In this document: piece by piece, positions 1-64,000 of the stretch
Position numbering within the stretch: position 1 is the first letter of the stretch
Layout of the letters: the number at the start of each line of letters is the position of its first letter
From: a plasmid
Sequence record: NZ_CP010801.1
Direction: 5' to 3' (one strand)
Length of the DNA stretch: 64,000 nt
Notes under the pieces: model-generated
Told to the model about the DNA's origin: nothing
What the model saw: only the letters and a program-made list of their open reading frames with translations
Databases searched by the model: none
Made by a program: the position numbers and the translations under genes

Positions 1-95
1 CCATCCTTGCGGGTGCGCCTGCCGAGCCGCAGGATGCGCAGGAGCGGTCAGATGCCCGGTCCGAGCCGACCCAGCAACTGGTCGCGCTAGCTGCC

Positions 96-779
96 GTGCC
101 TGCCGTGGCGTCGGAAGAGTTGGTCTTCGTGCCGCGCGGCTTGCTGACTTCAGCCTGCGACATCATCCGCCGTGCTGGTTATGCAGACAACTGCGTAACG
201 CTGAAAGGACTGCGGACAGCCGCTCTGCAACCTTCCACCCAGCAGCAGGCCGGGCCCAACGCACTGCGCCCAGACTTCACCGGCATCGAAGACATGCGCA
301 TCGGCGATATGACGCCAGCGCAGCGCGACGACAGCAAGGAACTCTGGCTGCGCAACAATCTTGGGTTCATGACGGACTACTACCACGAGCACCTGCAATT
401 CCTGCTACGCCGGTTGGACGAGGCCCGCACCTTGGCCACGTCTGCACGGCCGTCGGGAGACGAACTGCAGGCGGTGCGCGACATGCTCGAAGATGCGCGC
501 GCCGAACTGGACATGGTCCGCAAGGCGCTTGGCGTGGGCGACGAGCCGCATCAGTCGTTGGCAGAGCGCACTCTTCAGGCGGCGTTGAAGGCCGGTCATG
601 CGGCCCCGGGGAAGGACACGGAGCGGCTTGATGCAATCGAAGCTGGAATCGAGCTCAGCCGGCGCGTCAACCCGGATTCCTGGACGGCACGACCATTGTT
701 CAAATCGTGGCCCAAGGGCGCGGAATTCCAGACCGCCCGGGAGGCTATCGACTTTGCCATCAAGCTCAACCAGCATTGA
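96..779 (+). CDS. hypothetical protein (227 aa)
   Basis: Long ORF in a GC-rich frame with its own rho-independent terminator immediately downstream; no recognisable motif. Confidence 0.4.
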   Translation: MPAVASEELVFVPRGLLTSACDIIRRAGYADNCVTLKGLRTAALQPSTQQQAGPNALRPDFTGIEDMRIGDMTPAQRDDSKELWLRNNLGFMTDYYHEHLQFLLRRLDEARTLATSARPSGDELQAVRDMLEDARAELDMVRKALGVGDEPHQSLAERTLQAALKAGHAAPGKDTERLDAIEAGIELSRRVNPDSWTARPLFKSWPKGAEFQTAREAIDFAIKLNQH

Positions 780-786
780 ACCGAAC

Positions 787-820
787 CCGCTGCGCGTCTC
801 AGACGCCAGCGGTTTTTTTT
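787..820 (+). terminator. rho-independent terminator
   Basis: GC hairpin CCGCTGCGCGTC-TCA-GACGCCAGCGG followed by T8, right after the stop of ORF 96-779. Confidence 0.7.
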
Positions 821-885
821 GTCGGGTGTCGGGCAACCAATGCTGAACGCTGGCATTTCGCTGGCAACCGACCAAGGAAAATTGA

Positions 886-1575
886 ATGGACAACCCGAAT
901 ACCGAAGCAACAATTGAGCGCTCGCCCGTGGGCCTGAGGCTCGGTGCGCAAGCACTCGCGGCAGAGATCGCGGAGGCAGTTTTCAAGGATGAGCAGCCAG
1001 AGGCGGGAGGCTGCGATATTGGCGCAGGCATGTTCGGTCCGAACTTCTCAGCCTTGATCCGGAAGATTGCCACCGAATATTTGGCTCGGCCCGCTGCAGA
1101 GGCTACGCTGAATATCCTATCCCGGAAAGAATCGAGGTTCAGGGTTCCGTCCATTGATAGCCCCCACCGAAAATTCTGGGAGCACCTCAAGGCCGGCGGC
1201 CGCGTATGGCGTGACGACCGGATCAACGGCGTCAAGGAATGGCTTGATCTTGAACGGCTCGGAGGCGATGCGAACGAGATCAACCGCTACGGCCACAAAG
1301 ACCTTTCGCTGACCGGCCCTGAGATCGATGTGACGCTGCCGCTTTACGACAGCGACGGCTACGAGCACCATTTCGTGACCCGCAGTACACGCGAGATCGT
1401 GACCAAACGTTCCGGCCTCTTCTGCGTATGGGATGCCAGGACGGGAAGCTGTCTTCGATCAGGCGCTGAAGGGTGCTATCTGGGCAACACGCCGCTTTCA
1501 GACGAAGAGATGGAGCGCCGCAAGCAGGAAGGCGCTCGAATTCTCACTGAGATCCGCGCCGCGGCTGACACCTGA
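886..1575 (+). CDS. hypothetical protein (229 aa)
   Basis: ORF with terminator downstream (1594-1628); no recognisable domain. Confidence 0.4.
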   Translation: MDNPNTEATIERSPVGLRLGAQALAAEIAEAVFKDEQPEAGGCDIGAGMFGPNFSALIRKIATEYLARPAAEATLNILSRKESRFRVPSIDSPHRKFWEHLKAGGRVWRDDRINGVKEWLDLERLGGDANEINRYGHKDLSLTGPEIDVTLPLYDSDGYEHHFVTRSTREIVTKRSGLFCVWDARTGSCLRSGAEGCYLGNTPLSDEEMERRKQEGARILTEIRAAADT

Positions 1576-1593
1576 AGCGTACGACTAATCTAG

Positions 1594-1628
1594 CCCCCCG
1601 CGCATCGCGCCGGGGGGCTTTTTCTTTC
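1594..1628 (+). terminator. rho-independent terminator
   Basis: CCCCCCGCGCATCGCGCCGGGGGG stem followed by CTTTTTCTTTC. Confidence 0.6.
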
Positions 1629-1635
1629 GTCCGCG

Positions 1636-1672
1636 CTCGACAACCAACCCTGAACCCGGCAATTCCGCCGGC
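1636..1672 (+). promoter_or_regulatory. conserved upstream element copy A (CGACAAC-N7-GAAC box + CCGGC/GCCGG hairpin)
   Basis: CTCGACAACCAACCCTGAACCC then hairpin CCGGCAATTCCGCCGG, ending ~20 nt before the ATG at 1693; one of 9 copies in the window. Confidence 0.5.
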
Positions 1673-1692
1673 ACTGAGTTGGGAGAGCGATC

Positions 1693-2199
1693 ATGCAACA
1701 ACCTGTGCAGCAATCGGCCAGTGTTCTGGCTCGCTACCGGACGCGCGGCTGGGCCCGCATCTGCGACAAGGCAGCCGAGCTCGATCCGAAATTTGCGCAA
1801 GTCCTGCGCGAATCGGCGCGGCCGGCGCAAATTGCCTACCAGAAGATCATGGGCCGGCACGAAGGCAATCCGGTGGGCGTCGAGTGCCGCGCCGTCAAAC
1901 GCGAGGCGTGGGCTTTCGTCCTGGCGGATGTCAGCTGTCCCGGTCGATTCCGCATCCAGTATTTCGACCTGGACGGGTTCTCTGGGCATTACGTCCACAA
2001 GACGCTCGAGGAGGCCGTCGAAGACATGGTGACGAGCGGCTACCGCCAGATCGACACCGGCGCTCTTGACCGCGTGGCGGCCACCGAGCGGTGGGCGCTC
2101 GGTGTCAAGCGCTCAGCAATCATGCAGCGGCACCAGTCCGGGATGATCGATTGGGCGACGGCGGTTGGTGAGCTTTCCATCCTGCAGACAAATTCCTGA
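1693..2199 (+). CDS. hypothetical protein (168 aa)
   Basis: ORF immediately 3' of the conserved element; GGGAGAG RBS 7 nt upstream of the ATG. Confidence 0.45.
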   Translation: MQQPVQQSASVLARYRTRGWARICDKAAELDPKFAQVLRESARPAQIAYQKIMGRHEGNPVGVECRAVKREAWAFVLADVSCPGRFRIQYFDLDGFSGHYVHKTLEEAVEDMVTSGYRQIDTGALDRVAATERWALGVKRSAIMQRHQSGMIDWATAVGELSILQTNS

Positions 2200-2272
2200 A
2201 GAACTGCACTGACAAGCTGCACGACTTCTGAATGAAACCGACCGTCCGCGCGCCACCAAGGCACGAGGACAT

Positions 2273-2306
2273 CTCAACAACTCTTGCGGGAAAGCACATC
2301 TTTCCC
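2273..2306 (+). promoter_or_regulatory. conserved upstream element copy B (divergent variant)
   Basis: CTCAACAACTCTTGCGGGAAAG followed by the perfect hairpin GGGAAAG-CACAT-CTTTCCC, ~45 nt upstream of the ATG at 2350. Confidence 0.4.
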
Positions 2307-2349
2307 TCCCTGGGATTGGTGTGCTCAACATGCGAATGAAGGAGCAACA

Positions 2350-3075
2350 ATGAACACCATTTCCAAGAAGGTAGAAGACCTGGTTCTCGGCAATCGCGTC
2401 GACCTCAAGTCGTGCCCGTTTCTCAATAATCACCCCATTGCCGAGAGCGAGTATGCCGTCGTGACCTACATTGAAAGGGCAGTGCCTGGATGCGTCGTCA
2501 TCGGCTATGAGGGCATCGATCACGTGGGCTACCAACTTGGCACCTCTGTCCAGGTGCGCGCACCGAAAGACGTACCCGATCCCATCGTCAAGGTTCACCC
2601 TCTCGGCAAACCGGAAGAATGGGAGGAGTGGCATATCTCCCAGAATCTGACCGATCGGTGGGGCGATCTCAACCACTACGACGCGGACAACAAGCCGCTG
2701 GACCTGCTGGCTGATGATGACGGCCTGCTCGAGCGTCTGGTCAACCAGATGTGGGGCGAATCGACCTTCGTGGTTCGCAAGGATGGCAAGTTCGGCATCC
2801 TGTTCGAGGTCGAGTTTTGCTCGCTGGAGAGCGAGGAACCGGAGAAGGAGAATTCGCCCGACTGGTATGCCACGCTCAAGCCGCACACCGAAGTCGTCAA
2901 GGCATTGCTGGAAGGCATGCATCCGCTGGCCGAGAAGTTTCCCAACGTGCAATTTGCCGTTCCCGACGAGGAAGTGATCATCAACGACCGGCCCGCCGCC
3001 TGGGCGTTTGTACCCGATGGCCTGCTGAACAAGGAACAGCGCAAAGAGCTTGGCAACGCATTGCTTGGCCTCTAG
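2350..3075 (+). CDS. hypothetical protein (241 aa)
   Basis: ORF with GAAGGAG RBS; chosen start is the first ATG after the element. The upstream part of the 2284 ORF lacks an RBS. Confidence 0.45.
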   Translation: MNTISKKVEDLVLGNRVDLKSCPFLNNHPIAESEYAVVTYIERAVPGCVVIGYEGIDHVGYQLGTSVQVRAPKDVPDPIVKVHPLGKPEEWEEWHISQNLTDRWGDLNHYDADNKPLDLLADDDGLLERLVNQMWGESTFVVRKDGKFGILFEVEFCSLESEEPEKENSPDWYATLKPHTEVVKALLEGMHPLAEKFPNVQFAVPDEEVIINDRPAAWAFVPDGLLNKEQRKELGNALLGL

Positions 3076-3087
3076 GTCCACCCCCAG

Positions 3088-3120
3088 CCCCCGCGCAGCT
3101 TTGCTGCCGGGGGTTTTTGT
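3088..3120 (+). terminator. rho-independent terminator
   Basis: CCCCCGCGCAGC-TTTG-CTGCCGGGGG followed by TTTTTGT. Confidence 0.65.
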
Positions 3121-3130
3121 ATTCCCCAGG

Positions 3131-3167
3131 CTCGACAACCACCTCCGAACCCCGGCATTCCGCCGGT
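3131..3167 (+). promoter_or_regulatory. conserved upstream element copy C
   Basis: CTCGACAACCACCTCCGAACCC + hairpin CCGGCATTCCGCCGG, then GAGGAG RBS and the ATG at 3183. Confidence 0.5.
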
Positions 3168-3182
3168 CACGAGGAGATCAAA

Positions 3183-4997
3183 ATGGTTGACGAGTTTCAG
3201 TTTTTCCCCACCCCCGCAGGCCTGGCTGCCCGCATGATCGCCAAGTTCAGCACCCACCCCTGGGGCCGCGACGCTCGCGTGCTCGAGCCCTCGGCCGGTG
3301 ACGGCGCGCTGGTGCGGGCCCTGGTCGACGCAGCAAAAGCAGAGCGCAATGCGTGGATGGTCAAGCATCACACCTACTTCCGCATGGACGACCTGCACGT
3401 CGATTTCATTGAGCTCGACATGGGCAAGCACGACGCCCTCAAATCGATCGATGACGTGCGCGGCGAGGTGATCGGCCTGGACTTCCTTCAATTCTCGGGA
3501 AGCCTGGCAGCCTACACGCACGTTCTGGCCAACCCGCCGTTCGCAGCAGGCGTGCACCACCTGCTGAAGGCCTGGGATGGCCTGTTCGATGGCGAGATCG
3601 TGTGTCTGCTCAACGCCGAAACCATCAAGAACCCGTTCTCGAAGGAGCGCCAGCGCCTCGTGCGCCTGATCGAGGCTCATGGCGACGTGGAGTTCATCCA
3701 GGATGCGTTCAAGGGCGAGGGCGTCGAGCGGGAGGCCGATGTCGAAGTGGCCATTGTCCGTCTTGCGAAGAAGGCAGACTTGCAGCGCGACATCATCGGC
3801 TCGGTGCTGGATAGCCTGGCTGAAGACTCCCTGGCCGAAACGGGGGGCGCCGGCGATGCGCATGCCATCGGCGACGATCGACAGTTGGCGATCCCTGGAG
3901 ACGTGATCGTGCGCACGGAGCGCGCGTTCAAGGCAGCTGTCACCTCCATGCGCGAATGCGTCATAGCTCAGGCGCGCGCGAGCTACGCAGCACGCCTGGT
4001 CGGCCAGACGCTGGCGCAGCGCAATGGCGAGGATAAGGGCGATCCGCAAGGCGACCTCATCCAGACTATCCGTGAAGGCATCGCCAAGGGCTATGACGAG
4101 CTCAAGGATCGGGCATGGTCTGAGGTGCTGCGTTCCACCGAGGTGTCAGCGAAGCTCTCCAGCAAGGCGCAGCAGCGTCTCGAGGCAGACTTCCAGCGCA
4201 TCAAGCGGCTGGACTTCAGTGCCTCCAACGTCTACTCGTTCCTGATCGGTCTGATCGATGCGCGGGGAGACATGCTGGTGCAAATGGCCTGCGAGGTGTT
4301 CGACGAGATCACGAGGTATCACTCGGAGAACAGGGTGTATTACGAAGGTTGGAAGAGCAACGATCGGCACCGCACGGCCGGCTGGCGCATCAAGCACACG
4401 CGATTCATCCTGCCGCACTTCAAGGCTGATTATTCTTGGAGCAAGCGTCCGTCGTACAGCATGGTGCAAAGACTGGCCGACTTCGACAAAGTCTTCGCCG
4501 CCCTGGACGGGAAGGAAGTCTCCAGCATCTATGGTCTCTCCGCCATGTTCGAGCGCGAGTGCGAGAGCTTGGCTCATGGCGAGCGCAGGTCGAGCGCGTA
4601 CTTCGACGTCCGCTGGTATCCCGGAAAGGGGACAGTGCACATCTTCCCGCGCAACCAGCAGATGATGGATCGGCTCAACCGCCTGGTCGGCCGCACGCGG
4701 GACTGGCTGCCGCCGCGCGATGAGATGGTCGCGAAGGACTTCTGGCTCGCCTACGAGCGGGCCGAGAAGTTCGACGAGGAGGTGCGCGCGGAGGCTGCGC
4801 GTATGTCCCCGGGCGTGTCGATAGGTGCTGTCACCGGCCCTGAATGGGGCGACGAGAGCAGGACCACCCGGGCCCAGCATGCAGTGGCCAGCGCGTTCAA
4901 CGCAATCGCTCGCAAGCATGGGCTGGATCCGCTTCCAGCGATCGCTTCATCCCACAAGGAGCCGGAGCAACTTCCACTGCTGGCGGTCGCAGCTTGA
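3183..4997 (+). CDS. N6-adenine DNA methyltransferase, large orphan type (604 aa)
   Basis: N-terminal FFPTP (AdoMet motif I-like) and LANPPF (motif IV, NPPF) are signatures of gamma-class N6-adenine methyltransferases. A ~400-aa C-terminal extension follows and no adjacent restriction gene is present. The start follows terminator + element + RBS, so the 2751 N-terminal extension in the ORF track is rejected. Confidence 0.65.
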   Translation: MVDEFQFFPTPAGLAARMIAKFSTHPWGRDARVLEPSAGDGALVRALVDAAKAERNAWMVKHHTYFRMDDLHVDFIELDMGKHDALKSIDDVRGEVIGLDFLQFSGSLAAYTHVLANPPFAAGVHHLLKAWDGLFDGEIVCLLNAETIKNPFSKERQRLVRLIEAHGDVEFIQDAFKGEGVEREADVEVAIVRLAKKADLQRDIIGSVLDSLAEDSLAETGGAGDAHAIGDDRQLAIPGDVIVRTERAFKAAVTSMRECVIAQARASYAARLVGQTLAQRNGEDKGDPQGDLIQTIREGIAKGYDELKDRAWSEVLRSTEVSAKLSSKAQQRLEADFQRIKRLDFSASNVYSFLIGLIDARGDMLVQMACEVFDEITRYHSENRVYYEGWKSNDRHRTAGWRIKHTRFILPHFKADYSWSKRPSYSMVQRLADFDKVFAALDGKEVSSIYGLSAMFERECESLAHGERRSSAYFDVRWYPGKGTVHIFPRNQQMMDRLNRLVGRTRDWLPPRDEMVAKDFWLAYERAEKFDEEVRAEAARMSPGVSIGAVTGPEWGDESRTTRAQHAVASAFNAIARKHGLDPLPAIASSHKEPEQLPLLAVAA

Positions 4998-5023
4998 CCA
5001 GTAGAACGTCCTTCAGACCAACC

Positions 5024-5062
5024 ACCGCCGCGCCCTACCCAGGGCCGGCGGTGTTTTTTTTG
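5024..5062 (+). terminator. rho-independent terminator
   Basis: CCGCCGCGCCCTACCCAGGGCCGGCGG hairpin followed by TGTTTTTTTT. Confidence 0.65.
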
Positions 5063-5137
5063 CCTACCTTGACGCAATAAACAACACCAATCAAAATACA
5101 AACACATGCAACGTTTGCATGATTTGGAGATAGCGAG
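5063..5137 (+). promoter_or_regulatory. AT-rich promoter region with palindromic operator-like site
   Basis: GC content drops sharply here. Inverted repeat ATGCAA-CGT-TTGCAT at 5106-5120 and GGAGATAGCGAG RBS ahead of the ATG at 5138. Confidence 0.4.
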
Positions 5138-5371
5138 ATGTACATCAACGGAATTTTCAGTCTCTCCGCGCTTGAGCGCGATCTGAACGAAGAGATTGTG
5201 CCGGCACTGAATCTCCCGCCGGATGGACCAGTTGGCACTTGGCTGGATTGGGTCGCGCAGGAGAAAGCCAATCGCCGACCGGACATTGCGTTCTACGACA
5301 TCACTGTCGACGAGATCGAGGCGCAGATCCTGGAGGAGACCGGGCAAAGCGCTTCGAACCGAGTTAACTGA
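5138..5371 (+). CDS. hypothetical protein (77 aa)
   Basis: First ORF of a same-strand gene run 5138-7508. Confidence 0.35.
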   Translation: MYINGIFSLSALERDLNEEIVPALNLPPDGPVGTWLDWVAQEKANRRPDIAFYDITVDEIEAQILEETGQSASNRVN

Positions 5372-5392
5372 ATACAACGAGGGAAATTCAAG

Positions 5393-5647
5393 ATGGGACA
5401 AAACAACCAGGGGCAGAACACCCCCTTGTTCTCCGGGACAGGTTGGGAAGCCTATTCGGAGGGCACAGACGCGGACCCCTTTATTCGCGTGTACGACGAG
5501 CTCGGCGAGGGCATGTTCCGACTGCCCAGCTTGAACTGGTCGCATGAGCAAGTTGGTTGCGTGGTGTCCGTTTATAAGCATGGACTGAGTGACGGCATCC
5601 AGCTTGGCAAAGCTTCGGAACAGAAGCGCCTGGCATCGCAAACGTAG
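5393..5647 (+). CDS. hypothetical protein (84 aa)
   Basis: ORF with GAGGGAAATTCAAG upstream of the ATG. Confidence 0.35.
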   Translation: MGQNNQGQNTPLFSGTGWEAYSEGTDADPFIRVYDELGEGMFRLPSLNWSHEQVGCVVSVYKHGLSDGIQLGKASEQKRLASQT

Positions 5648-5664
5648 GACACAGGGGAGAACAC

Positions 5665-6060
5665 TTGAACGCACGAGAGCGCCTGGTGGCCGCTGCTGAG
5701 TGGCTGGGCTGGAACGATCAAGACTTGAGCGCAGGCTTGCGTAATGCGTTTGATGGCCTGCGCCTGTATGACTACGCGCAGGCGCGTCGCGACCTCCCAG
5801 CCTTGGCTGATATGTGGCGGCCGGATGAGCGTATCGATGCGATCGGTTATGACCCCATGGCCCGCCAGTACCACGCTGCAGATACGAGCGGTGCGAACGA
5901 GGCGGCTATGGCGCTGGGAGTCGCCCGAGACCTCCTGAAATCGATCGCGTTCGTCAAGACCGAGGGCGATGCGAAGCGCCTCATCGCCGTCATTGACGAA
6001 ATCGTTGAGCGCGCCCCCGGCGCACAAAGCGCAACCGCCAGCGACGAGGTTGCCGCATAG
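5665..6060 (+). CDS. hypothetical protein (131 aa; non-ATG start)
   Basis: ORF in the same-strand run; the start codon is TTG per the ORF track, so the exact start is uncertain. Confidence 0.3.
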   Translation: MNARERLVAAAEWLGWNDQDLSAGLRNAFDGLRLYDYAQARRDLPALADMWRPDERIDAIGYDPMARQYHAADTSGANEAAMALGVARDLLKSIAFVKTEGDAKRLIAVIDEIVERAPGAQSATASDEVAA

Positions 6061-6077
6061 AGAGGGCTCGGAAAATC

Positions 6078-6647
6078 ATGTCAACGTACACGGTCACTGA
6101 ACGCTGCGGCTGTCGCATCGTCACCGGCGAGTTGCCGCTGTCAGCCATCGGCGTGCTGACGCACGGAATGAGCAGGAAGGCAGTAATGGACGCCAATCTT
6201 GCGAGGATGCTTGGCGCCACCTTCGTCGTCGGCGAGCCAGCTGATATTGACCGCCTTAAGGAAGATCCGTCGGTAGTGGCTGGAGCGCGGGATCGGGTCT
6301 CAGCCACCCACCATCACCTGTCAGATGCGGCACGAGCATGGCTCGCGACCGGTGAGCGTGGCATCAGCAGCGATGCAATGTTCGCCCGTCTCTCTGGCAG
6401 CGTCCCGCGGACCACGGCCACTCCGTCCGACACCGCTGATTTGAGGCGCTGCCGCCTTCTGCTCGAACAAGTGCCCGAGTTCCGGGCGAAATTCCCGATG
6501 ATGGCCGATCTCTCTCCGACGTGGGCCGTATTAGTCCAGCGGTGGGATGAGCTTTGCACGTTGATGGACACTGAGACGCCAGAATGGCGCAAAGGCGGTG
6601 GCATCGCCGTGAAGACCTACCATCTCATGAAAGCGATCGGGTGTTGA
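6078..6647 (+). CDS. hypothetical protein (189 aa)
   Basis: Long ORF with codon usage consistent with its neighbours. Confidence 0.4.
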   Translation: MSTYTVTERCGCRIVTGELPLSAIGVLTHGMSRKAVMDANLARMLGATFVVGEPADIDRLKEDPSVVAGARDRVSATHHHLSDAARAWLATGERGISSDAMFARLSGSVPRTTATPSDTADLRRCRLLLEQVPEFRAKFPMMADLSPTWAVLVQRWDELCTLMDTETPEWRKGGGIAVKTYHLMKAIGC

Positions 6648-6648
6648 C

Positions 6649-6975
6649 GTGCGGCGGACCATCCACCTTGTCATGGCCGATTCGTTGTACGAGGGCAGCG
6701 ATCCGGTGAAGGCGTTTGCAACGAAGCCCCAGGCAGAGGCTTTCGCGCTCAGGTGTCGAGCGTACGCCATGGCCCGACCGGAGTGCCCTGAGATCATTGC
6801 TGACACGCCCGAAAACGATGCCGAGTGGAAAAAGTACATGAAGCGCCAGCATCGGTGGCAAAGGCGCCATCCTGCCGGCGAAGACAGCGCGACGTGCAAC
6901 GATTTCAGCGTCATGCCCATCGATCTGCAGGAACCGACTGATTTCGACGGAGTCGTGGAGGACCGCGCTTCATGA
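6649..6975 (+). CDS. hypothetical protein (108 aa)
   Basis: GTG start 1 nt after the upstream stop; the 3' end overlaps the next gene by ATGA. Confidence 0.35.
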   Translation: MRRTIHLVMADSLYEGSDPVKAFATKPQAEAFALRCRAYAMARPECPEIIADTPENDAEWKKYMKRQHRWQRRHPAGEDSATCNDFSVMPIDLQEPTDFDGVVEDRAS

Positions 6976-7508
6976 AGATGGCCCGCGCTTCTGAGGCTGA
7001 CGTGGACGCTGCGCTTGAAGTGACGCGCATCCTCGATGACCTGCTCAAACGCTACATGCCGTCCAGTGGTTCGGATGAAGGGATCGTATGGTTTGACCAG
7101 GACGACCCTGACCAATGCCAAATCGCACTTGGCAGGCTACTGGACGCTGCGCGCAAGGGATCCATGTTCCGCGTGGTATTCGGCATGGCTGTCCTGCTCG
7201 ATCCGCGCAACGAACTGCTGGACCCCGATGCAGACATGCTGGCTAGACATCCGAAAATCGTTCGCGCCATGAATGCGTGTAAGACCGGCAAACCGGCAGA
7301 CGAACCTGCTCGACAACGCGCTCCCGGCCCGATCGAGGAAATCATGGCGCTGGCGGAGAAGTACGCCAACGACAAGGTAAAGATCCGTCTGGCACGCGTC
7401 ACCGAGAGTTCCGCGGCGATAGCCCGGCGGGAGACCGAGCACGAACGTTCCCGCGTCGCGCTGCTCACCGCCCTTGAAGCCGCGTTTGAGCTCGGCGCTA
7501 CCGCCTGA
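6972..7508 (+). CDS. hypothetical protein (178 aa)
   Basis: ATGA overlap with the upstream gene (translational coupling). Confidence 0.4.
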   Translation: MKMARASEADVDAALEVTRILDDLLKRYMPSSGSDEGIVWFDQDDPDQCQIALGRLLDAARKGSMFRVVFGMAVLLDPRNELLDPDADMLARHPKIVRAMNACKTGKPADEPARQRAPGPIEEIMALAEKYANDKVKIRLARVTESSAAIARRETEHERSRVALLTALEAAFELGATA

Positions 7509-7589
7509 AGCGCTCACGTCCAATCCTGTCGAGCATCGCCCGGACAAAGCGGTCGGCGTAGGGCTGGGCGCTGTCATCCTGCAACGGCA

Positions 7590-7630
7590 GAAAAAAACAA
7601 TCCCGCCAGCCGAAGCTGAGCGGGATTGTG
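7590..7630 (-). terminator. rho-independent terminator (minus strand)
   Basis: On the minus strand, CAATCCCGCTCAGCTTCGGCTGGCGGGATTG followed by T7; terminates the gene at 7634-7879. Confidence 0.65.
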
Positions 7631-7633
7631 TCG

Positions 7634-7879
7634 TCAGTGATGGGTGCGCAGCAAGGCTGGCACCGTACTCAGGTTGTCAAGAGAGCGCAACAGATCTTCC
7701 ACATGACGGTCAGCGCCGCCATAGAAATGGATTGACCTGCGGAGCTCTTCTGCGCAACCGCGAGCCCAACGAGGGCTGATACGTGCTCTCATCAAGATGA
7801 GGTCCGGCGCAGCCGGGAGCATAGCGACGGTGTAGCGAGCCGGTTCGCCAAGCAGACGTGCAACAGTTTGAACAGACAT
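7634..7879 (-). CDS. small HTH protein, excisionase/AlpA-like (81 aa)
   Basis: MSVQTVARLLGE...RISPRWARGCAEEL resembles HTH_17 excisionase-type DNA-binding domains; start chosen at the internal Met with the best N-terminal alignment. Confidence 0.3.
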   Translation of the reverse strand: MSVQTVARLLGEPARYTVAMLPAAPDLILMRARISPRWARGCAEELRRSIHFYGGADRHVEDLLRSLDNLSTVPALLRTHH

Positions 7880-8057
7880 GAATGCCTCCAATACCCCCTA
7901 CGCTCGGGGGTGCAAGTTGGGAACCTCGTGGCGTAGTCCCGGTGATCAGCCAGGCGCGAGGCGATCCGCACCCTCAGAGGGAGAACTTGGATTCACTGGT
8001 TGTTGTCCAGTCAGAAGAGAAAAAAACGGGCGACTTCGCAGCCCTTGCTTGAAGGGC

Positions 8058-8102
8058 CCAAAAACAATCCCCGCCGGCCCAGAAAAGGGCCGTGCGGGGA
8101 TG
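8058..8102 (-). terminator. rho-independent terminator (minus strand)
   Basis: Minus-strand CATCCCCGCACGGCCC-TTTTCT-GGGCCGGCGGGGATTG followed by TTTTTG; lies just 3' of the lipoprotein gene. Confidence 0.6.
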
Positions 8103-8118
8103 CGATCAGGTTGGGGGC

Positions 8119-8613
8119 TCAAAGCGGCATGATTCTCGCCACCTGGCCGAACCAGTTGCCGCCAACGATCTGGACGCGTTGTCCGAGGGCGACGTCCGTG
8201 TCACCTGCCTGGGTGACAGCCACCATCTGGCCGTTGTCCATCTTCACGGTGATCTGATTGCCATGGCGCTGGAAGGCTGTCTGAGCGACATGGCTCGCCG
8301 CAACATATCCGGCGATACCGGAGACGGCCGCGATGGCGAGTTTGCCGTTACCGCGGCCGACCTGCGAGCCAAGCAACCCGCCGGCGGCCGCGCCAGCGAT
8401 ACCCGTAGGTACAGTGGCGGACGTGTCGGCGGTGATGGTGACCGGCCGGATGGACAGTACGGTGCCAACCTGAACGTTCTGCAACTGCTGCGTCTGCTGC
8501 GGCGTGTACATCGAGGCGGAGGACGGATACCGCGCGCCCACATTCAGTGGCATCTGCGCACAACCGGTCAGGAAGGCCAGGGACAGAGTGAAAAGCATGG
8601 TGAAGTAACGCAT
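8119..8613 (-). CDS. outer-membrane lipoprotein, glycine-zipper (SlyB/17-kDa-antigen-like)
   Basis: Signal peptide with lipobox LAFLTGC; Gly-zipper stretch GIAGAAAGGLLGSQVGRGNGKLAIAAVSGIAGYVAA; AAGGAG RBS. Confidence 0.55.
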   Translation of the reverse strand: MRYFTMLFTLSLAFLTGCAQMPLNVGARYPSSASMYTPQQTQQLQNVQVGTVLSIRPVTITADTSATVPTGIAGAAAGGLLGSQVGRGNGKLAIAAVSGIAGYVAASHVAQTAFQRHGNQITVKMDNGQMVAVTQAGDTDVALGQRVQIVGGNWFGQVARIMPL

Positions 8614-8630
8614 GACGACTCCTTGAAGGG

Positions 8631-8670
8631 GCCGGCGAAATTGCCGGGATTCCGGAGTTGTTGTCGTGCG
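8631..8670 (-). promoter_or_regulatory. conserved upstream element copy D (minus orientation)
   Basis: Read in gene sense: ACGACAACAACTCCGGAATCCC + hairpin CCGGCAATTTCGCCGG, then AAGGAG RBS and the ATG at 8613. Confidence 0.5.
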
Positions 8671-8733
8671 CGCGCATGAAAAAAACCGCTCCCACCCTGT
8701 TCGGGTGGTGAGCGGGTTGGGGCAAATCCCAGA

Positions 8734-9720
8734 TCAGGCGACGATCTGGTAACCGGCGATATTCGCTGCTTCGTACATCGCCATGTGCGTGTCATCTTTC
8801 GCACCCACTTCGATGTCCCTCATGCGAAGGCCTTGCGGGTAGCGTTGGATCATCTTTGCCGTTTCGGCCGCAGGGTAGGGCAACGTGCCCTCCGGTACGA
8901 ACGGCATGAGCAGCGTCGTCGCCTCGAGCACCCTTGCTTCGAGCGCGTGCTTGCGGAACGCAGCAATGCGGCTGTGGAAGGTGCCCGGGAGGTGGATTTC
9001 CCCGTCTGCTGCATCCTTCACAAACTGCGCTACAGCCGAGTAGGCGTAGCCGCGATGCACGAGCTTGCCCGGCTCGACTTCCTCATAGAGGTTGTCCGAC
9101 GCCTGAGAGATGCGCACCAGGGGTGCGAACGTCTCGGTTGCCTTCTTACGCGCGCCGTGCGGAAACAGCGAGGCCTGTGCGTCGTAGGGATAGCCAAGCC
9201 TGTCCGGCGCAGACTTGAACACGCGCCACGCCGGGATCCGCTTGGAGCGGACAATGGCGGCAAGCACGTCGAATTCCGCAGGCAACTCGATCTCGATCGT
9301 CTGCCCCTGGTTCCAGGCGCCGCGCCTGGCTTCGTCCAGCGGATCGTCTTGCGACATGGTGTTGTCGAACGCGCGCTCCTCCCCGTCATTCCAGAAGAAC
9401 GGTTTCATCGAGCGGTCCAGGCGCACTGTCGTCGTCGGACAAATGCTGGCCTGCTTCGCTGCGCGTTGCCAGCGCCGGATGTAGCTCTCGGGACGGCAGG
9501 GCCCAGAGCGCGGACGAAACAATCCGCCTTCGCAGCCGGCCGCGTGCGCAAAGATGGTCCGCAGTGCCTCGGGGCGGCGCCCGAAACCAGTGCACGACCA
9601 ATGTGGGTTGTGGGGATAGACGTTGCTTTCGTAGTGCTCTTCCCAGAGCACAAAGGCATTGGTGCGGTCCGCCAGCGGCAGGACTTCGATGTGTTGACGG
9701 GTGAAAATGGTGGCGCCCAT
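8734..9720 (-). CDS. hypothetical protein (328 aa)
   Basis: Minus ORF; start set at MGATIFT, which sits behind the conserved element and a CAGGAGAT RBS. The antisense 403-aa plus ORF is rejected. Confidence 0.45.
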   Translation of the reverse strand: MGATIFTRQHIEVLPLADRTNAFVLWEEHYESNVYPHNPHWSCTGFGRRPEALRTIFAHAAGCEGGLFRPRSGPCRPESYIRRWQRAAKQASICPTTTVRLDRSMKPFFWNDGEERAFDNTMSQDDPLDEARRGAWNQGQTIEIELPAEFDVLAAIVRSKRIPAWRVFKSAPDRLGYPYDAQASLFPHGARKKATETFAPLVRISQASDNLYEEVEPGKLVHRGYAYSAVAQFVKDAADGEIHLPGTFHSRIAAFRKHALEARVLEATTLLMPFVPEGTLPYPAAETAKMIQRYPQGLRMRDIEVGAKDDTHMAMYEAANIAGYQIVA

Positions 9721-9736
9721 GGTGATCTCCTGATGG

Positions 9737-9775
9737 TCCCGGAATGCCCGGGGGTTCAGGAGGTAGTTGTGCGGC
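9737..9775 (-). promoter_or_regulatory. conserved upstream element copy E
   Basis: Gene sense: CGCACAACTACCTCCTGAACCCC + hairpin CCCGGGCATTCCGGG. The upstream CTCCTGA is exactly complementary to the SD region TCAGGAG. Confidence 0.5.
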
Positions 9776-9824
9776 GCAGCCGAAGAAAAACCGCCCACCT
9801 GGAGATCCAGGAGGGCGGTTCGGG

Positions 9825-10199
9825 TCAAGAGCGGTGCCTGAGTAAGACATCGTCCGGCACACAGGCGCAGTGTCCCACCACATCGTCGAAGCTCAGTCGT
9901 GCACAGAAGCCCTTGATGCGCCAGCTTTCAGCCGGAAAGGAGCCAAAGACCTCGGAGTCCGGCGCGAGCCAGCGCATCGCCTGCTCAACCGTCTGAAACC
10001 GCCGGCGGCCGGCGTAACCCAGCTCCTGGTTGATCTCGAAGCCCAGCATCCTGCAACGATCCTTCGAAGGGATGCGCGTGAGGATGTCCAGCAATGGCGA
10101 TTTCGGCACGATGCCCTTCGGCAACTGGCCAGTGGACCGAAAGCGCATGTACTCGGCGGGATGCCGCATCATGCGCTGGATTTGCTTGGTGGTCGCCAT
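9825..10199 (-). CDS. hypothetical protein (124 aa)
   Basis: Start MATTKQIQR behind a GGAGG RBS; the remainder of the ORF-track ORF is an upstream extension. Confidence 0.4.
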   Translation of the reverse strand: MATTKQIQRMMRHPAEYMRFRSTGQLPKGIVPKSPLLDILTRIPSKDRCRMLGFEINQELGYAGRRRFQTVEQAMRWLAPDSEVFGSFPAESWRIKGFCARLSFDDVVGHCACVPDDVLLRHRS

Positions 10200-10200
10200 G

Positions 10201-10389
10201 TCATACCTCCTTTTTCTCGAAGGTGTCATACGGGGCGCCGACGGCATCCAGCAAGTTGCCGTGATCCACGCAGCTGCCGACGCGCTCCCGGATCGCCGCC
10301 GCAAGCTGCTGCGGTGTCACATCGCTCGCGTCTTCGGTCTGCGAATCGATTTCGAACGTAATGGCGTAAGCGTGGGTGTAGGTCGCCAT
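10201..10389 (-). CDS. hypothetical small acidic protein (62 aa)
   Basis: Small ORF (MATYTHAYAITFEID...) tightly packed between its neighbours. Confidence 0.3.
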   Translation of the reverse strand: MATYTHAYAITFEIDSQTEDASDVTPQQLAAAIRERVGSCVDHGNLLDAVGAPYDTFEKKEV

Positions 10390-10390
10390 G

Positions 10391-10633
10391 TCAGCATCCC
10401 TCCATGACCGGCAGGACCGTCTCGACCCACCAGGCACCGTTGGCGTCCAGGCGCAAGACGTGCAGGCTCGGCTTGCCATCGATCAGAATGGGAAGGCTGA
10501 TGTGGCCGCCATTGATGCTTTCGATGGTCAGGTGCACGGGGAGTCCCTGCGCGTTATCGGCGATGGCCGACATCAGCTTCACCGCTTGCTGCTGCTTAAG
10601 GCGGATCTGAATTTCGGACTTGTTGTTGCTCAT
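10391..10633 (-). CDS. hypothetical protein (80 aa)
   Basis: Start MSNNKSEIQ lies directly behind the element and an AGGAGAG RBS. Confidence 0.4.
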   Translation of the reverse strand: MSNNKSEIQIRLKQQQAVKLMSAIADNAQGLPVHLTIESINGGHISLPILIDGKPSLHVLRLDANGAWWVETVLPVMEGC

Positions 10634-10650
10634 CAATCTCTCCTGAAGGG

Positions 10651-10688
10651 CCGGCGGAATGCCGGTGTTCGGGAGTAGTTGCGTCGTA
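10651..10688 (-). promoter_or_regulatory. conserved upstream element copy F
   Basis: Gene sense: CGACGCAACTACTCCCGAACACC + hairpin CCGGCATTCCGCCGG, then TTCAGGAGAG and the ATG at 10633. Confidence 0.5.
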
Positions 10689-10694
10689 TGGCTG

Positions 10695-10738
10695 AAAGAA
10701 ATCCCCCGGCAGCGTGATGCTGCTCGGGGGAGTGGTGA
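10695..10738 (-). terminator. rho-independent terminator (minus strand)
   Basis: Minus strand: CCCCCGAGCAGCATCACGCTGCCGGGGG followed by ATTTCTTTC; lies 3' of gene 10740-11528. Confidence 0.55.
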
Positions 10739-10739
10739 A

Positions 10740-11528
10740 TCAAGCGTTCTGTGCGGAATTCGCGGGCGCCCGGCGGTTCTCTTCAGTGAAGATGACTGCA
10801 CGCTCATTCGCATGTTCCAGAAGGCCAAGCCAGCCTTCGTCTCCAGTCAGCGAACGATGCTGATCGTGCTGGCCATCGTTGCCCGAGATGTGGATCTCGA
10901 TGCAAAGCGGGTTGGCAAGCAGATCGCGCACCAGGCCCTCGTCCCAGCAGCCCGACTTGTGCGCCAGTATTTGCAGGTGCGACAGATCCAGGGCGTAAGG
11001 GATCCCGCTCTCGGCCAGCGCCGCGTATTCCGCCCAGGTGGCCACGAGATAGTGCTCGTCGCCGACCGGGTGGGGCCCGCGCGGGTACATGCCCTCGATA
11101 CCAACGTCGCAGCCCATGATGTCGGATAGGACGTCGACGTTGCGCGCCAGGTCGTACAGCGTTGCATTGCGGCGCAGTCCGGCGTGGACCGTGTATGCGC
11201 AGGCCCCCATCGCCCGGCTGACCTTGCCCAATTCGACGTAGTAATCCATGTGCCGGTTGAGCGTGCTCAGGTCTGCCAACGATGTCCACCCCGCCACGCG
11301 TGCGTTGGCGTGCAGCCGAAACCGCGTATTCGGGTAGGCAGCTGCCAGCGCCCTGGCCGATTCCACGTCCAGCGTGCCCGCGTTCTGCGGACAGATCTGA
11401 ACGTGGTCAAGCCGGATCACTCCGGCATCAGCCAGTGACTGGGCCGCCTGCATCGCCTGCGCCACCGAAAACCCGGGAAAGGCCCCGAGCGCCAGGTTGG
11501 GCGTGACTGTGCAGAGGGCGGCGCTCAT
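10740..11528 (-). CDS. xylose-isomerase-like TIM-barrel (AP endonuclease family 2 / sugar-phosphate isomerase-epimerase fold) protein
   Basis: C-terminal HISGNDGQHDQHRSLTGDEGWLG parallels the Endo IV / Xyl-isomerase-like metal-site motif H-x-NDs...D-x-H-SLGeG. A YTVHAG segment and LDLSHLQILAH (compare CLDTCHAF) are also present. Length 262 aa. Confidence 0.5.
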   Translation of the reverse strand: MSAALCTVTPNLALGAFPGFSVAQAMQAAQSLADAGVIRLDHVQICPQNAGTLDVESARALAAAYPNTRFRLHANARVAGWTSLADLSTLNRHMDYYVELGKVSRAMGACAYTVHAGLRRNATLYDLARNVDVLSDIMGCDVGIEGMYPRGPHPVGDEHYLVATWAEYAALAESGIPYALDLSHLQILAHKSGCWDEGLVRDLLANPLCIEIHISGNDGQHDQHRSLTGDEGWLGLLEHANERAVIFTEENRRAPANSAQNA

Positions 11529-12076
11529 TGTTCTGCCCCCGCGGTGGCAGCCTCCTCGACTCCGAACAACTCGTCCGGCTCATACTCCGTCGTATCCGAT
11601 TCCGTGTAGTACACGGTATGTACGAAGGACAGGAGCTTGCCGGTCTGCAGGTCAAAGTAGGCCTCGCCGCTGCCGCCATCGCCGTTTTCCCAGCCGGAGC
11701 GGTCAGTCAGCTCGATTAGGTTATTGAGGATGTGCTCTGCTGCGTCTTCAACTGACATCGTTTTCTGCGCGACAGTTGTTTGCGCTCCGTAATTGCCCGC
11801 AGCGTCAAAGGTGTAGCAGGTTGAGCAAACCGTCATCTCGCACTGCGCCTGGACGATCGCGTCAGACAGAGGGTGGAGCGCACCCTCATTACCCACGACG
11901 GTCACCTCTTCGATGCCGCCGCTGTCGCCGCCGCCCGAATAGAAGATCTTCAGTTGTGCAGCTGCCGGTTGGCCATCTTCGCCGATGACCGCGCCGGTCA
12001 GCCGACGCACCGCTTCTGCTGTCGAGAGCGCTGCGATGTTCGAGAGGATGATTTGCTTCAGTTCGGTGTTGCCCAC
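11525..12076 (-). CDS. hypothetical acidic protein (183 aa)
   Basis: GTG start 7 nt after an AAGGAG RBS (alternative TTG at 12094); ATGA overlap with the downstream TIM-barrel gene; acidic tail VEEAATAGAEQ. Confidence 0.4.
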   Translation of the reverse strand: MGNTELKQIILSNIAALSTAEAVRRLTGAVIGEDGQPAAAQLKIFYSGGGDSGGIEEVTVVGNEGALHPLSDAIVQAQCEMTVCSTCYTFDAAGNYGAQTTVAQKTMSVEDAAEHILNNLIELTDRSGWENGDGGSGEAYFDLQTGKLLSFVHTVYYTESDTTEYEPDELFGVEEAATAGAEQ

Positions 12077-12096
12077 GAAAAACTCCTTGCTCAAGT

Positions 12097-12132
12097 CCCG
12101 GGAAATCCGGGGGTTCCCAAGTAGTTGCTTTG
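12097..12132 (-). promoter_or_regulatory. conserved upstream element copy G
   Basis: Gene sense: CAAAGCAACTACTTGGGAACCCC + hairpin CCCGGATTTCCCGGG, then the AAGGAG RBS. Confidence 0.45.
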
Positions 12133-12261
12133 GGCCGAGCGTAAAAAGCGGACGCGTCGATGCTGCTCAGGGCGGATGCCCAAAATTCAAGCAGCCCAGT
12201 CGAACCCGCCTGCGGCGCGGGTCTTGCTTCTCGTGGGGGCCACTTGTTCGCCAAAACTGTG

Positions 12262-12294
12262 GATAAATATTGTTCTTTTGTTGCGCGTGTTTAT
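12262..12294 (+). promoter_or_regulatory. sigma70-type promoter candidate for dnaB
   Basis: TTGTTG ... 17 nt ... TATAAT (12289-12294) inside an AT-rich patch; very short leader before the ATG at 12305. Confidence 0.35.
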
Positions 12295-12304
12295 AATTCC
12301 GTGA

Positions 12305-13693
12305 ATGAACACATCGCGCGACTTCCAACTCGATGCATTGAAGGTTCCGCCGCATTCGGTGGAAGCCGAACAATCAGTTCTTGGCGGCCTGCTACTGGAC
12401 AACGCTGCCTGGGACCGCATTGCCGACTTCATCAATGAGCAGGACTTCTACCGGCACGACCACCGGCTGATCTTCCACAACATTGGACGGCTGATCGGGC
12501 AGGCCAAGCCGGCGGACGTCGTCACCGTCTTCGAGATGCTGCAGGCCGCAGGCAAGGCTGAGGATGTGGGCGGTCTGCCATATCTGAATGCGCTCGCTCA
12601 GAACACGCCCAGTGCGGCCAACATTCGCCGCTACGCCGAGATCGTGCGCGATCGCAGCGTCTTGCGCCGCTTGGTGACCGTGGCGGATGAGATCTCCGCC
12701 GGCGCCTTCAACCTGCAGGGGCGCGACGTGCGCCAGCTGCTGGACGAGGCCGAGACCAAGGTGTTCTCAATCGCCGAAGAGGGTTCGCGCGGGCAGAAGG
12801 GCTTCCTTGAGATCCAGCCATTGCTCACGCAGGTGGTCGAGCGAATTGACGATCTCTACCATCGCGACAGTCAGACCGACATCACGGGTGTCGCCACTGG
12901 CTTTGTCGATCTCGATCGGATGACCAGCGGCATGCAGCCGGGTGACCTCATCATCGTGGCCGGACGCCCATCCATGGGAAAAACCGCCCTGGCGCTCAAT
13001 ATCGGCGAGCACGTGGCGGTCGACCAAGGCCTGCCAGTTGCCGTGTTCTCGATGGAGATGGCGGGCACGCAGCTGGCCATGCGTATGCTGGGATCTGTCG
13101 GCCGGTTGGATCAGCACCGGCTGCGTACCGGCCGGCTGCGTGACGATGACTGGCCCCGCCTGACGCACGCCATCAGCAAAATGAGTGACGCTCAGCTGTT
13201 CATCGATGAGACCCCCGCGCTCAACCCAATGGAGTTGCGCGCGCGGGCCCGGCGCCTGGCGCGCCAGAGCGGCCAACTCGGCCTGATCATCATCGACTAC
13301 CTGCAGCTGATGTCGGGATCGTCTAATGGCGAGAACCGCGCAACTGAGATCTCGGAAATCTCCCGTTCCCTCAAGAGCCTGGCCAAGGAGCTCAACTGTC
13401 CAGTGATCGCCTTGTCGCAGCTGAACCGCAGCCTTGAGCAGCGGCCGAATAAGCGGCCGGTCATGTCGGATCTACGTGAGTCCGGGGCCATCGAGCAGGA
13501 CGCCGATGTCATCCTCTTCATCTACCGCGATCAGGTGTACAACCCGGACTCCCAGGACAAGGGCACCGCCGAAATCATCATCGGCAAACAGCGCAACGGC
13601 CCCATCGGCACCGTACGCCTCACGTTCCTGGGCGAACATACCAAGTTCGAGAACTTCGCAGGTCGGAACGCGTTCGAGGACGCGGAGTCCTGA
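12305..13693 (+). CDS. dnaB: replicative DNA helicase DnaB
   Basis: LKVPPHSVEAEQSVLGGLLLDN, NTPSAANI, Walker A GRPSMGKTALAL, IIIDYLQLM, SDLRESGAIEQDADVI and GKQRNGPIGTV match DnaB family motifs throughout; 462 aa. Confidence 0.85.
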   Translation: MNTSRDFQLDALKVPPHSVEAEQSVLGGLLLDNAAWDRIADFINEQDFYRHDHRLIFHNIGRLIGQAKPADVVTVFEMLQAAGKAEDVGGLPYLNALAQNTPSAANIRRYAEIVRDRSVLRRLVTVADEISAGAFNLQGRDVRQLLDEAETKVFSIAEEGSRGQKGFLEIQPLLTQVVERIDDLYHRDSQTDITGVATGFVDLDRMTSGMQPGDLIIVAGRPSMGKTALALNIGEHVAVDQGLPVAVFSMEMAGTQLAMRMLGSVGRLDQHRLRTGRLRDDDWPRLTHAISKMSDAQLFIDETPALNPMELRARARRLARQSGQLGLIIIDYLQLMSGSSNGENRATEISEISRSLKSLAKELNCPVIALSQLNRSLEQRPNKRPVMSDLRESGAIEQDADVILFIYRDQVYNPDSQDKGTAEIIIGKQRNGPIGTVRLTFLGEHTKFENFAGRNAFEDAES

Positions 13694-13769
13694 TTCACAG
13701 GACCCCAGAGCCGCAAGCGCGGCTCGCGCGCGCCGCGGCGGGCATTTTCGATTGACGGGAGACCCGAAA

Positions 13770-13826
13770 GAGAAAACCCGCCGGAGTCTTGCGACTCTCG
13801 GCGGGTGATGTGGTGTGCAAAATTCA
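13770..13826 (-). terminator. terminator (minus strand), one of two related copies
   Basis: Minus strand: CACCCGCCGAGAGTCGCAAGACTCCGGCGGGTTTTCTCTTTCGGG. Near-identical unit at 14508-14562. Plus-strand form is GAAAACCCGCCGG-GTCT...CGGCGGGTG-TGTGGTGT. Confidence 0.5.
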
Positions 13827-13831
13827 GCGGT

Positions 13832-14007
13832 CAGGCAATGTGCGCCGACTTGCGGTCTTCCCGCGATTCCTGGGAGCGATGCAGCGCAATCTCCCTATCC
13901 GTGCGGCGCAACTCAGCGCGGATTCCCTTGAATGCCCCGGTGAGCGGCGCGAAGTACATCCGCAAGCTGTCGCGAAACACTCGACGAACATTGATCTGGG
14001 ATTTCAT
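13832..14007 (-). CDS. hypothetical small basic protein (~58 aa)
   Basis: MKSQINVRRVFRDSLRMYFAPLTG...; its ATG overlaps the stop of the upstream gene (ATGA coupling). Confidence 0.3.
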
Positions 14008-14258
14008 TTGAACATCTCCTTGACCAGCCCAACACTCGTTCGCCCCAAATAGAGAGCGAACAGCGTCAGGTCAAGCAAAAGCATAGCATGTGCCGTCAAC
14101 TCGATGGCTTTGTGGGTAAATTCACTGACATGCAATGCAGCCACCCAGGCCGCTGCAAGGTCAAGACCCACCGCAATTCCGCCGAGCACCAGGAAAATCG
14201 TAGTCCCGAAAAGCATGTGCAGCAACTGCTCTTTGACCAATCCATTGTGATTCGTCAT
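14004..14258 (-). CDS. small membrane protein (84 aa, two predicted TM helices; holin-sized)
   Basis: MTNHNGLVKEQLLHMLFGTTIFLVLGGIAVGLDLAAAWVAALHV... behind a GGGAGGTG RBS; hydrophobic segments. Confidence 0.4.
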   Translation of the reverse strand: MTNHNGLVKEQLLHMLFGTTIFLVLGGIAVGLDLAAAWVAALHVSEFTHKAIELTAHAMLLLDLTLFALYLGRTSVGLVKEMFK

Positions 14259-14314
14259 TGTGCGTAGCACCTCCCTCTTGCCCCAATTGCCGCCCCGGGA
14301 TGGGATGGCCTCTT

Positions 14315-14336
14315 GGGTTCGCAAGTGGTTGTTGCG
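14315..14336 (-). promoter_or_regulatory. conserved upstream element copy H (box only; hairpin divergent)
   Basis: Gene sense: CGCAACAACCACTTGCGAACCC, ~55 nt upstream of the ATG at 14258. Confidence 0.4.
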
Positions 14337-14507
14337 TACGGGGAAGAGAAAAACGGCATGTCGGCCTGGGATGAGGCCATGCCAAGATCCGGCTACCCCC
14401 CCGATGATGGGCTATGGGTAATGAAAGCCGCGCCGCTTATGCGATTTGGTAATTTAGTGTCAGGCAGTTCTTGGTACGTTGACCAAGACGTCCCGCACGG
14501 TCCCGTA

Positions 14508-14562
14508 AAACGAAAACCCGCCGGCGTCTGATGACGCGAGGCGGGTGTGGTGTACAGATTTG
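14508..14562 (-). terminator. terminator (minus strand), second copy of the 13770 unit
   Basis: Minus strand: CACACCCGCCTCGCGTCATCAGACGCCGGCGGGTTTTCGTTTTAC. Confidence 0.5.
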
Positions 14563-14567
14563 CGATC

Positions 14568-14700
14568 AGTGCTTGCGGCCAAATTCCATTCCGGCCTGCC
14601 ATGCCCCCTTCAGCATGGCAATCATGCCGGCTGGGGTCTCTGTGAAGCCTTGCCAGAAGGCTTTTGATCCGATCTTGATCAGTTCGAGCGTTGTGTCCAT
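14568..14700 (-). CDS. hypothetical small protein (43 aa)
   Basis: MDTTLELIKIGSKAFWQGFTETPAGMIAMLKGAWQAGMEFGRKH with a TGGAGTG RBS; lies between a hairpin and the terminator. Confidence 0.3.
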
Positions 14701-14749
14701 GGATCACTCCAAGGGGATACGCGGGGCATCCCCGATAAATTAGGCGAGT

Positions 14750-15025
14750 TCACGCCTCGTCGAGGATGTTTTTGATTTCCTTGATAGCTTTGGCACCACT
14801 CAAAATGACCCAGCTCATGCTGACATAGAAGTCCGCACCGAAGGCAATCGCTTCCAGGGCATCCACGAACAGCAAGTAAGCGCTCGGCAAGCCGTTAGCA
14901 ATTGCGTGCCCCAGAAAGTGCAGCCCGCGCACGCCTCCCAGCATGATTGCGAAGACCACCAAGGCCCCGACACTGTCGCCAAAAAATACTAAGGCAACCC
15001 TCCAAAGTTGGTTGAATTTCTTCAT
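14750..15025 (-). CDS. small membrane protein (91 aa, 2-3 TM helices; holin-sized)
   Basis: MKKFNQLWRVALVFFGDSVGALVVFAIMLGGVRGLHFLGHAIANGLPSAYLLFV...; RBS GGGTGGAGAA. Confidence 0.45.
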   Translation of the reverse strand: MKKFNQLWRVALVFFGDSVGALVVFAIMLGGVRGLHFLGHAIANGLPSAYLLFVDALEAIAFGADFYVSMSWVILSGAKAIKEIKNILDEA

Positions 15026-15056
15026 TTCTCCACCCGTTCAAAGTTATGTTTTGTCT

Positions 15057-15105
15057 GGCATCCCCCCATGGGACGCCGATAATGGTTCGAGAGTGGTTGT
15101 CGAAC
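15057..15105 (-). promoter_or_regulatory. conserved upstream element copy I
   Basis: Gene sense: GTTCGACAACCACTCTCGAACC followed by the perfect 9-bp-arm hairpin GGCGTCCCATGGGGGGATGCC, then the RBS. Confidence 0.45.
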
Positions 15106-15109
15106 AGTA

Positions 15110-15730
15110 GAGGGAAAAAACCAGCCGGCCAGCAAAGGCAGGCACCGCGCAGGCGCGGGTAAGGTCGGCACCATCGGTGACGACCGGCGCGCTCGGGCGC
15201 CAGATCACGCACAAGAGAGGGGAGAGGGAAGGGTGTCCCCCAACCACATCGCAGGCCGCCCGAAGGGCGTGCGCGCGCAGCGCGTCTCGCCCGCAGGGCG
15301 TTTTGAAGCGAGCGGAGCGAGCGCCCCATCGGCGCAGCCGGAACAATCGGCACAGCCGAAGCGATGGCGCCCAGCGCCTCCCCTTGGCGCGCATGCGCCT
15401 TTTCTGCCCCCCGCCCGAAGGGCGTCGGGGGGGCTAAGGGTGCCGCAGTGCGCTGTGTGTGGGGGGTTTCAGGACAGGCGGGGAGGCCGAATGGCGCTTC
15501 GCCAGTGGGGGCCTTCATGTGCCAGCTGAGAAGTGGGCTGCAAGTATGCCCGCGTGGTGGCGGCGCCGGAGACCGGCAATCATTCGAAGCGAGATAGGAA
15601 ACCCATGCGCGGGTCAAGGAAGCCTTGCGTTGGCTGCCAGCTTTATTCAGGCCGTCATGCAGGCAATCTGGCACCTCTCTCCCGAGCAGAGCGGCGGGGC
15701 GTTGCGCATCGGGAGAAAGGCCGGCTCGCT
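15110..15730. repeat. ~600-bp GC-rich noncoding stretch with REP-like hairpins
   Basis: No coherent ORF in either strand (all frames are low-complexity Arg/Pro/Ala). Repeated CGCCCGAAGGGCG hairpins near 15258 and 15410, plus G and C runs. Confidence 0.3.
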
Positions 15731-15731
15731 A

Positions 15732-16295
15732 TCAGTAGGGTGCGCCGCCGCTGCCCGTCATTTTGGCGGCCTCAGGGAACGTGGTTACGTATCCCGGCTG
15801 GCCAGGAAGCGGCAGAGCAGCTGGTGCCTCAGGCTGTGCAACGCGCGACGTGACCGGATAGTTGAGCGCAGCAGGACTGGGCGCCTGTGAAACGCTATTT
15901 ACTGGGGCCGGTGCTTGATCAGGAGCCTCATGGTCCATCAAATTCTGCACGGCAATGATCGACGCGCGTTTGACCAACACCGCGCGATCACGGTTTGGGC
16001 CCAGGGAGACACCTGAGTATCGCGTGGTGACAGGTCTAGTCGCGTCAGAGTTCTTCATCACTGGCGACACGTATGCGATTGCTGTCGTGACGGCCTGTTC
16101 TGGGAATGAAAACTGGTTGTTGAAGACCACAATCTCGTATTTGCCGTGCGGATACCTGTGGCAAAACTCCTCCGTCACGACTTCCCTAAACCATGATGAA
16201 TCGCCCTCGCCATAGACTTGGACCATATACCGACATGCCTGTGCCGAGATGGGCGCGAGGAGCGCCAGAGCCAACGGTGCCAATTTTTTGAGCAT
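15732..16295 (-). CDS. exported Pro-rich protein (187 aa)
   Basis: Signal peptide MLKKLAPLALALLAPISAQA; C-terminal Pro/Ala-rich region. Confidence 0.5.
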   Translation of the reverse strand: MLKKLAPLALALLAPISAQACRYMVQVYGEGDSSWFREVVTEEFCHRYPHGKYEIVVFNNQFSFPEQAVTTAIAYVSPVMKNSDATRPVTTRYSGVSLGPNRDRAVLVKRASIIAVQNLMDHEAPDQAPAPVNSVSQAPSPAALNYPVTSRVAQPEAPAALPLPGQPGYVTTFPEAAKMTGSGGAPY

Positions 16296-16412
16296 TGAAT
16301 TTTCCTGTTTCGATCGTTGATGGAGACTAACGCTCCAATGGCGACAACCTGGCGGCTAAAGCGCCGAGCACGAATCCACTGACTGCTATCGTAAAGTTGT
16401 CAACGCTTCATT

Positions 16413-17141
16413 GTGTCGTACAATTACGCGCAACGACAACCATTCATTGTTACGATGCCAGCAATTGCCCTGAGCGCCTGCATACTCGCCGCCTCCAGTA
16501 ATTACGGCATCCCTGTGGCAACTATTGAGCATGTTATTGACTCGGGCACCAAACAGCCCGGCGCGATCGGCCCGATGGGCATCCCTCAGGGGTGGTTGCC
16601 CTACCTTTCGCGCTATGGATTTGATGAGCAGAAAGTCAGGACAGACGACTGCTCAGGCGTTGTCGCAGGGACATGGATCCTCGCTTACACCCAGCGAATG
16701 CAGACGGTCATTGGCAAGACGGAGACCGACAAGAAAATCCTCCAACTGGCTCAGCCGTGGATGCCGGCGATCAACTGGATTTCAGCGAAGGCGCAAATCG
16801 ATCCCCGCCTGGTCGTCGCAGTCATCTACCAGGAGAGCAAGTTCCAGCCTGCGGCTGTTTCAGGTGCTAACGCCATCGGCCTGATGCAACTCATGCCTGC
16901 AACGGCGCGCAGTCTGGGCGTCAACCCGCGAGACCCTGCGCAGAACCTGTGGGGCGGAATCTGGTATCTGGCCAACCTCATGCGGGCCTATCACGGCAAT
17001 GTCGGTCTGGCTTTGGCCGCCTACAACGCCGGTCCTGGCGCGGTGTCGCGCTATGGCGGCATTCCTCCCTACCGCGAGACACAGGACTATGTGCCGCAGG
17101 TGCTTCACTGGTACAGGTCTGTTTCTTACGCAAAAAACTAA
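16413..17141 (+). CDS. lytic transglycosylase (SLT domain; VirB1/phage-type)
   Basis: ESKFQPAAVSGANAIGLMQLMPATA and AYNAGPGAV are the SLT family catalytic motifs. Local GC is lower than in the surroundings; the start may instead be the internal ATG near 16455. Confidence 0.7.
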   Translation: MSYNYAQRQPFIVTMPAIALSACILAASSNYGIPVATIEHVIDSGTKQPGAIGPMGIPQGWLPYLSRYGFDEQKVRTDDCSGVVAGTWILAYTQRMQTVIGKTETDKKILQLAQPWMPAINWISAKAQIDPRLVVAVIYQESKFQPAAVSGANAIGLMQLMPATARSLGVNPRDPAQNLWGGIWYLANLMRAYHGNVGLALAAYNAGPGAVSRYGGIPPYRETQDYVPQVLHWYRSVSYAKN

Positions 17142-17226
17142 TATGTTGCGCAACTTGATATGTGCTGATACAGTACATATCTGTAACACCTGCACTTACC
17201 CTCATTGACCCAAACAGATGGGTTAC

Positions 17227-17252
17227 CCCGAATTTCGGGGCCTTTTTCAAGG
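17227..17252 (+). terminator. rho-independent terminator
   Basis: Perfect palindrome CCCCGAAATTCGGGG followed by CCTTTTTC. Confidence 0.6.
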
Positions 17253-17278
17253 ACCTTCCCCAGAGGATCCTTGCAAAA

Positions 17279-17360
17279 GGTCGGTTCGATTCCGGCTCGT
17301 TGGTCGAGGTCTGGTGAGAAGGGAGCTCGGTTCGATTCCGGGTGATTGGGGGAAGCGGTC
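17279..17360 (+). repeat. two tandem tRNA 3'-end fragments (T-arm + acceptor 3' strand): att-like remnants
   Basis: GGTCGGTTCGATTCCGGCTCGTTGG and GCTCGGTTCGATTCCGGGTGATTGG each contain the GGTTCGATTCC T-loop. No D-arm or anticodon arm lies upstream, so neither is an intact tRNA. Confidence 0.5.
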
Positions 17361-17572
17361 AATAAACCGCGTCCAAACTCAAGGTGAGCATTGACCCCGG
17401 CGGCCCGCCGGTCAAACGCGCAGCAGGAATGCAGCCGAGGGGCACAAACACATGATTTGCATTGCTCGCGTCAGCGACACGAGAGACCCCCTGGAACTCC
17501 CCCCGGCGCACCCAGCGCCCTGTTCCGGTTAAGCGCGCGCTTTGGACAGGGCGCGCGCCTCTTTTTCCCCAA

Positions 17573-18052
17573 ATGAACATTCCAGTCTCTGCCGTGCGGG
17601 ATCTCTTGCGCCAGTCCGGCCGGACTCTGCGCTTGCCGGCGTCGGCGGCGATCAGGCTTGGTCTGGATGTGCCCAAGCAGCCGCGCCGTGCGGGTTCGGA
17701 CCCATTCGATCCGCAGTCACGTCTGGCCGATGCCCTACGGGCGCGACTTGGCAACGAGGCCGTGCAAACCGAGGTGTCAGGACTGATCGCAGGGCGGCGA
17801 TACCGGGCGGACATCGTTATCGCATCTGCCAATCTGGTCATTGAATTCGACGGCTTCCAATATCACCGCAGCAAGCAGGCCTTCCAGAAAGACCGTGAGC
17901 GCCAGAACGCGTTTGTGGCCAACGGCTGGCGGGTGCTGCGGTTTTTCCATGCGCAGGTGCGCAATGACCTCGAAGGGGTGGTCGCACAGGTGCTGTCGAT
18001 TTGTGGGCGCTCGGCAGCGGAGCCCGCAATCGCGTCTGGATCCGCTGCCTGA
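17573..18052 (+). CDS. DUF559 endonuclease-domain protein
   Basis: RADIVIASANLVIEFDGFQYHRSKQAFQKDRERQNAFVANGWRVLRF matches the DUF559 (Vsr-like restriction-endonuclease fold) core. Confidence 0.6.
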   Translation: MNIPVSAVRDLLRQSGRTLRLPASAAIRLGLDVPKQPRRAGSDPFDPQSRLADALRARLGNEAVQTEVSGLIAGRRYRADIVIASANLVIEFDGFQYHRSKQAFQKDRERQNAFVANGWRVLRFFHAQVRNDLEGVVAQVLSICGRSAAEPAIASGSAA

Positions 18053-18069
18053 TTCTCCGGGAAATCTGC

Positions 18070-18369
18070 ATGACTACCAAAGCTGAGCTCGTTATCGAAA
18101 TCGCAGCCCACAGCGGCGAAAGCAAGGCGACCGTTGAGCGAGTGCTCGCGTCTTTCGTTGATGCCGTAACCAAATCCGTCGCGCGCGGTGATGAGGCGGG
18201 GCTGCCTGGCTTGGGCGCGTTCTCACGCTCTCTGCGTGACGGACGCACTGGCCGAAATCCGCGTACCGGCGAGCAGGTTGAAATCGCGCCGCGCTGGACG
18301 CCGCGCTTCCGCGCAGCCAAGGCCCTGCGTGATGCCATGCCGGCACCCACCAAGGCGAAGTCCAAGTAA
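18070..18369 (+). CDS. HU/IHF-family DNA-binding protein
   Basis: MTTKAELVIEIAAHSG...GFGAFS...RTGRNPRTGEQVEIAPR matches the Bac_DNA_binding arm motif (GRNPRTGE). Confidence 0.75.
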   Translation: MTTKAELVIEIAAHSGESKATVERVLASFVDAVTKSVARGDEAGLPGLGAFSRSLRDGRTGRNPRTGEQVEIAPRWTPRFRAAKALRDAMPAPTKAKSK

Positions 18370-18393
18370 ACCATTCAAGGGAGCCCGCCTGGG

Positions 18394-18822
18394 TTGCCAG
18401 GCGGTCGACACGACATGATCGCCAACCTCTCTCAGTCATCCAGCAAGGAATCCGCCATGGAAGAGCCTTCCACACAAACCTCCTCGTCGCCCATGCCAGA
18501 CGCGGAGCGAGCGCCCGAACTCGCAGGCTCCCCGGCTCAGTCCGCTGATGATTGGGAGAGCACGGCGAAATGGGCGACAACCACGCTCAAGACCATGCGT
18601 GAGCAGATTGAGGCCGATCTTCGCGCACTGGCAAGCCCTACGAGGGGTAGTCGTCCTTTCCGTGCAAAATCTGGCGGTTTAGGTGGGATTTCCCTTTCAG
18701 ATCAACGGCTTGGGAATTCAGCATTTTCCTGGGCGCTGTCCTTTTCGTGCGAAATCTGGCGGTTTCCCTGCGTCGTGGCGACACGGCTCGGCGCTGCAGG
18801 TGCCATATTCACTGCGCAGTAA
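18394..18822 (+). CDS. hypothetical protein (doubtful; 3' half overlaps direct repeats)
   Basis: ORF with an acidic, low-complexity N-terminus; its C-terminal half is encoded by the 26-bp direct-repeat region and may not be translated. Confidence 0.2.
   Translation: MPGGRHDMIANLSQSSSKESAMEEPSTQTSSSPMPDAERAPELAGSPAQSADDWESTAKWATTTLKTMREQIEADLRALASPTRGSRPFRAKSGGLGGISLSDQRLGNSAFSWALSFSCEIWRFPCVVATRLGAAGAIFTAQ
18655..18766 (+). repeat. 26-bp imperfect direct repeat pair (CCTTTCCGTGCAAAATCTGGCGGTTT / CCTTTTCGTGCGAAATCTGGCGGTTT)
   Basis: Two copies at 18655-18680 and 18741-18766, differing at three positions. Confidence 0.45.
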
Positions 18823-18889
18823 ATAAGCCGGTTTCAGCGAAAGTTGGGCCACCGTCTCACTTCGGAGCGCCGGGCGGAGGCGGACATCA

Positions 18890-19882
18890 TCAGTTTGCCG
18901 CATCGGCCAGGCCGAGCCTCGCCCGATATTCAGTCAACAACACCTGCTGGGCTTCGAGTCGGGCGTTGCCCTTGGCCAACTCGCCGGCCAGGCGTTCGCG
19001 TTCGGCGCGTTCGGTGGCTAGTTCATCCGCCTGCTGTTGCGCCGCAGATCGCAGCGCATCTCGTTCCGCTTCGGTGCGCGCTTGATCGACGCGCGCTTGG
19101 TTCAGGTTGACGCGAGCCTGTTCTGCCTGCGTTTCCAATTCTCGGATGCGTTTGCCCGAGGCGGCAAGTTCCGCGACCAGCCGAGCGCTGTCCTTGTTCA
19201 GTTGCGTGATCTCCCCCTGCTTGATGATCAGCGTCTGATTGGCCTGTCGGGCTTCCGCCTGCAGTTGCTGGACCTGCTGCTCATGCCGGCGCGCATCCTG
19301 ATCGCGCTGTTCCCTGCTGGCATTGCGGAAGTGCTCCAGTGATTGATGAGCGTGCTGTAGCTTGTCCTCCAGCGAGCGCCGAAAACTTTCATGTTCTGCC
19401 AACCGGGTGCCGAGGTCCTGGACCTGCTGTGCCGAGCGTTCAGCCTCAATCGCGCGCTGCTGCAGCGCTGTCTGCGTGTCAGCGTGCGCGGCCCGCACGC
19501 TGGCGAGTGTGCTCTGCGCCTGTTCCAGTTCGGCGCGAAGTGCGACCACATCCGTGGCCAGCTTGTCGACTTCGGCACGAACGAGCTGGCGCTGGGCCGT
19601 GGCGGCCGCCGCCTGCTGATCGACCACCGCCTGCGCTTCTTCATGCAACCGCGCCGCCAATCTGCCCACCAGATCCAGGATGGCGTCGGAGGTCGAGCCA
19701 GCGCGGTTCAGCGCCGCGCCTTCCTCTTCTTCCAGCTCCTTGAGATAGCGATGGATCGTCGTTTTCGAGCCGGTGTTGCCCAGCGCGATACGTATTGCAT
19801 CGATGGACGGGTGGTGTCCCTGCGCCAGAAGTGAATCGCGGGCGCGTTTAACATCGAGGCGACTCAGTCCGGCCCGGGCCAT
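18890..19882 (-). CDS. kfrA: KfrA-like DNA-binding coiled-coil protein
   Basis: N-terminus MARAGLSRLDVKRARDSLLAQGHHPSIDAIRIALGNTGSKTTIHRYLKELEEE matches the KfrA N-terminal HTH domain; the rest is Ala/Gln/Glu/Arg-rich coiled coil. Confidence 0.65.
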   Translation of the reverse strand: MARAGLSRLDVKRARDSLLAQGHHPSIDAIRIALGNTGSKTTIHRYLKELEEEEGAALNRAGSTSDAILDLVGRLAARLHEEAQAVVDQQAAAATAQRQLVRAEVDKLATDVVALRAELEQAQSTLASVRAAHADTQTALQQRAIEAERSAQQVQDLGTRLAEHESFRRSLEDKLQHAHQSLEHFRNASREQRDQDARRHEQQVQQLQAEARQANQTLIIKQGEITQLNKDSARLVAELAASGKRIRELETQAEQARVNLNQARVDQARTEAERDALRSAAQQQADELATERAERERLAGELAKGNARLEAQQVLLTEYRARLGLADAAN

Positions 19883-19973
19883 GGTGCTCCTACAATTTGA
19901 TACCGTATTACGTACTATGTATATACGTACCAAATTGCGGCGTCAACGTGGATCGCTGGTTCTTGAATCTAAT

Positions 19974-19998
19974 ACGTGATAATGGCGGATTATCACGT
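19974..19998. promoter_or_regulatory. operator-like perfect inverted repeat in the kfrA-like promoter
   Basis: ACGTGATAAT-GGCGG-ATTATCACGT (10-bp arms). On the minus strand it lies upstream of TTGACG-N15-TATACA/TATATA and the kfrA ATG. Confidence 0.45.
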
Positions 19999-20145
19999 GT
20001 GAGAGGTGTCATGGCGCCCTGGTGGTCCCCAATCCGGTACGAAACGCGCCGGATGTAGTGATGAAGGCCGCGTATTCTCGGTGCTGCCCAATTGCGGGAC
20101 GGGGCAGTTGGCCTACCGCGATTGCCGGTGCCTTCTGAAGCCACC

Positions 20146-20172
20146 CGGGGGTATTTGCATGCGCGAGCCGTA
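20146..20172 (+). promoter_or_regulatory. candidate ECF (CnrH-type) promoter upstream of cnrY
   Basis: GGGGGT (20146-20151) and CCGTATA (20166-20172). The same GGGGGT...CCGTAT pair recurs upstream of the OMF gene. Confidence 0.35.
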
Positions 20173-20200
20173 TACAGGGCAACCACCAAGGAGATCAGCA

Positions 20201-20488
20201 ATGGCCGACCTCGACCAATGGCTCGCCGACGCAGCCAGGATCACCCATGAAGCACCGTCTGCGGTAAGTACCGCGCGCATCCAGCAACGGCTCGCAGCCG
20301 AGCCCGCGCCCGACGTGCTGGTCGCCCGCTATGATGCGCGGCGTGCCATGCTGTGCGCCGCCATCGCTGCGCTGGTGGCCTTCACGGTGATCGACCGCGT
20401 GGCGACCGCCGTCTTGAACAAGCCGGGCCCAACCTGGGTTGCCACACCGTCTGCCGCTTCTCCGTTTGGCCTGCTGATCGGTGAATGA
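20201..20488 (+). CDS. cnrY: CnrY/NccY-like membrane anti-sigma factor (95 aa)
   Basis: 95-aa protein with one hydrophobic segment ([16 protein letters not shown]), directly 5' of the CnrX-like and ECF sigma genes with overlapping stops and starts. Order and sizes match cnrYXH. Confidence 0.55.
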
Positions 20489-20931
20489 TGACGCCACGCA
20501 CCCGACGTCTTTCCCTCTCAACGCTAGCCGGCGCTCTGGTGGGGGTGGCCATTGCCGGCGCCGTCGTCTTCCTGTCGCACCCATCGCAGGAGCACCGGAC
20601 CGACCTGCACGAGATGCTCCACGAGGCGGTGCCGCTGGACGCCAACGAGCGTGAAATTCTCGACATGAAGGAACAGGCCTTCGCCCAACGCCGCCGGGAG
20701 ATCGAAACCCGGCTGCGCACGGCCAACGGTCAACTCGCTGACGCGATTGCCAAGAATCCCACGTGGTCGCCAGAGGTCGAGGCGGCCACCCAGGAAGTGG
20801 AACGCGCGGCTGCCGATTTGCAGCGGGCCACGCTGGTCCACGTTTTCGAGATGCGCGCGGGCCTGAAGCCCGAGCACCGGCCTGCTTATGACCGCGTGCT
20901 GGTTGATGCGCTTCGCCGTGGTTCGCAGTGA
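20485..20931 (+). CDS. cnrX: CnrX/NccX-like periplasmic metal sensor (148 aa)
   Basis: N-terminal TM anchor [25 protein letters not shown], then a His-rich helical sensor ([12 protein letters not shown]); 148 aa as for CnrX. Confidence 0.6.
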
Positions 20932-21500
20932 CCAGTACGGAAGCGGACGGCGTGCTCGCCCGGCGCGCCGCTCGGGGAGATCACCATGCGTTTGGCATCC
21001 TGGTGCGGCGGCATAGCCCCGCCCTGGCGCAGGCTGGCCGCAGCTTTGGCATTCCGGAAACCGATATCGACGATGTCGTGCAGGACACCTTTGTTGCAGC
21101 TTGGCGCGCGCTGGGGGACTACGACGAGGCTCGACCGTTCCGTGCCTGGCTGTTCCACATCGGGCTCAACAAGATGCGTGACCTGCGCCGTTTCCGGCGC
21201 GTGCGGCACTTCCTGTTCGGCGCGGAGGATCTGACGGACCCCGAACGCCCTGCCTTGGCCGATCCAGACCCGGGCCCGGAGCGCCGTGCTTCTGCCCGGC
21301 GCGAATTGGCACGCGTCGTGGCTGTCCTGGACGGGCTCGATGCGAACTCGCGGGAAGCCATTGTTTTGACCGCCATCGTCGGCATGTCGCAGCCGGAGGC
21401 GGCTGCCGCACTTGGCATGACGCCGAAGGCCATTGAGGGGCGCATTGGCCGCGCCCGTGCCAAGCTGGCTGCCTTGATCGACGCCCGCAGCACCGAATAA
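20928..21500 (+). CDS. cnrH: ECF sigma factor (CnrH/NccH-like)
   Basis: Sigma-70 region 2 ([17 protein letters not shown]) and region 4 ([34 protein letters not shown]); 190 aa. Confidence 0.8.
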
Positions 21501-21515
21501 TTTCGACGGGCGCGA

Positions 21516-21540
21516 GGGGGTGCCGCGCTGGGCGCCGTAT
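21516..21540 (+). promoter_or_regulatory. candidate ECF (CnrH-type) promoter upstream of the OMF gene
   Basis: GGGGGT (21516-21521) ... CCGTAT (21535-21540), the same element pair as upstream of cnrY. Confidence 0.35.
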
Positions 21541-21587
21541 TGACCAATCTGTGCCGTCTTCGGCTTCTGCTTCCCTCAAGAAATCCG

Positions 21588-22838
21588 GCGATGACCCGCG
21601 TGTCCTCTTTCCATACCCTCAGCGTGCTTGCCGCATCGCTGGCCTTGTCCGCCGCATCTGGTTGGGCGGCCGAGGCACCGCCCTTTACAGAATTGCTGCA
21701 GCAGTCGCTCGCCCACGCGCCCGCGATGCGCGTGCAGGCCGCCAACGTCTTGGCCGCTGGCGCCGATGCCGCCCAGGCGCGCGCGTGGCCCAACCCTCGT
21801 GCGGAGTCGGTGTTCGAGAATCTGGGGGCTCCGCAGAGCGATGGCGTGAGCCAGCGCCAGAACACCTTTTCCATCACACAGCCGATTGAGATCGGCGGCA
21901 AGCGTGGCGCACGCATCGAAGCCGGGCAGCGCGGCTTCGCCGCCGCACAAGCGCGCGAGCATCAAACGCAGATCGCGTACGCGGCTGAATTGGCGACCGC
22001 CTATGCGACGGCAGAGGCCATGCTGGCGCGAAAGTCCTTGGCTGCGGAAGACCTCGGGCGCGCGCGCGAGGAGCTTCGCGTGGCCCGCGCGCTAGTCCAA
22101 TCCGGCAAGGAAGCTGCGTTGCGCGTGTCCCAGGCGCAAGCCAGCGTCGCCGCCGCCACTGCGGCTGAACATGCGGCTGGCGCGGACGCGACGCAAGCGC
22201 TGGAGCAGTTGGCTGCCTTGGCCGGCTCTGACGAGCCCTACACCCGTCTGGCTGGCTCGCTTCTGTCCACATCGGCGGCACCTCCCGCCTCGTCGGGCGC
22301 GGCGGACGAAGCCCCCGCTGTCGTCACGGCGCAAGCCGAGCGAGACGTGATAAGCGCCCAGGTCGAGGTCGAGCGCAAGAAGTGGGTTCCCGAGGTTGGC
22401 GTCAGCGCAGGCGTGCGCCGCTACGGCTGGACGAATGCCAGTGGCTACGTCGTGGGCCTGTCGGCCACGATTCCACTGTTTGACCAGAACACGCACGCGG
22501 TGACCGCTGCGGTCGAGCGTGCCGCCGCCGCAGAAGCCAGGCTGGACACCGTGCGCCTGGAAGCATCTGCGGCAAAACGATCCGCCCAGGCTCAGGCTGC
22601 GGCTTCGGAAAAACGCCTCGCCGCAGCGGCGGAAGGCGAACGCGCAGCCGCCGAAGCCTATCGCCTGGGCCGTCTCGGCTACGACGCCGGCAAGACCCCG
22701 TTGATTGAACTGCTCGCCGTCCGGCGCGCGTTGTTTGAAGCAAGGCAACTCACGATTGACGCGCGCCTCGCGCGCGTACGCGCGTTGGCCGCACTGGCAC
22801 AGGCTGACGGCCGCCTGGCTTTTGAGGAAGCTCGATGA
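21588..22838 (+). CDS. cnrC: outer-membrane efflux factor (TolC family; CnrC/NccC-like)
   Basis: Signal peptide MTRVSSFHTLSVLAASLALSAASGWA; Ala-rich OMF repeats; first gene of an OMF-MFP-RND triad. The start may be the upstream ATG at 21540. Confidence 0.7.
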   Translation, partial: AMTRVSSFHTLSVLAASLALSAASGWAAEAPPFTELLQQSLAHAPAMRVQAANVLAAGADAAQARAWPNPRAESVFENLGAPQSDGVSQRQNTFSITQPIEIGGKRGARIEAGQRGFAAAQAREHQTQIAYAAELATAYATAEAMLARKSLAAEDLGRAREELRVARALVQSGKEAALRVSQAQASVAAATAAEHAAGADATQALEQLAALAGSDEPYTRLAGSLLSTSAAPPASSGAADEAPAVVTAQAERDVISAQVEVERKKWVPEVGVSAGVRRYGWTNASGYVVGLSATIPLFDQNTHAVTAAVERAAAAEARLDTVRLEASAAKRSAQAQAAASEKRLAAAAEGERAAAEAYRLGRLGYDAGKTPLIELLAVRRALFEARQLTIDARLARVRALAALAQADGRLAFEEAR

Positions 22839-24007
22839 TGAAAGACAACCTCCGCTCGGCCAACTGGCCGCTGATCGCCGGGATTGCCGGGGTGGCCGCC
22901 CTGGTGGGGTTCGGTGTGGCGCGCGGGCTTGTGCCCAGTCATTCTGCGGCGCCAGCGGCCAAGACAGCCGCCGCGCCCGAAAAAGCCGCCCCCACTGAGG
23001 TCAAGGTTCCCCTCGAATACCTGGCCACCGCCAACATCGCGGTCGAGCCGGTGGCCACGGCTGGCGTGGGCGCGGAGATCCTTGCGCCCGCCACGGTGGT
23101 CGCCGCGCCGGGCAGCGAGGCCGTGATCATTGCCCGCGCGTCGGGTGCTGTCCAGCGGATCAACCGCCGGCTTGGTGAGGTCGTGCGTGCGGGCGACGTG
23201 CTGGCCCTGGTGGACAGCCCGGAGGCGGCCGCGATGGCTGCAGAGCGCCGGGTGGCCGCCGCCAGGGCCGATTTGGCGCGCAAGACCTACGCACGAGAAG
23301 CCGCACTGTACGAGCAAGGCGTCACGCCGCGTCAGGAGATGGAAGCGGCCAAGGCCGCGCTCGAAGTCGCCAATGCCGAGGCGCAGCGCGCAGCGACCGT
23401 GGCGCAATCCGCGCATCTTGCCAGCGACGGTCGCTCGGTCGCGGTGACCAGCCCCATTGCCGGCAGGGTGACGGCGCAATCCGTCACGCTGGGCGCCTTC
23501 GTGCAGCCTCAGGCCGAACTGTTCCGGGTCGCAGGCAGCGGCACGGCACAGGTGGAGGCTTCGGTCACGGCCGCTGATACCGCCCGCGTGGCGGCCGGCG
23601 ACACTGCGGTGATCTTGCTGGGCAGCGGCTCGCCCGTGCCCGCCGTGGTGCACTCGGTGACGCCGACGGTGAACAGCAGCGCCCGCACCGCGACTGTGGT
23701 CCTGACGCCCACGCAAGCGCTGGACAAGCTGGTGATCGGCGAAGGCGTGCAGGTGCGCCTGCAAACGCGCACGAGCGGCCCCGCTGCCCTGTCGGTGCCG
23801 GAGGATGCCGTGCAGAACCTGGACGGGCGCGACGTGTTGTTCGTTCGCACGCCGCAGGGGTTCCGGCCCCAGCCAGTGCTGGTGGGCATCCGCAGTGGCG
23901 GGTCCGCCCAGATTCTCTCGGGTGCGCGCGCCGGTGAACAGGTGGCGACGCGCAACGCCTTCCTGCTCAAGGCCGAGATGAACAAAGGCGCCGGGGACGA
24001 CGAATGA
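22835..24007 (+). CDS. cnrB: efflux RND periplasmic adaptor (MFP; CnrB/NccB-like)
   Basis: N-terminal TM anchor, then lipoyl/beta-barrel MFP domains; overlapping stops and starts with the OMF and RND genes. Confidence 0.75.
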   Translation: MMKDNLRSANWPLIAGIAGVAALVGFGVARGLVPSHSAAPAAKTAAAPEKAAPTEVKVPLEYLATANIAVEPVATAGVGAEILAPATVVAAPGSEAVIIARASGAVQRINRRLGEVVRAGDVLALVDSPEAAAMAAERRVAAARADLARKTYAREAALYEQGVTPRQEMEAAKAALEVANAEAQRAATVAQSAHLASDGRSVAVTSPIAGRVTAQSVTLGAFVQPQAELFRVAGSGTAQVEASVTAADTARVAAGDTAVILLGSGSPVPAVVHSVTPTVNSSARTATVVLTPTQALDKLVIGEGVQVRLQTRTSGPAALSVPEDAVQNLDGRDVLFVRTPQGFRPQPVLVGIRSGGSAQILSGARAGEQVATRNAFLLKAEMNKGAGDDE

Positions 24008-27000
24008 TCGGCAGCATTCTGAACGGCGCGGTCCGGCTGCGCTGGCTCGTGTTGTTCCTGACGGCGGTGGTGGCGACAGTCGGCGCCTGGCAGCTCAACC
24101 TGCTGCCGATCGACGTCACGCCCGACATCACCAACAAGCAGGTCCAGATCAATACCGTGGTGCCGACGCTCAGCCCGGTGGAGGTTGAGAAACGTGTGAC
24201 CTATCCGATCGAGACCGCGTTGTCCGGCTTGAACGGTGTGGAGAGCACGCGTTCGTTCTCGCGCAACGGCTTCAGCCAGGTCACGGTGATCTTCAAGGAG
24301 AGTGCCAACCTCTACTTCATGCGCCAGCAGGTGTCGGAGCGGCTGGCGCAGGCGCGCCCGAGCCTGCCCGAAGGGGCCGAGCCGCAAATGGGACCGGTAT
24401 CGACCGGCCTGGGTGAGGTGTTCCACTACAGCGTGGAATATGCCCACCCTGATGGCAAAGGCGCAACGATCAAGGATGGGCTGCCCGGCTGGCAGAGCGA
24501 CGGCAGCTTTCTGACGGACCGGGGAGAACGGCTGACCGATCAGGTCTCCAAGCTCGCCTATCTGCGCACGGTGCAGGACTGGATCGTCCGGCCGCAACTG
24601 CGCACCACGCCCGGTGTGGCCGACGTGGATTCCCTGGGCGGCTACGTCAAGCAGTATGTGGTCGAGCCCGACGCGGCCAAGCTGGCGGCCTACGGCATCT
24701 CGTATGCTGAACTGGCGCGGGGGCTGGAAGACGCCAACCTCTCGGTCGGCGCCAACTACATCCGGCGCTCGGGCGAGTCGTATCTCGTGCGCGCGGACGC
24801 CCGCATCCGCTCGGTGGACGAGATTTCACGCGCGGTCATTGCGCAACGGCAGAACGTGCCGATCACGGTCGGCCAGGTTGCTGTCGTCAAGGTCGGGGGC
24901 GAACTGCGCTCCGGGGCAGCCAGCCGCAACGGCTATGAAACTGTGGTCGGCAGTGCGTTGATGCTGGTGGGCGCCAACAGCCGCACGGTGGCGCAAGCGG
25001 TGGGCGACAAGCTCAAGCAGATCGAAAAGACGATGCCGCCGGGCGTGGTGATCGTGCCGACGCTGGACCGCTCGCAACTGGTTGTGGCCACCATCGAAAC
25101 CGTGGCGAAAAATCTGACCGAAGGCGCGTTGCTGGTGGTGGTGATCCTGTTCCTGCTGCTGGGCAACGTGCGGGCGGCGACCATCGCGGCGCTGGTCATT
25201 CCGCTGTCGCTGCTGATCAGCGCAATCGGTATGAACGCGCTGGGCATTTCCGGCAACCTGATGAGCCTGGGCGCACTGGACTTTGGCCTCATCATCGACG
25301 GTGCCGTCATCATCGTCGAGAACACACTGCGCCGGCTGGCCGAACGCCAGCACCGGGAGGGCCGCCTGCTGACGCTGCGCGAACGGCTGGACGAAGTGGT
25401 GCTGTCGTCGCGCGAGATGGTCCGCCCCACGGTCTATGGCCAGCTCGTCATCTTCCTGGTTTTCCTGCCGTGCCTGACCTTCCAGGGCGTCGAGGGCAAG
25501 ATGTTCTCGCCGATGGTCATCACACTGATGCTGGCGCTGGCGTCAGCCTTCGTGCTGTCGCTGACCTTCGTGCCGGCCATGATCGCGGTGCTGATGCGCA
25601 AACAGGTCGCAGAGAAGGAAGTGCGGGTGATCGCGGCCACCAAGCAGCGGTATCGCCCGTGGCTGCAAGCAGCGGTAAGGCGTCCGCTGCCTTTTCTTGG
25701 GGCGGGTGCGCTTACGCTCGCGCTGGCCGCCGTGGCCTTTGCCTTCGTCGGCCGCGAGTTCATGCCGACGTTGGACGAACAGAACCTGAACCTCTCGTCC
25801 GTGCGCATTCCGTCGACGTCGATCGACCAGTCGGTGGCCATCGACTTGCCGCTGGAGCGGGCGGTGATGACGCTGCCGGAAGTGAAGACGGTCTACTCGA
25901 AGGCCGGTACCGCCAGCCTGGCGGCAGACCCGATGCCGCCCAACGCGTCCGACAACTACATCATCCTGAAGCCTAAGGACGAATGGCCGGCGGGGGTGAC
26001 CACCAAGGAACAGGTGATCGAGCGCATCCGCCAGAAGACCGCCGCGATGGTCGGCAACAACTACGACGTGACACAGCCGATCGAGATGCGCTTCAACGAG
26101 CTGATCGGTGGCGTGCGCAGCGACGTGGCTGTGAAGATCTACGGTGAGGATCTGGATGAGCTCGCGGCCACGGCCCAGCGCGTTGCGGCGGTGCTGCGCA
26201 AGACGCCGGGTGCGGCCGACGTACGTGTGCCGCTTACCGGCGGCTTCCCGACCTTCGACATCGTGTTCGACCGGGCCGCGATTGCCCGCTACGGCCTGAC
26301 CGTCAAGGAAGTGGCCGACACGCTGTCGACCGCACTGGCCGGCAAGGCGGCCGGTCAGGTGTTCGATGGCGACCGGCGCTTCGATATCGTGGTCCGCTTG
26401 GCCCGCGAGCAACGCGACAACCTCGATGTGCTTGGCGCGCTGCCGGTCATGCTGCCACAGGCTGATGGCCAACCACGCGCATCGGTACCGCTGCGTCAGT
26501 TGGTGCAATTCCGCTTCACCCAAGGTCTGAACGAAGTGAGCCGCGACAACGGCAAGCGGCGCATCTACGTGGAGGCCAACGTGGGCGAGCGCGACCTGGG
26601 CAGCTTCGTCGACGATGCTGCCAAGCGCATCGCCAACGAGGTCAAGCTGCCGACCGGCTCGTGGATCGAATGGGGCGGGCAGTTCCAGAATCTCCAGGCG
26701 GCGACGAAGCGCCTGGCGATCATCGTGCCGGCGTGCTTCATCCTGATCGCGGCCACGCTCTATCTGGCGATCGGCAGCGCCATGCTGACGGCGACGGTAT
26801 TGACCGCCGTGCCGCTCGCGCTCGCCGGCGGCGTGTTTGCGCTGCTGCTGCGCGGCATGCCGTTCTCGATCTCCGCTGCCGTCGGGTTCATTGCCGTGTC
26901 GGGGGTGGCGGTGCTCAACGGGCTCGTGCTCATCTCGGCCATCCGCAAGCGCCTGAAAGATGGCATGGCGCCCGATGCGGCAGTCGTCGAAGGGGCCATG

Positions 27001-27240
27001 GAACGGGTGCGGCCTGTGCTGATGACGGCGCTGGTTGCCTCGCTCGGCTTCGTGCCGATGGCGATTGCGACGGGTACCGGCGCCGAGGTGCAGAAGCCGC
27101 TGGCGACGGTGGTGATCGGCGGCCTGGTCACCGCCACCGTCCTGACACTGTTCGTGCTACCCGCGCTCTGCGGGCTGGTGTTGCGGCGGCAGGCCCGCCG
27201 CGAGTCGGGTGACCAGGGGGTACTCGAAGCGCAGCCATAA
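24004..27240 (+). CDS. cnrA: heavy-metal-efflux RND pump (HME-RND; CnrA/NccA/CzcA family)
   Basis: 1078 aa with 12-TM RND architecture and two large periplasmic loops. Context (cnrYXH upstream, OMF-MFP) points to the Co/Ni subfamily. Confidence 0.8.
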   Translation: MIGSILNGAVRLRWLVLFLTAVVATVGAWQLNLLPIDVTPDITNKQVQINTVVPTLSPVEVEKRVTYPIETALSGLNGVESTRSFSRNGFSQVTVIFKESANLYFMRQQVSERLAQARPSLPEGAEPQMGPVSTGLGEVFHYSVEYAHPDGKGATIKDGLPGWQSDGSFLTDRGERLTDQVSKLAYLRTVQDWIVRPQLRTTPGVADVDSLGGYVKQYVVEPDAAKLAAYGISYAELARGLEDANLSVGANYIRRSGESYLVRADARIRSVDEISRAVIAQRQNVPITVGQVAVVKVGGELRSGAASRNGYETVVGSALMLVGANSRTVAQAVGDKLKQIEKTMPPGVVIVPTLDRSQLVVATIETVAKNLTEGALLVVVILFLLLGNVRAATIAALVIPLSLLISAIGMNALGISGNLMSLGALDFGLIIDGAVIIVENTLRRLAERQHREGRLLTLRERLDEVVLSSREMVRPTVYGQLVIFLVFLPCLTFQGVEGKMFSPMVITLMLALASAFVLSLTFVPAMIAVLMRKQVAEKEVRVIAATKQRYRPWLQAAVRRPLPFLGAGALTLALAAVAFAFVGREFMPTLDEQNLNLSSVRIPSTSIDQSVAIDLPLERAVMTLPEVKTVYSKAGTASLAADPMPPNASDNYIILKPKDEWPAGVTTKEQVIERIRQKTAAMVGNNYDVTQPIEMRFNELIGGVRSDVAVKIYGEDLDELAATAQRVAAVLRKTPGAADVRVPLTGGFPTFDIVFDRAAIARYGLTVKEVADTLSTALAGKAAGQVFDGDRRFDIVVRLAREQRDNLDVLGALPVMLPQADGQPRASVPLRQLVQFRFTQGLNEVSRDNGKRRIYVEANVGERDLGSFVDDAAKRIANEVKLPTGSWIEWGGQFQNLQAATKRLAIIVPACFILIAATLYLAIGSAMLTATVLTAVPLALAGGVFALLLRGMPFSISAAVGFIAVSGVAVLNGLVLISAIRKRLKDGMAPDAAVVEGAMERVRPVLMTALVASLGFVPMAIATGTGAEVQKPLATVVIGGLVTATVLTLFVLPALCGLVLRRQARRESGDQGVLEAQP

Positions 27241-27313
27241 CGGGGGGCAGCCGTATTGATGTAGCGATCTCTACATCATTGCAGCGTCGCATACGGCAAT
27301 CTAAGCTGCCGTC

Positions 27314-28279
27314 ATGACTGCCCCTCTCGATTCCTGGCTCCTGCTGATCGTCAGCCTGCCAACCGCGAGCGCAACCGCGCGCATGCGCGTCTGGCGCGCG
27401 CTCAAGGCGCTGGGCTGTGCCGCCCTGCGCGACGGCGCCTACTTATTGCCTGCCCACGCGGAACAAGCCCCCCAGTTGCGCGAGTTGGCCGACGAAGTCG
27501 TACGGGAAAACGGCCAAGCCTGGCTGCTGCACGTCCAGGCCCCAGGGCCGGATGAGGCGGCGATCTATCAGGCCCTATTCGACCGCACCCCTGATTACAC
27601 GGACTGGTTGGCCGAGCTGTCGGATGCCCGCAAGACGCTCCCCGGCCTGGCCGCGGCGGAACTCAACCGCCTGCACCGTCGGCACGCCCGCACCTATGAG
27701 GCCATCCGCAAGATCGACTTCTTCCCCAACGAGGCGTCGATCCGTGCGCAGGCGCAGTGGCGGGACTTTGCGGGCGCCGTCACTGCCGTTCAATCGCCGG
27801 GTGAGCCGCATGCGGCCGCCGGCAGCATCCCGCGCCGCGACCCTGCGCAGTATCAGGGCCGTATGTGGGCCACACGCCAGCATCTGTGGGTCGATCGCGT
27901 TGCCAGCGCCTGGCTGATCCAGCGCTTCATCGATCCGCACGCGCGCTTTCTCTGGCTGGAGAGCCCCGCCGATTGCCCGGCAGATGCGCTGGGCTTCGAC
28001 TTTGACGGTGCGACCTTCACGCACGTCGGCGACCGGGTGTCGTTCGAGGTGCTGCTCGCCAGCTTCGGCCTGGACGGCAATCACGGGCTCGCCCGGCTCG
28101 GCGCGGTCGTGCACGCGCTGGACGTGGGCGGCACCACCGTGCCGGAAGCTGGCGGCTTCGAAGCCATCCTGGCCGGCGCTCGCAAACGACTGGCCGATGA
28201 CGACGCGCTGCTGACAGAGATCGGCAGTGTGCTCGATTCCCTCTATGCCCACTTCTCCGGCAGCCGCAAACCAAGCTGA
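27314..28279 (+). CDS. chrB: chromate resistance regulator ChrB
   Basis: ~320 aa; RVASAWLIQRFIDPHARFLWLESP is the conserved ChrB C-terminal domain; lies directly 5' of a CHR-family transporter gene. Confidence 0.65.
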   Translation: MTAPLDSWLLLIVSLPTASATARMRVWRALKALGCAALRDGAYLLPAHAEQAPQLRELADEVVRENGQAWLLHVQAPGPDEAAIYQALFDRTPDYTDWLAELSDARKTLPGLAAAELNRLHRRHARTYEAIRKIDFFPNEASIRAQAQWRDFAGAVTAVQSPGEPHAAAGSIPRRDPAQYQGRMWATRQHLWVDRVASAWLIQRFIDPHARFLWLESPADCPADALGFDFDGATFTHVGDRVSFEVLLASFGLDGNHGLARLGAVVHALDVGGTTVPEAGGFEAILAGARKRLADDDALLTEIGSVLDSLYAHFSGSRKPS

Positions 28280-28294
28280 CTTCACTGCACAACC

Positions 28295-29503
28295 ATGATG
28301 AACACGACCCCATCCACCGCGCCCACGCCACCGCAGCCTCACCACGAACGCCCGTCCTACACGCTCTGGCAACTGGTGCTGTATTTTGTGCGGCTCGGCA
28401 CCCTGGGCTTCGGCGGCCCCGTGGCGCTGGCCGGCTATATGCGCCGCGACTTGGTGGACGCGAAGCAATGGATCACCGAGGCTGACTACAAGGAAGGCCT
28501 CGCGCTTGCACAGTTGGCACCCGGCCCATTGGCCGCGCAATTGGCGATTTACCTCGGCTATGTGCATTACCGCATCCTCGGGGCAACGCTGATCGGCATC
28601 GCCTTCGTGCTGCCGTCGTTCCTGATGGTGGTGGCGCTGGGGTGGGCTTATGTGCGCTTCGGCGGCCTGACCTGGATGCAGTCGGTGTTCTACGGGGTCG
28701 GTGCGGCCGTGATCGGCATCATCGCCATCAGCGCTTACAAGCTGACGACCAAGAGCGTTGGCAAGGACAAGCTGCTGTGGGCGGTCTACCTGGTGCTGGC
28801 GGCCGTCACCGTCATCACGGAATCGGAAGTGGCCTGGCTGTTCCTGGCCGGCGGTGTGCTCGTCTGGTTCTGGCGCGCACCGCCCAAGTGGGTACGTCAG
28901 GGCAAGGTGAATGCGCTGGCCGCGACACCGCTGCCGGCGGCCAGCGGCATCTTCAGCTCAATCGACTGGCCGCTGCTGTCGCAGATCGGCGTGTTCTTTG
29001 CCAAAGCGGGCGCCTTCGTGTTTGGCTCGGGCCTGGCCATCGTGCCATTCCTCTATGGCGGCGTGGTCACCGAACACCACTGGCTCAACGATAAACAGTT
29101 CGTCGATGCGGTGGCCGTGGCAATGATCACGCCGGGGCCGGTGGTCATCACGGTGGGCTTCATCGGCTACCTGATCGCGGGCCTGCCCGGCGCTTGCGTA
29201 GCAGCGGCTGGCACGTTCTTGCCGTGCTACCTGTTCACCATCCTGCCGGCGCCGTACTTCAAGAAGTACGGCAAGCTGCCCGCCATCCTGGCGTTTGTCG
29301 ACGGTGTCACAGCCGCCGCCGTGGGTGCCATTACCGGCGCGGTGATCGTGCTGGCCAAGCGCTCCATCGTCGATGTGCCGACGGTGTTGCTGGCGCTGGT
29401 GACGGTCGCGCTGCTGCTCAAGTTCAAGAAGCTGACGGAGCCGGTGATCGTGGCCGGCGCCGCGTTGATCGGCCTGGCGGTGTATCCACTGCTCCACCAC
29501 TGA
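28295..29503 (+). CDS. chrA: chromate ion transporter ChrA (CHR family)
   Basis: Two CHR repeats: LGTLGFGGPVALAGYMRRDLV... and GSGLAIVPFLYGGVV...; 402 aa polytopic. Confidence 0.8.
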   Translation: MMNTTPSTAPTPPQPHHERPSYTLWQLVLYFVRLGTLGFGGPVALAGYMRRDLVDAKQWITEADYKEGLALAQLAPGPLAAQLAIYLGYVHYRILGATLIGIAFVLPSFLMVVALGWAYVRFGGLTWMQSVFYGVGAAVIGIIAISAYKLTTKSVGKDKLLWAVYLVLAAVTVITESEVAWLFLAGGVLVWFWRAPPKWVRQGKVNALAATPLPAASGIFSSIDWPLLSQIGVFFAKAGAFVFGSGLAIVPFLYGGVVTEHHWLNDKQFVDAVAVAMITPGPVVITVGFIGYLIAGLPGACVAAAGTFLPCYLFTILPAPYFKKYGKLPAILAFVDGVTAAAVGAITGAVIVLAKRSIVDVPTVLLALVTVALLLKFKKLTEPVIVAGAALIGLAVYPLLHH

Positions 29504-29519
29504 ATCGGGCGAGACGACC

Positions 29520-30110
29520 ATGACTACCCAAATGAAGCCGCTGGCATGCGATCCGACCAAGCTGTCCGGCTTGTCGGAGAAGCTGATCGCCAGCCACTAC
29601 GAGAACAACTACGGCGGCGCCGTGAAGCGCCTGAATGCCATCGCGGCGGCGTTTGCGGCGCTCGATGTGACCACGGCTGCGGGGTTCGTGCTCAACGGCC
29701 TCAAGCGTGAAGAGCTGATCGCCACGAACTCCATGATCCTGCACGAGGTGTACTTCGACAGCCTTGGGGATGGCGGGCCGTTGGGGGGCAACCTGAAGGT
29801 TGCCATCGAACGCGATTTCGGCTCGGTCGAGCGCTGGCAGGCCGAATTCACAGCGATGGGCAAGGCGCTTGGCGGCGGCTCCGGCTGGGTGTTGCTGACC
29901 TACTCGCCGCGTGATGGGCGGCTCGTCAACCAGTGGGCAGCGGACCACACCCATACGCTGGCCGGCGGCACGCCAATCCTGGCGCTCGACATGTACGAGC
30001 ACGCGTACCACATGGACTACGGCGCCAAGGCCGCGGCCTATGTCGACGCGTTCATGCAGAACGTGCACTGGGCGCGCGTCGCCGAGCGTCTGGCCACCGT
30101 GCAGCGGTAG
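29520..30110 (+). CDS. chrC: Fe/Mn-family superoxide dismutase (ChrC-like)
   Basis: LIASHYENNYGGAV, DMYEHAYHMDYG and WVLLTYS are SOD Fe/Mn motifs; sits in the chr cluster. Confidence 0.8.
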   Translation: MTTQMKPLACDPTKLSGLSEKLIASHYENNYGGAVKRLNAIAAAFAALDVTTAAGFVLNGLKREELIATNSMILHEVYFDSLGDGGPLGGNLKVAIERDFGSVERWQAEFTAMGKALGGGSGWVLLTYSPRDGRLVNQWAADHTHTLAGGTPILALDMYEHAYHMDYGAKAAAYVDAFMQNVHWARVAERLATVQR

Positions 30111-30145
30111 TGCCTTTCCATCAACTAATCGCAGCGGAGGTTGTC

Positions 30146-30607
30146 ATGCAGTGGATTACGCGCGAGCGCCCCAAGATCGATCGCATTGCCTGTCCCTGGC
30201 TGATCGCCCGCTTCATCGATGAGACGCCGGAGTTCCTCTATGTACCGTCGGGCGATGTGGTGCGCATCGCCAACGAACGTGGTGCGATTCCGTACGACAT
30301 CCCTGGTGTGGAGCTTACGCATGTCGGCGAGCTGTGCAGCTTCGACGCCTTCCTCAACAAGTACCGCCTCGGCCAGGACGCCGCGCTGCAGCAGTTGGCC
30401 CGCATCGTGCGCGGCGCGGATACGTCGCGGCTGGACCTGACGCCGCAGTCCAGCGGGCTGTATGCCATCTCGCTCGGACTCTCGCAGGTGTATGCCGACG
30501 ACCACGAGATGCTGGAGCACGGGCTGGTGATGTACGACGCCCTCTATGCGTGGTGCCAACGCTGCCAGGCCGAGACGCACAAGTGGCCTCCCAAGATGCC
30601 GGCCTGA
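30146..30607 (+). CDS. ChrB C-terminal-domain paralog (ChrE/ChrF-like, 153 aa)
   Basis: RPKIDRIACPWLIARFIDETPEFLYVP parallels the ChrB segment RVASAWLIQRFIDPHARFLWLE. Confidence 0.5.
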   Translation: MQWITRERPKIDRIACPWLIARFIDETPEFLYVPSGDVVRIANERGAIPYDIPGVELTHVGELCSFDAFLNKYRLGQDAALQQLARIVRGADTSRLDLTPQSSGLYAISLGLSQVYADDHEMLEHGLVMYDALYAWCQRCQAETHKWPPKMPA

Positions 30608-30627
30608 ACCGGCCAAGGAGACGAGCG

Positions 30628-31242
30628 ATGAAGCGGACCCTGCTGATGCCTTGGCTGCTGTTGTTGGCCATGCCGGCGACAGGAGAAACGATCCTGTTCA
30701 CCCAGGACAAGCCTGGCGCATTGCCTGCGGGATGGGTGGCTGGCGTCACCGGCCACGGCACGCCCAGATGGACCGTTGAGGCGGACGCTGCCGGCACCAA
30801 CGTGCTCAAGCAGTCTGGCTCCGGCGATTTCCCGTGGTGCGTGAAACAGGGTACCGCCGTCGCCGACGGGTTCGTCGAGGTGAAGTTCAAGCCTGTCGCT
30901 GGTCATGAAGATCAGGCCGGGGGCGTCGTCTGGCGCTGGAAGGACGGCAACGATTACTACGTCGCGCGCGCGAACGCGCTGGAGAACAACGTCTCGCTGT
31001 ACTACACGACGGGTGGTCACCGGCACACGCTTCGCTACCAGGATGCGCCGGTTGCCGCGCAGGCCTGGCATACGTTGCGGGTGGAATTCGCGGGCGATCG
31101 CATTCAGGTATCGCTGGATGGCAAGCGCTACATCGACGTGACGGACGATCACATCCGCGGTACCGGCGCGGTTGGGGTCTGGACCAAGGCCGACAGCGTG
31201 ACCCTGTTCGACGCGTTCTCGTACGGCACCACCGCGAAGTAA
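30628..31242 (+). CDS. exported hypothetical protein (204 aa)
   Basis: Signal peptide MKRTLLMPWLLLLAMPATG; RBS AAGGAGACGAGCG. Confidence 0.5.
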   Translation: MKRTLLMPWLLLLAMPATGETILFTQDKPGALPAGWVAGVTGHGTPRWTVEADAAGTNVLKQSGSGDFPWCVKQGTAVADGFVEVKFKPVAGHEDQAGGVVWRWKDGNDYYVARANALENNVSLYYTTGGHRHTLRYQDAPVAAQAWHTLRVEFAGDRIQVSLDGKRYIDVTDDHIRGTGAVGVWTKADSVTLFDAFSYGTTAK

Positions 31243-31260
31243 TACAGAGAGGAGAAAGAA

Positions 31261-31665
31261 GTGAATTTCAAGTCGGAAGTGGGCGGGACCAAAGGCCGGT
31301 TGCCATGCGCAATTGTCTGGGCTGGAATCGCGATGCTATGTACCACCACTTCGGTGCTGGCCGATGAAGGTTTCAAGCACCTGAGCGGTGCTGAACTCAA
31401 GAAGGCGATCGTTGGCAAGACCATCACTGATGGCACCCACTGGTCGGACAAGTTCAAGCCCGACGGCACGGTCGAATCCGTCATGCACGGACAGGTCCTA
31501 GGCGGCCGCTGGCGCGTGCGGGGCGGCGAGTTGTGCATTGCCGATTCCAACGGCAAGGGCAAGCCCCAGGCCGAGGATTGCTTCGAAGTCTGGCGCCATG
31601 GCCACGCAATCGAATATCGGCGCAATGGAAACGGCTTTGCGCAGGGGGATTTGGTCAACAGATGA
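31261..31665 (+). CDS. exported hypothetical protein (134 aa, GTG start)
   Basis: Hydrophobic N-terminus CAIVWAGIAMLCTTTSVLA; GAGGAGAAAG RBS. Confidence 0.4.
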   Translation: MNFKSEVGGTKGRLPCAIVWAGIAMLCTTTSVLADEGFKHLSGAELKKAIVGKTITDGTHWSDKFKPDGTVESVMHGQVLGGRWRVRGGELCIADSNGKGKPQAEDCFEVWRHGHAIEYRRNGNGFAQGDLVNR

Positions 31666-31681
31666 CGTATCGGAGCCCACC

Positions 31682-31987
31682 ATGTCGAATGACGCCCAGC
31701 AGCTCGCTGCAATCGTTCTCGCCTGTTCATTAGCCTTCGCGATCGCCGGCTGCAAGAAGAACCCGTTTGGCGAGCGCAGCAGCGAGGTCGTCGGTATTGC
31801 GCAAGTCCCGGCGCCAGTCAAAGCGACGATTGATCGGCAGGCGGGCGGGCGGGCGATCGGCGAAATCGAGAAGCAGACGCAGAACGGCCGGGTCCGCTAC
31901 GAGGTCACGCTCGGCAGTGGAAGCGACAAGTCCACCGTGCTCATCGGCCAAGACGGTCAGCAAATCGCCGACGAAGACGATGACTGA
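31682..31987 (+). CDS. small lipoprotein (101 aa)
   Basis: Lipobox LAFAIAGCKK; acidic tail. Confidence 0.45.
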   Translation: MSNDAQQLAAIVLACSLAFAIAGCKKNPFGERSSEVVGIAQVPAPVKATIDRQAGGRAIGEIEKQTQNGRVRYEVTLGSGSDKSTVLIGQDGQQIADEDDD

Positions 31988-33248
31988 GGCTGTACATCAC
32001 GGCCTGGCATCTGCCGTGGCCGCCACCCGGGGCCGGCTCACACGCTGGCTTCTGCCGTCGGGCGTTGATGCAGGTGCCTGGTTCATCCTTGTCGGCCGGG
32101 CACTGCGCGGTTTTTGCGACGGCTACATCGCCGTGCTGTTGCCGGCATACCTGCTGGCGCTCGGGCTCACCCAGTGGGCCGTCGGGCTCGTTAGCAGCGC
32201 CACGCTGATCGGCTCGGCGCTGGCAACGATTCTGGTCGGCATGCTCGGCAGTCGCTTTGCGCCGCGCCGCCTCCTGATGCTGGCGGCCGCCTTGATGGCG
32301 GCGACCGGCGTGGGCTTTGCCGGGCTCTCCGATCTCTGGCCGCTGCTGGCCATCGCCTTTGTCGGCACGCTCAACCCCAGTTCAGGCGATGTCAGTGTGT
32401 TCCTCCCGCTGGAGCAGGCGCGTCTGGCGGAATCGGCTTTGCCCGATGCCCGTACCGCGCTCTTCGCCCGCTACAGCCTGATCGGGGCGTTTTCCGCCGC
32501 CATCGGTGCCTTGGCCGCAGCCCTGCCTGGCTGGCTCGCTACGCATAGCGGCCTGTCTTTCCTGGCGGCGATGCGAGCGATGTTCTTCGTCTACGCATTG
32601 ATCGGTGTCGCACTCTGGGTGCTCTATGCGCGTCTGCCTCTGCATCAGCCGCAATCAGGCGGGGCTGCAACTCCACTGGGGCCTTCGCGCGGCATCGTGA
32701 TCCGGCTGGCGCTGCTTTTCAGCGTGGATGCGTTTGCGGGCGGCCTGGTGGTCAACGCACTGCTATCGCTGTGGCTGATGCAGCGTTTTGGCCTTTCGCC
32801 CGGGGCCGCAGGCCAGTTCTTCTTCTTTGCGGGGCTGCTGACGACGGCGTCCCAGCTCGTCGCCGTGCCCCTCGCGCGCAAGATCGGCTTGCTCAACACG
32901 ATGGTGTTCACGCATATCCCGTCCAGCCTCTGCCTGATCGCGGCGGCGTTCGCGCCGTCGCTGGCCTTGACCCTGGGGCTGCTGCTCGTGCGCAGCGCGC
33001 TCTCCCAAATGGATGTGCCGACCCGAACGGCCTACGTGATGGCGGTGGTGACGCCGCCCGAGCGCACCGCCGCGGCAAGCCTGACCTCGGTTCCCAGAAG
33101 CCTGGCCGCTGCCATCAGCCCGACACTGGCCAGCGCGATGCTCGCCGCCGGCTGGATTGGCGCACCGTTGGTGGCCTGCGGCGTCCTGAAAATTGTCTAC
33201 GACCTCGCCATCCTGCGCGGATTTCGGCGCGTCGAACCGCTCAACTGA
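31980..33248 (+). CDS. MFS transporter
   Basis: ~12 hydrophobic segments, G/A/L-rich; ATGACTGA overlap with the upstream stop. Confidence 0.6.
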   Translation: MTEAVHHGLASAVAATRGRLTRWLLPSGVDAGAWFILVGRALRGFCDGYIAVLLPAYLLALGLTQWAVGLVSSATLIGSALATILVGMLGSRFAPRRLLMLAAALMAATGVGFAGLSDLWPLLAIAFVGTLNPSSGDVSVFLPLEQARLAESALPDARTALFARYSLIGAFSAAIGALAAALPGWLATHSGLSFLAAMRAMFFVYALIGVALWVLYARLPLHQPQSGGAATPLGPSRGIVIRLALLFSVDAFAGGLVVNALLSLWLMQRFGLSPGAAGQFFFFAGLLTTASQLVAVPLARKIGLLNTMVFTHIPSSLCLIAAAFAPSLALTLGLLLVRSALSQMDVPTRTAYVMAVVTPPERTAAASLTSVPRSLAAAISPTLASAMLAAGWIGAPLVACGVLKIVYDLAILRGFRRVEPLN

Positions 33249-33291
33249 CCGAGGCGTTTCCCCGTCCCCCCCCCAACCCTTGGAGTATGAA

Positions 33292-34227
33292 ATGGCTTTG
33301 CGAACACCGATTGCTCTTGCCCTGGCTGCAACCGTCAGCGTCTGTGCCATCGCCCACGCGGCGTCGCCCGCGCAGCGAGCCGCCCTGGATACCGCTCGCA
33401 TCGAACAGGTCACCGGCCTGAAGGGCAGCTTCTCCGAGCGGGAGAACGTCTTCAAGGTGTCGAAGCCGCGCAACGATGTCCCCATCCAAGTGGACGGCGT
33501 GGCCATGCCGCCCTTCATGGGACTGACCTCCTGGGCGGCGTTCACGCCAGCCCATGACGGCCACGCCATGCTGATGGGCGACACCGTGCTCTTCGAGGAT
33601 GAGGTGAACCCGGCCATGAGCGCGGCACTCGACGCCGGGCTGGAGGTCACGGCACTGCACAACCACTTCTTCTTCGACCGGCCTCGGGTGTATTTCATGC
33701 ATATCGGCGGCATGGGCGACCCGGCCGAACTCGCCGCTGGCGTAAAGAAGGTCTACGACAAAATCGCCGAGATTCGTGCGGCGAACCCAGCTCCCGGGAC
33801 GGCGTTTCCCGGCAAGATCGCCAGCGAGAACAAGATCACGCCGGCGCCCTTGGACGCCATTTTTGGGACGAAGGGGCAAGCCAGCAATGGCATGTTCAAG
33901 GTCGTGATCGGTGCCAAGGGCACCATGCACGGTGTGTCCTTCGGCAATGAAATGGGGCTGAACACCTGGGCCGCGTTTGCCGGCACCGATGACGAGGCCG
34001 TGGTGGATGGTGACTTCGCGATGCGCGAAGACGAGCTGCAGCCCGTGCTGAAGTCGATGCGGGCCGATGGCATCAACATCGTGGCCATTCACCAGCACAT
34101 GACGCACGAGCAGCCGCGCTACATGTTCCTGCACTACTGGGGCAAGGGCAAAGCGGTCGACCTGGCAAAGGGCGTGAAGAAAGCCCTGGACGCGCAGGCC
34201 AGCGTGCACAAATCAGTGATGCGGTGA
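33292..34227 (+). CDS. exported protein with internal domain duplication (DUF1259-like)
   Basis: Signal peptide, then two homologous halves (...LFEDEVNPAMSAALDAGLEVTALHNHFFFDRPRVYFMHIGGMG... / ...AMREDELQPVLKSMRADGINIVAIHQHMTHEQPRYMFLHYWGKG...). Confidence 0.45.
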   Translation: MALRTPIALALAATVSVCAIAHAASPAQRAALDTARIEQVTGLKGSFSERENVFKVSKPRNDVPIQVDGVAMPPFMGLTSWAAFTPAHDGHAMLMGDTVLFEDEVNPAMSAALDAGLEVTALHNHFFFDRPRVYFMHIGGMGDPAELAAGVKKVYDKIAEIRAANPAPGTAFPGKIASENKITPAPLDAIFGTKGQASNGMFKVVIGAKGTMHGVSFGNEMGLNTWAAFAGTDDEAVVDGDFAMREDELQPVLKSMRADGINIVAIHQHMTHEQPRYMFLHYWGKGKAVDLAKGVKKALDAQASVHKSVMR

Positions 34228-34286
34228 GCGCGGGCCAGCATGTCCGGTCCCCGCGCTTGTCTGCGGTCCTCAAAACTTTGAGAGCC

Positions 34287-35210
34287 ATGCACACCCGATC
34301 GCCGATACTCGAAGGCTGCACGTCATTCAGGTGCGTACTCGCACTTGCCACCCTCGCACTCGGTTTGGCACTTACCGTCAGTGCGGCAACGCAAAGGCCG
34401 GCCGGGACACTGCCGTTGCGACATGTGGGCGACTATCCGTTACCTGGCGCCACGACGCGCTGGGACTACCTCAGCTTGGACCCGACCAGGTCGCGGCTGT
34501 TTGTCGCCCACCTCGGGGATAGCGCGGTGGTTGTCGTGGACACCAAAACCAAAGGGGTGCTGGCCACGATCAGCAACATCCGTCATGTCCATGGCACGTT
34601 GGCCGTTCCGGAGCTCGACCGTGTGTATGCCTCCGCGACGGGGACCGACGAAATCGTGGCAATCGACGCCGCGACGCTGAGAATCGTCGCCCGTATTCCG
34701 GGAGGCATCTATCCTGACGGCGTCGCCTACGCCCCGGAACTCGGCAAGCTGTATGTTTCCGATGAGACCGGTAACACGGAAACGGTAATTGATGCCCGCA
34801 CCAGCCAGCGAATAACGACGATCGCGCTGGGCGGCGCCGTTGGGAACACGCAGTATGACCCGGTTTCGAAGCACATCCTCGTCAACGTCCAGGGACGGGG
34901 GATCTTGGCCGAGATCGACCCGCGCACCGATCAAGTCGTGGATCGCATCCCATTGCCCGGTGCCGAAGGAAACCATGGGCTGCTGATCGTGCCCAAGCTG
35001 CGACTGGCGTTTATCGCGTGCGAGGGCGACAGTCGCTTGCTGGTGTTGAGCCTGAACACCAGACAGGTGGTTGCAAGCTTCGGGGTTGGACAGACGCCCG
35101 ACGTCGTGGCCTACGACGCGGCGCTCGGATGGTTGTATGTCGCTAGCGAATCCGGCGTCTTGACGATCTTTAAGGGGTCGTCTCAGAAAACGGAAAATAA
35201 AGCACGCTAA
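34287..35210 (+). CDS. YVTN-family beta-propeller repeat protein (exported)
   Basis: Signal peptide plus repeated LFVAH/VYAS/LYVSDE/LYVASE blades typical of YVTN 40-residue repeats. Confidence 0.55.
   Translation: MHTRSPILEGCTSFRCVLALATLALGLALTVSAATQRPAGTLPLRHVGDYPLPGATTRWDYLSLDPTRSRLFVAHLGDSAVVVVDTKTKGVLATISNIRHVHGTLAVPELDRVYASATGTDEIVAIDAATLRIVARIPGGIYPDGVAYAPELGKLYVSDETGNTETVIDARTSQRITTIALGGAVGNTQYDPVSKHILVNVQGRGILAEIDPRTDQVVDRIPLPGAEGNHGLLIVPKLRLAFIACEGDSRLLVLSLNTRQVVASFGVGQTPDVVAYDAALGWLYVASESGVLTIFKGSSQKTENKAR
35173..35210 (+). mobile_element. Tn21/Tn501-subgroup 38-bp terminal inverted repeat (solo)
   Basis: GGGGTCGTCTCAGAAAACGGAAAATAAAGCACGCTAAG matches the Tn21-family IR consensus (GGGG...TCAGAAAACGGAAAATAAAGCACGCTAAG). 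No matching second IR was found in the window. Confidence 0.6.
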
Positions 35211-35764
35211 GCGTGCGTGGAGGCTGGCACCCAGCGGTACAGCGTCGGAATGGACACGCCGAGGTTCTTGGCCACGTCCTTGGGCGGCACCCCGCTGGCC
35301 AGCAGCTTCTTGGCCGACTCGATCTTGCTGTCGGTCATCTTCGGCTTGCGGCCGCCTTTGCGGCCGAGCTGCTTGGCGACTTCCAGCCCGGCGCGGGTGC
35401 GCTCGACGGTCAGCTCGCGCTCCATTTCGGCAAGGCTCGCCATGACGTGGAAGAAGAACCGCCCGGATGGTGTGCCGGTGTCGATGGAGTCGGTGAGGCT
35501 CCTGAACTGGACACCGTGCTTGTGCAGATCGCCGACCAGATCGACCAGTTGCTTGACCGACCGGCCCAGCCGGTCGAGCTTCCAGACGACCAAAGTATCG
35601 CCTTCGCGCAGCATTTCGAGCGTCTTGGCCAAGCCAGGCCGGTCTGCCCGCGTGCCACTCACCTTGTCCTCGAAGACCTTTTTACATCCGGCCTTGCTCA
35701 AGGCTTCGCGTTGCAGCTCCAGGTTCTGATCCTGCGTCGAGACGCGCGCATAGCCAATCAACAT
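35207..35764 (-). CDS. tnpR: serine recombinase (resolvase/invertase family)
   Basis: MLIGYARVSTQDQNLELQ...; catalytic Ser in YARVST; C-terminal HTH. The stop codon lies inside the Tn21-type IR. Confidence 0.75.
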   Translation of the reverse strand: MLIGYARVSTQDQNLELQREALSKAGCKKVFEDKVSGTRADRPGLAKTLEMLREGDTLVVWKLDRLGRSVKQLVDLVGDLHKHGVQFRSLTDSIDTGTPSGRFFFHVMASLAEMERELTVERTRAGLEVAKQLGRKGGRKPKMTDSKIESAKKLLASGVPPKDVAKNLGVSIPTLYRWVPASTHA

Positions 35765-36129
35765 GGCTTGTCTCGCGCCCGGTCGATGCGTTCCTGCATC
35801 GCCTGCATCACTTCTTCGTGGGTGTACGATCTGGCGTTGGCGTCGGTGGCTTGCCGCAGGGCTTCCTCAACCTCGCGCGTCATCCGCTCGTAATCCTCCG
35901 GCCACAGCGCTTGCTCCATGCGCAGCGACGCCTGACCCAGCAGGTGCAGCAGGCTGAACAGCCGCATGTCGTTGGTGGCGACGATGCGCTCCCGAATCTG
36001 CTCCTGAATAGCTTCGCTAGCCCGATGCGCTTGTGGTGTGGCAGTCCCCTCGTAGTCAGCGGGGAATTCCGCTTCCTCGGCAATCCTTGCCCAGGCGCTG
36101 GCCAGCGCCTCGATGGTTGACGTGCTCAT
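35758..36129 (-). CDS. hypothetical protein (123 aa)
   Basis: Start MSTSTIEAL; its stop overlaps the resolvase start. Confidence 0.35.
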   Translation of the reverse strand: MSTSTIEALASAWARIAEEAEFPADYEGTATPQAHRASEAIQEQIRERIVATNDMRLFSLLHLLGQASLRMEQALWPEDYERMTREVEEALRQATDANARSYTHEEVMQAMQERIDRARDKPC

Positions 36130-36638
36130 TTCCGCCGCTCCTGTGCTCTTTGGCGAATCAACCGGCCAAGGGGCCTCGACGCGAAAACCAGCAGCATCAC
36201 GCCTATCGGATACCAGGTCGAGAAGACCACCAAGGCATCGAAGGCTGGCCGTCCGGTGTTGGTAGGCAGTACGGCGGTCACAGCCATCAACCCGCCGACC
36301 GTCCAGATGATGCGCCACACGTAGGGCATCACGCGGGGCACGTAGCCGTCATCGAAAGCGGTCTGGTAGTAGCGGCGCAGGCCGCGCTCGGCAAGCGCCT
36401 GGCGCTGCCGCTCCGACAGCGCATCCGTCCGGCCATACCAGCGCCGGAATGGTGGACAGCGCAGCAGCAAAGGGGTGAAGAGGATCATCACCGCCACGAT
36501 CGCGACACCCCACGCCATGACGGCGCCGGCATCGGGCCGCTTGGCGTTCTCGATCACGGGCGCGAAGACGCCCGGAGCACCGATCATCCAGAACAGCGCA
36601 ATGTGCTGATGGAAGGAGAGCTTCATTTGCTCATCCAC
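36126..36638 (-). CDS. hypothetical membrane protein (170 aa)
   Basis: Four hydrophobic segments; overlaps its neighbours by 4 nt. Confidence 0.4.
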   Translation of the reverse strand: MDEQMKLSFHQHIALFWMIGAPGVFAPVIENAKRPDAGAVMAWGVAIVAVMILFTPLLLRCPPFRRWYGRTDALSERQRQALAERGLRRYYQTAFDDGYVPRVMPYVWRIIWTVGGLMAVTAVLPTNTGRPAFDALVVFSTWYPIGVMLLVFASRPLGRLIRQRAQERRK

Positions 36639-36949
36639 TTGCGCAGCAGGCGCTTTTTCAGGGAGGCGCGTTCTTGCGGGTTGCGTCCCTTGTGATTGGC
36701 GATGCGATCCGCCGTGGCGGCCTGGCGCTTGACGGGCCAGTAGGAGCGGCCATCCTTGCCCATCGACCAGACGCTGCTGGCCTGGTTTTCCAGCAGGGGC
36801 AGATGGGCGCTCAGGGCTTCGGGCGACGCGCTGGTCAGCGCCGTGCGCTCACGGGTGCGCCAGCGCTGATGCCAGAGCTTCTTGTCCTCGCGCTCGCTGC
36901 CGCAGGTCGTGTGCCCGACGATGGGTGTTTTGCGGCGGCTGCGGCTCAT
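36623..36949 (-). CDS. hypothetical basic protein (108 aa)
   Basis: MSRSRRKTPIVGHTTCGSEREDKKLWHQRWR... Arg/Lys-rich, possibly nucleic-acid binding. Confidence 0.35.
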   Translation of the reverse strand: MSRSRRKTPIVGHTTCGSEREDKKLWHQRWRTRERTALTSASPEALSAHLPLLENQASSVWSMGKDGRSYWPVKRQAATADRIANHKGRNPQERASLKKRLLRKWMSK

Positions 36950-37203
36950 AACGTAGTGGTCTCCAAGAACATTCAGGACTGATCCCAGGCGTCGATGGTC
37001 AAGACCTGATCGGCAGGACAGGCGGCTACGCGGTCGGGAACTGGATGGTGTTCAGTCTCATGCCGACCCCATTCGATTGATCGCGTCGCTTGCGGCACGC
37101 TGCGACGCAAGGAGGTTTGCGACCTGGTTTAGCAGCCGTGTCCGCTGCATGTCTGTTACCTATCTCCCCGACCGCTCATTGGACCAACTCCAGAGATTGG
37201 GCT

Positions 37204-37560
37204 CTATCGCTCAGCCAATACGAAACCGGCATTGGCTGATGCCACAACCGAGACGAACACAAATGGCTCGGTACCTGTATTTCGCGCCCCGTGCACTTGG
37301 CCCGGTCTTGCCACGGCTATCTCACCTTCCCTGAGGGCACGAACAATCCCATTGCCCTGAAAGTAATCAGCCATTCCCGACAAAACAGTCCACGTGTCTT
37401 GGCCGTGAGGATGAATGTGAGCCGCAATTTCCTGCCCGGGATGGACATGCCAAACCACGATAATTGAGTCTCGGGTTTCAAGCACAACGGAACGAATAGG
37501 CTCGCCTTCGGACGGCTGAACATACTCGGCTACAGAAAATATTCTCGATTCAACAGTCAT
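37204..37560 (-). CDS. cupin-domain protein
   Basis: HVHPGQEIAAHIHPHGQDTWTVLSG and GQVHGARN form a two-motif cupin metal site. Confidence 0.55.
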   Translation of the reverse strand: MTVESRIFSVAEYVQPSEGEPIRSVVLETRDSIIVVWHVHPGQEIAAHIHPHGQDTWTVLSGMADYFQGNGIVRALREGEIAVARPGQVHGARNTGTEPFVFVSVVASANAGFVLAER

Positions 37561-37639
37561 CGGAGATCCCTCTTTCACAGTGCCCCCAGACAGGCTGGAT
37601 ATGAGTTCTAACTCGAATTTGAACGGGAGGCTGGTCGTG

Positions 37640-37795
37640 CGGTCGTGCAGTTGCCGATGAGCGTGTCGGCTGCTGCCTCCTTGCCCACCAGCGAACTCAC
37701 GTCCGTTGCGGCCATCCAGAAGGTCTTGCCCGAGCGCGGCTCATAGGTCGCGGGATCGAACACGCCAGAGGGGCCGAACATCGGCGGCTTGATTG
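37640..37795 (-). pseudogene. gene remnant (short in-frame fragment)
   Basis: Minus-strand fragment ...FGPSGVFDPATYEPRSGKTFWMAATDVSSLVGKEAAADTLIGN... with no start or length. Confidence 0.2.
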
Positions 37796-37796
37796 G

Positions 37797-38183
37797 TCAT
37801 GGCTCCATGCCTTTGTCGTTACGGTCTTCATCGTCGGCATCCTGACGCACGGCGGGCAATTGCTGGAGCAACGCCGGCAGCCATTCCTGTACCGTCTCCC
37901 ACACCACATCGAGGTTGATGTCGAAATAGCCGTGAGCCATGCGATTACGCATATTGCGCATGCTGCGCCACGGCACGTCGGCATGCGCCTGGGTGAACTC
38001 GACGTAGCCATCCATCACCTTTGTGGCCGCCTCGCCGATGACGATCAGGCTCATGATGACGGCCTGCTGGGTGCGCTTGTCGGCCAAGAAGTCGTCCTTG
38101 GCCATCCCTTCCACGAAGCTGCGCGCATCGGTTGCGGCCTGCTGAATGTGGTCGAGGTAATCGGGCAGGCGGTTCTCGCTCAT
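37797..38183 (-). CDS. hepT: HepT-like toxin (DUF86, type VII TA)
   Basis: RNRMAHGY (Rx4HxY) motif; 128 aa; start overlaps the MntA gene stop. Confidence 0.7.
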   Translation of the reverse strand: MSENRLPDYLDHIQQAATDARSFVEGMAKDDFLADKRTQQAVIMSLIVIGEAATKVMDGYVEFTQAHADVPWRSMRNMRNRMAHGYFDINLDVVWETVQEWLPALLQQLPAVRQDADDEDRNDKGMEP

Positions 38184-38476
38184 ATCGGTTGCGCCTCCGC
38201 GAGCACCTTGGCCCGGAACTTCGGCGGCAGGTCGCCGGGAGTCAGCAGATCGACGTCAACGCCGAGCAGCGATTTCAGTTCTTCTTCCAAATCGCCCAAG
38301 TCCAACAACGTGGCACCGGGCAGCGCATCGACCAACAGGTCGAGGTCGCTGCCATCCCGGTCGGTGCCATGCAGCACCGAGCCGAAGACGCGCGGGTTCG
38401 CGGCGCGAAAGCGGCCTACCGCTTCACGCACTGCGCTTCGCTTCATGTCAAGCACAACAGACGGTCGCATGCGCAT
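38180..38476 (-). CDS. mntA: MntA-like nucleotidyltransferase antitoxin
   Basis: VFGSVLHGTDRDGSDLDLLVD matches the minimal nucleotidyltransferase motif GSx...DxD. Confidence 0.7.
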   Translation of the reverse strand: MRMRPSVVLDMKRSAVREAVGRFRAANPRVFGSVLHGTDRDGSDLDLLVDALPGATLLDLGDLEEELKSLLGVDVDLLTPGDLPPKFRAKVLAEAQPI

Positions 38477-38647
38477 CCTTTCTTATCGAAACTCGTTGAG
38501 ATGATATGCAATCAAGAATAGAATTTCAAGAACTATTTTCGAGAATCGCAATGCCTTGATTCCCGTGCCGCGCCTGTGAATTTCACCCGCTCGACGAGCG
38601 CAACACCGACGCCGCCTACGCCAAGAACCGGCGAATCGACCTCAAAC

Positions 38648-39490
38648 TCACGAACCGCTGAGCGACGCGTCACCGCGCTGCTGCGCCAGCCAGTCGCGCG
38701 GGGCGCAGCCCATGCGCACGCGGAAGGCGCGCGCCAACGCGTTCGGGCTGCCGTAGCCGACGCGGTCGGCCACCACCGCCACCGGACGCCCCTGCTTGAG
38801 CAGGGTGCAACTGACGTTCATCCGCCAGTCGGCCAGATAGTCGCCCGGCGTGACGCCCACCGCGTCTTTGAACGCGGCGGCGAAGCGCGCGCGTGACATG
38901 CCCGCCTGCGCCGCCAGCGCCTCGAGCGACCACGCGGTCTGCGGCGCATCGTGCATGGCGGTTATGGCGCGCGCGAGTTTCGGGTCGGCCAGTCCCGCCA
39001 GCAGTCCGGTGGCGCCAAGCCGCCCATCCATCAGATAACGCAGCAACTGGATCAGTAGCAACTCGCACAAGCGGTCGATGGCGGCCTGCCGACCGCACTG
39101 GTCGCGCTCGGCTTCGGCAAACAGCAGCTCTAGCGTCGGCCCGAGGCCGGGCAAGTCCGCCAGCGGAATCAGCAGCATCGACGGCAAGGCCATGGCCAAC
39201 GGATTGCCCGTCGAAGCGCCCAGATCGACCTCCGCACACAACAGCTCAGCGGTATCGCCGGGGGCGGCGACAAAACGATGCGACGCCACGCGCGGATAAA
39301 ACAGCAGGCTCGGCTCGGTAACCAGCAGATCTTCATGCACGGGCGAACGCGCCGTAATCGGGCCGCGCCGCACCAGATGGATATAGCCATGCGGCGCCGC
39401 GTAATGATGCTGCTCACAGAAGGCGCCGCTGTGAAAAACGCGCGCCGAAAGCGAGTAGTGCCGGAGCAAGCCGGCCAGTCGATCCGCCAT
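38648..39490 (-). CDS. AraC-family transcriptional regulator
   Basis: C-terminal tandem HTH (LEALAAQAGMSRARFAAAFKDAVGVTPGDYLADWRMNVSCTLL...) and a cupin-like N-terminal domain. The start could be 39502 or 39556. Confidence 0.7.
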   Translation of the reverse strand: MADRLAGLLRHYSLSARVFHSGAFCEQHHYAAPHGYIHLVRRGPITARSPVHEDLLVTEPSLLFYPRVASHRFVAAPGDTAELLCAEVDLGASTGNPLAMALPSMLLIPLADLPGLGPTLELLFAEAERDQCGRQAAIDRLCELLLIQLLRYLMDGRLGATGLLAGLADPKLARAITAMHDAPQTAWSLEALAAQAGMSRARFAAAFKDAVGVTPGDYLADWRMNVSCTLLKQGRPVAVVADRVGYGSPNALARAFRVRMGCAPRDWLAQQRGDASLSGS

Positions 39491-39607
39491 TCCACTCTCC
39501 ATATAAGACGATAGGTTACGTATTTGATACTTTACGTGCCATATCGTACCAAACAAAGGGCGATCATGCCCACTTGCTCTTGCACCTCACCCACTACGGA
39601 GATAGAC

Positions 39608-40141
39608 ATGACCCAAATCGCCCCCCTGACCATCGACACCGCTGACGCCGCTACCGCTGCCACACTCAAGGCCGTCAAAGCCAAGCTCGGCATGGTGCCG
39701 AACCTGCTCGCCACGCTGGCCCACGCGCCGGCAGCGCTCAACGGCTACCTCGGCCTGTCCGAAACGCTGGGCACCGGCCGCCTGAGTGCCACCCAGCGCG
39801 AGATCGTTGCGCTGGCTGCCGGTCAAGCCAATCGCTGCCAGTACTGCCTGAGCGCACACACCCTGATCGGCAAAGGTGCCGGACTGTCGGCAGAGGCCAT
39901 CGCCGCGGCCCGCACCGGCCAGGCGGCCAACGCACTTGACGATGCAATTGCCGGCTTTGCCCGCGCGCTGGTCGAGCAACGCGGCGTGGTGTCGGCCGAC
40001 GCCATGGCCAACTACCGCCGCGCGGGGCTCGACGACGGCCTGATACTGGAAGTGATCGCCAACATCGCGCTGAACACGCTCACCAACTACACCAACCACA
40101 TCGCCGACACCACGGTGGATTTCCCCGTGGTCGCCGTCTGA
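39608..40141 (+). CDS. carboxymuconolactone decarboxylase / AhpD-like family protein
   Basis: ANRCQYCLSAHT is the AhpD-core CxxC-H signature. Confidence 0.6.
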   Translation: MTQIAPLTIDTADAATAATLKAVKAKLGMVPNLLATLAHAPAALNGYLGLSETLGTGRLSATQREIVALAAGQANRCQYCLSAHTLIGKGAGLSAEAIAAARTGQAANALDDAIAGFARALVEQRGVVSADAMANYRRAGLDDGLILEVIANIALNTLTNYTNHIADTTVDFPVVAV

Positions 40142-40168
40142 TCTCCATAGGCATATAAGGAGAACACA

Positions 40169-40717
40169 ACGAAAATCGCACTCACCGGCGCTCTGCTCGC
40201 CAGCGCCCTCGTCCTGCCACTGGCCGTCACGGCCGGCGACTTTTCGCCCTATGTGGACAGCCAGGGCGGCATCAGCCGCCCCACAGACTTCCGCACAAAC
40301 TTCGTCCACCTGGGCTCATATGCGGTGTTGGACGAAAAATCCGCCTCTCGCGGCCTGCACGATGTGTACACCGAAAAGGCCTCGGCCGAGCACTACCGCA
40401 AGACCGGCAAGTTCTTGGACGGCGCCACGCTGGTGAAAGAGATCCGCAAGCTCGAAACCAGCGCCATGACCACTGGCAACCCTGTGGTCTGGGGTTCCGA
40501 TGCGGCCGTGTGGTTCGTGATGGTCAAGGACGCCAAAGGCCGTTTCGCCAGCAACCCCTTGTGGGGCGACGGCTGGGGCTGGGCGCTGTTCAAGGCCGAC
40601 GCCCCCGCCAAGAATGTCGCCGTCAGCTACGAAGCCGACTGCATGGGCTGCCATGTGCCGGCGGCCAAGACCGACCGCGTATTCATCCAGGGCTATCCGA
40701 CACTGACCCAGCACTGA
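40169..40717 (+). pseudogene. cytochrome P460-family protein with ACG in place of the start codon
   Basis: The in-frame signal peptide (T)KIALTGALLASALVLPLAVTAGD begins at ACG, 6 nt after a perfect AAGGAG RBS. An in-frame TAG lies 18 nt upstream and no ATG/GTG/TTG is available. Heme motif CMGCH near the C-terminus. The GTG at 40253 would give a signal-less product. Confidence 0.45.
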
Positions 40718-40790
40718 CTTGCTGCCGGGTTACGCTTCGCGCAGGATGGCACCTCCGTCCTGCGCGAGCCACCCTTTCCGGAAGCGCGCC

Positions 40791-41391
40791 ATGCCGACAC
40801 TCGACGCCTTTCTGACCGACGTCCGCGCCTGCACGCGCTGCGCACCGCATCTGCCACACGGCGTGCAGCCGGTCTTCCAGTTTCACCCGAGTGCGCCCAT
40901 CCTCATCGCCGGCCAAGCACCGGGGGCCCGGGTCCATGCCTCAGGCGTGCCCTTCGACGACGCCAGCGGCGCGCGTCTGCGCGCCTGGCTGGGCGTGGAC
41001 CGCGACACCTTCTACGACCCTACCCGCATCGCCATTCTGCCCATGGGCTTCTGTTATCCGGGCACCGGCAAAAGCGGTGACCTGCCGCTACGCCCGGAGT
41101 GCGCCCCCCGCCTGGCGCGAAGCCTTCATGCAGCGTTTCGAGCGCCTGTCGCTGGTCATCGTGCTGGGCAGCTACGCCATGGACTACCACCTCGGTACTG
41201 GCAAGACGCCGCTCACCCGGGTGGTCGAAGCCTGGCGCGAGCACTGGCCGCAAGCGTTCCCCCTGCCTCACCCTAGCCCGCGCAACAATCGCTGGCTGGT
41301 GCGCAACCCCTGGTTCCAACAAGACGTGCTGCCCGCGCTGCAAGCACGCGTCCAGGCAGTCCTCACCGCCAACCCCAAGGAAACCCCATGA
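40791..41391 (+). pseudogene. uracil-DNA glycosylase superfamily gene, frameshifted in a C6 tract
   Basis: N-terminal part (ILIAGQAPG, HASGVPFDDASGARLRAWLG, ILPMGFCYPGTGKSGDLP) is in one frame. C-terminal part (WREAFMQRFERLSLVIVLGSYA...PLPHPSPRN) is in the +1 frame. The switch occurs at GCGCCCCCCGCC near 41100. Confidence 0.55.
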
Positions 41392-41574
41392 CCGACGACA
41401 CCGCCGCCATTACCGAGCTGCTGCACAAGTACTACGACACCCTGGCCTGGGCGAACGGAGACAGGCACCGGCTTTGGAGCGATGAACGACGGCTTCAGGT
41501 GCGGTAGCTGACGCCTGGGACCTCAATCACCGTATGACCGGGTCGAAAGCGGTCCTTTCTCTGACAACATCGCC

Positions 41575-42441
41575 CTAGCCCGCACTCAACCCCCACAACA
41601 CATCCAGCACATGTTGCGTAGGCCGCTCGACGTCCCCACCACGGTGGGCAATACCAAGTTGACGCCACAATAAGGGCTGTAATGGCCGCATGACGATCCT
41701 GGTATCGGGCAATGGCGTGGAGGCTTCATGCGGCAACAACGTCGCACCATAACCGGCCGCCACTAGGCTTTTGATCGCATCGTTGTAGTTCAGTTGAATA
41801 CGCGGCGTGGGCTGCCGTCCATCACTGGCGAACCACTCCGAGGTCAAGCGCGAAAGCCGAGTAGTTTTGTCATTCAGAATTAATGGCTGGGCGGCCAGCC
41901 AACCGGGGGTCACAACATCCGGGCATTCCCAGCGAGCCGGCAAGAAGGCCATGACCGGGTCCCGCCGCCATGGCTCGATCCGCAATTCCTTCACCGGGGT
42001 CTGTGGCAGCGCGACCAGACCGATCTCCAAAGAGCCCTCGGCAAGCTTCTTCAAAGTTTCCTGCGACGTGAGCACCGCGACCTGCACATCGATAGCGGGA
42101 TGGCGTTGGCCCAACGTCTCCAAAGCTTGCGGCATCAACTGTGCGATGGCCCCTGTGGAGGCACCCAGCCGCACACGCCCGGCCAAGCCCTGCACCTGAC
42201 GCTCCACGTCCTCAAGCGCCTGCTCCGCATCCGCCAACAGGCGCCGCGCGCGCTCCACCAGCGTTTCTCCAATCGCCGAAGGCTGAATGCGCCCACGTGT
42301 GCGCGACAACAGCTTTCCGCCAACCCGCGACTCCAGGTCGGCAATATGCAAACTGACCGTGGGTGGCGCGAGGTGCAGCACACGGGCCGCCTCGGCAAAC
42401 GAACCCGGGGTCATGCCAAGATGAGGCCAGTTCGCTATCAT
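41575..42441 (-). pseudogene. LysR-family regulator, 3' part (gene split by transposon; IR-encoded chimeric start)
   Basis: LysR substrate-binding domain plus a partial HTH. The first 12 codons (MIANWPHLGMTP) are encoded by the transposon IR. The true N-terminus (MREISLDRLRTLVAIADLG) lies at 50599-50655. Confidence 0.6.
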
Positions 42442-42493
42442 AAGCCTTCAAGTAATGAAGGCGGCGCGAATCATACGTTTCAGTAATTAAGGA

Positions 42494-43531
42494 TCACGGC
42501 GCTTTCGTCCGCTGGCCAACGCGTCCTGGTGTTGCCTTCTTCAACTCGCTCACCAGCCGGCGCGTTGTTTCCGCTTCGGTTTCGGCGCGCTCAGCCCGCC
42601 GTAGCGCCTCCTCCAGCAACGACTGGGTCTGCACCAGTTCTTCGGCCGTTTCACGCTGCCGCGTGGCGGCTCCCTCCGCCTGCTGCCGCACTGCGCCCAG
42701 TTCCATGCGCAACGTGCCGATCGCATTGGCATGTGTCACGGCGCTTTCTTGCATCGCGGTACGCGCGGCCACAACCTGCGCACGTAGCTCATCGGCCAGC
42801 TTGTCGCTTTTCTGACGGGCGGTGCGCTCCTGGTCGATCTCGCGCAACGCACGTTTCTCGTGGCTGGCGGCACGCTCTTCTGCTGCATCCGCGCGGGCCC
42901 GCTCACGATCGAGCTGCGCGCCAAATTCAACCCGAGCCTGTGTGAGCTGCTGTGCCGCCTCGTCCAACTGCCGGCGGGTCTCCTGCAGACGCGCTTCGGT
43001 TGCTGCGTGGCCCTGGCGCTCAGCAGACAGCATTTCTTGAAGCGCGGCAAGCTGCCCGCGCACCGAGTCCAGCTGTGCCTGAATGACCGCGGTCGCTTGT
43101 CGCGCGGTTTCGCTTTCCGCAGTGGCTTGGTCGCGCGCGGCTTCGGCGGCGTGCGCCTGGTGGCGCGCTTCGGCCCGCAGTGCGGCCAGTTCGGTGGCCG
43201 CCGCGGACGAGGCCGCTTGCCAGATGGCCAACACTGCCTCGGCGGCAACCTGCTTCAAGGCCTCGGGGAGATCTGGGTGGTCGATCGTCACCCGTGTTTT
43301 GTCGCGCAGGTCCTGCCAGAACCGGTTCAGCACGTGGGAAGGTGTGCTCATGCTGCCCTTGCGCACCAGACTGTAGAGCTTGTTGGCCGTCGGTGTGACG
43401 CCATAGCGGAAAAACAGCAGCGCGCAGACTTCGCGGTACAGCTCCCGCGTCTCGGTGAAACGGCCGCGCAGCGCCGCGATATCGGCCTGCAGCGCTTGGT
43501 CTTCGGCGGTGGATGCGGGGTCAAGCGTCAT
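42494..43531 (-). CDS. KfrA-like coiled-coil DNA-binding protein (345 aa)
   Basis: N-terminal domain (LYREVCALLFFRYGVTPTANKLYSLVRKGSMSTPSHVLNRFWQDLR), then a long Ala/Glu/Arg/Gln coiled coil; divergent from the gene at 43721. Confidence 0.5.
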   Translation of the reverse strand: MTLDPASTAEDQALQADIAALRGRFTETRELYREVCALLFFRYGVTPTANKLYSLVRKGSMSTPSHVLNRFWQDLRDKTRVTIDHPDLPEALKQVAAEAVLAIWQAASSAAATELAALRAEARHQAHAAEAARDQATAESETARQATAVIQAQLDSVRGQLAALQEMLSAERQGHAATEARLQETRRQLDEAAQQLTQARVEFGAQLDRERARADAAEERAASHEKRALREIDQERTARQKSDKLADELRAQVVAARTAMQESAVTHANAIGTLRMELGAVRQQAEGAATRQRETAEELVQTQSLLEEALRRAERAETEAETTRRLVSELKKATPGRVGQRTKAP

Positions 43532-43720
43532 GACGGGCCTGGATTTCAGTTCGAATGAGTCAATAATATGCCGTAAACCGCGTGATTTCATAATTTCAAG
43601 TACAAACTTGAGACATAAGTACGCTTCTGTCTAGACTATACTGCGCACTGGCCCCGCACAATACGCCTCGCCCGAGGTGACCTCGCAGGCGGTTGATTGT
43701 CCTACGTTGAATCACTATGA

Positions 43721-44476
43721 TTGGTTTCTAATCGACATGATTGGATGACGCCGAACCTCATGAATCTCTCCGATATGCCCTCCACCGGTACCGGCTGGGA
43801 TCGCCTTGAAGCCGCCTTCAAGGAGGAGCGTCCCCTGCAGCCGATCCGCAAGATCGTCGTCAAAGGCTCGGTCGACATGGTGTTCCGGCGCGCGGACACG
43901 CCAACGCTGGTCGTTGCCGGCGAAACGGCGGATGCGGTGACCTCGGTCCGGACCGCCTACAAAGGCGACAAACTGGTGATCGAGCGCGAAGGCGTGTCGA
44001 TCCGCTTCGGCAGCAGCCACATGACCTTCCACGGCACGGTCGGCTCGGTGGTCTTGGGCGACATCGTGAACGGCAAGCCCACCGGGCCGGCCATTTCCCT
44101 GCACCAGCCGCGCGCGGTGGTCGGCATCGCGCTGCCCGAGTTCCCGGCGATCAAGATCAAGGGCAGCGGCGATGTCACCTTGCTCGATCTGCAGCAAGAC
44201 GCCTTGGACCTGGAAATCCCGGGTTCGGGCGATATCACCGCCAGCGGCCACGTCGCCCGCTTGCACGTGCAGGTCGTGGGCTCTGGCGATGTCGATGCCA
44301 GTGCGCTGATCGCCGAGTCGGCCGACCTGTCGGTGGCGGGTTCCGGCGACATTGACGCCTTCGTGCGGACCGAGGTGCGCGCCCGCGTGGCCGGCTCGGG
44401 TGACATCGTCGTGCGGGGCAACCCGCTGCGCTGGGACGACCACGTGGCTGGCTCCGGCACGATCAAGTTTCGTTGA
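43721..44476 (+). CDS. DUF2807 (head GIN domain) protein
   Basis: Repeated GSGD(V/I) beta-solenoid units (KIKGSGDVTL, IPGSGDITAS, VVGSGDVDAS, VAGSGDIDAF, VAGSGDIVVRG). Confidence 0.5.
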   Translation: MVSNRHDWMTPNLMNLSDMPSTGTGWDRLEAAFKEERPLQPIRKIVVKGSVDMVFRRADTPTLVVAGETADAVTSVRTAYKGDKLVIEREGVSIRFGSSHMTFHGTVGSVVLGDIVNGKPTGPAISLHQPRAVVGIALPEFPAIKIKGSGDVTLLDLQQDALDLEIPGSGDITASGHVARLHVQVVGSGDVDASALIAESADLSVAGSGDIDAFVRTEVRARVAGSGDIVVRGNPLRWDDHVAGSGTIKFR

Positions 44477-44527
44477 CGGCGGCAGGCCCAGCACTCCGCT
44501 GCATTGACCCGATTTCAGGAGGACGCC

Positions 44528-44791
44528 ATGTCCAAAGCCGAAACCCGCGTATTGACCGCACATGTCCCAGTGCCGCTGGCCGAGAAGGTGGACCAGTTGG
44601 CCGACCGCCTCGAACGCTCGCGCGGCTGGATCATGAAACAGGCACTGTCGGCCTGGATCGCCCAGGAAGAGGAGCGCGACCGCCTCACCCGCGAGGCGCT
44701 GGCCGACGTGGACGCCGGCCGCGTCATTGGCCACCAGGCCGTGCAGGCCTGGGCGGACAGCCTGGGTGCCGGTGAGCCGGTGCCGCGCTGA
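44528..44791 (+). CDS. parD: ribbon-helix-helix antitoxin (ParD/CopG-like)
   Basis: Small RHH-type protein immediately 5' of a ParE-family gene with a 1-nt overlap. Confidence 0.55.
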   Translation: MSKAETRVLTAHVPVPLAEKVDQLADRLERSRGWIMKQALSAWIAQEEERDRLTREALADVDAGRVIGHQAVQAWADSLGAGEPVPR

Positions 44792-45066
44792 TGGAACTGC
44801 AGTGGACCAGCAAGGCGCAGGAAGACCTCACGCGCCTGTATGAGTTTCTCGCGCCGGTGAACAGGCCGGCCGCCGCGCGCGCGGTGCAGGCTTTGGTCAA
44901 GGCGCCAGAAATCCTGCTGACCAACCCGCGCGTGGGCGAGCAACTGTTCCAGTTCGAACCGCGCGAAGTGCGGCGCATGCTCGTCGGCCAGTATGAAATG
45001 CGCTACGAGATCCGGGGCGAGAGCATTTACCTGCTGCGGCTGTGGCACACCCGCGAAGACCGATAA
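44791..45066 (+). CDS. parE: ParE/RelE-family toxin
   Basis: 91 aa; ...MLVGQYEMRYEIRGESIYLLRLWHTRE is typical of the ParE C-terminus. Confidence 0.65.
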   Translation: MELQWTSKAQEDLTRLYEFLAPVNRPAAARAVQALVKAPEILLTNPRVGEQLFQFEPREVRRMLVGQYEMRYEIRGESIYLLRLWHTREDR

Positions 45067-45080
45067 CAGGGAGCAAGACC

Positions 45081-45722
45081 ATGCTGGAGTACCGACTGAC
45101 GCCGAACCATGCCGGCGTCGCATTGTGGTGGGATTTCGCGGCGCTGGAGCGCCTGCACGGCTTCATCCACTACGTCGTGCAGGAAAGCGTCTACATCGAG
45201 GACAAGGAAGGCTTCGTGCTCGGCTTGGCGTACGACGTGCGCAAAGCCTATTCGGGGCAGCGCAGCGTGGACCAGCGCGGCGATACCAAGGACGACCGTT
45301 GCCGTATCTACGGCGTCGAAGTCCTGTGGCCCGTACTCCTGACGCAAGTCGGGGTGCTGCGCCAGGCCATGGCCTTCATCCCGACCAACAAGCTGGACCA
45401 GTCGATCATGTTCGAGCTGGAGCACGTGGTCGAATCGGCGGTGCGCGCCGCCACGCCGGTGTTGGCCGATGAAGTCATCCACCGCACGCGGTCCGCTGCG
45501 AGCGCCACCTATGTCCACCTAGACAGCGTGCTCGATAGCCGCTGCCGGTACTTCATTGCACTGCCGCCCAAACAGCGCCTCAAGATGCTGCCCAAGGTGA
45601 TGGCGACGTTCGACCCGATGTACGGGATCTTGGCCAAGTCGGATATCACGTTGCGCCCCGATGTCATCCCACCCACCGCCTTCGTCGACAGCGACGAAGA
45701 CTGGCCGGACTTCGAGTGGTGA
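45081..45722 (+). CDS. hypothetical protein (213 aa)
   Basis: ORF with AGGGAGCAAGACC RBS; no motif recognised. Confidence 0.4.
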   Translation: MLEYRLTPNHAGVALWWDFAALERLHGFIHYVVQESVYIEDKEGFVLGLAYDVRKAYSGQRSVDQRGDTKDDRCRIYGVEVLWPVLLTQVGVLRQAMAFIPTNKLDQSIMFELEHVVESAVRAATPVLADEVIHRTRSAASATYVHLDSVLDSRCRYFIALPPKQRLKMLPKVMATFDPMYGILAKSDITLRPDVIPPTAFVDSDEDWPDFEW

Positions 45723-45756
45723 AACGCCCGCACGCTAGGACGGCGGCCCTGCATCG

Positions 45757-46950
45757 ATGACCCATCCCGTTCCATCGTTCAACGGTCCCGCGGTGGCCAT
45801 CGAGCAGTTGCGCATCCCGCCAGCGCTCTCGGGCCTTCACGGCGCCAACCGCGCACGCGAAGCGAGCCGCCAAATCACGGCGGATGACGACCTGGCCGCC
45901 GTGGCTGCGTGGCTCGCCCGCTATGCCGGCGTGCCCGGCACGGTCGCCACCTACCGCAAGGAAGCCGAACGCCTGATACTGTGGGCGATTCTCCAGCACG
46001 GCAAGCCGCTGTCTTCACTCACCCACGAGGACCTGCTGCTCTACGAGCGCTTCCTGGCCGACCCGCAGCCAGCTTGGCGTTGGGTGATGGCCTCACGCAA
46101 GAAGCTGGCGAGAAGCTCGCCCGACTGGCGCCCCTTCGCCGGTCCACTGTCGCCCACGAGCGTGCGGCATGCGATGACGATCCTCAACGCGCTCTTCGCC
46201 TGGCTGGTGCAAGCCGGATACCTCGCCGGGAATCCGCTCTCGCTCGCGCGCCGTCGCAGCGCCAAGACAGCCCCGCGCGTGACGCGCTACCTCACGCATG
46301 CGCATTGGGACATCGTCAAAGCCACGATCGAAACCCTGCCCGTCGCGACGGAACGCGACCGGCTGCACGCGGCCCGTTGCCGGTGGTTGTTCTCCGTGCT
46401 GTATTTGGCCGGCCTGCGCTTAGCGGAAATCGCCTCCACGCGCATGGGCGCCGTGTTCTCTCGCCGGGACGCGGCGGGCGTCGAGCGCTGGTGGATCGAG
46501 GTGCACGGCAAAGGCGGCAAGACGCGCCTGGTGCCCGCCACCGATGAACTGATCGCGGAGCTGGCGCGCTATCGGCGCATCTGCGGCCTGCCGCCGTCAC
46601 CGCAGATCGGCGAAACACGCCCTTTGCTGCTGCCCGTGATCGGCCCGGAAAAGCCGTTATCGCGCGCGGCGATTCACCTGATCGTCAAGGAGGTGTTCAA
46701 GCTCGCGGCCGACCGCGTGCGTGCACAGGGTCCCGAGTTTGGCGCGCAGGCTGACGTGCTCGCCAGCGCATCGTCCCACTGGCTGCGCCACACGGCCGGC
46801 TCGCACATGTCCGACCAACAGGTGGACCTGCGCTTCGTGCGTGACAACTTCGGCCATGCGTCGCTCGCCACGACGAGTGTCTACCTCCACGCGGAAGATG
46901 ACGCACGCCACCAGGCAACGCAAGCCAGCCACCGGCTTGGCTGGAACTGA
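45757..46950 (+). CDS. tyrosine site-specific recombinase (397 aa) carried by the transposon
   Basis: C-terminal catalytic region with ...HWLRHTAGSHM...LGHASLATTSVYLH (R-H-R-Y family). Shares TYRKEAERLILWAI and RPFxGxLS blocks with the 573-aa integrase at 55503. Confidence 0.75.
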   Translation: MTHPVPSFNGPAVAIEQLRIPPALSGLHGANRAREASRQITADDDLAAVAAWLARYAGVPGTVATYRKEAERLILWAILQHGKPLSSLTHEDLLLYERFLADPQPAWRWVMASRKKLARSSPDWRPFAGPLSPTSVRHAMTILNALFAWLVQAGYLAGNPLSLARRRSAKTAPRVTRYLTHAHWDIVKATIETLPVATERDRLHAARCRWLFSVLYLAGLRLAEIASTRMGAVFSRRDAAGVERWWIEVHGKGGKTRLVPATDELIAELARYRRICGLPPSPQIGETRPLLLPVIGPEKPLSRAAIHLIVKEVFKLAADRVRAQGPEFGAQADVLASASSHWLRHTAGSHMSDQQVDLRFVRDNFGHASLATTSVYLHAEDDARHQATQASHRLGWN

Positions 46951-47115
46951 GCGTACCCAATTCTCGATGGCATGCTCCACGCGCGGCGGCTGCCGGCATC
47001 ACCCACGAAAACGGGCAAATCGCCATGGCAGCCAGCGCATCGAAGGCGCCACCATGAGCTGGCCAACGAAGCGTGGCGACGCCTTCTACGTTGGCTTTCG
47101 GGCCGAATGGCTCGG

Positions 47116-47451
47116 CTAGTCGGCTGGGCTCAGGTGTTCCAGTGGCTCCAATGATTGGCGCATCCGCTCCAGTGCCGCGAGCCAGTCGCCAAGCTCCATC
47201 AGCACCGCGTCGACTTGTTCAACCAGTGTCGGTCCATCCGTGCTGTAGGCTAGGCTCGCGTCGTTAATCACGGTATGAGCCATGCCGTGCAGGCGCAGCA
47301 GATCGTCGCGCAACCCGTCCGGCGCGCATCGTGCTCGAATCCCATCGAGCAACTCCACCGCATGCAGAATGGTGCGGGTATCGAACGACTGCCGGAGCCC
47401 CTGCAATGCTTCGCTGTCGACATCCCCGTAGGGGGTCTTGGTCTCAGGCAT
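47116..47451 (-). CDS. TnpC-like small protein downstream of tnpA
   Basis: ~111-aa ORF overlapping the tnpA stop by 8 nt, in the position of tnpC in Tn4651-group transposons. Confidence 0.35.
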   Translation of the reverse strand: MPETKTPYGDVDSEALQGLRQSFDTRTILHAVELLDGIRARCAPDGLRDDLLRLHGMAHTVINDASLAYSTDGPTLVEQVDAVLMELGDWLAALERMRQSLEPLEHLSPAD

Positions 47452-50443
47452 GGCGAGCCCTGCGGACAGCGCGGGCGGGTCCCGCGAACAACCCATCGCG
47501 AATCCAGGCCTCCGGTACGCGCTCTAGGTGCAGCTTGTAGTCACCAAAGCGCTTGATGTTGTGGGTCAGATAAGGACTCAGGAATTCGATGTCGGCGACG
47601 TTCACTTTGATGCCCTCGCTGACCATCGTGCGTAGGGCCTGCATCAGGTCTGCGGTGTTCTGGAGGATCACGGCCGAGGCGATCAGGTCGTTGTAGCGCA
47701 GGCGTTTCTGCTGCTCCTCGGGCTCGTTTTCCGCGATCACGTCACCACCGAACGAGAACCACTTCGCAAAGCCGTTGTACGACTCGATCTTGTTGGTGGT
47801 GGCGGTCACTTCCTGGCGCAGCTCGCGACTGCCGACCCATTCGAGCAGGTACACGGTGCGCACGACGTTGCCCAGTTCTCGCGCGGCCAGGTAGAGGCGG
47901 TTCTTGCGGCTCTCCGAGCCCAATCTGCGCAGCAGCAGCGGCGAAGAGATGGTGCCGGCCTGGATCGACAGCGCCACCTGCATCAGGTCCTGCCAGTGAA
48001 AAGCGATCAGATCCCAGTCGACCACCGCCGAGAACAACGAATCGATGTGCTTGTATTTGACGCCGGCATCGGGCTTGTACAGATCCAGTTCCTTCCAGTT
48101 GCGAATGCGGGGCATCAGATTGATGCCAAGCAAGTGGGTGAAAGCGAAGACCGCCGCCGACTGCCCCTGCGTGTCGGCGTGCACGGTGTCGGCCTCGACG
48201 CTCAGGTTGGCCTTGAGCAGCCCTTCGATGACATAGATGGCTTCCCACACACCAGGCGGGATGAAGTGCCGAAACACCGCGATGTAATTGTCGGCCACAT
48301 GCCGGTAAGCCACGGCGCCCATCTTGTGGTAACGAAAATGATAGCCGGCCAGCAGATTGTTGTCGTAGAAGTCGTATTGGGTACCGTCGGCGGCCACCGT
48401 TTTGCCGTCGCCCCAGTGTTTAGGCAAATCCAGGCGCAGGTACAGCTCGATCAGCTCGCGCTGCGCGGTCTCCAGCTTCTCCAGGCTCATGTGCCGCCGG
48501 TTGACGAACGACATCATATGGGGGGTGACGCGATCGCCCATATGGCGCGCAGCTTGAGTGGGTCCGAGATTGCAACCCATCGCGAAGATCGTCAGCAGAT
48601 AGCGTTCGGCGGCGTTGCGGATCTTAGGATCGTTGCCGGAGAGCGGCCCGAAGTGCCGGGTGAACTGGGTCCAGTGCTCGATATTGGCCAGCACGTCGAG
48701 CAGGTTGCGCGTCGGCATGCGGCGGATCAGCGCCTGCTGCAAGGCAACGGCCGAGGGCGGAGTTTCGCGCGCAGCGGTGCGCTTGAGTAAGGGTTCGCCG
48801 TCAGCGCTGATGGTGACGTGCTGGCGCTTGTCCGGAAAACTTTTGTCCAGCGTCTGCGCGGCGTCGGCCAGCCACTGCTTGAGGTGCGCGACGAACTCCT
48901 GCGCGTTGGCCGGCAGATCCAGCTTGGCGCAGTACTCTGGCAAGCGCCGCTCGCACTCGCGCCACGGCAACAGGTGGCCCCGGTAGTCGGCAAAGGCGTC
49001 TGACCCCACCACGCACAGATCACCCGAGCGCAACTCGTTGACCATGTGGGACAGCACGCACAACTCCAAGTAGCGCCGGTTGGTGGGCGGACCCTCGTGG
49101 TGCGCTCGCCGGACCAGCTTGCGCCAGCGCTCGGAGGCAAAACTGAGATCGACTTCAGCAGCGATCCACTCCCGGTGCAGTGATTCGTTTTCCAGCGCGA
49201 CCTCCAGCCCGGCTAACAACGTGCGTGATTGGCTGGTCGACTCCCACTCCAACACGCGGGCGAGGCGCAACATCACCGAACGGTGGGCGCGGAAGTGCCG
49301 CCACAACAGCGGCAGATAGTTGTTGCCGCTGAAAGCCCGCACTTCGGCGCAGCGCTCGCGCAGGGGCTCCAGGTCGCCATTGGGAGCCAACAGCTTGCGC
49401 ACCTGCGCGCCGATTCGGGCATCGTCACCGCCATCGGCGACGATATCGACGACACCGTCCAGCACGGTGACAAGGCCTTCGAGCTTGGCGCGCTGGCGAG
49501 ACTGGATGTATTCCAGTTCGTCCTGGGCCCGCTTGTGGATCGCGCCCATACGCCGGATAAACATTTCGGCGAGATCGTCGCGACTGCGCACGCGCATGTG
49601 AGCAAGCAAGGCCACGATCAACGTATAGCGCTTCTCAGGCAGCGTTTCCTTGAGGTTGGCTGCGTCCAGGCCCATGGCCTGGTTGGCCAGCGAACGTAGC
49701 TTGGTGGCAGGCACGCCTTCCAGGACGCCGGATAGGTCGCCAAAAGAATCCAACCACTCCAGATGCTCGATCAGCAGGTTCAGGTGTTTGCGCGAGGGCC
49801 GCCGGGCATGTCGCTTGATGTTGTTGTAGGCGGTCTGCCGGTTGGCGAATTCGCGCGTGAGAAGCTTGTCCAGGCGCTGCCGATCCTCTTCAGAGAGCCG
49901 GCGTGCGACCCGCCTGAACATTGCGTTTTGGGTGCGGGCATGGATTTGCTCGACGATGGTGTCGAGCGTTGAGAACGCAGGCAGTTCAACCTGCTGCAAG
50001 ATCAGCGCATCAATAGTCGCGTTGATAATGTCCACCGGCTGATCCATCGTCTCGGCCGCTTCACGTGCAGCGCGGATGGTGACCTCATTGGCGTCGGTGC
50101 CAATGTAGGGTTGCACGCCGAGGAATTGCCGCACGACGACGTAATGCCGGAACAGCGTGGGAGAGACTTTGCGGTCGTAACCGAACGGCGTATCGGGGTC
50201 CAACCCCGCGCAAACTCGCACGTGATCGACTACGGCGGTGGGAATCGCATCAAGATAGGGGAAATAGTGCAGTTGCTGGAAGATCTTGAGCAGCACCAAG
50301 AGACCTAGGCGCGGACTCTGGCCGCGGGTCGAGCGGGTTGCCCAGTCCAACTCCTCAGCGGTCGGCGTGTAGCAGGCCTGCAGCTCTTTCGTGGAGAAGA
50401 CCTTTGGGAAACGCGGGTAGGCAGTGCGCTCGACGGTGGCCAT
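47444..50443 (-). CDS. tnpA: Tn3-family transposase TnpA (999 aa)
   Basis: Length and N-terminal MATVERTAYPRFPKVFSTKELQACYTPT...WATRSTRG...LGLLVLLKIFQQLHYFPYL are typical of Tn3-family TnpA; reads inward from IRR. Confidence 0.85.
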   Translation of the reverse strand: MATVERTAYPRFPKVFSTKELQACYTPTAEELDWATRSTRGQSPRLGLLVLLKIFQQLHYFPYLDAIPTAVVDHVRVCAGLDPDTPFGYDRKVSPTLFRHYVVVRQFLGVQPYIGTDANEVTIRAAREAAETMDQPVDIINATIDALILQQVELPAFSTLDTIVEQIHARTQNAMFRRVARRLSEEDRQRLDKLLTREFANRQTAYNNIKRHARRPSRKHLNLLIEHLEWLDSFGDLSGVLEGVPATKLRSLANQAMGLDAANLKETLPEKRYTLIVALLAHMRVRSRDDLAEMFIRRMGAIHKRAQDELEYIQSRQRAKLEGLVTVLDGVVDIVADGGDDARIGAQVRKLLAPNGDLEPLRERCAEVRAFSGNNYLPLLWRHFRAHRSVMLRLARVLEWESTSQSRTLLAGLEVALENESLHREWIAAEVDLSFASERWRKLVRRAHHEGPPTNRRYLELCVLSHMVNELRSGDLCVVGSDAFADYRGHLLPWRECERRLPEYCAKLDLPANAQEFVAHLKQWLADAAQTLDKSFPDKRQHVTISADGEPLLKRTAARETPPSAVALQQALIRRMPTRNLLDVLANIEHWTQFTRHFGPLSGNDPKIRNAAERYLLTIFAMGCNLGPTQAARHMGDRVTPHMMSFVNRRHMSLEKLETAQRELIELYLRLDLPKHWGDGKTVAADGTQYDFYDNNLLAGYHFRYHKMGAVAYRHVADNYIAVFRHFIPPGVWEAIYVIEGLLKANLSVEADTVHADTQGQSAAVFAFTHLLGINLMPRIRNWKELDLYKPDAGVKYKHIDSLFSAVVDWDLIAFHWQDLMQVALSIQAGTISSPLLLRRLGSESRKNRLYLAARELGNVVRTVYLLEWVGSRELRQEVTATTNKIESYNGFAKWFSFGGDVIAENEPEEQQKRLRYNDLIASAVILQNTADLMQALRTMVSEGIKVNVADIEFLSPYLTHNIKRFGDYKLHLERVPEAWIRDGLFAGPARAVRRARHA

Positions 50444-50598
50444 ACAGGGATCTCCACAATCGCTGAAGGGCCGGCCAGTCTAGCCGACGGCAAAGGCGGA
50501 AATCCAGAGGCTCTTTATAACCAAGAGGCATGCATGCAAACTTCTACATAACTGGCGGGCTTATGATAGCGAATTGGCCTTATCTTGGCATGACCCCA

Positions 50599-50655
50599 AC
50601 CCAGGTCGGCAATGGCCACCAACGTGCGCAGACGGTCCAGGCTGATTTCGCGCAT
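50599..50655 (-). pseudogene. LysR N-terminal fragment (19 codons) left behind by the transposon insertion
   Basis: Minus strand: AAGGAGTGACTC-ATG-MREISLDRLRTLVAIADLG, running into the AACCC duplication and the IR. Confidence 0.55.
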
Positions 50656-50769
50656 GAGTCACTCCTTGTTCAGAAAAGCTGAATTTCATCGTTTAGAAAT
50701 TCAACTTTTCCTATCTTAGCCCCTCACTGAAGATTGGAACTCCTGATTTCCTATGTCCGAGAGCATTCC

Positions 50770-51699
50770 ATGGCAAGTCCTCTTATATTCATCGACGGCG
50801 ACCAAGGCACCACCGGGTTGCAAATCCATCAACGTCTACGCGACCGGACCGATCTGCGGCTTATCACGCTCAGCCCCGAACATCGCAAGGATCCGCAACG
50901 TCGCGCCGAAATCATCAACGCCTGCGACATCGCGATTCTCTGCTTGCCCGACCAAGCCGCACGCGACGCTGTAGCGAGCATCGAAAACCCCGCCGTTCGG
51001 GTGATCGATGCGAGTTCGGCGCACCGCACCCATCCAGACTGGACCTATGGTTTCGCGGAGATGAACTCGCAGCAGGCCCAACGCATCGCCACGGCACGGC
51101 GGGTCAGCAATCCCGGTTGCTATCCCACGGGGGCGATAGGGCTGCTGCGCCCATTGCTGGAGGCCGGGTTGCTGCCCAGGGACTATCCGACGAACATTCA
51201 TGCTGTGTCGGGCTATTCCGGAAAAGGGCGCGTTGGCGTGCAAGAGCATGAGGGAGAGGGCGCATCACAGGCGCCCGCGTTTCAGGTTTATGGTCTGGGG
51301 CTGGCACACAAACATATTCCGGAGATTCAGCAGCAAAGCGGTCTGATGGAGCGGCCGATGTTTGTGCCGGCTTATGGGGCTTTTCGGCAGGGGATCGTGC
51401 TGACCATACCGTTGCAACTTCGCTTGTTGGCGCCGGGCGTGGATGCGGTGCGGTTGCATGCGTGTCTTATGCAGCACTACGTCGATGCGGACCATGTACA
51501 GGTGATGTCGATGCAGGAGGCCAAAGGGTTGACGTGCCTTGATCCTCAGGCGCTTAACGGGACTGATAGTTTGCGATTGGTGGTGTGTGAAAATGATGAG
51601 ACGGGGCAGGTTTTGTTGGCTGCGGTGTTTGACAATCTTGGGAAGGGAGCCGCTGGAGCGGCGGTGCAGAATCTGGATTTGATGGTTGCAGGAACATGA
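50770..51699 (+). CDS. argC: N-acetyl-gamma-glutamyl-phosphate reductase, short (ArgC2) type
   Basis: [16 protein letters not shown] (NAD fold) and catalytic-Cys region [12 protein letters not shown]; 309 aa; divergent from the split LysR gene. Confidence 0.75.
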
Positions 51700-52076
51700 C
51701 TCCGACTACCCACTGGCTCTAGAGTCTATGGCTCGAATTTTCGAGCGGTTGTTTCCTCTCTGTTTATGGCCTGGCATCGACGGCATTAAACGAGTCGAAA
51801 ACAGAATCTACGCGTGTCAGCAGTTTGCAATCCAGTCAGGCTTTGAAGTTAAACGGTCGTCCACGACAGGCAGCAATCGGCCAACAGCGGCCGTTTTAGA
51901 GTAGGGAAAATAAATCCCCTTTTCTGCTGTCTACGCTTCGCAGCGCCGGTTACCCGGTCACCACGCAAGACTCGCTTCCGGTCGGTGGCTAACCTTTACC
52001 GGGCGGGGGTCATACCCGCTGGGTTTCTTACGCCATTTCGTGACGGCTTGCGCCGTCATTCCCAGGCGACCAAGCT

Positions 52077-52268
52077 TTGCCTGGCGCACATAAATCAGTC
52101 CCCTTTTTCTCTTTGCGCAGCAATGGCGTCGATCCTTCGCGCCTGCAAACCTTTGGTGCAGGCTCCAGCTCGCCCATTGCCCCCAACGACACCGCCGAGG
52201 GTCGCGCCCAAAATCGCCGCGTTGAAATCAAACTGGTGCCCCGTAGCGGCGCTGTAGCTCAAGGGTAA
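52077..52268 (+). pseudogene. OmpA C-terminal domain fragment
   Basis: ...NDTAEGRAQNRRVEIKLVPR is the OmpA-like peptidoglycan-binding domain C-terminus; no N-terminal part. Lies in a lower-GC stretch of gene debris (51.7-52.7 kb). Confidence 0.45.
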
Positions 52269-52682
52269 TGGTGCCTTGGTGCTCTTTTCGTCGGATGCCC
52301 AGCTATCTTTTAATGGGTTACGGGCGATTTGCAGTGGGCTCCAAAACCTGGCCTCAGGAGGTGCAAGCTCCCGTGGCACCGGCTTTGGACTGGGCAGACC
52401 AATACGCCGGCCCATAAGCCCATAAGGATCCCGGCCTCGGCCGGGTTCTTTATGCCCGCTTCGCGGGCTTGAGCCCAGAAGGGAGCGGCGTGCGCCGGAT
52501 TCGCATCTGCCAGCCAGTACGCAGCCCGTTTGGAACTCAGTTGATCCGTCTTTTTCAACGGTTTAACAGCCAAATCAATACGTTCACAAGTACACTCGCC
52601 ACCCTAGGGATGGTGAAGCATCCACGAGCGGTACTAGAATTTTCAGCTTTTCGGTGCCGCCGCACGAATTCAAGGGGCAAGC

Positions 52683-53309
52683 ATGGATTACGAACAACTG
52701 CCGAGGGCCGCCTTGGTCCGTATGCTGCAGGAGCATGATGCGGCGCTTGCCGATGCTGGCAAGAATGGCATCGTTATGAGTTACACCGGGCGGGCTGCTC
52801 CCTGGCAGATCATCCGCCAGGTCAAGCCGAAGCTGCATCGTATTATCAAGAAAGTATCCTTTGGAGAGGAAACCGCCCAGTCAGAGAATGAGATCTGGGA
52901 CGGTGAAAACCTTTCTGCGATGGTCACGCTCTATAAATATCGTGGTCAAGTTGATCTTGTAGTAACAGACCCGCCGTACAACACCGGCGAGGACTTCCGC
53001 TATAACGACAAGTGGGACAAGGATCCAAACGATCCAGATCTCGGCGATGTAGTTCCTAAAGATGATGGGTCCAAGCACAGCAAATGGTTGCGCTTCATGA
53101 CACCCAGAATCTGGATGATGCGTGAGATGCTAACCCCAGGCGGGGTTATGGCTATCTGTATTGATCATAGGGAACTATTTAGACTTGGCATGCTCATGGA
53201 CGAAATCTTCGGCGAAGAGAATCGCATTGGCATAATCAATTGGCAGAAAAGCTATTCACCTCGCAGTGATAATAAGGGGGCGGCGGCGAAAACTGAGTGC
53301 AACACCTGA
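52683..53309 (+). pseudogene. N6-adenine/N4-cytosine DNA methyltransferase (DPPY type), 3'-truncated by IS insertion
   Basis: DLVVTDPPYNTGEDFRY is the motif IV of beta-class N6A/N4C methyltransferases. The ORF runs into the IS30-family left IR and stops; lower GC. Confidence 0.6.
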
Positions 53310-54383
53310 CCTTTCCGGTACGGTGCTGTCCCTATGTCTTATTCCGAACTCAGCGTTGAAGAGCGCGCCACCATTCAAATCGGTCATGCCCAAGGTTTCA
53401 GCCTGCGCGGGATTGCCTGCTTGATCAACCGATCCCCTTCGACCATCAGCCGGGAGCTGCGCCGCAATCGAGATGCCTGTGGCGGCTACTCGGCCCGCGT
53501 GGCCCAGCAGCAGATGCAGGCCCGCCGTCAGGTGTGTCGACCGAAGCAAAAGCTGTTGCCGGGTAGCGAGCGCTTCGAATTGGTGGCGCATATGCTGCGT
53601 GAGCGTTTGTCTCCCGAGCAGATTGCCGGCAAGCTGCGCAGCATGAATATTCCCAGCCTCAGAGATGCCTACGTCTGTCGCGAGACGATCTATAACGCGA
53701 TCTATGCCTTGCCAGTCGGCGAGCTGCGTAAAGAGCTGATCATCTGCCTGCGCCAAAGCAAGACGATGCGCAGGCCGCGCTCTGGCGGCGTGGATCGGCG
53801 CGGTCAGATCCCTGAGAGGGTCAGTATTCATGTACGTCCGCCGGAGATCGAAGACCGACTGATGCCAGGGCATTGGGAAGGCGACCTGATCAAGGGCAAG
53901 GCCAACGCCTCGTCTGTAGGTACGCTGGTGGAGCGCACCAGTGGCTACCTGATGCTGGTGAAGATGAACGACGCGACGGCGACCTCGGCGATGGAAGGCT
54001 TCAGTGCAGCGCTCAATGGCATGCCGCTGGCGATGCGCAAGAGCATGACCTACGACCAGGGCCGAGAAATGGCGCGGCATGCTGAAATCACCCAGCAGAC
54101 CGGGGTGGCGATTTACTTCTGCGACCCGCACAGCCCTTGGCAGCGCGGCAGTAACGAAAACATCAATGGCCTGATCCGCCAGTACCTGCCCAAAGGCACG
54201 GACTTGTCGGTGCATAGCCAGGAGGAACTGGATGCCATCGCACTGCAACTGAACATGCGCCCCCGTAAGCGCTTCGACTTCAAGTGTCCGATCGAGGTTA
54301 TGGACGAGGTGATGCAGGAAGCTATGGCTATGCGGCATGATGCTCCAGCTTCAATTCAATAACCGTGTTGCACTCAGCTCCTG
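53289..54383 (+). mobile_element. IS30-family insertion sequence (~1.09 kb)
   Basis: Terminal IRs CTGAGTGCAACAC (left, 53291-) and GTGTTGCACTCAG (right, ~54367-54383) flank a 342-aa transposase. Confidence 0.7.
53334..54362 (+). CDS. IS30-family transposase
   Basis: N-terminal HTH (RGIACLINRSPSTISRELRRN); DDE region with HWEGDLI and ...CDPHSPWQRGSNENINGLIRQY. Confidence 0.85.
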   Translation: MSYSELSVEERATIQIGHAQGFSLRGIACLINRSPSTISRELRRNRDACGGYSARVAQQQMQARRQVCRPKQKLLPGSERFELVAHMLRERLSPEQIAGKLRSMNIPSLRDAYVCRETIYNAIYALPVGELRKELIICLRQSKTMRRPRSGGVDRRGQIPERVSIHVRPPEIEDRLMPGHWEGDLIKGKANASSVGTLVERTSGYLMLVKMNDATATSAMEGFSAALNGMPLAMRKSMTYDQGREMARHAEITQQTGVAIYFCDPHSPWQRGSNENINGLIRQYLPKGTDLSVHSQEELDAIALQLNMRPRKRFDFKCPIEVMDEVMQEAMAMRHDAPASIQ

Positions 54384-54398
54384 TAACCGCCCACTTTA

Positions 54399-55430
54399 AT
54401 GTCAGGAAGCTTAAGCTCTGTTAGTGTTTTGGCTATTCTCTCTCCTCTTGGAAGACTGGTTGAAAGAGCCAGGAATATTTCCAATAACCCATTAAGTCAA
54501 TCCCTCTACACTGGGCGCACCGATGAGTTTGGCCAAATAGAGTTTGCTTTACGAATGATGCAAGCTGAAACAGGCGCCATAGTAGGTCGCATAGGTGATG
54601 CATCAAATCGGCTTAGCGAACACACCCGAGGCCTACTAAAGGATATTGAGTCAAGCAATGTACTTACAGTTGAGCAGCAGGCAGAGACAGATCAAATAGC
54701 AACGGCAGTAAACCAAATGGCGGCAAGCATTCAAGAGGTTGCGAGCAATGCACAGCATGCTGCAGATGCGGCCGGAAGAGCAGACACTGAGACGGCATCT
54801 GGCCAGCGTCTGGTAGCCCACACAAGCCAGTCAATCACTGCCCTTGAAGGTGAAATTAGGCAAGCCGCTCAGGTTATTCATGAGCTTGAAGGTCAAAGTA
54901 ACGAGATATCAAAAGTTCTTGACGTTATACGAGGGATCGCCGAGCAAACGAATTTGTTGGCACTCAACGCAGCAATTGAGGCCGCGCGTGCTGGTGAGCA
55001 GGGGCGTGGTTTTGCTGTTGTCGCCGATGAGGTTCGCAGTCTTGCTGCTCGCACACAGCAATCGACAACGGATATTCAAAGCATGATCAGCGCTCTACAA
55101 GAGCGAGCGCAATCCGCTGTTACAGTCATGGAGCAAAGTAGTCGGCAAGCGCACACGAGTGTAGCTCACGCAGAGGAAGCAGCTACAGCTCTTGATGGAA
55201 TTGGCCAACGCGTTAACGAAATTACCGACATGAACGCGCAAATAGCGACTGCGGTCGAGCAGCAGGGAGCAGTAAGTGAAGACATAAACCGCAGTATTAT
55301 CAATATACGCGATGCTGCTGATACCAATGTACAGACCGGGCAGAATAATTTGCAAAGTGCGAAATCTGTCGCTCAGTTAACTAGCGCTCTGAGCGAACTG
55401 GCAAAACAGTTTTGGGAAAAACGAGGATAA
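54399..55430 (+). pseudogene. methyl-accepting chemotaxis protein, N-terminally truncated (HAMP + signalling domain only)
   Basis: MCP signalling-domain core ...[38 protein letters not shown]... No periplasmic or TM region. AT-rich codon usage. Confidence 0.6.
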
Positions 55431-55502
55431 CGCTTTTCAGTATCTCGACAGGGATAACTATTCTTATCGTAATGGCCACATTGCTGCGCTAAACTGGCAG
55501 CC

Positions 55503-57224
55503 ATGAAACCGCGCCCGCCTTCCACCCTTACCCCACCTGACTTCCCGGACGCCGCCTCTGTCGCCGCGCTGCGCGCCTGGCATGCCGGGCTCGGCTCGCG
55601 GCAGGCGGTGGCGCAATATCTCGGAGATGACAGGGCGCATGGCCAGTCTTCACGCGCCATCCTCGGCCGCATCCGGCGCCAGCTGGCGGCGTTCGCACGG
55701 CAGCGCGGCCGCGACGATCTCGCCGCGCTGTTCGAAATCCCTGCGTCCGAACGCGCCGCGCAGGGCAGGGCGGCCGACCGCGCCATCGACCTCTTGCGCA
55801 CGCTGCCAGCCCCACGGCCATCGATTGCGGACGATATTGGCCATTGGCTGCCGGCGCGCGCGGTGGCTGCCTTGCGGGCCCATGGCATCGACACGCTGGC
55901 GGCGCTGACCGTGCGTATCCCAAGGCGCCGCCGGTGGTGGACCGCCATTCCAGGACTCGGCGCGCGCAGCGCCGCGCATATCGAGGCATTCTTCGCCGCC
56001 CACCCGGCGCTGACGGAACGCGCCCGCGCGCTGGTCGTGCAGGAGCGGCGCAGCGTGGTCGTGCCCTGGGAACAGCTGCGGCTGCCACAAGAGGTCGATG
56101 GCTCGCAAGGGCGCTTTCGCGCGCCGCGGCAGACCTGCACGCTGACGGCCGACAATGACTACGAGGCAGTACAGGCCTGGCTGGCGCTGCATGAATCGCC
56201 AGCGACGCAACGCACCTACCGCAAGGAAGCCGAACGCCTGATCCTGTGGGCCATCGTCGAGCGGCAGCGGCCCCTGTCATCGTTGACCACCGAGGACGCC
56301 GTTGCGTACCGCGCCTTCCTGCGCCGCCCGACGCCTCGGGATCGCTGGGCAGGCCCGCCGCGCTCGCGCACGTCGCCGGAATGGCGGCCTTTTACCGGCG
56401 CACTATCGGCCCGGTCGGTCGCGCACGCGCTCTCCATCGTCGGGGCCATGTTCCGCTGGCTGGCGCAGCAGCGGTATGTCCTGGCCAATCCATTCGCGGG
56501 CATCAAGGTCCGGGGCGGTGGCCGCACCGCCGCGCTGGATGGCTCCCATGCCTTCAGCGAAGGCGAGTGGCGGCTCGTCCGGACCATCGCCGATGGACTG
56601 GAGTGGTCCTATGGGTGGGAAGCCGCCGCCGCGCAGCGCCTGCGTTTCGTGCTGGATTTCGGTTATGCGACAGGGCTGCGGGCGAGCGAACTCGTCGCCG
56701 CCAGGCTGGGCGATATCGGCGCCGACCGCGAGGGCGACGAATGGCTCCAGCTGACGGGGAAGGGCGGGCGTAGCGGCAAGGTGGCCCTGCCGCCGCTGGC
56801 GAGAACGGCTCTGGAGCGCTACCTGACAGAGCGCGGATTGCCCGTCAGCCGGCGCCTGTGGCGCCCGGACACGCTGCTGGTCGGCGGCCTGGGGGGCCTC
56901 GGGGGCCTCGGGGGTCTGACCGACACGCCGGACGCCGGCATCACGACCACCCGGCTTGGACATATCGTCAAGCGGTTCTTCCTGCTGGCCGCCGATGTCA
57001 TCGGCGCCGATCATCCGACGGCGGCAGAGAAGCTAAGGCGCGCCAGTCCGCACTGGATGCGGCATACGCACGCCACACATGCGCTGGCGCGTGGCGTGGA
57101 CCTGACCATCGTGCGGGACAATCTGCGGCATGCGTCGGTGTCGACGACGTCGGTCTATCTGCACAGCGATGAGGTAAAGCGGGCTCGGCAGATGGGGCAG
57201 GCGTTTGCCGCCGCCATCCCCTGA
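55503..57224 (+). CDS. tyrosine integrase with long N-terminal extension (573 aa)
   Basis: C-terminal ...HWMRHTHATHA...LRHASVSTTSVYLHSD. N-terminal ~250 aa includes an HhH-like segment (GIDTLAALTVRIPRRRRWWTAIPGLGARSAAHIEAFF). Gly-Leu repeat LVGGLGGLGGLGGLT. Confidence 0.8.
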   Translation: MKPRPPSTLTPPDFPDAASVAALRAWHAGLGSRQAVAQYLGDDRAHGQSSRAILGRIRRQLAAFARQRGRDDLAALFEIPASERAAQGRAADRAIDLLRTLPAPRPSIADDIGHWLPARAVAALRAHGIDTLAALTVRIPRRRRWWTAIPGLGARSAAHIEAFFAAHPALTERARALVVQERRSVVVPWEQLRLPQEVDGSQGRFRAPRQTCTLTADNDYEAVQAWLALHESPATQRTYRKEAERLILWAIVERQRPLSSLTTEDAVAYRAFLRRPTPRDRWAGPPRSRTSPEWRPFTGALSARSVAHALSIVGAMFRWLAQQRYVLANPFAGIKVRGGGRTAALDGSHAFSEGEWRLVRTIADGLEWSYGWEAAAAQRLRFVLDFGYATGLRASELVAARLGDIGADREGDEWLQLTGKGGRSGKVALPPLARTALERYLTERGLPVSRRLWRPDTLLVGGLGGLGGLGGLTDTPDAGITTTRLGHIVKRFFLLAADVIGADHPTAAEKLRRASPHWMRHTHATHALARGVDLTIVRDNLRHASVSTTSVYLHSDEVKRARQMGQAFAAAIP

Positions 57225-57226
57225 GT

Positions 57227-57260
57227 CCATCAGACCATCAGGCCATCAGGCCATCAGGCC
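57227..57260. repeat. tandem octamer repeat (CCATCAGR)x4
   Basis: CCATCAGA CCATCAGG CCATCAGG CCATCAGG, between the integrase stop and the convergent LysE stop. Confidence 0.6.
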
Positions 57261-57871
57261 CGGGCTGCCACCAGTGTCCCTGCGCCGATCAGCGTCAGGC
57301 CTCCCACGCGCTGGACGTTCGCCTGCGCTCGGGCACTGGTCAGCCGCGTCGCCAGCGATCGCGCCAGCAGCGCATAGATGGCGGCATTGGCCGCCGCCAT
57401 GATCACGAAGGTCGGGATCAGAATGCCGGCCTGAGGCAGGAACGAACGGCTGGCATCAATAAACTGGGGAGCGAACGCAACGAAGAAGACGATGCTCTTC
57501 GGATTCAGCGCCGTTACCAGCCACGCCTTGCCGAAGCGCTGTAACGGACGGCCCTCGCTCACCGGTACCTGGCTTGCGCCGCTTCGCGCGGCGCTCCGCA
57601 GCGCCTGGACGCCAAGATAGATCAGATAGGCGGCGCCGGCCCACTTCAATGCGGTGAACAGTGTGGCGGAGGTCGCCAGGACCGCGCCCAACCCGGCCAT
57701 TGACAGGGTAAAGGCCGTGAGATCGCCCGCGGCAACACCCGCCACGGTGGCGAACGCCGACTTGCCGCGGTGGGCCAAGGCATCGCCGATCACCAGCAGG
57801 ATCGTCGGTCCTGGAATCGCCAGTATCACGACACTGGTCAGCACAAACGCAATCCAATGTTCGAACGACAT
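57254..57871 (-). CDS. LysE/RhtB-family amino-acid exporter
   Basis: MSFEHWIAFVLTSVVILAIPGPTILLVIG... is the typical LysE N-terminus; ~205 aa, 6 TM segments. Confidence 0.7.
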   Translation of the reverse strand: MSFEHWIAFVLTSVVILAIPGPTILLVIGDALAHRGKSAFATVAGVAAGDLTAFTLSMAGLGAVLATSATLFTALKWAGAAYLIYLGVQALRSAARSGASQVPVSEGRPLQRFGKAWLVTALNPKSIVFFVAFAPQFIDASRSFLPQAGILIPTFVIMAAANAAIYALLARSLATRLTSARAQANVQRVGGLTLIGAGTLVAARA

Positions 57872-58118
57872 CAAAGTCTCCCGTTGTTTCGGAACTGCGG
57901 CGAAAGCAGCGTCGCGCCAGCTTGGCGCACCGTGCGCGGCAGTCATGGTATCGGATTTCGGTCCCAACGGTCAGAGAAGACCCGAAGGCCCCTGCGCCCT
58001 GTGCCGGTGGCGAGCCTGACAAGTCGGTCTGGGGCTCACCACTGGCATGCATCCTGCGTTTGTCAGCCGCTCCGACGCGCATTGACGCACGTCGGCACGA
58101 TAACAACGAGGGGACGAT

Positions 58119-59453
58119 ATGGAGCTGCGTGGGAGCGCGAACTGGAGGAAACCACGGGCCCGTGGCCGGCTGTGGTGGCATCACGCCGTACTGTGCGTCG
58201 GTGGCACCCTGGTCGGCGGTGTCGCCACGCTATATGCCTGGCTGATCGACATCGGCCACCAGCTGTTTCTCGCGGCAAGCGCCCACGGGCCGTGGGTCAC
58301 CTTGCTGCTTTCGCCAGCACTGGGCGCACTCGCAGTCTGGCTCACACACCGCTATTTCGACGGTGCCGAAGGCAGTGGCATTCCACAGATCGTGGCCATC
58401 GTCAGCGGCGGCAATGGAACGGCTAAGCCGCGTCTGCTGCGGCCGGCGGTGATCGTCGGCAAGATCGGCCTGTCCTTTCTCGGCACGCTGGGCGGCTTCA
58501 CGCTCGGCCGCCAGGGCCCCACCGTCCATATCGGCGCCGCGCTGCTCGTCAGCCTCCGCCGGTGGCTCCCCGGGCTGTCCGGTCCAGCCGGCGCCCATCT
58601 CACCGCGCTCGATCGCCAGCTTGCCCTTGCCGGCGCGTCGGCCGGATTGTCGGCAGCGTTCTGCACGCCGCTGGCCGGCATTGCCTTCGCCATCGAGGAA
58701 CTGGCGCGCGGCATCCCGCCGCGCGGCAGCGCGGCGTTGATCGCGGTGGTGGTCTGTGCCGGCACCGTGGCGGGCGTGCTGCAAGGCGAGGGTCCGGCGC
58801 TCGGCATGATAGCGGCCGGCCCGTCGGCACCGTACCGCATGGCTGTCGCGGTCGTGACAGCGGGCGCGGTGGCCGGGCTGGCCGGCGCCGGCTTCTGTTG
58901 GCTGCTGGTTCACAGCGAGCGGTGGTTGCCGCCTCGGATACGCGGTCTGCGCGCGCAACGCCCTGCAATGTTCGGCGCGCTGTGCGGGCTGGGCGTTGCG
59001 CTCCTCGGGCTGGCGTCATCGGGAACCAGCCACGGCAGCGGGTACGGCGAAACGCGCGCGCTGCTGGCCGGCGACCTCGTGCTGCCGGCTGCGTATCCCT
59101 TCCTCAAGGGCCTGTCCTTGCTGCTGACCTGGCTGTCCGGCATTCCGGGCGGCCTGTTCGTGCCATCGCTGGCCATCGGCGCAGGGATCGGCAACCTGCT
59201 CCAATACACGATCGGGCAGGCACCTTTGCCGGTGTACGCGGCACTGGCGATGTGCGGCTATCTTGCCGCGGTGACGCAGCGCCCGGTCACGGCTTTCGTG
59301 GTGATGATCGAACTGGTGGGAGCGCGCGGCCTGACGATTCCGCTGATGGCTACCGCGTTGATCGCGGCCGGCGTATCGAGGATGGCGGTGCCGCCCTTGT
59401 ATGCAGCGCTGTCGGGGCGCTATGCGCCCGCGACAGCCACGGGCAGTATGTAA
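58119..59453 (+). CDS. ClC-family chloride channel / H+-Cl- antiporter
   Basis: Selectivity-filter motifs GSGIPQ, GRQGP (GK/REGP) and GIPGGLFVP (GxFxP) are all present. Confidence 0.8.
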   Translation: MELRGSANWRKPRARGRLWWHHAVLCVGGTLVGGVATLYAWLIDIGHQLFLAASAHGPWVTLLLSPALGALAVWLTHRYFDGAEGSGIPQIVAIVSGGNGTAKPRLLRPAVIVGKIGLSFLGTLGGFTLGRQGPTVHIGAALLVSLRRWLPGLSGPAGAHLTALDRQLALAGASAGLSAAFCTPLAGIAFAIEELARGIPPRGSAALIAVVVCAGTVAGVLQGEGPALGMIAAGPSAPYRMAVAVVTAGAVAGLAGAGFCWLLVHSERWLPPRIRGLRAQRPAMFGALCGLGVALLGLASSGTSHGSGYGETRALLAGDLVLPAAYPFLKGLSLLLTWLSGIPGGLFVPSLAIGAGIGNLLQYTIGQAPLPVYAALAMCGYLAAVTQRPVTAFVVMIELVGARGLTIPLMATALIAAGVSRMAVPPLYAALSGRYAPATATGSM

Positions 59454-59539
59454 GAGGAAGTAGCGGGTGGCACGGCAGGCTGGATTGCCGCCGCCTCGCG
59501 CCCTCCCCGTCGGGAAGGGCGGAGGCCAGCGGCAGCCGC

Positions 59540-60226
59540 TCAAGCGCGATCCTGGCCTCGGACCCAATCGGCCAGCGTTTCCAGCGACTCGACCTGGACA
59601 TCCGGCCGCGCACCCAGCTCGTCGTAGGTGTTGCCCACGCGATTGATCCACGCCACCTGGTAACCGAAGTGCTTGGCCCCTGATGCGTCCCAGGCGTTCG
59701 ACGAGACGAACAGCATGTTGTCGCGCGCCAGGCCCATGGTCTTTTCGGGCAGCGCATAGACCTTGCCGTGCGGCTTGAACACTTCGACGTTATCGACGCT
59801 GATCAGATGGGCGAAGCGATCCTGCAGCCCCGCGTGGTGCACGACCGAATGAATCGACCGTACCGAGCCGTTGGACAGGATGGCCAGCGGAAGATCGAGC
59901 GCCTGAAGCATCGACAGGGCCGGCGGAGTATCCGGGTAGGGATTCAGCTTCAGGTACGCCTCGCACAACGCCGCGCGGTCCGGCGCCTGCAGCTGCAGCC
60001 CGAGATGGTTGCAGGTATAGACCAGCGCGTCCTCGGTGGCAGCCTCGAACGACAGGTACTGGCCCATCAGGCTGCGCAGCCAGGTGTATTCCAGTTGCTT
60101 CTGGCGCCACAGCACGCTGATCTCCAGTCCGCGTCCCGGATACAGGTCGCTGCAGCGGCCGGCTACCGAATGCACGTCGAACAGCGTGCCGTAGAGATCG
60201 AACACTACACCTTTGATTGCTTTCAT
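59540..60226 (-). CDS. L-2-haloacid dehalogenase (HAD superfamily, type II)
   Basis: N-terminal VVFDLYGTLFDV (nucleophile Asp), ...ILSNGS..., and a C-terminal FVSSNAWDASGAKHFG motif; 228 aa. Confidence 0.7.
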   Translation of the reverse strand: MKAIKGVVFDLYGTLFDVHSVAGRCSDLYPGRGLEISVLWRQKQLEYTWLRSLMGQYLSFEAATEDALVYTCNHLGLQLQAPDRAALCEAYLKLNPYPDTPPALSMLQALDLPLAILSNGSVRSIHSVVHHAGLQDRFAHLISVDNVEVFKPHGKVYALPEKTMGLARDNMLFVSSNAWDASGAKHFGYQVAWINRVGNTYDELGARPDVQVESLETLADWVRGQDRA

Positions 60227-60332
60227 CGTAAATCCCCAGTAATGGAGCGGGCAATGTGCCCGCGGGTCAGTCTTGCCCGCGCCGACCGTGGACGGCGCCG
60301 GCATGTACATGGATCGGGTGGAACCAGCGGGA

Positions 60333-61889
60333 TCAGTCCGCCGGCACAACAGGAGCCGGCGGAGCATCCGGCCTGGCCCCGGTATGCGCCTGGAAGACGA
60401 AGGCGTCGAAGCGGGCCTCGTGCTCGGCGCTGCGCCGGCTCAGCATCGTGCCAAGCCATGCGCCGAGGAAGCCGATCGGCATGCTCAGGATCGTTGGATT
60501 CACGATCGGAAACAGCGCCTGGTCCTTCAGGAACGCCGGGCCGAGAAACGCCAGCGCGACCGACGAAACCAGGCCCGCGGTGACGCCACCGATCACACCG
60601 GCGGTATTGAAGCGGCGCCAGAACATCGACAGCAGGATGATGGGGAAATTGGCCGACGCCGCGATCGCGATGGCCAGGATCACCAGCACGCCCACATTGA
60701 TGCCCTGCGCCAGCAGTCCCAGCGCGACCGCCAGCACGCCCACGCCCAACGTGGCGATGCGCGCGACGCGGACCTGCTGCTCTTCGCTGACCGCGCCCCG
60801 GCGAATCACATTCACATACAGGTCGTGCGCGATGGCGCCCGACGACGCGAGCGTGAGTCCGGCCACCACGGCGAGAATGGCGGCGAAGGCCACGGCACAG
60901 ATACATGCCAGGAAGAACTGGCCGCCGAAGGTGCCGGGACCGCCGCCGAGATGCTGCGCCAGCAGCGGCAGTGCCAGGTTGCCGCCCTTGTCGGCCGCGC
61001 GGATGGCGTCCTGTCCCACGAGGGTGGCCGACGCGAAGCCGATCAGCGTGGTGACCAGGAAGAAGCTGCCGGCCAGGAACATCAGCCACAGCACCGACTT
61101 GCGCGCTGTCCGCGCATCCGGCACGGTGTAGAAGCGCGTCATGATGTGAGGCAGGCCGGCGACGCCGAACATGAACGACAGGAACAGCGATAGCGGGTCC
61201 AGCGGATGCTTGAAGTAGCCGCCCGGCAACAGCATCTGCGCGCCATACTGCTGCTCCACCGAAGCGAACAGCCGCAGCGGGTCGTATTGGACAGCAGCCA
61301 GCAGCATCGCCACCAGCACGGCAGCCGCCGCGAGCAGCAGAACGGCCTTGATGATCTGCACCCACGTGGTGGCGATCATGCCGCCGAACAGCACATACAC
61401 GATCATCCCGACGCCAACCATGACCACGGCGGACTCGTACGAGATGCCGAGCATCAGCTTGATCAGGGCGCCGGCCCCTGCCATCTGCGGCACCATGTAT
61501 GCCAGGTTGACCACGAAGGTCCCGATGACCGCCGCGAGCCGCGCATGCCGGCTGCGCATGCGTTCGGCGATCACGTCGCCATAGGTGAACCTGCCGGTAT
61601 TGCGCACCGGCTCGGCCACCACCATCAGTACGATCAGGAAGGCTGCCAGCGCCGCCACCGCGTAGAGCGAGCCGTCCATGCCGTACAGCGAGATCAGGCC
61701 CGAGAAGCCCAGGAAAGCCGCCGCACTCATCCAGTCCCCTGCCAGGGCGAAGCCGTTGGCGCGGGCCGTCAGTTTCCCGCCGGCGGCGTAGAACTCGCTG
61801 GTGGTATTGGTGTGGCGGGCGGCCCACCACGTCACCGCCAGCGTCAGCGCGAGAATGCCGAGGAAGATTCCGATGGTCAGGGCTTTCAT
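60333..61889 (-). CDS. actP: cation/acetate symporter ActP (SSS family)
   Basis: 518 aa, 13-14 TM segments, N-terminus FYAAGGKLT...; preceded by a DUF485 (yjcH-like) gene with a 4-nt overlap. Confidence 0.7.
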   Translation of the reverse strand: MKALTIGIFLGILALTLAVTWWAARHTNTTSEFYAAGGKLTARANGFALAGDWMSAAAFLGFSGLISLYGMDGSLYAVAALAAFLIVLMVVAEPVRNTGRFTYGDVIAERMRSRHARLAAVIGTFVVNLAYMVPQMAGAGALIKLMLGISYESAVVMVGVGMIVYVLFGGMIATTWVQIIKAVLLLAAAAVLVAMLLAAVQYDPLRLFASVEQQYGAQMLLPGGYFKHPLDPLSLFLSFMFGVAGLPHIMTRFYTVPDARTARKSVLWLMFLAGSFFLVTTLIGFASATLVGQDAIRAADKGGNLALPLLAQHLGGGPGTFGGQFFLACICAVAFAAILAVVAGLTLASSGAIAHDLYVNVIRRGAVSEEQQVRVARIATLGVGVLAVALGLLAQGINVGVLVILAIAIAASANFPIILLSMFWRRFNTAGVIGGVTAGLVSSVALAFLGPAFLKDQALFPIVNPTILSMPIGFLGAWLGTMLSRRSAEHEARFDAFVFQAHTGARPDAPPAPVVPAD

Positions 61890-62278
61890 GACTGGCTCCT
61901 GGCGTGGGCCTCGGCTGCGGCGCGATCCGCGAGTTCCTCGAAGCGTCGGTTGGCGGTGTTCACATACACGGTGGCGACCAGCCAGCACAGGGCGTAGATC
62001 AGCAGGATCAGCACGTACCCCACGTTCAGCGGTCCAAGCACCTTCCAGCCCATCAGCTCCCGGCCGTAACCGGCGAGTAGGGTGACGGCAAGGATGAAGG
62101 CCAGACTGCCGCCAAGCAGCGGCACGACCAGGCGCCGCTTGGCGCCGATCAGTTCGCGGAAGCTGTGCGTGTATGCCGCACCGCGCCACGGCGGACCCGA
62201 CGCGATAGCCTCTGGGGTGCGAGTCGTTTGCGCGACGTGCGCGGCCGGACAGACCGCGTCCTCCGATAGTTCGATCAT
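61886..62278 (-). CDS. DUF485 (YjcH-like) membrane protein
   Basis: ~130 aa, two TM helices; sits in the yjcH-actP arrangement. Confidence 0.6.
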   Translation of the reverse strand: MIELSEDAVCPAAHVAQTTRTPEAIASGPPWRGAAYTHSFRELIGAKRRLVVPLLGGSLAFILAVTLLAGYGRELMGWKVLGPLNVGYVLILLIYALCWLVATVYVNTANRRFEELADRAAAEAHARSQS

Positions 62279-62615
62279 GGTTGTCTCCTGGATTGCGCCC
62301 GTTCAGGCGGGCGTGATTTGTTGGCGCCGCACAGCCGGCAGACGCGGCGTCCTGGCGCCGACGTCCCTTGAGCAAGCGGCATGCCGACGTGCGAGCCACG
62401 GCGCCCCGGCGCTGCCAATGCCCACGCGCGATCGAATCGCGGCACGGCCGCACGCTGGGCGCGCATGCCGGCCCGGTAACGCGAACCGCTTTTGACGGCG
62501 CCTGATTCAGATATGAATCAGCGGCGGGCGGGCGTGGCGGCTTTCGAACCCGCAACGACGTGGTGTAAGCTCGCCGCACGGCCCGACGGACAAGTGGCCT
62601 GGGGAAAACAAGCCA

Positions 62616-64000
<1,385 letters not shown>

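Follow-up and report, generated by a model that had tools for sequence, protein, structure and literature searches.

The first 18,644 nucleotides of the window, i.e. the whole 64,000-nt stretch of NZ_CP010801.1 that was analysed, are probably backbone of a ~190-kb Ralstonia plasmid with Trb-type conjugation genes, in which the gene units headed by a recurring cassette would form one regulon of establishment-type genes.

Extent of the conserved plasmid backbone

Collinearity with relatives (contigs of 72–187 kb) spans window positions 1–18644, at 99.8–100% identity. The block occurs on contigs of up to 190,542 bp and on none above 200 kb (155 and 112 collection blocks scanned). NCBI annotates the block protein AJW47585.1 as “(plasmid) [Ralstonia mannitolilytica]”, and block proteins are named “MULTISPECIES [Ralstonia]”. 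The plasmid was found neither in PLSDB nor among the GTDB species representatives, so that its status as a plasmid leans on this one label and on the contig sizes. The plasmid identity of the block is taken as shown, as is its conservation.

Upstream of the window, the relatives have genes for a 581-aa protein, an HTH protein, and, ~4 kb away, a DnaC-like loader (DnaC/IstB-like ATPase). Beyond the block they run into HU, TraR/DksA, and then TrbB/TrbC/TrbD/TrbE conjugation genes. By gene order, positions 1–18644 are the predicted backbone between a replication-type module (these three upstream genes plus DnaB inside the window) and the Trb mating-pair genes. A KfrA-like gene lies further along in the window, and neither an oriT nor a relaxase was seen within reach of the block.

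The initial annotation had ended the block just before 17279–17360, whereas the collinearity continues to 18644. Genes for a DUF559/Vsr-like endonuclease-fold protein and an HU-like DNA-binding protein (17573–18369, + strand) are followed by a TraR/DksA zinc-finger gene of which only the 5′ part is present (18415–18644, + strand), severed at the junction; the relatives go on with a 165-aa gene and then TrbB/C/D/E. The accessory DNA starts with G|GGGTAGTCGTCCTTTCCGTGCAAAATCTGGCGGTTT (18645–18684, + strand; sub-repeat at 18738–18765), which we take to resemble the terminal repeat of Tn3-family ends; no inverted partner was found within the window. Judged from the sequence, the true junction is 18644/18645, where the Tn3-like end would open a metal-resistance mosaic.

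The same annotation had read the block as the interior of an uncharacterised integrative or phage-derived element accreted at a tRNA gene, with tandem T-arm/acceptor fragments as att remnants marking its end. A 26-nt direct repeat with GGTTCGATTCCGG is real (17278–17303 and 17324–17349, + strand; 85% identity, 46-nt spacing). It carries the canonical T-loop GGTTCGATTCC in a 5-bp stem twice, both T-arm-like hairpins are present in the minimum-free-energy fold, and two tyrosine recombinase genes are located elsewhere in the window (45757–46950 and 55503–57224). However, neither ARAGORN with default settings nor Rfam (E ≤ 10) recognised a tRNA at the repeats. At pseudogene thresholds, ARAGORN gave nonsense models only, i.e. 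95-nt models with mismatched acceptor stems, five in 700 nt, with the implied acceptor 5′ strands CCAACGA and CCAATCA. The window has no tRNA gene, nor do the relatives within 10 kb of either flank, and no integrase is among the genes called in that range in relatives, although an integrase and an intact tRNA had been expected beyond position 1. The synteny is unbroken at the repeats: positions 17142–17572 are identical in five relatives or differ by 2 indels, and all five remain collinear to 18644. The repeats lie in an intergenic stretch of conserved backbone and mark no boundary. In addition, the replicon carries a plasmid label, PHROGs matched nothing with a structural or lysis role in phages, and megablast against phages was empty. 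An island at a tRNA gene, already contradicted by the absence of a tRNA, the unbroken synteny, and the plasmid label, is extremely unlikely. The annotation itself had named conservation of the block in related strains, with no flanking att duplication, as an argument against its proposal, and exactly this was found. What stands is a poorly characterised mobile element, a plasmid that is neither integrative nor phage-derived.

It is also very unlikely that the tandem repeat (17278–17349) has a separate function, either as a small structured RNA between terminators or as a set of protein-binding iterons. Its location between a terminator-like hairpin (17226–17250) and a strong hairpin with a T-run (17533–17568) would fit such a role, as would its perfect conservation in all relatives, but this conservation carries no information because the relatives are ~99.9% identical overall. 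The repeat folds no better than shuffled sequences (z = −0.89 for the + strand and −1.47 for the − strand), has no match in Rfam, and is absent from diverged relatives with SLT homologues.

Anatomy and distribution of the cassette

The block was predicted to have a regulatory signature of its own, and this proved to be a defined cassette with 12 copies: 10 in the window (809–15124) and 2 just upstream, all co-oriented with the next gene. The order of elements is a terminator hairpin, a T-run (TTTTTCTT consensus), 13 nt, the box RCAAC-N7-GAAY, a second hairpin, 10–25 nt, a Shine-Dalgarno motif, and the start codon. The box is made up of two [C/G]AAC half-sites separated by one helical turn. The hairpin follows immediately and is GC-rich, with 5–8 bp; its sequence varies, while the pairing is kept. 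The T-run is found at a fixed distance from the box and has 2 bits per position (20 copies). Function need not be the cause of this constant spacing or of the partial homology among terminator stems; common descent from a repeat that was duplicated could explain both.

The anatomy of the cassette, its statistics and distribution, and the covariation of its hairpin are observed directly. Positions 1–16 kb contain 11 matches to RCAAC-N7/8-GAAY, versus 0.89 ± 0.94 (maximum 5) in 300 shuffles, and the remaining 48 kb of the window contain two. Ten of these 11 matches lie between genes, in the orientation of the following gene. Within the hairpin, 83% of the cells are paired versus 70% in shuffles, and 15 versus an expected 6.8 are changed on both sides (neither value was reached in 500 shuffles); slid controls gave 27–47% pairing. 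At least eight distinct stems exist, several with G·U pairs that the antisense strand cannot form. The overall folding of the sense and antisense strands did not differ significantly (Wilcoxon p = 0.16).

A covariance model matched only the 10 cassettes in the 64-kb window (33.7–59.2 bits), all of which belong to its training set. Contig group L020 has nine full cassettes, all in the training set, and two partial matches outside it; its proteins are 37–59% identical, and the gene order differs. Further matches outside the training set were found in L102, at a second site in L142, and in L065, L138, and L016. In total, at least five contig groups besides this one, all diverged, share the cassette.

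Separate termination of the units, which had been claimed before, was confirmed by an energy-based scan (23 sites versus 2–12 in 20 shuffles). About 14 of the 23 hairpin-plus-T-run sites are intergenic and have the orientation of the gene they follow. A stricter consensus terminator scan gave no enrichment (12 found versus 15.2 expected).

Genes of the block

Positions 1–17141 contain about 25 genes, and the description of most as unrecognisable holds: few match a family in Pfam, NCBIfam, PHROGs, or PADLOC. Apart from the methyltransferase (MTase), DnaB, glycine-zipper, and SLT proteins, all named by the initial annotation, the matches are DUF6878 (11525–12094) and two PHROGs without assigned function. 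The “excisionase-like HTH” has no Pfam support at E ≤ 1. The units fall in two opposed orientation blocks, a poor fit to a classical leading region.

The window opens with the 3′ part of a 450-aa gene (1–779, + strand), without assigned function, whose start is 573 nt upstream of the window, where a cassette precedes it (L004 8464–8525; gene calls from contigs L001–L006). Three + strand cassettes follow (bit scores of the covariance model here and below). The one at 809–870 (47.3 bits), composed of the T-run, GCAACCAATGCTGAAC, and the hairpin CUGGC/GCUGG with two G·U pairs, precedes a 229-aa gene (886–1575), and that at 1616–1677 (54.5 bits) precedes genes of 168 aa (1693–2199) and 241 aa (2350–3075). 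The third (3111–3172, 59.2 bits) is located upstream of the large orphan N6-adenine-type DNA methyltransferase of 604 aa (3183–4997, + strand), for which the annotation was correct. It has a C-terminal DUF4942 (Pfam, E = 4e-46), an N-terminal MTase domain with matches in PHROGs and PADLOC, and the motifs EPSAGDG and NPPF, read from the translation; no restriction enzyme gene adjoins it. Full-length homologues with 51–65% identity occur in varied mobile elements. The next operon (5138–7508, + strand) has six genes for small, mostly acidic proteins (77, 84, 131, 189, 100, and 178 aa) and no cassette; it is preceded by its own sigma-70-like promoter (5069–5097) and an inverted repeat, CATGCAA-N3-TTGCATG (5105–5121).

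The other seven cassettes are on the − strand, like the genes they precede. An 81-aa basic protein gene (7634–7879) has a cassette with a divergent hairpin (7969–8030, 37.9 bits). The cassette at 8626–8688 (56.6 bits) precedes the gene for the 164-aa glycine-zipper lipoprotein (8119–8613), which has an LTGC lipobox and a homologue in L020, while its zipper match (E = 3.8e-4) falls below the Pfam cut-off. Within the “364-aa” reading frame 8734–9828 lie a terminator and a cassette (9732–9794, 37.4 bits, N8 spacing, CCCGG/CCGGG stem), and the start was therefore moved to 9720, giving a 328-aa protein without assigned function (8734–9720). A three-gene operon (80, 62, and 124 aa; 9825–10633), also without assigned function, follows the cassette at 10645–10706 (51.5 bits). 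Those at 14295–14356 (41.8 bits) and 15059–15124 (33.7 bits) precede, respectively, the genes for an 84-aa membrane protein and a 58-aa basic protein (13831–14258) and those for a 91-aa membrane protein and a 44-aa protein (14566–15025); both membrane proteins are hydrophobic and holin-sized, as described.

The cassette at 12091–12152 (44.9 bits, CCCGG/CCGGG stem) heads an operon of two − strand genes. The first encodes an acidic DUF6878 protein (11525–12094), and its end overlaps by 4 nt the start of a gene for a 262-aa protein (10740–11528), which its predicted structure and its homologues suggest to be a xylose-isomerase-like TIM-barrel metalloenzyme. The AlphaFold pLDDT is 93.1, the nearest folds in a Foldseek search of the PDB include sugar epimerases, endonuclease IV, and TglH, a His/Asp/Glu set is invariant, and some homologues match PF01261. 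The pair is kept together in other elements, and its homologues elsewhere adjoin Antirestrict (ArdB/KlcA), RadC, PcfJ, and SNF2 genes. The proposed defence or anti-defence cargo is circumstantial: apart from this neighbourhood with antirestriction and RadC genes, there is a PADLOC match to the MTase domain only. No known defence or anti-defence protein family was matched in Pfam, NCBIfam, PHROGs, or PADLOC, and no defence system was detected.

Family matches agree with the initial annotation for the plasmid-borne DnaB replicative helicase (12305–13693, + strand; TATAAT just upstream) and for the SLT lytic transglycosylase (16455–17141, + strand; sigma-70-like promoter at 16397–16424). In relatives, the latter is located upstream of trb genes, so that it probably serves the conjugation system as its VirB1-type enzyme. 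The exported Pro-rich protein is also present (187 aa; 15732–16295, − strand).

Possible functions of the cassette

Manual fitting to the cassettes revealed no sigma-70 −10 element with the needed A−11 and T−7, no consistent sigma-54 GG/GC spacing (two copies have +1, others lack the GC), and no conserved ECF −10 element; a candidate regulator for the box was not identified. The cassettes could be selfish or inherited intergenic repeats, comparable to REP/BIME- or CUP-like DNA, which spread by duplication and recombination, with termination as their sole activity and no shared regulator. The recurring unit is indeed the whole ~100 nt and not the box alone, the gene order around it varies among elements, and the terminator stems are interrelated (GCAGC-nTTn-GCTGC-CGGsGG-TTTTTCTT, within L020 and in the window copies 3135 and 10682). 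Yet every cassette here is intergenic and co-oriented, most are at a constant 40–60 nt from the start codon, the 16-nt box is invariant at CAAC and GAA while the flanks diverge and the proteins are 37–59% identical, and the hairpin has compensatory changes. Constant placement, invariant box, and compensatory changes are signs of selection on function, and a pure repeat family is unlikely. Somewhat less probable is read-through from few upstream promoters into long transcripts, with the cassette (box plus hairpin) as an RNA-level nut/put-like antitermination site or a processing/stability site, by which the polymerase would get past the many terminators or the mRNA would outlast them. The lack of a fitting promoter consensus is compatible with it, as are the RNA-like hairpin, with G·U pairs on the sense strand only, and the box-spacer-hairpin layout, which resembles boxA-boxB. 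In L020, moreover, a T-run just ahead of the ribosome-binding site follows several of the cassette hairpins or a second hairpin, as in a leader terminator, but the leader hairpins of the Ralstonia plasmid lack T-runs. Furthermore, the polymerase would have been released before it reached the cassette, which comes after a strong terminator, the two opposed gene blocks need at least two entry promoters, none of which was identified, and no NusG/RfaH/Q/N-like protein was found among the proteins scanned.

The best reading is that the cassette-headed units constitute a putative plasmid-specific regulon of establishment-type genes, and the shared cassette points to one common control system. The cassette may be an insulated terminator/promoter-operator/leader module: the upstream terminator would insulate each unit, the RCAAC-N7-GAAY box would be the recognition site of one common DNA-binding factor, possibly a plasmid regulator or an alternative sigma factor, and the hairpin would form a structure in the mRNA 5′ leader. 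The promoter/operator function, the common regulator, and the role in establishment or anti-restriction are what we infer. Predicted members are the orphan MTase, small acidic proteins, envelope proteins, and the DUF6878/TIM-barrel pair. Plasmid establishment genes under repeated upstream motifs have been described, e.g. Reg576 with its dual heptamers on p576 (PMC6294495), and orphan MTases belong to the functions most prominently enriched in leading regions (PMC11541004).

The gene block and its plasmid

About 27 genes were called in the first 18.6 kb of the window with a codon-usage model and cross-checked against the calls on related contigs, and family searches (Pfam, NCBIfam, PHROGs, PADLOC) recognised few of them. 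Family matches were obtained for DnaB (12305-13693), a DUF6878 protein (11525-12094) and an SLT protein (16455-17141), and a lipoprotein (8119-8613) has a sub-threshold glycine-zipper match. The translations also include two hydrophobic proteins of about 90 aa, one exported Pro-rich protein and numerous small acidic proteins. The initial annotation had listed essentially this inventory, with the exception of an “excisionase-like HTH”, for which there is no Pfam support at E<=1. The 604-aa protein encoded at 3183-4997 matches DUF4942 (E=4e-46, Pfam) and, with its N-terminus, DNA-methyltransferase profiles (PHROGs, PADLOC), and its translation contains the motifs EPSAGDG and NPPF. With AdoMet motif I, (D/N)PP(Y/F) and DUF4942, it is a predicted N6-adenine DNA methyltransferase. 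Besides methyltransferase families, PHROGs returned only two or three families of unknown function. The proposed check for defence genes, a PADLOC scan of ten proteins, revealed nothing past the methyltransferase domain, i.e. only the domain-level matches MTase_II and mad2, all on 3183-4997. Family searches found no ArdA, ArdB, ArdC, PsiB or SSB among the scanned block proteins. The presence of DUF4942 and DnaB had prompted the idea of an ICEclc/PFGI-1-type island, which was dropped because the NCBIfam models of PFGI-1-class ICEs had zero matches.

An exact-protein look-up found the block on contigs of 72-187 kb in many assemblies, 99.8-100% identical and collinear, with proteins named “MULTISPECIES [Ralstonia]”, R. 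insidiosa and R. thomasii. One block protein, AJW47585.1, has the NCBI label “(plasmid) [Ralstonia mannitolilytica]”. The longest contig carrying the block has 190,542 bp, and no contig >200 kb was present among 155 and 112 collection blocks (two block proteins as queries). The label and the contig sizes are indirect evidence for an extrachromosomal replicon. In relatives, the region upstream of position 1 encodes a small methyltransferase, an HTH protein, a 581-aa protein, a DnaC/IstB-like ATPase, and three unrecognised genes. The SLT gene is followed there by DUF559/Vsr-like, HU, and TraR/DksA zinc-finger genes, and then by TrbB-, TrbC-, TrbD-, and TrbE-like genes (the TrbB-like protein is a T2SSE ATPase, followed by two small proteins and VirB4_TrbE_N). 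These type IV secretion (mating-pair formation) genes are contiguous with the block in the relatives and are displaced in the window by an insertion at 18645. Together, the plasmid label, the contig sizes, and the replication-type and Trb-like flanking genes indicate that the block is probably plasmid backbone, with replication-type genes on one side and the mating-pair apparatus on the other. The block itself is an ordinary kind of object, i.e. the hypothetical-gene backbone of a large plasmid with conjugation genes.

The plasmid is absent from PLSDB, where megablast with 1-17400 matched dnaB alone (74-83% identity), and from the GTDB species representatives. The plasmid family was left without a name because a tblastn search of PLSDB with the N-terminus of TrbE yielded nothing at E<=1e-30; it is sequenced, yet effectively uncharacterised. 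Among the near-identical plasmids, one lacks 2042-4031 (locus L008) and one lacks 7690-8850 (L011), and a third (L007) carries a 1.2-kb IS407-like (IS3-family) insertion at window position ~5723-5726, inside a 131-aa gene (L007 2219-3418, TGACCTGC... terminal repeats, transposase frameshifted). Because these near-identical plasmids exist, the genes that were hit are dispensable for plasmid survival. Fragments of the block proteins also appear in the databases, on contigs of 200-600 bp, as proteins ascribed to E. coli, S. aureus, B. subtilis, Enterobacter, Neisseria, and Klebsiella, and are likely contamination by Ralstonia DNA; once one widespread plasmid is recognised, such contamination in public assemblies is easier to flag. 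Members of the Ralstonia pickettii group are opportunists of hospital water, and the plasmid shows the carriage of a nickel/cobalt and chromate resistance mosaic.

The initial annotation had taken the block for the interior of an integrative or phage-derived element that ends at tandem tRNA fragments. There is indeed a 26-nt direct repeat (17278-17303 and 17324-17349, 85% identity, a T-arm-like hairpin in each copy), but its tRNA origin was not borne out by ARAGORN and Rfam. With ARAGORN, neither the 64-kb window nor the flanking loci of relatives (L001, L004, L009, L011) yielded a tRNA, so that the intact tRNA sought past position 1 did not turn up, and the repeats had no tRNA match in Rfam at E<=10. 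Under relaxed settings ARAGORN produced 95-nt pseudo-models with mismatched acceptor stems and unpaired extra loops; five such “genes” were placed in 700 nt, and one model takes the second “T arm” as the anticodon arm. The T-arm-like hairpin is the sole cloverleaf part at 17278-17349, where no paired acceptor stem, D arm or anticodon arm was found. The acceptor-like tails would need the 5′ partners CCAACGA and CCAATCA, which are untypical as bacterial tRNA starts. The repeats fold no better than shuffled sequences and are missing in diverged relatives. A GGTTCGATTCC hairpin on its own is no evidence for a tRNA att site.

The repeats do not bound the block either. In five of five relatives the sequence is identical or nearly so over 17142-17572 and collinear to 18644; synteny is thus unbroken at the repeats, and the real break is at 18644/18645, which contradicts an island or ICE at a tRNA gene. 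No cognate integrase was called in the relatives from 10 kb upstream of position 1 to trbE, and the recombinase genes of the window, at ~46 kb and ~56 kb, both lie within the accessory mosaic. A phage origin fared no better: megablast of 1-17400 against 50,697 phage records gave no match, and the PHROGs matches included no phage structural, packaging or lysis genes. Of the initial annotation, the observation is confirmed in part; its integrative/tRNA interpretation is wrong.

The backbone is broken within a traR/dksA-like gene. Right of the junction, G|GGGTAGTCGTCCTTTCCGTGCAAAATCTGGCGGTTT resembles a Tn3-family terminal repeat (GGGG...-type start), the inverted partner of which was not found within the window; a 28-nt sub-terminal direct repeat follows (18653-18680 and 18738-18765). 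The adjoining region contains a KfrA-like gene and a metal-resistance cluster (20006-30110) with cnrYXH-CBA-type nickel/cobalt efflux genes, chrA, and a superoxide dismutase gene, followed by regulator genes. The cluster encodes a CnrY/NccY anti-sigma factor, an ECF sigma factor, TolC-like, CzcB/NccB-like, and CzcA-type RND pump components, a 321-aa protein without family match, the ChrA chromate exporter, and superoxide dismutase, in a layout that we take to be similar to the cnr/chr region of Cupriavidus pMOL28. Further along lies a second KfrA-like gene (the two KfrA_N-domain genes are at 18890-19882 and 42494-43591, both on the minus strand), and the mosaic of mobile-element genes after it encodes a tyrosine recombinase (45757-46950), a Tn3-family transposase (47444-50443, minus strand), an IS30-type transposase (53334-54362), and a DUF3701 integrase (55503-57224). 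It also includes a group II intron with an RNA domain at 51892-52014 (minus strand, Rfam 64.3 bits). The recombinase genes 45757-46950 and 55503-57224 have a 118-nt stretch in common (78% identity).

A recurrent intergenic cassette

The initial observation of insulated mini-operons with separate termination holds. An energy-based scan for stable hairpins ending at a T-run yielded 23 sites, compared with 2-12 in shuffled sequences; about 14 of the 23 lie directly 3′ of a gene and on its strand, and inspection by eye adds a few. By a simple consensus scan, terminators were not in excess (12 found versus 15.2 expected). The block had also been credited with its own regulatory signature, rightly so, and this proved to be a defined cassette. 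Comparison of the intergenic regions revealed a terminator, followed at a fixed distance by the box RCAAC-N7-GAAY, directly by a short GC-rich hairpin, and then by a ribosome-binding site and the start codon.

A covariance model was built from 22 cassettes. In the 64-kb window it matched only the ten known sites, all of which are training sequences, i.e. 809-870, 1616-1677, and 3111-3172 on the plus strand and 7969-8030, 8626-8688, 9732-9794, 10645-10706, 12091-12152, 14295-14356, and 15059-15124 on the minus strand. Two further cassettes are located just upstream of the window (7088-7149 and 8464-8525 of L004, the locus of a near-identical plasmid), ahead of genes for proteins of 404 aa and 450 aa. 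The RCAAC-N7-GAAY box occurs 11 times in 1-16 kb, as against 0.89 +/- 0.94 (maximum 5) in 300 dinucleotide shuffles, and only twice in the other 48 kb of the window. Across 20 aligned cassettes there is no variation in CAAC, in GAA, or at three positions of the T-run (2 bits each), and the distance from the T-run to the box is constant. One copy sits within an ORF first read as 364 aa, and the start of this gene was therefore moved to 9720; a protein search of genome contigs with the 364-aa ORF, a partly non-coding query, found no relatives.

The cassette hairpin is supported by covariation. In the alignment 83% of the cells are paired versus 70% in column shuffles (0/500 as high), 15 cells are altered on both sides versus 6.8 expected (0/500), and pairing falls to 27-47% when the 3′ arm is slid. 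The stems include CCGGC/GCCGG, CUGGC/GCUGG, CCCGG/CCGGG, CCCAGCA/UGCUUGGG, and CUUGCGC/GCGUGAG. Antisense folding is far poorer for the stems that have G.U pairs, which suggests a structure at the RNA level; the overall difference between sense and antisense is not significant (p=0.16).

Several intergenic regions have other features. The six-gene acidic-protein operon at 5138-7508 has no cassette and is preceded, within 5069-5121, by a sigma-70-like promoter (TTGACG-17-CAAAAT) and then the inverted repeat CATGCAA-N3-TTGCATG, which looks like a separate putative repressor operator. Within 16397-16450, a good sigma-70-like promoter (TTGTCA-16-TACAAT) precedes the SLT gene, flanked by two 14-nt direct repeats, CAACGCTTCATTGT and CAACCATTCATTGT, with a spacing of 36 nt. 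The region 15026-15731 (706 nt, 66% GC) is without a gene call in most relatives and has a 268-aa ORF in one of them; it contains three CCGCCCGAAGGGCGT-like hairpin repeats, at 15256, 15287, and 15411. At 8020-8113 (minus strand), an Rfam match to the Burkholderia sRNA ncS54 (26.4 bits versus a gathering threshold of 43, E=0.025) shares sequence with the terminator region that separates two units; it is probably without meaning.

The cassette is also present in diverged elements, which, together with the plasmids that have it, are probably betaproteobacterial. The 11.7-kb contig L020 (58% GC) has nine full cassettes, all in the training set, and two partial ones outside it. It encodes a glycine-zipper protein, PcfJ, a DUF6878 protein, a TIM-barrel homologue, a second DUF6878 protein, and a DUF4942 methyltransferase, in a changed order and with 37-59% identity to the proteins of the window. 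Covariance matches outside the training set were obtained on the metagenome contigs L102 and L142 (37.2 bits), L065 (37.4), and L138 (25.6), and on L016 (22.5); L016 also has a GAAC-N7-GAAC variant ahead of its methyltransferase gene. Several terminator stems are related between copies, and thus the whole unit of ~100 nt recurs. A motif and hairpin search of genome contigs yielded one 2-kb MAG contig (L012), with a weak, partial match to the covariance model (16.5 bits). The pattern TTTTTCTT-N13-RCAAC-N7-GAACC, which is too T-rich for specificity, had at least 119 matching stretches in metagenomes, mostly chance matches in AT-rich contigs; among the matches listed, only L065, L102/L142, and L138 looked genuine. 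The neighbourhoods of methyltransferase and SLT homologues (L013-L017, L022, L023) contain no cassette, apart from weak or variant matches in L016, and they lack the T-arm-like repeat.

The intergenic regions of two ICE-like relatives (L019 and L021) contain another recurring module, T-run-CAACC with one or two long GC hairpins, upstream of many small genes, often with a further T-run just 5′ of the ribosome-binding site. This module suggests that cassette-style gene punctuation is common in their gene pool.

Possible roles of the cassette and its genes

A sigma-70 scan found no promoter at the cassettes, in agreement with fits done by hand on the 20 aligned copies, in which no hexamer with A-11/T-7 occurs at 16-18 nt. 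Other promoter types were rejected as well. For sigma-54, GG-N10-GC is inconsistent or absent, and GG/GC within the hairpin fits only some copies; in two copies the spacing is wrong. For ECF sigma factors (including the hrp box) there is no conserved -10 element, only a loose GCAWT 16-17 nt after CAAC or GAAC. The opposite strand gave nothing that resembles an antisense promoter, and readings of the box as an IHF site or as attC were discarded after the same fits.

The box has two [C/G]AAC half-sites that are 11 nt apart, i.e. one helical turn, which is the geometry of tandemly binding regulators. A documented case is Reg576, the repressor of the Bacillus plasmid p576, which has dual heptamers as its binding sites at the four promoters of genes with a putative role in establishment (PMC6294495). 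The best-supported reading, as we infer it from the sequences, is that each cassette would constitute an insulated expression unit, with a terminator upstream, a recognition box for one common factor, and a leader hairpin, and that the 12 units would form a single regulon. The small basic proteins encoded at 7634-7879, 9825-10199, 13831-14007, and 1693-2199 would be the first candidates for this factor. A bolder proposal, which we consider unlikely, is that the cassette, composed of a terminator, TTTTTCTT, N13, RCAAC-N7-GAAY, and a covarying hairpin, is an undescribed portable unit of a plasmid/ICE-like family. It would be read by a dedicated factor, e.g. an element-encoded regulator or an unusual sigma factor, and not by the standard sigma-70 promoter rules. 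With its own terminator, control box, and leader, each gene could then be a self-sufficient module that is shuffled between elements; this would explain why the cassettes are constant and the genes are arranged differently in the Ralstonia plasmid and in L020.

Two other explanations are less likely. The cassette could be an inherited repeat family with termination as its sole activity, or an RNA element that operates in read-through transcripts. If, as the single-regulon reading has it, one factor controls all 12 units, its identity would show when the genes are needed, e.g. right after transfer, and would point to those that may serve anti-restriction or establishment. The cassette is a handle on ~20 plasmid genes without assigned function.

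One of these units contains the genes for the DUF6878 protein and a 262-aa protein, which overlap by 4 nt (10740-12094, minus strand). The 262-aa protein is predicted to be a xylose-isomerase-like TIM barrel (pLDDT 93.1, pTM 0.91), and the PDB structures that it matches best are those of sugar epimerases, endonuclease IV, and TglH, a peptide-modifying enzyme (E 1e-7 to 1e-5, TM 0.55-0.64). H73, H115, E145, D181, H184, E211, H213, D222, H224, and E249 are invariant, and the model combines the predicted barrel with a putative His/Asp/Glu metal site of the endonuclease IV/DUF692 type. In order and spacing, the invariant residues presumably parallel the nine ligands with which E. coli endonuclease IV (Nfo) binds its metals. 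An hhalign comparison with an approximate Nfo sequence gave nothing, and phmmer and profile searches against PDB sequences were uninformative.

The two-gene module is conserved in plasmids and ICE-like elements (L018-L021), in some of them near ArdB/KlcA or RadC genes. In the ICE-like loci it adjoins Antirestrict (ArdB/KlcA), RadC, DUF3275, DUF6094, PcfJ, and SNF2 genes. Because it recurs beside antirestriction genes elsewhere, the pair is a specific candidate for anti-restriction or establishment and may merit its own study. Orphan methyltransferases are a hallmark of leading regions and can shield incoming DNA (PMC11541004). The orphan methyltransferase, the antirestriction neighbours, and the dispensability together fit establishment or accessory functions of the block genes, for which direct evidence is thin.

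Relation to known systems

As far as could be found, a putative regulon with a well-defined cassette of this kind, common to a small family of related elements, has not been described before. Delver and Belogurov are said to have reported, in 1997, CUP (conserved upstream) repeats and an ArdK-controlled regulon within the leading region of IncN plasmid pKM101. As here, a repeated upstream module precedes several small operons with anti-restriction and unassigned genes on a conjugative plasmid. The CUP repeats are reportedly several hundred bp long, enterobacterial, and confined to a leading region of single orientation next to oriT. In contrast, the cassette sequence is unrelated and the genes described here are in two orientations.

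In the kil-kor system of IncP-1 (RK2), the backbone operons kla, klc, kle, and kfrA, for small proteins without assigned function, are co-regulated via common operators, and KorA, KorB, and KorC have palindromic operators that lie over sigma-70 promoters. Here, too, there are a KfrA-like gene and Trb-type transfer genes nearby; Kor proteins and their operators were not found. Because the N-terminus of TrbE is without a PLSDB match at E<=1e-30, the plasmid is not an IncP-1 relative in any sense detectable from its sequence.

Integron gene-cassette arrays similarly consist of small genes without assigned function that are split by a structured repeat, with a unit order that varies between elements. 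Unlike integrons, there is no IntI gene among the scanned proteins or the flank calls, and the repeat lacks inverted RYYYAAC/GTTRRRY core sites. It is located 5′ of each gene, beside the ribosome-binding site, and in two orientations.

Leading-region anti-defence islands share with the block an orphan DNA methyltransferase, many small acidic proteins, and the plasmid context (PMC11541004). In contrast to these islands, the block has genes on both strands, and the searches turned up neither a known family of anti-defence proteins nor SSB, PsiB or an ssDNA promoter of the Frpo type.

In p576, a short direct-repeat motif is present at each promoter, the units presumably become de-repressed jointly once transfer has occurred, and one member counters restriction (PMC6294495). 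TTATCCC x2 flanks clear sigmaA -35/-10 boxes at four promoters, and the RHH repressor is known (PMC6294495), whereas in the plasmid described here no sigma-70 promoter is recognisable at the 12 units, and the cassette includes a leader hairpin that covaries and a terminator at a fixed distance upstream. What it has in common with the Reg576 regulon is the overall arrangement, i.e. a cluster of mostly uncharacterised plasmid genes in small units with a common upstream motif (PMC6294495).

Follow-up and report, generated by a model that had tools for sequence, protein, structure and literature searches.

The repeated element found upstream of genes in this DNA is best explained as the 5' portion of a conserved cassette that occupies intergenic regions. 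On betaproteobacterial plasmids and integrative elements, this cassette stands between the small accessory genes of gene arrays. The cassette begins with an intrinsic terminator, a T-tract, a 13-nt spacer, CAAC, 6-8 pyrimidine-rich nucleotides and GAAC. These are followed by a GC hairpin of 4-6 bp with a 5-nt loop (R-N-N-U-Y), a short A/C-rich spacer, the Shine-Dalgarno (SD) sequence and the start codon. We regard the element as a gene-control module that is undescribed yet not exotic. Most likely it acts in messenger RNA, where it would fold back over the ribosome-binding site. A transcribed 5' leader that occludes this site is the best reading of the element, and one that we hold with moderate confidence from predicted folds and sequence comparison. 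The preliminary description of this DNA had offered three readings (a dedicated promoter, a 5'-UTR RNA structure and a repeated operator) and chose none of them.

Occurrence of the element

The window (the whole 64,000-nt stretch that was analysed) belongs to a Ralstonia plasmid of about 190 kb. A covariance model run with filters off, whose training set included the seven canonical copies of the window and not the three degenerate ones, scores the former at 32.6-45.2 bits and the latter at 12.9-15.7 bits. All 10 matches are intergenic and in gene sense, each upstream of a gene between 0.8 and 15.1 kb, and the model finds no comparable match from 17 to 64 kb. The next-best match in the 64 kb scores 10.7 bits, which places the full element far above background. 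The box alone is not enriched: CGACAAC-N7-GAAC with up to two mismatches occurs 25 times in the whole window against 17.8 expected. The copies are as follows.

834..885, + strand: canonical copy before the gene at 886-1575 (32.8 bits); box 834-848, CAACCAATGCTGAAC; hairpin 849-865, GCTGGC/GCTGGC with two G.U pairs in the predicted fold
1641..1692, + strand: canonical copy before the gene at 1693-2199 (38.0 bits); box 1641-1655; hairpin 1656-1671, CCGGC/GCCGG
2278..2349, + strand: doubtful remnant before the gene at 2350-3075; CAAC, N8, GAAA, hairpin 2288-2306
3136..3182, + strand: canonical copy before the DUF4942 gene (by Pfam) at 3183-4997 (45.2 bits); box 3136-3150, CAACCACCTCCGAAC; hairpin 3152-3166
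7880..8005, - strand: degenerate copy before the orphan ORF at 7634-7879 (12.9 bits, E 0.065); box 7991-8005, CAACAACCAGTGAAT, then a 126-nt leader
8614..8663, - strand: canonical copy before the gene at 8119-8613 (42.0 bits); box 8649-8663; hairpin 8632-8647
9721..9769, - strand: canonical copy (N8) before the gene at 8734-9720 (32.6 bits); box 9754-9769; hairpin 9738-9752, CCCGG/CCGGG; CTCCTGA pairs with TCAGGAG
10634..10681, - strand: canonical copy before the three-gene unit at 9825-10633 (42.7 bits); box 10667-10681; hairpin 10651-10665
12077..12127, - strand: canonical copy before the DUF6878 gene at 11525-12076 (43.7 bits), which has a GTG start and is divergent from dnaB; box 12113-12127; hairpin 12097-12111
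14259..14331, - strand: degenerate copy before the gene at 14004-14258 (15.1 bits, E 0.015); box 14317-14331 retained; different structure downstream of the box
15026..15099, - strand: degenerate copy before the gene at 14750-15025 (15.7 bits, E 0.0098); box 15085-15099 retained; hairpin displaced to 15057-15077

Nine copies had been claimed, and the claim is partly confirmed. Box and hairpin were recovered before 1693, 3183, 8613, 9720, 10633 and 12076 with E values from 1e-7 to 2e-11, and the sequences quoted before 10633 (CCGGCATTCCGCCGG) and 9720 were correct. Before 14258 and 15025 the box stands and the hairpin does not, other hairpins being found there; the leaders are 73-74 nt long, not the 15-25 nt originally given. 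The copies before 886 and 7879 had been missed. The one before 2350 is unsupported: the covariance model does not detect it even at E<=10, it lacks an upstream terminator, and it is a remnant at best. The ORF at 7634-7879 has homologues nowhere outside this plasmid.

Two further canonical copies lie on the same plasmid just upstream of the window (L006 7113 and 8489). Several betaproteobacterial plasmids and integrative elements that are unrelated to one another carry the same module (CAAC, 6-8 nt, GAAC, GC hairpin, SD), each with 2-13 copies, and 44 copies were collected overall across such elements. The module was not found in phage contigs. The element is absent from Rfam 15, in agreement with the earlier remark that the motif had not been described. 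Its distribution is not REP-like, and it is conserved in a diverged relative, L141.

The two half-sites had been placed at a fixed 11 bp. This is too strict: most Ralstonia copies have an N7 spacer, but the 9720 copy has N8 and many relatives have N6. In L006 7113 and the three degenerate window copies, 73-126 nt separate the box from the start codon, so that the box also persists where no SD is near.

The cassette and its terminators

The layout of terminator, element, ribosome-binding site and gene was borne out. Nearly every copy is preceded by an intrinsic terminator at a fixed distance; those in the window are listed here.

787..820, + strand: intrinsic terminator, GC stem and T8, ending 13 nt before box 834
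1593..1627, + strand: intrinsic terminator before box 1641
3088..3123, + strand: intrinsic terminator before box 3136
8020..8059, - strand: terminator hairpin and T7 before box 8005; part of a weak ncS54-like Rfam match (E 0.026, below the gathering score)
8679..8715, - strand: intrinsic terminator before box 8663
9783..9818, - strand: intrinsic terminator before box 9769
10695..10730, - strand: intrinsic terminator before box 10681
14344..14383, - strand: terminator hairpin and T-run before box 14331

Across the 44 copies the terminator stem ends 22-23 nt before CAAC, a T stands at -18 in 98%, and the T-tract lies a rigid 17-18 bp from CAAC. A module of about 90 nt, similar terminators included, recurs in this form between unrelated genes in unrelated elements. 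The arrays are convergent or divergent, with copies on either strand.

Conservation of hairpin and box

The hairpin is conserved as a structure rather than as a sequence. Among 23 distinct sequences pairing is 91% and four of the five pairs have changed on both sides. The covariation score is 0.45 against 0.14 in shuffles, none of 500 shuffles reaches it, and slid controls give 0.00-0.16. Further loci (L145-L153) supplied 30 distinct sequences, with 93% pairing and all five pairs changed on both sides (28 cells, 0/500); in this set the copies of L145-147 have L104 sequences that were already in the training set, and the new copies are those of L148, L150 and L152. Stems include CCGGC/GCCGG, CCAGC/GCTGG, CTCCC/GGGAG, CTCGC/GCGAG, CCTGC/GCAGG, CCGGT/ACCGG and CGCC/GGCG.

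Six elements have orthologues in L141, which is about 10% diverged. In these, CAAC is unchanged at all 24 positions, GAAY has changed at 1 of 24 and the stem at none of 50, whereas N7 has changed at 6 of 43 positions and the loop at 3 of 27. CAAC, GAA and stem combined amount to one change in 98 positions, and judging from these counts they are under purifying selection. The 8613 copy has three changes in N7 and two in the loop and none in CAAC, GAAT or the stem. The 12076 copy has an identical 36-nt core and nine substitutions in the 15 nt upstream. Two of the N7 changes keep their pairing as U.G. Before 7879, the 126-nt leader is 96% identical.

Pairing between the box and the Shine-Dalgarno region

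Between CAAC and GAAC, each copy has nucleotides that, taken together with GAA, are complementary to its own SD region. Across 38 copies, own box-SD pairs average -7.9 kcal/mol and cross pairs -6.4, a residual of -1.5 (permutation p = 1e-5; z = -4.9, or -4.7 with Watson-Crick-only scoring). Striking examples are CAATTCATTCTGAAC with GGATGAATG, CTCTCTC with GAGAAAGAG and CCCTTGCG with CGCAAGG. In the predicted fold of the 8613 copy ACTCC pairs with GGAGT and GAA with TTC. The anti-SD noticed earlier in several boxes thus extends to a copy-specific complementarity.

The predicted probability that the SD is unpaired is 0.35 in native leaders, 0.44 with N7 shuffled (p = 0.015) and 0.62 if the leader starts after the hairpin (p = 1e-4). 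Read by eye from printed folds, the helix between box and SD is present in the MFE structure of most of the 38 copies; W834, M996, a4102 and a11076 are predicted to leave the SD open. Together with the hairpin covariation, this pairing and the lower predicted accessibility lend support to the 5'-UTR reading. However, the complementarity does not discriminate between the strands, since the own-versus-cross signal is almost as strong on the antisense strand (z = -4.4). In fold stability the antisense exceeds the sense by an average of 2.7 kcal/mol, probably through composition, and this does not favour the sense RNA. Chimeric leaders combining window and L141 parts fold as well as native ones, which leaves no compensatory signal at that short distance.

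In other repeated leaders, found on related plasmids, a CTCC-type tract likewise pairs with the SD, which suggests that such an arrangement is general in these gene arrays.

A model of the leader

How might such a leader work? The box would be transcribed and the leader would fold as a two-tier stem-loop, with an outer helix of anti-SD and SD, an inner helix formed by the GC hairpin, and an internal loop between them (AACC on one side, AC on the other). By covering the ribosome-binding site the fold would hold down translation of every cassette gene, and a stable hairpin near the 5' end may additionally protect the mRNA. Base pairing in the fold does not explain the invariance of CAAC and GAAC(C). 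Probably they are what a common factor or signal recognises in order to open every leader at once; it could be a protein or an RNA, or else a physical cue. The module has no recognisable promoter and an apparently strong terminator stands 22 nt upstream of nearly every box, so that the model does not account for the transcription of internal units, which may come about by terminator read-through, processing or unusual initiation.

Alternative explanations

What if CAAC-N6-8-GAAC acts as DNA, as a bipartite operator for a regulator encoded by the mobile element? The regulator could be a ribbon-helix-helix or small HTH repressor, and the hairpin a separate 5'-UTR feature. All accessory or establishment genes would then be shut off once the element had settled in its host, much as Reg576 acts on p576 and ArdK on IncN and IncW plasmids. 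In its favour, many unrelated genes are preceded by the two invariant tetramers at a distance of about one helical turn, these half-sites appear to be under purifying selection with a drifting spacer, and the box is kept in copies that have lost the canonical hairpin. Spacing is nearly uniform inside each element (N7 in Ralstonia, N6 in L145) and differs between elements, which fits a protein measuring distance on DNA. A dual heptamer operator upstream of four establishment genes offers a precedent (PMC6294495). However, the spacing varies from N6 to N8 even inside one element (the 9720 copy; L145 8271), and the spacer is not neutral but tracks the SD region of each gene. No candidate regulator was found, Pfam and PHROGs being silent for the small ORFs; in the sampled parts of L104, L079 and L056, the first three relatives checked, no protein is shared at E<1e-3 with the Ralstonia region; and no promoter for such an operator to control is visible. 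The operator reading is weakened by the spacing and by the spacer, and we consider it unlikely.

The bracketing of all units by terminators seems to call for a start of their own, and the box, the only conserved linear sequence of the module, might be the core of an unusual promoter that depends on a dedicated sigma factor, activator or polymerase, which would make every terminator-flanked gene an autonomous unit of the moron type. The rigid geometry of T-tract and CAAC recalls -35/-10 spacing, and canonical sigma-70 promoters elsewhere on the plasmid make the element-bearing genes look like a separate class. However, the scan that finds these ordinary promoters at 5069-5097 and 16397 finds no sigma-70-like site at any element, a PWM scan does not place a consistent -35/-10 pair, and no -10 or -35 is conserved from -50 to +4 in the 44 copies. 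The loops are the only possible place for a -10, and they drift freely in L141; ECF-type -10 positions downstream are not conserved either. If the box were a -35 region, the start would fall within or after the SD. On inspection the invariant GG-N10-GC of sigma-54 is missing in most copies and incompatible with N6-N8. We know of no other type of RNA polymerase that uses two tetramers separated by about 7 bp. Neither the 74 kb examined nor the relatives showed a gene for a sigma factor or polymerase, and hairpin covariation and N7-SD complementarity would be left unexplained. Nothing measurable supports this reading, which is quite improbable.

A further idea is that the arrays are long operons punctuated by terminators, in which the leader RNA acts as an antiterminator on RNA polymerase (like nut or put) or marks an endonuclease site. 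In the latter case cleavage would yield stable monocistronic mRNAs with the GC hairpin at the start and the terminator hairpin at the end. The lack of an internal promoter, the fixed distance from terminator stem to CAAC with its T at -18, the arrays of L145 and L152 that diverge from one short region, and the likeness of a linear box plus hairpin to boxA/boxB are in its favour. However, processive antitermination calls for a loading site once per operon and not at every gene, the element follows the terminator rather than preceding it, no NusG/RfaH-like or N/Q-like gene was seen, and neither boxA similarity nor an Rfam match was found. We give this little credence as a full account, although it is compatible with a leader that occludes the ribosome-binding site.

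Least probable is a role of the imperfect inverted repeat as DNA, either in a cruciform or in the single strand that is transferred. It might be a site for priming, a single-strand promoter or a PeSL-like homology patch that shuffles gene cassettes. Antisense complementarity is equally good and antisense folds more stable, the recurrence of the 90-nt module indicates spread by recombination, and primase and DnaB genes are nearby. However, with copies on both strands, not all could serve a function tied to the transferred strand, and the hairpins fall far short of Frpo/ssi signals in size. The outer arm is the SD of the gene itself, an indication of mRNA, and shuffling explains spread, not the constraint on CAAC, GAA and stem.

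Comparison with known systems

The promoter motif of ICEclc transfer competence (the BisDC/BisC box) is likewise bipartite, with a periodicity of roughly 11-12 nt, and precedes many mobile-element genes in Proteobacteria. Its first half, GGTTYC (PMC9286271 S3 Fig; PMC12409273), resembles the reverse complement of GAACC. However, the opposite orientation would be required, there is no match between GTTG and the second half (TTGCA or GACGC), and the distances to the start codon in ICEclc are mostly 110-270 nt. Among the proteins scanned, Pfam identified no ParB-like domain.

Like lambda nut (boxA plus boxB), the element combines a linear box, a short spacer and a small hairpin with a 5-nt loop in the leader RNA of a mobile element. 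Unlike nut, it lacks boxA similarity and occurs many times in an operon, each time after a terminator, and no N-like protein was seen. The PeSL (promoter-early stem-loop) cassettes of T4-type phages, reportedly described by Arbiol et al. in 2010, are similar in that a module of about 50-90 nt with a terminator stem-loop recurs between small novel ORFs and looks capable of shuffling genes by recombination. PeSL has a clear sigma-70 early promoter and no SD-pairing leader, and differs in host and type of mobile element.

The CUP elements of IncN plasmids and the ArdK sites of IncN and IncW plasmids are repeated motifs before genes of the establishment or anti-restriction type. On p576, four establishment genes are preceded by the Reg576 operators, which are dual heptamers of the sequence TTATCCC (PMC6294495). 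Here too a short conserved motif is repeated before many small genes of a conjugative element, as in an element-specific regulon. However, those motifs sit in recognisable sigma-70 or sigma-A promoters and bind an identified repressor, whereas neither promoter nor regulator was found for the present element and its half-site spacer covaries with the SD.

Parallels to an occluding leader are of another kind. ROSE and fourU RNA thermometers and translational operator hairpins are SD-sequestering leaders that can be reused within one genome. By Rfam, the element has no sequence or model similarity to these families. It has features that a thermometer can do without, namely two invariant tetramers (CAAC and GAAC) and an inner hairpin whose capping loop is semi-conserved, and it is carried on mobile elements. 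Nevertheless, it shares with all of them a short leader hairpin that pairs a pyrimidine tract with the SD, and a single design that is reused before several unrelated genes with no need of a ligand-binding domain.

The element and its copies

In the sense of the gene it precedes, the repeated element reads CAAC, 7 (once 8) nucleotides, GAA(C/T), 0-2 nucleotides, a GC hairpin, a Shine-Dalgarno sequence (SD) and the start codon. This order comes from reading the sequence and from a regular-expression scan. A covariance model of 17 copies, run over the whole window with its filters off, returned strong and weak matches above a background of at most 10.7 bits. The seven strong matches belonged to the training set of the model, whereas the three weak ones did not.

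Covariance-model matches to the element in the window
831-868, plus strand, strong match (all strong matches, 32.6-45.2 bits)
1638-1675, plus strand, strong match
3133-3170, plus strand, strong match
8628-8666, minus strand, strong match
9734-9772, minus strand, strong match
10647-10684, minus strand, strong match
12093-12130, minus strand, strong match
15069-15102, minus strand, weak match (all weak matches, 12.9-15.7 bits)
14305-14334, minus strand, weak match
7982-8008, minus strand, weak match

All ten matches lie 5' of a gene and in its sense, over 0.8-15.1 kb, and the model found no element at 17-64 kb of the window. Two more canonical copies lie less than 3 kb upstream of the window, in a record of the same plasmid that reaches further (L006). 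The bare box pattern, with mismatches allowed, is not enriched on its own in the window; the signal resides in the full element. The preliminary description had counted nine copies. The motif itself was borne out by reading, pattern scan and covariance model, but the copy placed before 2350 went undetected by the model, and copies before 886 and 7879 had been overlooked. The layout it proposed, terminator, element, ribosome-binding site and gene, holds, as nearly every copy is preceded by an intrinsic terminator.

The open reading frame at 7634-7879 (minus strand) encodes 81 amino acids, looks like a helix-turn-helix protein and has no homologue outside the plasmid lineage. The leader of this frame, 126 nt long, has 96% identity with its counterpart in L141, a relative of the region that is ~10% diverged; most of the nearby coding DNA is less conserved. 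The stretch 7634-8008 may hold a regulatory RNA or a small regulator.

Setting on the plasmid

Protein look-ups gave exact matches for window proteins in Ralstonia (pickettii, mannitolilytica and insidiosa), several of them annotated as plasmid-borne, and so assign the window to a plasmid of ~190 kb. The left 20 kb consists of small genes, mostly without annotation; those annotated encode a DUF4942 methyltransferase-like protein, a DUF6878 protein, a DnaB helicase, an SLT transglycosylase and KfrA. The remainder holds efflux cargo, a Tn3-family transposase and an integrase. The window has no tRNA gene. Similarity to other plasmids has a sharp boundary at 18643. From there onward (KfrA gene, 18890-19933) identity with other Ralstonia plasmids in PLSDB is 99-100%, and 1-18642 has no PLSDB match apart from dnaB.

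Several further features of this region were seen. Upstream of dnaB (start 12305), at 12235-12300, the window and the ~10% diverged L141 have in common a 46-nt AT-rich block with 100% identity. Within this block, at 12258-12266 on the minus strand, is a perfect DnaA box, TTATCCACA, which could reflect DnaA control of the plasmid dnaB or be part of an origin. Between the last element-bearing gene and a lipoprotein gene (15732-16295) lies a GC-rich, non-coding stretch of ~600 nt (15100-15740) with repeated hairpins of the GCCCTTCGGGCGG type. In two metagenome variants of the plasmid, L004 and L008, positions 10808-12119 correspond to about 1693-4997 of the window. Both have a ~2 kb deletion that has left a truncated 168-aa gene region fused with the DUF4942 gene, of which the C-terminal 290 aa remain; the deletion ends within genes, away from the elements.

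Conservation of hairpin and box

Is the hairpin conserved as a structure? Among 23 distinct sequences, pairing holds in 91% of cells, both sides have changed in four of five pairs, and 500 shuffles gave no score as high as the observed one; for slid controls the score was only 0.00-0.16. Further loci gave 93% paired, both sides changed in all five pairs (28 cells) and again no shuffle in 500, in a set where the L145-147 copies repeat training sequences from the relative L104 and those of L148, L150 and L152 are new. The hairpin is conserved as a structure, and the compensatory stem changes that had been noticed by eye stand above all shuffles in both sets. Stem sequences are of at least seven different kinds, the loop is usually 5 nt (R-N-N-U-Y), and CAAC and GAA are almost invariant.

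Six orthologous elements of the window and L141 were compared by hand from alignments. CAAC has changed at 0 of 24 positions, GAAY at 1 of 24 and the stem at 0 of 50, against 6 of 43 in N7 (the pyrimidine-rich nucleotides between CAAC and GAAC) and 3 of 27 in the loop. The 12127 copy has 9 substitutions in the 15 nt before CAAC and an identical 36-nt core. On these substitution patterns CAAC, GAA and the stem are evidently under selection. Chimeric window/L141 leaders fold as well as native ones and gave no compensatory signal.

Predicted pairing of the box with the ribosome-binding site

In minimum free energy folds N7, often with GAA, lies opposite the (UUC)-SD region, forming an outer helix around the GC hairpin in most copies. 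One question is whether each box matches its own SD better than those of other copies. With 10-15 copies it did not do so convincingly (p = 0.14 and 0.06), and the pairing was indistinguishable from generic CTCC-GGAG complementarity. Significance was reached only at 38 copies, where own pairing averaged -7.9 kcal/mol and cross pairing -6.4, a residual of -1.5 (p = 1e-5; z = -4.9, or -4.7 with Watson-Crick matches only). Unusual ribosome-binding regions are matched by their boxes: GGATGAATG with ATTCATTC, GAGAAAGAG with CTCTCTC and CGCAAGGAG with CCCTTGCG. The anti-SD idea of the preliminary description has thus gained copy-specific complementarity in its favour. Across the 38 copies the own-versus-cross result agrees with a complement of the SD kept within the leader by covariation, as in SD-sequestering leaders. 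The predicted probability that the SD is unpaired is 0.35 in native leaders, 0.44 with N7 shuffled (p = 0.015) and 0.62 for a leader starting after the hairpin (p = 1e-4). In at least four copies the SD is predicted to be accessible.

A further question is which strand carries the structure. The antisense strand has an own-versus-cross complementarity of z = -4.4, against -4.9 in sense. Folds of the antisense strand exceed sense folds in stability by a mean of 2.7 kcal/mol, so that a stability test meant to detect G.U asymmetry went the opposite way and gives no support to a sense RNA. C opposite A is common between the C-rich box and the A-rich SD region, with G.U on the other strand. The strand difference is probably an effect of composition, because sense C-A oppositions turn into G.U in antisense. 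A sense RNA is favoured, since the box has its partner in the ribosome-binding site of the very gene it precedes and several G.U pairs occur in the stems in sense.

Distribution and relatives

A search at E<=5 with the covariance models of Rfam 15 gave no match at or near a gathering score for window 1-20000 and two related plasmids with other repeated leaders (L001 and L002), in keeping with the earlier impression that the motif is undescribed. Only unrelated sub-threshold matches were returned (ncS54, 26 bits against a gathering score of 43; Mu-gpT-DE, 18 against 49). At 8020-8113 (minus strand) a double hairpin with a T-run has a weak, sub-threshold match to ncS54, a Burkholderia sRNA (26.4 bits, gathering score 43, E 0.026).

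A strict-pattern scan of one genome per species yielded at least 120 stretches. Among the 120 listed, about 117 are isolated matches that arose by chance in the coding sequence of GC-rich genomes. The three genuine loci are all mobile-element-like and come from Betaproteobacteria metagenome bins. Phage contigs gave chance matches to the pattern only, and a 49-mer compared with PLSDB by BLAST had no meaningful match, the single one being to unannotated DNA of an E. coli IncHI2 plasmid. REP/BIME palindromes occur in hundreds of chromosome-wide copies that are not tied to gene starts. A repeat of this type was rejected on the three mobile-element-like loci among the matches listed and on the window copies, which lie at 0.8-15.1 kb in gene sense. 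A generic REP-like distribution, which the preliminary description had named as evidence against its view, was seen neither among the genome matches listed nor in the window.

Related islands were fetched starting from the DUF3150 gene that adjoins the copies in L104. By the covariance model they hold 2-13 copies each, and 44 distinct copies were collected overall.

Related islands carrying the element
L145-147, Hydrogenophilales-type integrative element
L148/149, RepA/ParAB plasmid
L150, NCBI contig
L152/153, element with a type IVb pilus

A shared regulator was sought by tblastn between the Ralstonia region and three relatives with the element (L104, L079 and L056), and no common protein was found at E<1e-3 in the parts sampled. 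The later islands have DUF4942 and AAA_5 domains in common with the Ralstonia region. Orthologues of the DUF4942 gene on other plasmids have repeated leaders that differ from this one and are plasmid-specific, and therefore the leader belongs to the element and not to the gene. By comparison of sequences, this is a real and undescribed family of cis-elements, with good support for a structured leader.

A probable leader that covers the ribosome-binding site

In our judgement the element is probably, if only just, part of the transcript, as a leader whose two-tier stem-loop hides the SD. It would belong to an intergenic cassette of terminator plus leader that has spread through the accessory-gene arrays of mobile elements in Betaproteobacteria. 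Structural conservation and copy-specific complementarity are evident from the comparison of copies. The box would be transcribed as part of the leader, the leader would cover the SD in the two-tier stem-loop and so repress translation, and CAAC/GAAC with the loop would be the surface by which a common trigger recognises the leaders.

A broader proposal is offered tentatively. Such leaders might form a class on mobile elements in which a shared RNA surface (CAAC tail, AACC/AC internal loop and R-N-N-U-Y loop) responds to one factor, from the host or the element, or to a physical cue, switching on translation of an array of unrelated accessory or anti-defence genes at once. The fixed terminator-box geometry would link the termination of each unit with expression of the one that follows. 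If so, the differently built leaders on Comamonadaceae and Burkholderia plasmids would be sister answers to one problem. It is in arrays of small, uncharacterised genes, on plasmids and integrative elements, that anti-restriction and further establishment functions are coming to light. The shared leader offers a computational handle on the regulon, a testable translational switch and a marker of such islands in metagenomes.

Alternatives and the transcription puzzle

Could the element be a DNA operator instead? An operator of the Reg576 or ArdK type would need a promoter overlapping the box, and none was identified in the scans; nor was a cognate DNA-binding regulator identified in the part of the ~190 kb plasmid that was read. 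We regard an operator as unlikely.

How, then, are the genes transcribed? In 44 copies the terminator stem ends near -23 relative to CAAC, at a constant distance of 22-23 nt (window 3113-3135, for example). The T-tract occupies -22 to -18, position -18 being T in 98% of copies, and is followed by a 13-nt spacer of constant length and variable sequence. The same geometry is found in head copies of divergent arrays that have no upstream gene. Such rigid spacing without a promoter makes the transcription of terminator-flanked genes a concrete puzzle.

One reading in the preliminary description was that the element is itself a promoter, and an unusual promoter now appears rather improbable. Sigma-70 promoters have TTGACA-like and TATAAT-like hexamers 16-18 bp apart, with A at -11 and T at -7. 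A simple consensus scan found such promoters at 5069-5097 and 16397 and nothing at the elements, a PWM scan of 20 copies found no consistent -35/-10 placement, and the 44-copy column profile contains no -35 or -10, only the T-tract and CAAC. A model that puts the -35 at xxGACA and the -10 in the hairpin loop was discarded, as the TTG positions are not conserved and the A is missing from some loops; from the window to L141 one loop has drifted from CAATTT to CACTTC. Sigma-54 promoters have invariant GG and GC exactly 10 bp apart (TGGCAC-N5-TTGC). On inspection, only some copies have GG before CAAC, the second element is GAA and not GC, and the spacing is N6-N8. ECF, sigma-E and sigma-32 promoters have the wrong spacing and the -10 is not conserved; an ECF-type model fails because its spacing puts the transcription start inside the SD. 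One case differs. At 8195-8307 of L145 two divergent array heads lie ~40 nt apart around a GAATTC centre. Inspection of this single case shows TTGCCT-N17-AATTCT, in which TTGCCT is the reverse complement of one box and from which the start would be upstream of the box. It is plausibly a sigma-70 promoter for the other array.

Candidates for transcription of internal units are read-through of terminators from array-head promoters, processing or a new mode of initiation. That the element is primarily an antitermination or processing signal is quite improbable, although partly compatible with an SD-occluding leader.

A DNA palindrome or recombination module is very improbable. In integrons, RYYYAAC and GTTRRRY core sites flank an imperfect attC palindrome 3' of each cassette, in one orientation and with intI nearby; here there is no GTTRRRY partner, cassettes are in both orientations, and the sole integrase in the window, a DUF3701 tyrosine recombinase (55503-57224), is 40 kb away. 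A bipartite Type I restriction site with an N6-8 spacer was rejected because GAAC, having no T, gives no bottom-strand adenine.

Comparison with known systems

Frpo/ssi single-strand promoters are long hairpins (about 100-300 nt) that recreate -35/-10 boxes and serve genes that are all on the transferred strand (PMC11541004). The hairpins of the element have stems of 4-6 bp and no -35/-10 boxes, and its genes are on both strands. The BisDC promoters of ICEclc depend on a ParB-like BisC/BisD activator pair and a 15-nt BisC motif. Likeness to the BisC box was judged coincidental, as it covers one half only, in the opposite orientation, and the proteins scanned with Pfam contain no ParB-like domain.

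Other plasmids offer repeated leaders of different build. On Polaromonas JS666 plasmid 1 (L001, about 6400-18400) and a Delftia acidovorans plasmid (L144, about 1850-12000), ~20 small genes have a leader that starts with (T/A)AACC right after the terminator T-run, followed by a GC hairpin, a segment complementary to the loop or 5' arm of that hairpin (a pseudoknot or alternative pairing) and finally a CTCC, A-rich, GGAG hairpin over the SD. It has no Rfam match and looks like a second undescribed leader family of switch-like architecture. On a Burkholderia contaminans plasmid (L002, about 14900-26500), seven genes have in common a ~110-nt leader composed of a hairpin, CCCGATG, TTCTCTCC, GTTTATCAAC, a GCCC hairpin, AAYAC and TGGAGAGAA, with an SD, GGAGAGAA, that is complementary to TTCTCTCC.

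The element of the Ralstonia plasmid is a member of none of the ROSE/fourU, Reg576, CUP/ArdK and PeSL groups. It is closest in kind to ROSE and fourU, SD-sequestering leaders that are reused within one genome. In logic it is closest to the plasmid establishment regulons defined by an operator, Reg576 (PMC6294495) and CUP/ArdK, and in architecture to the PeSL cassettes of T4-type phages.
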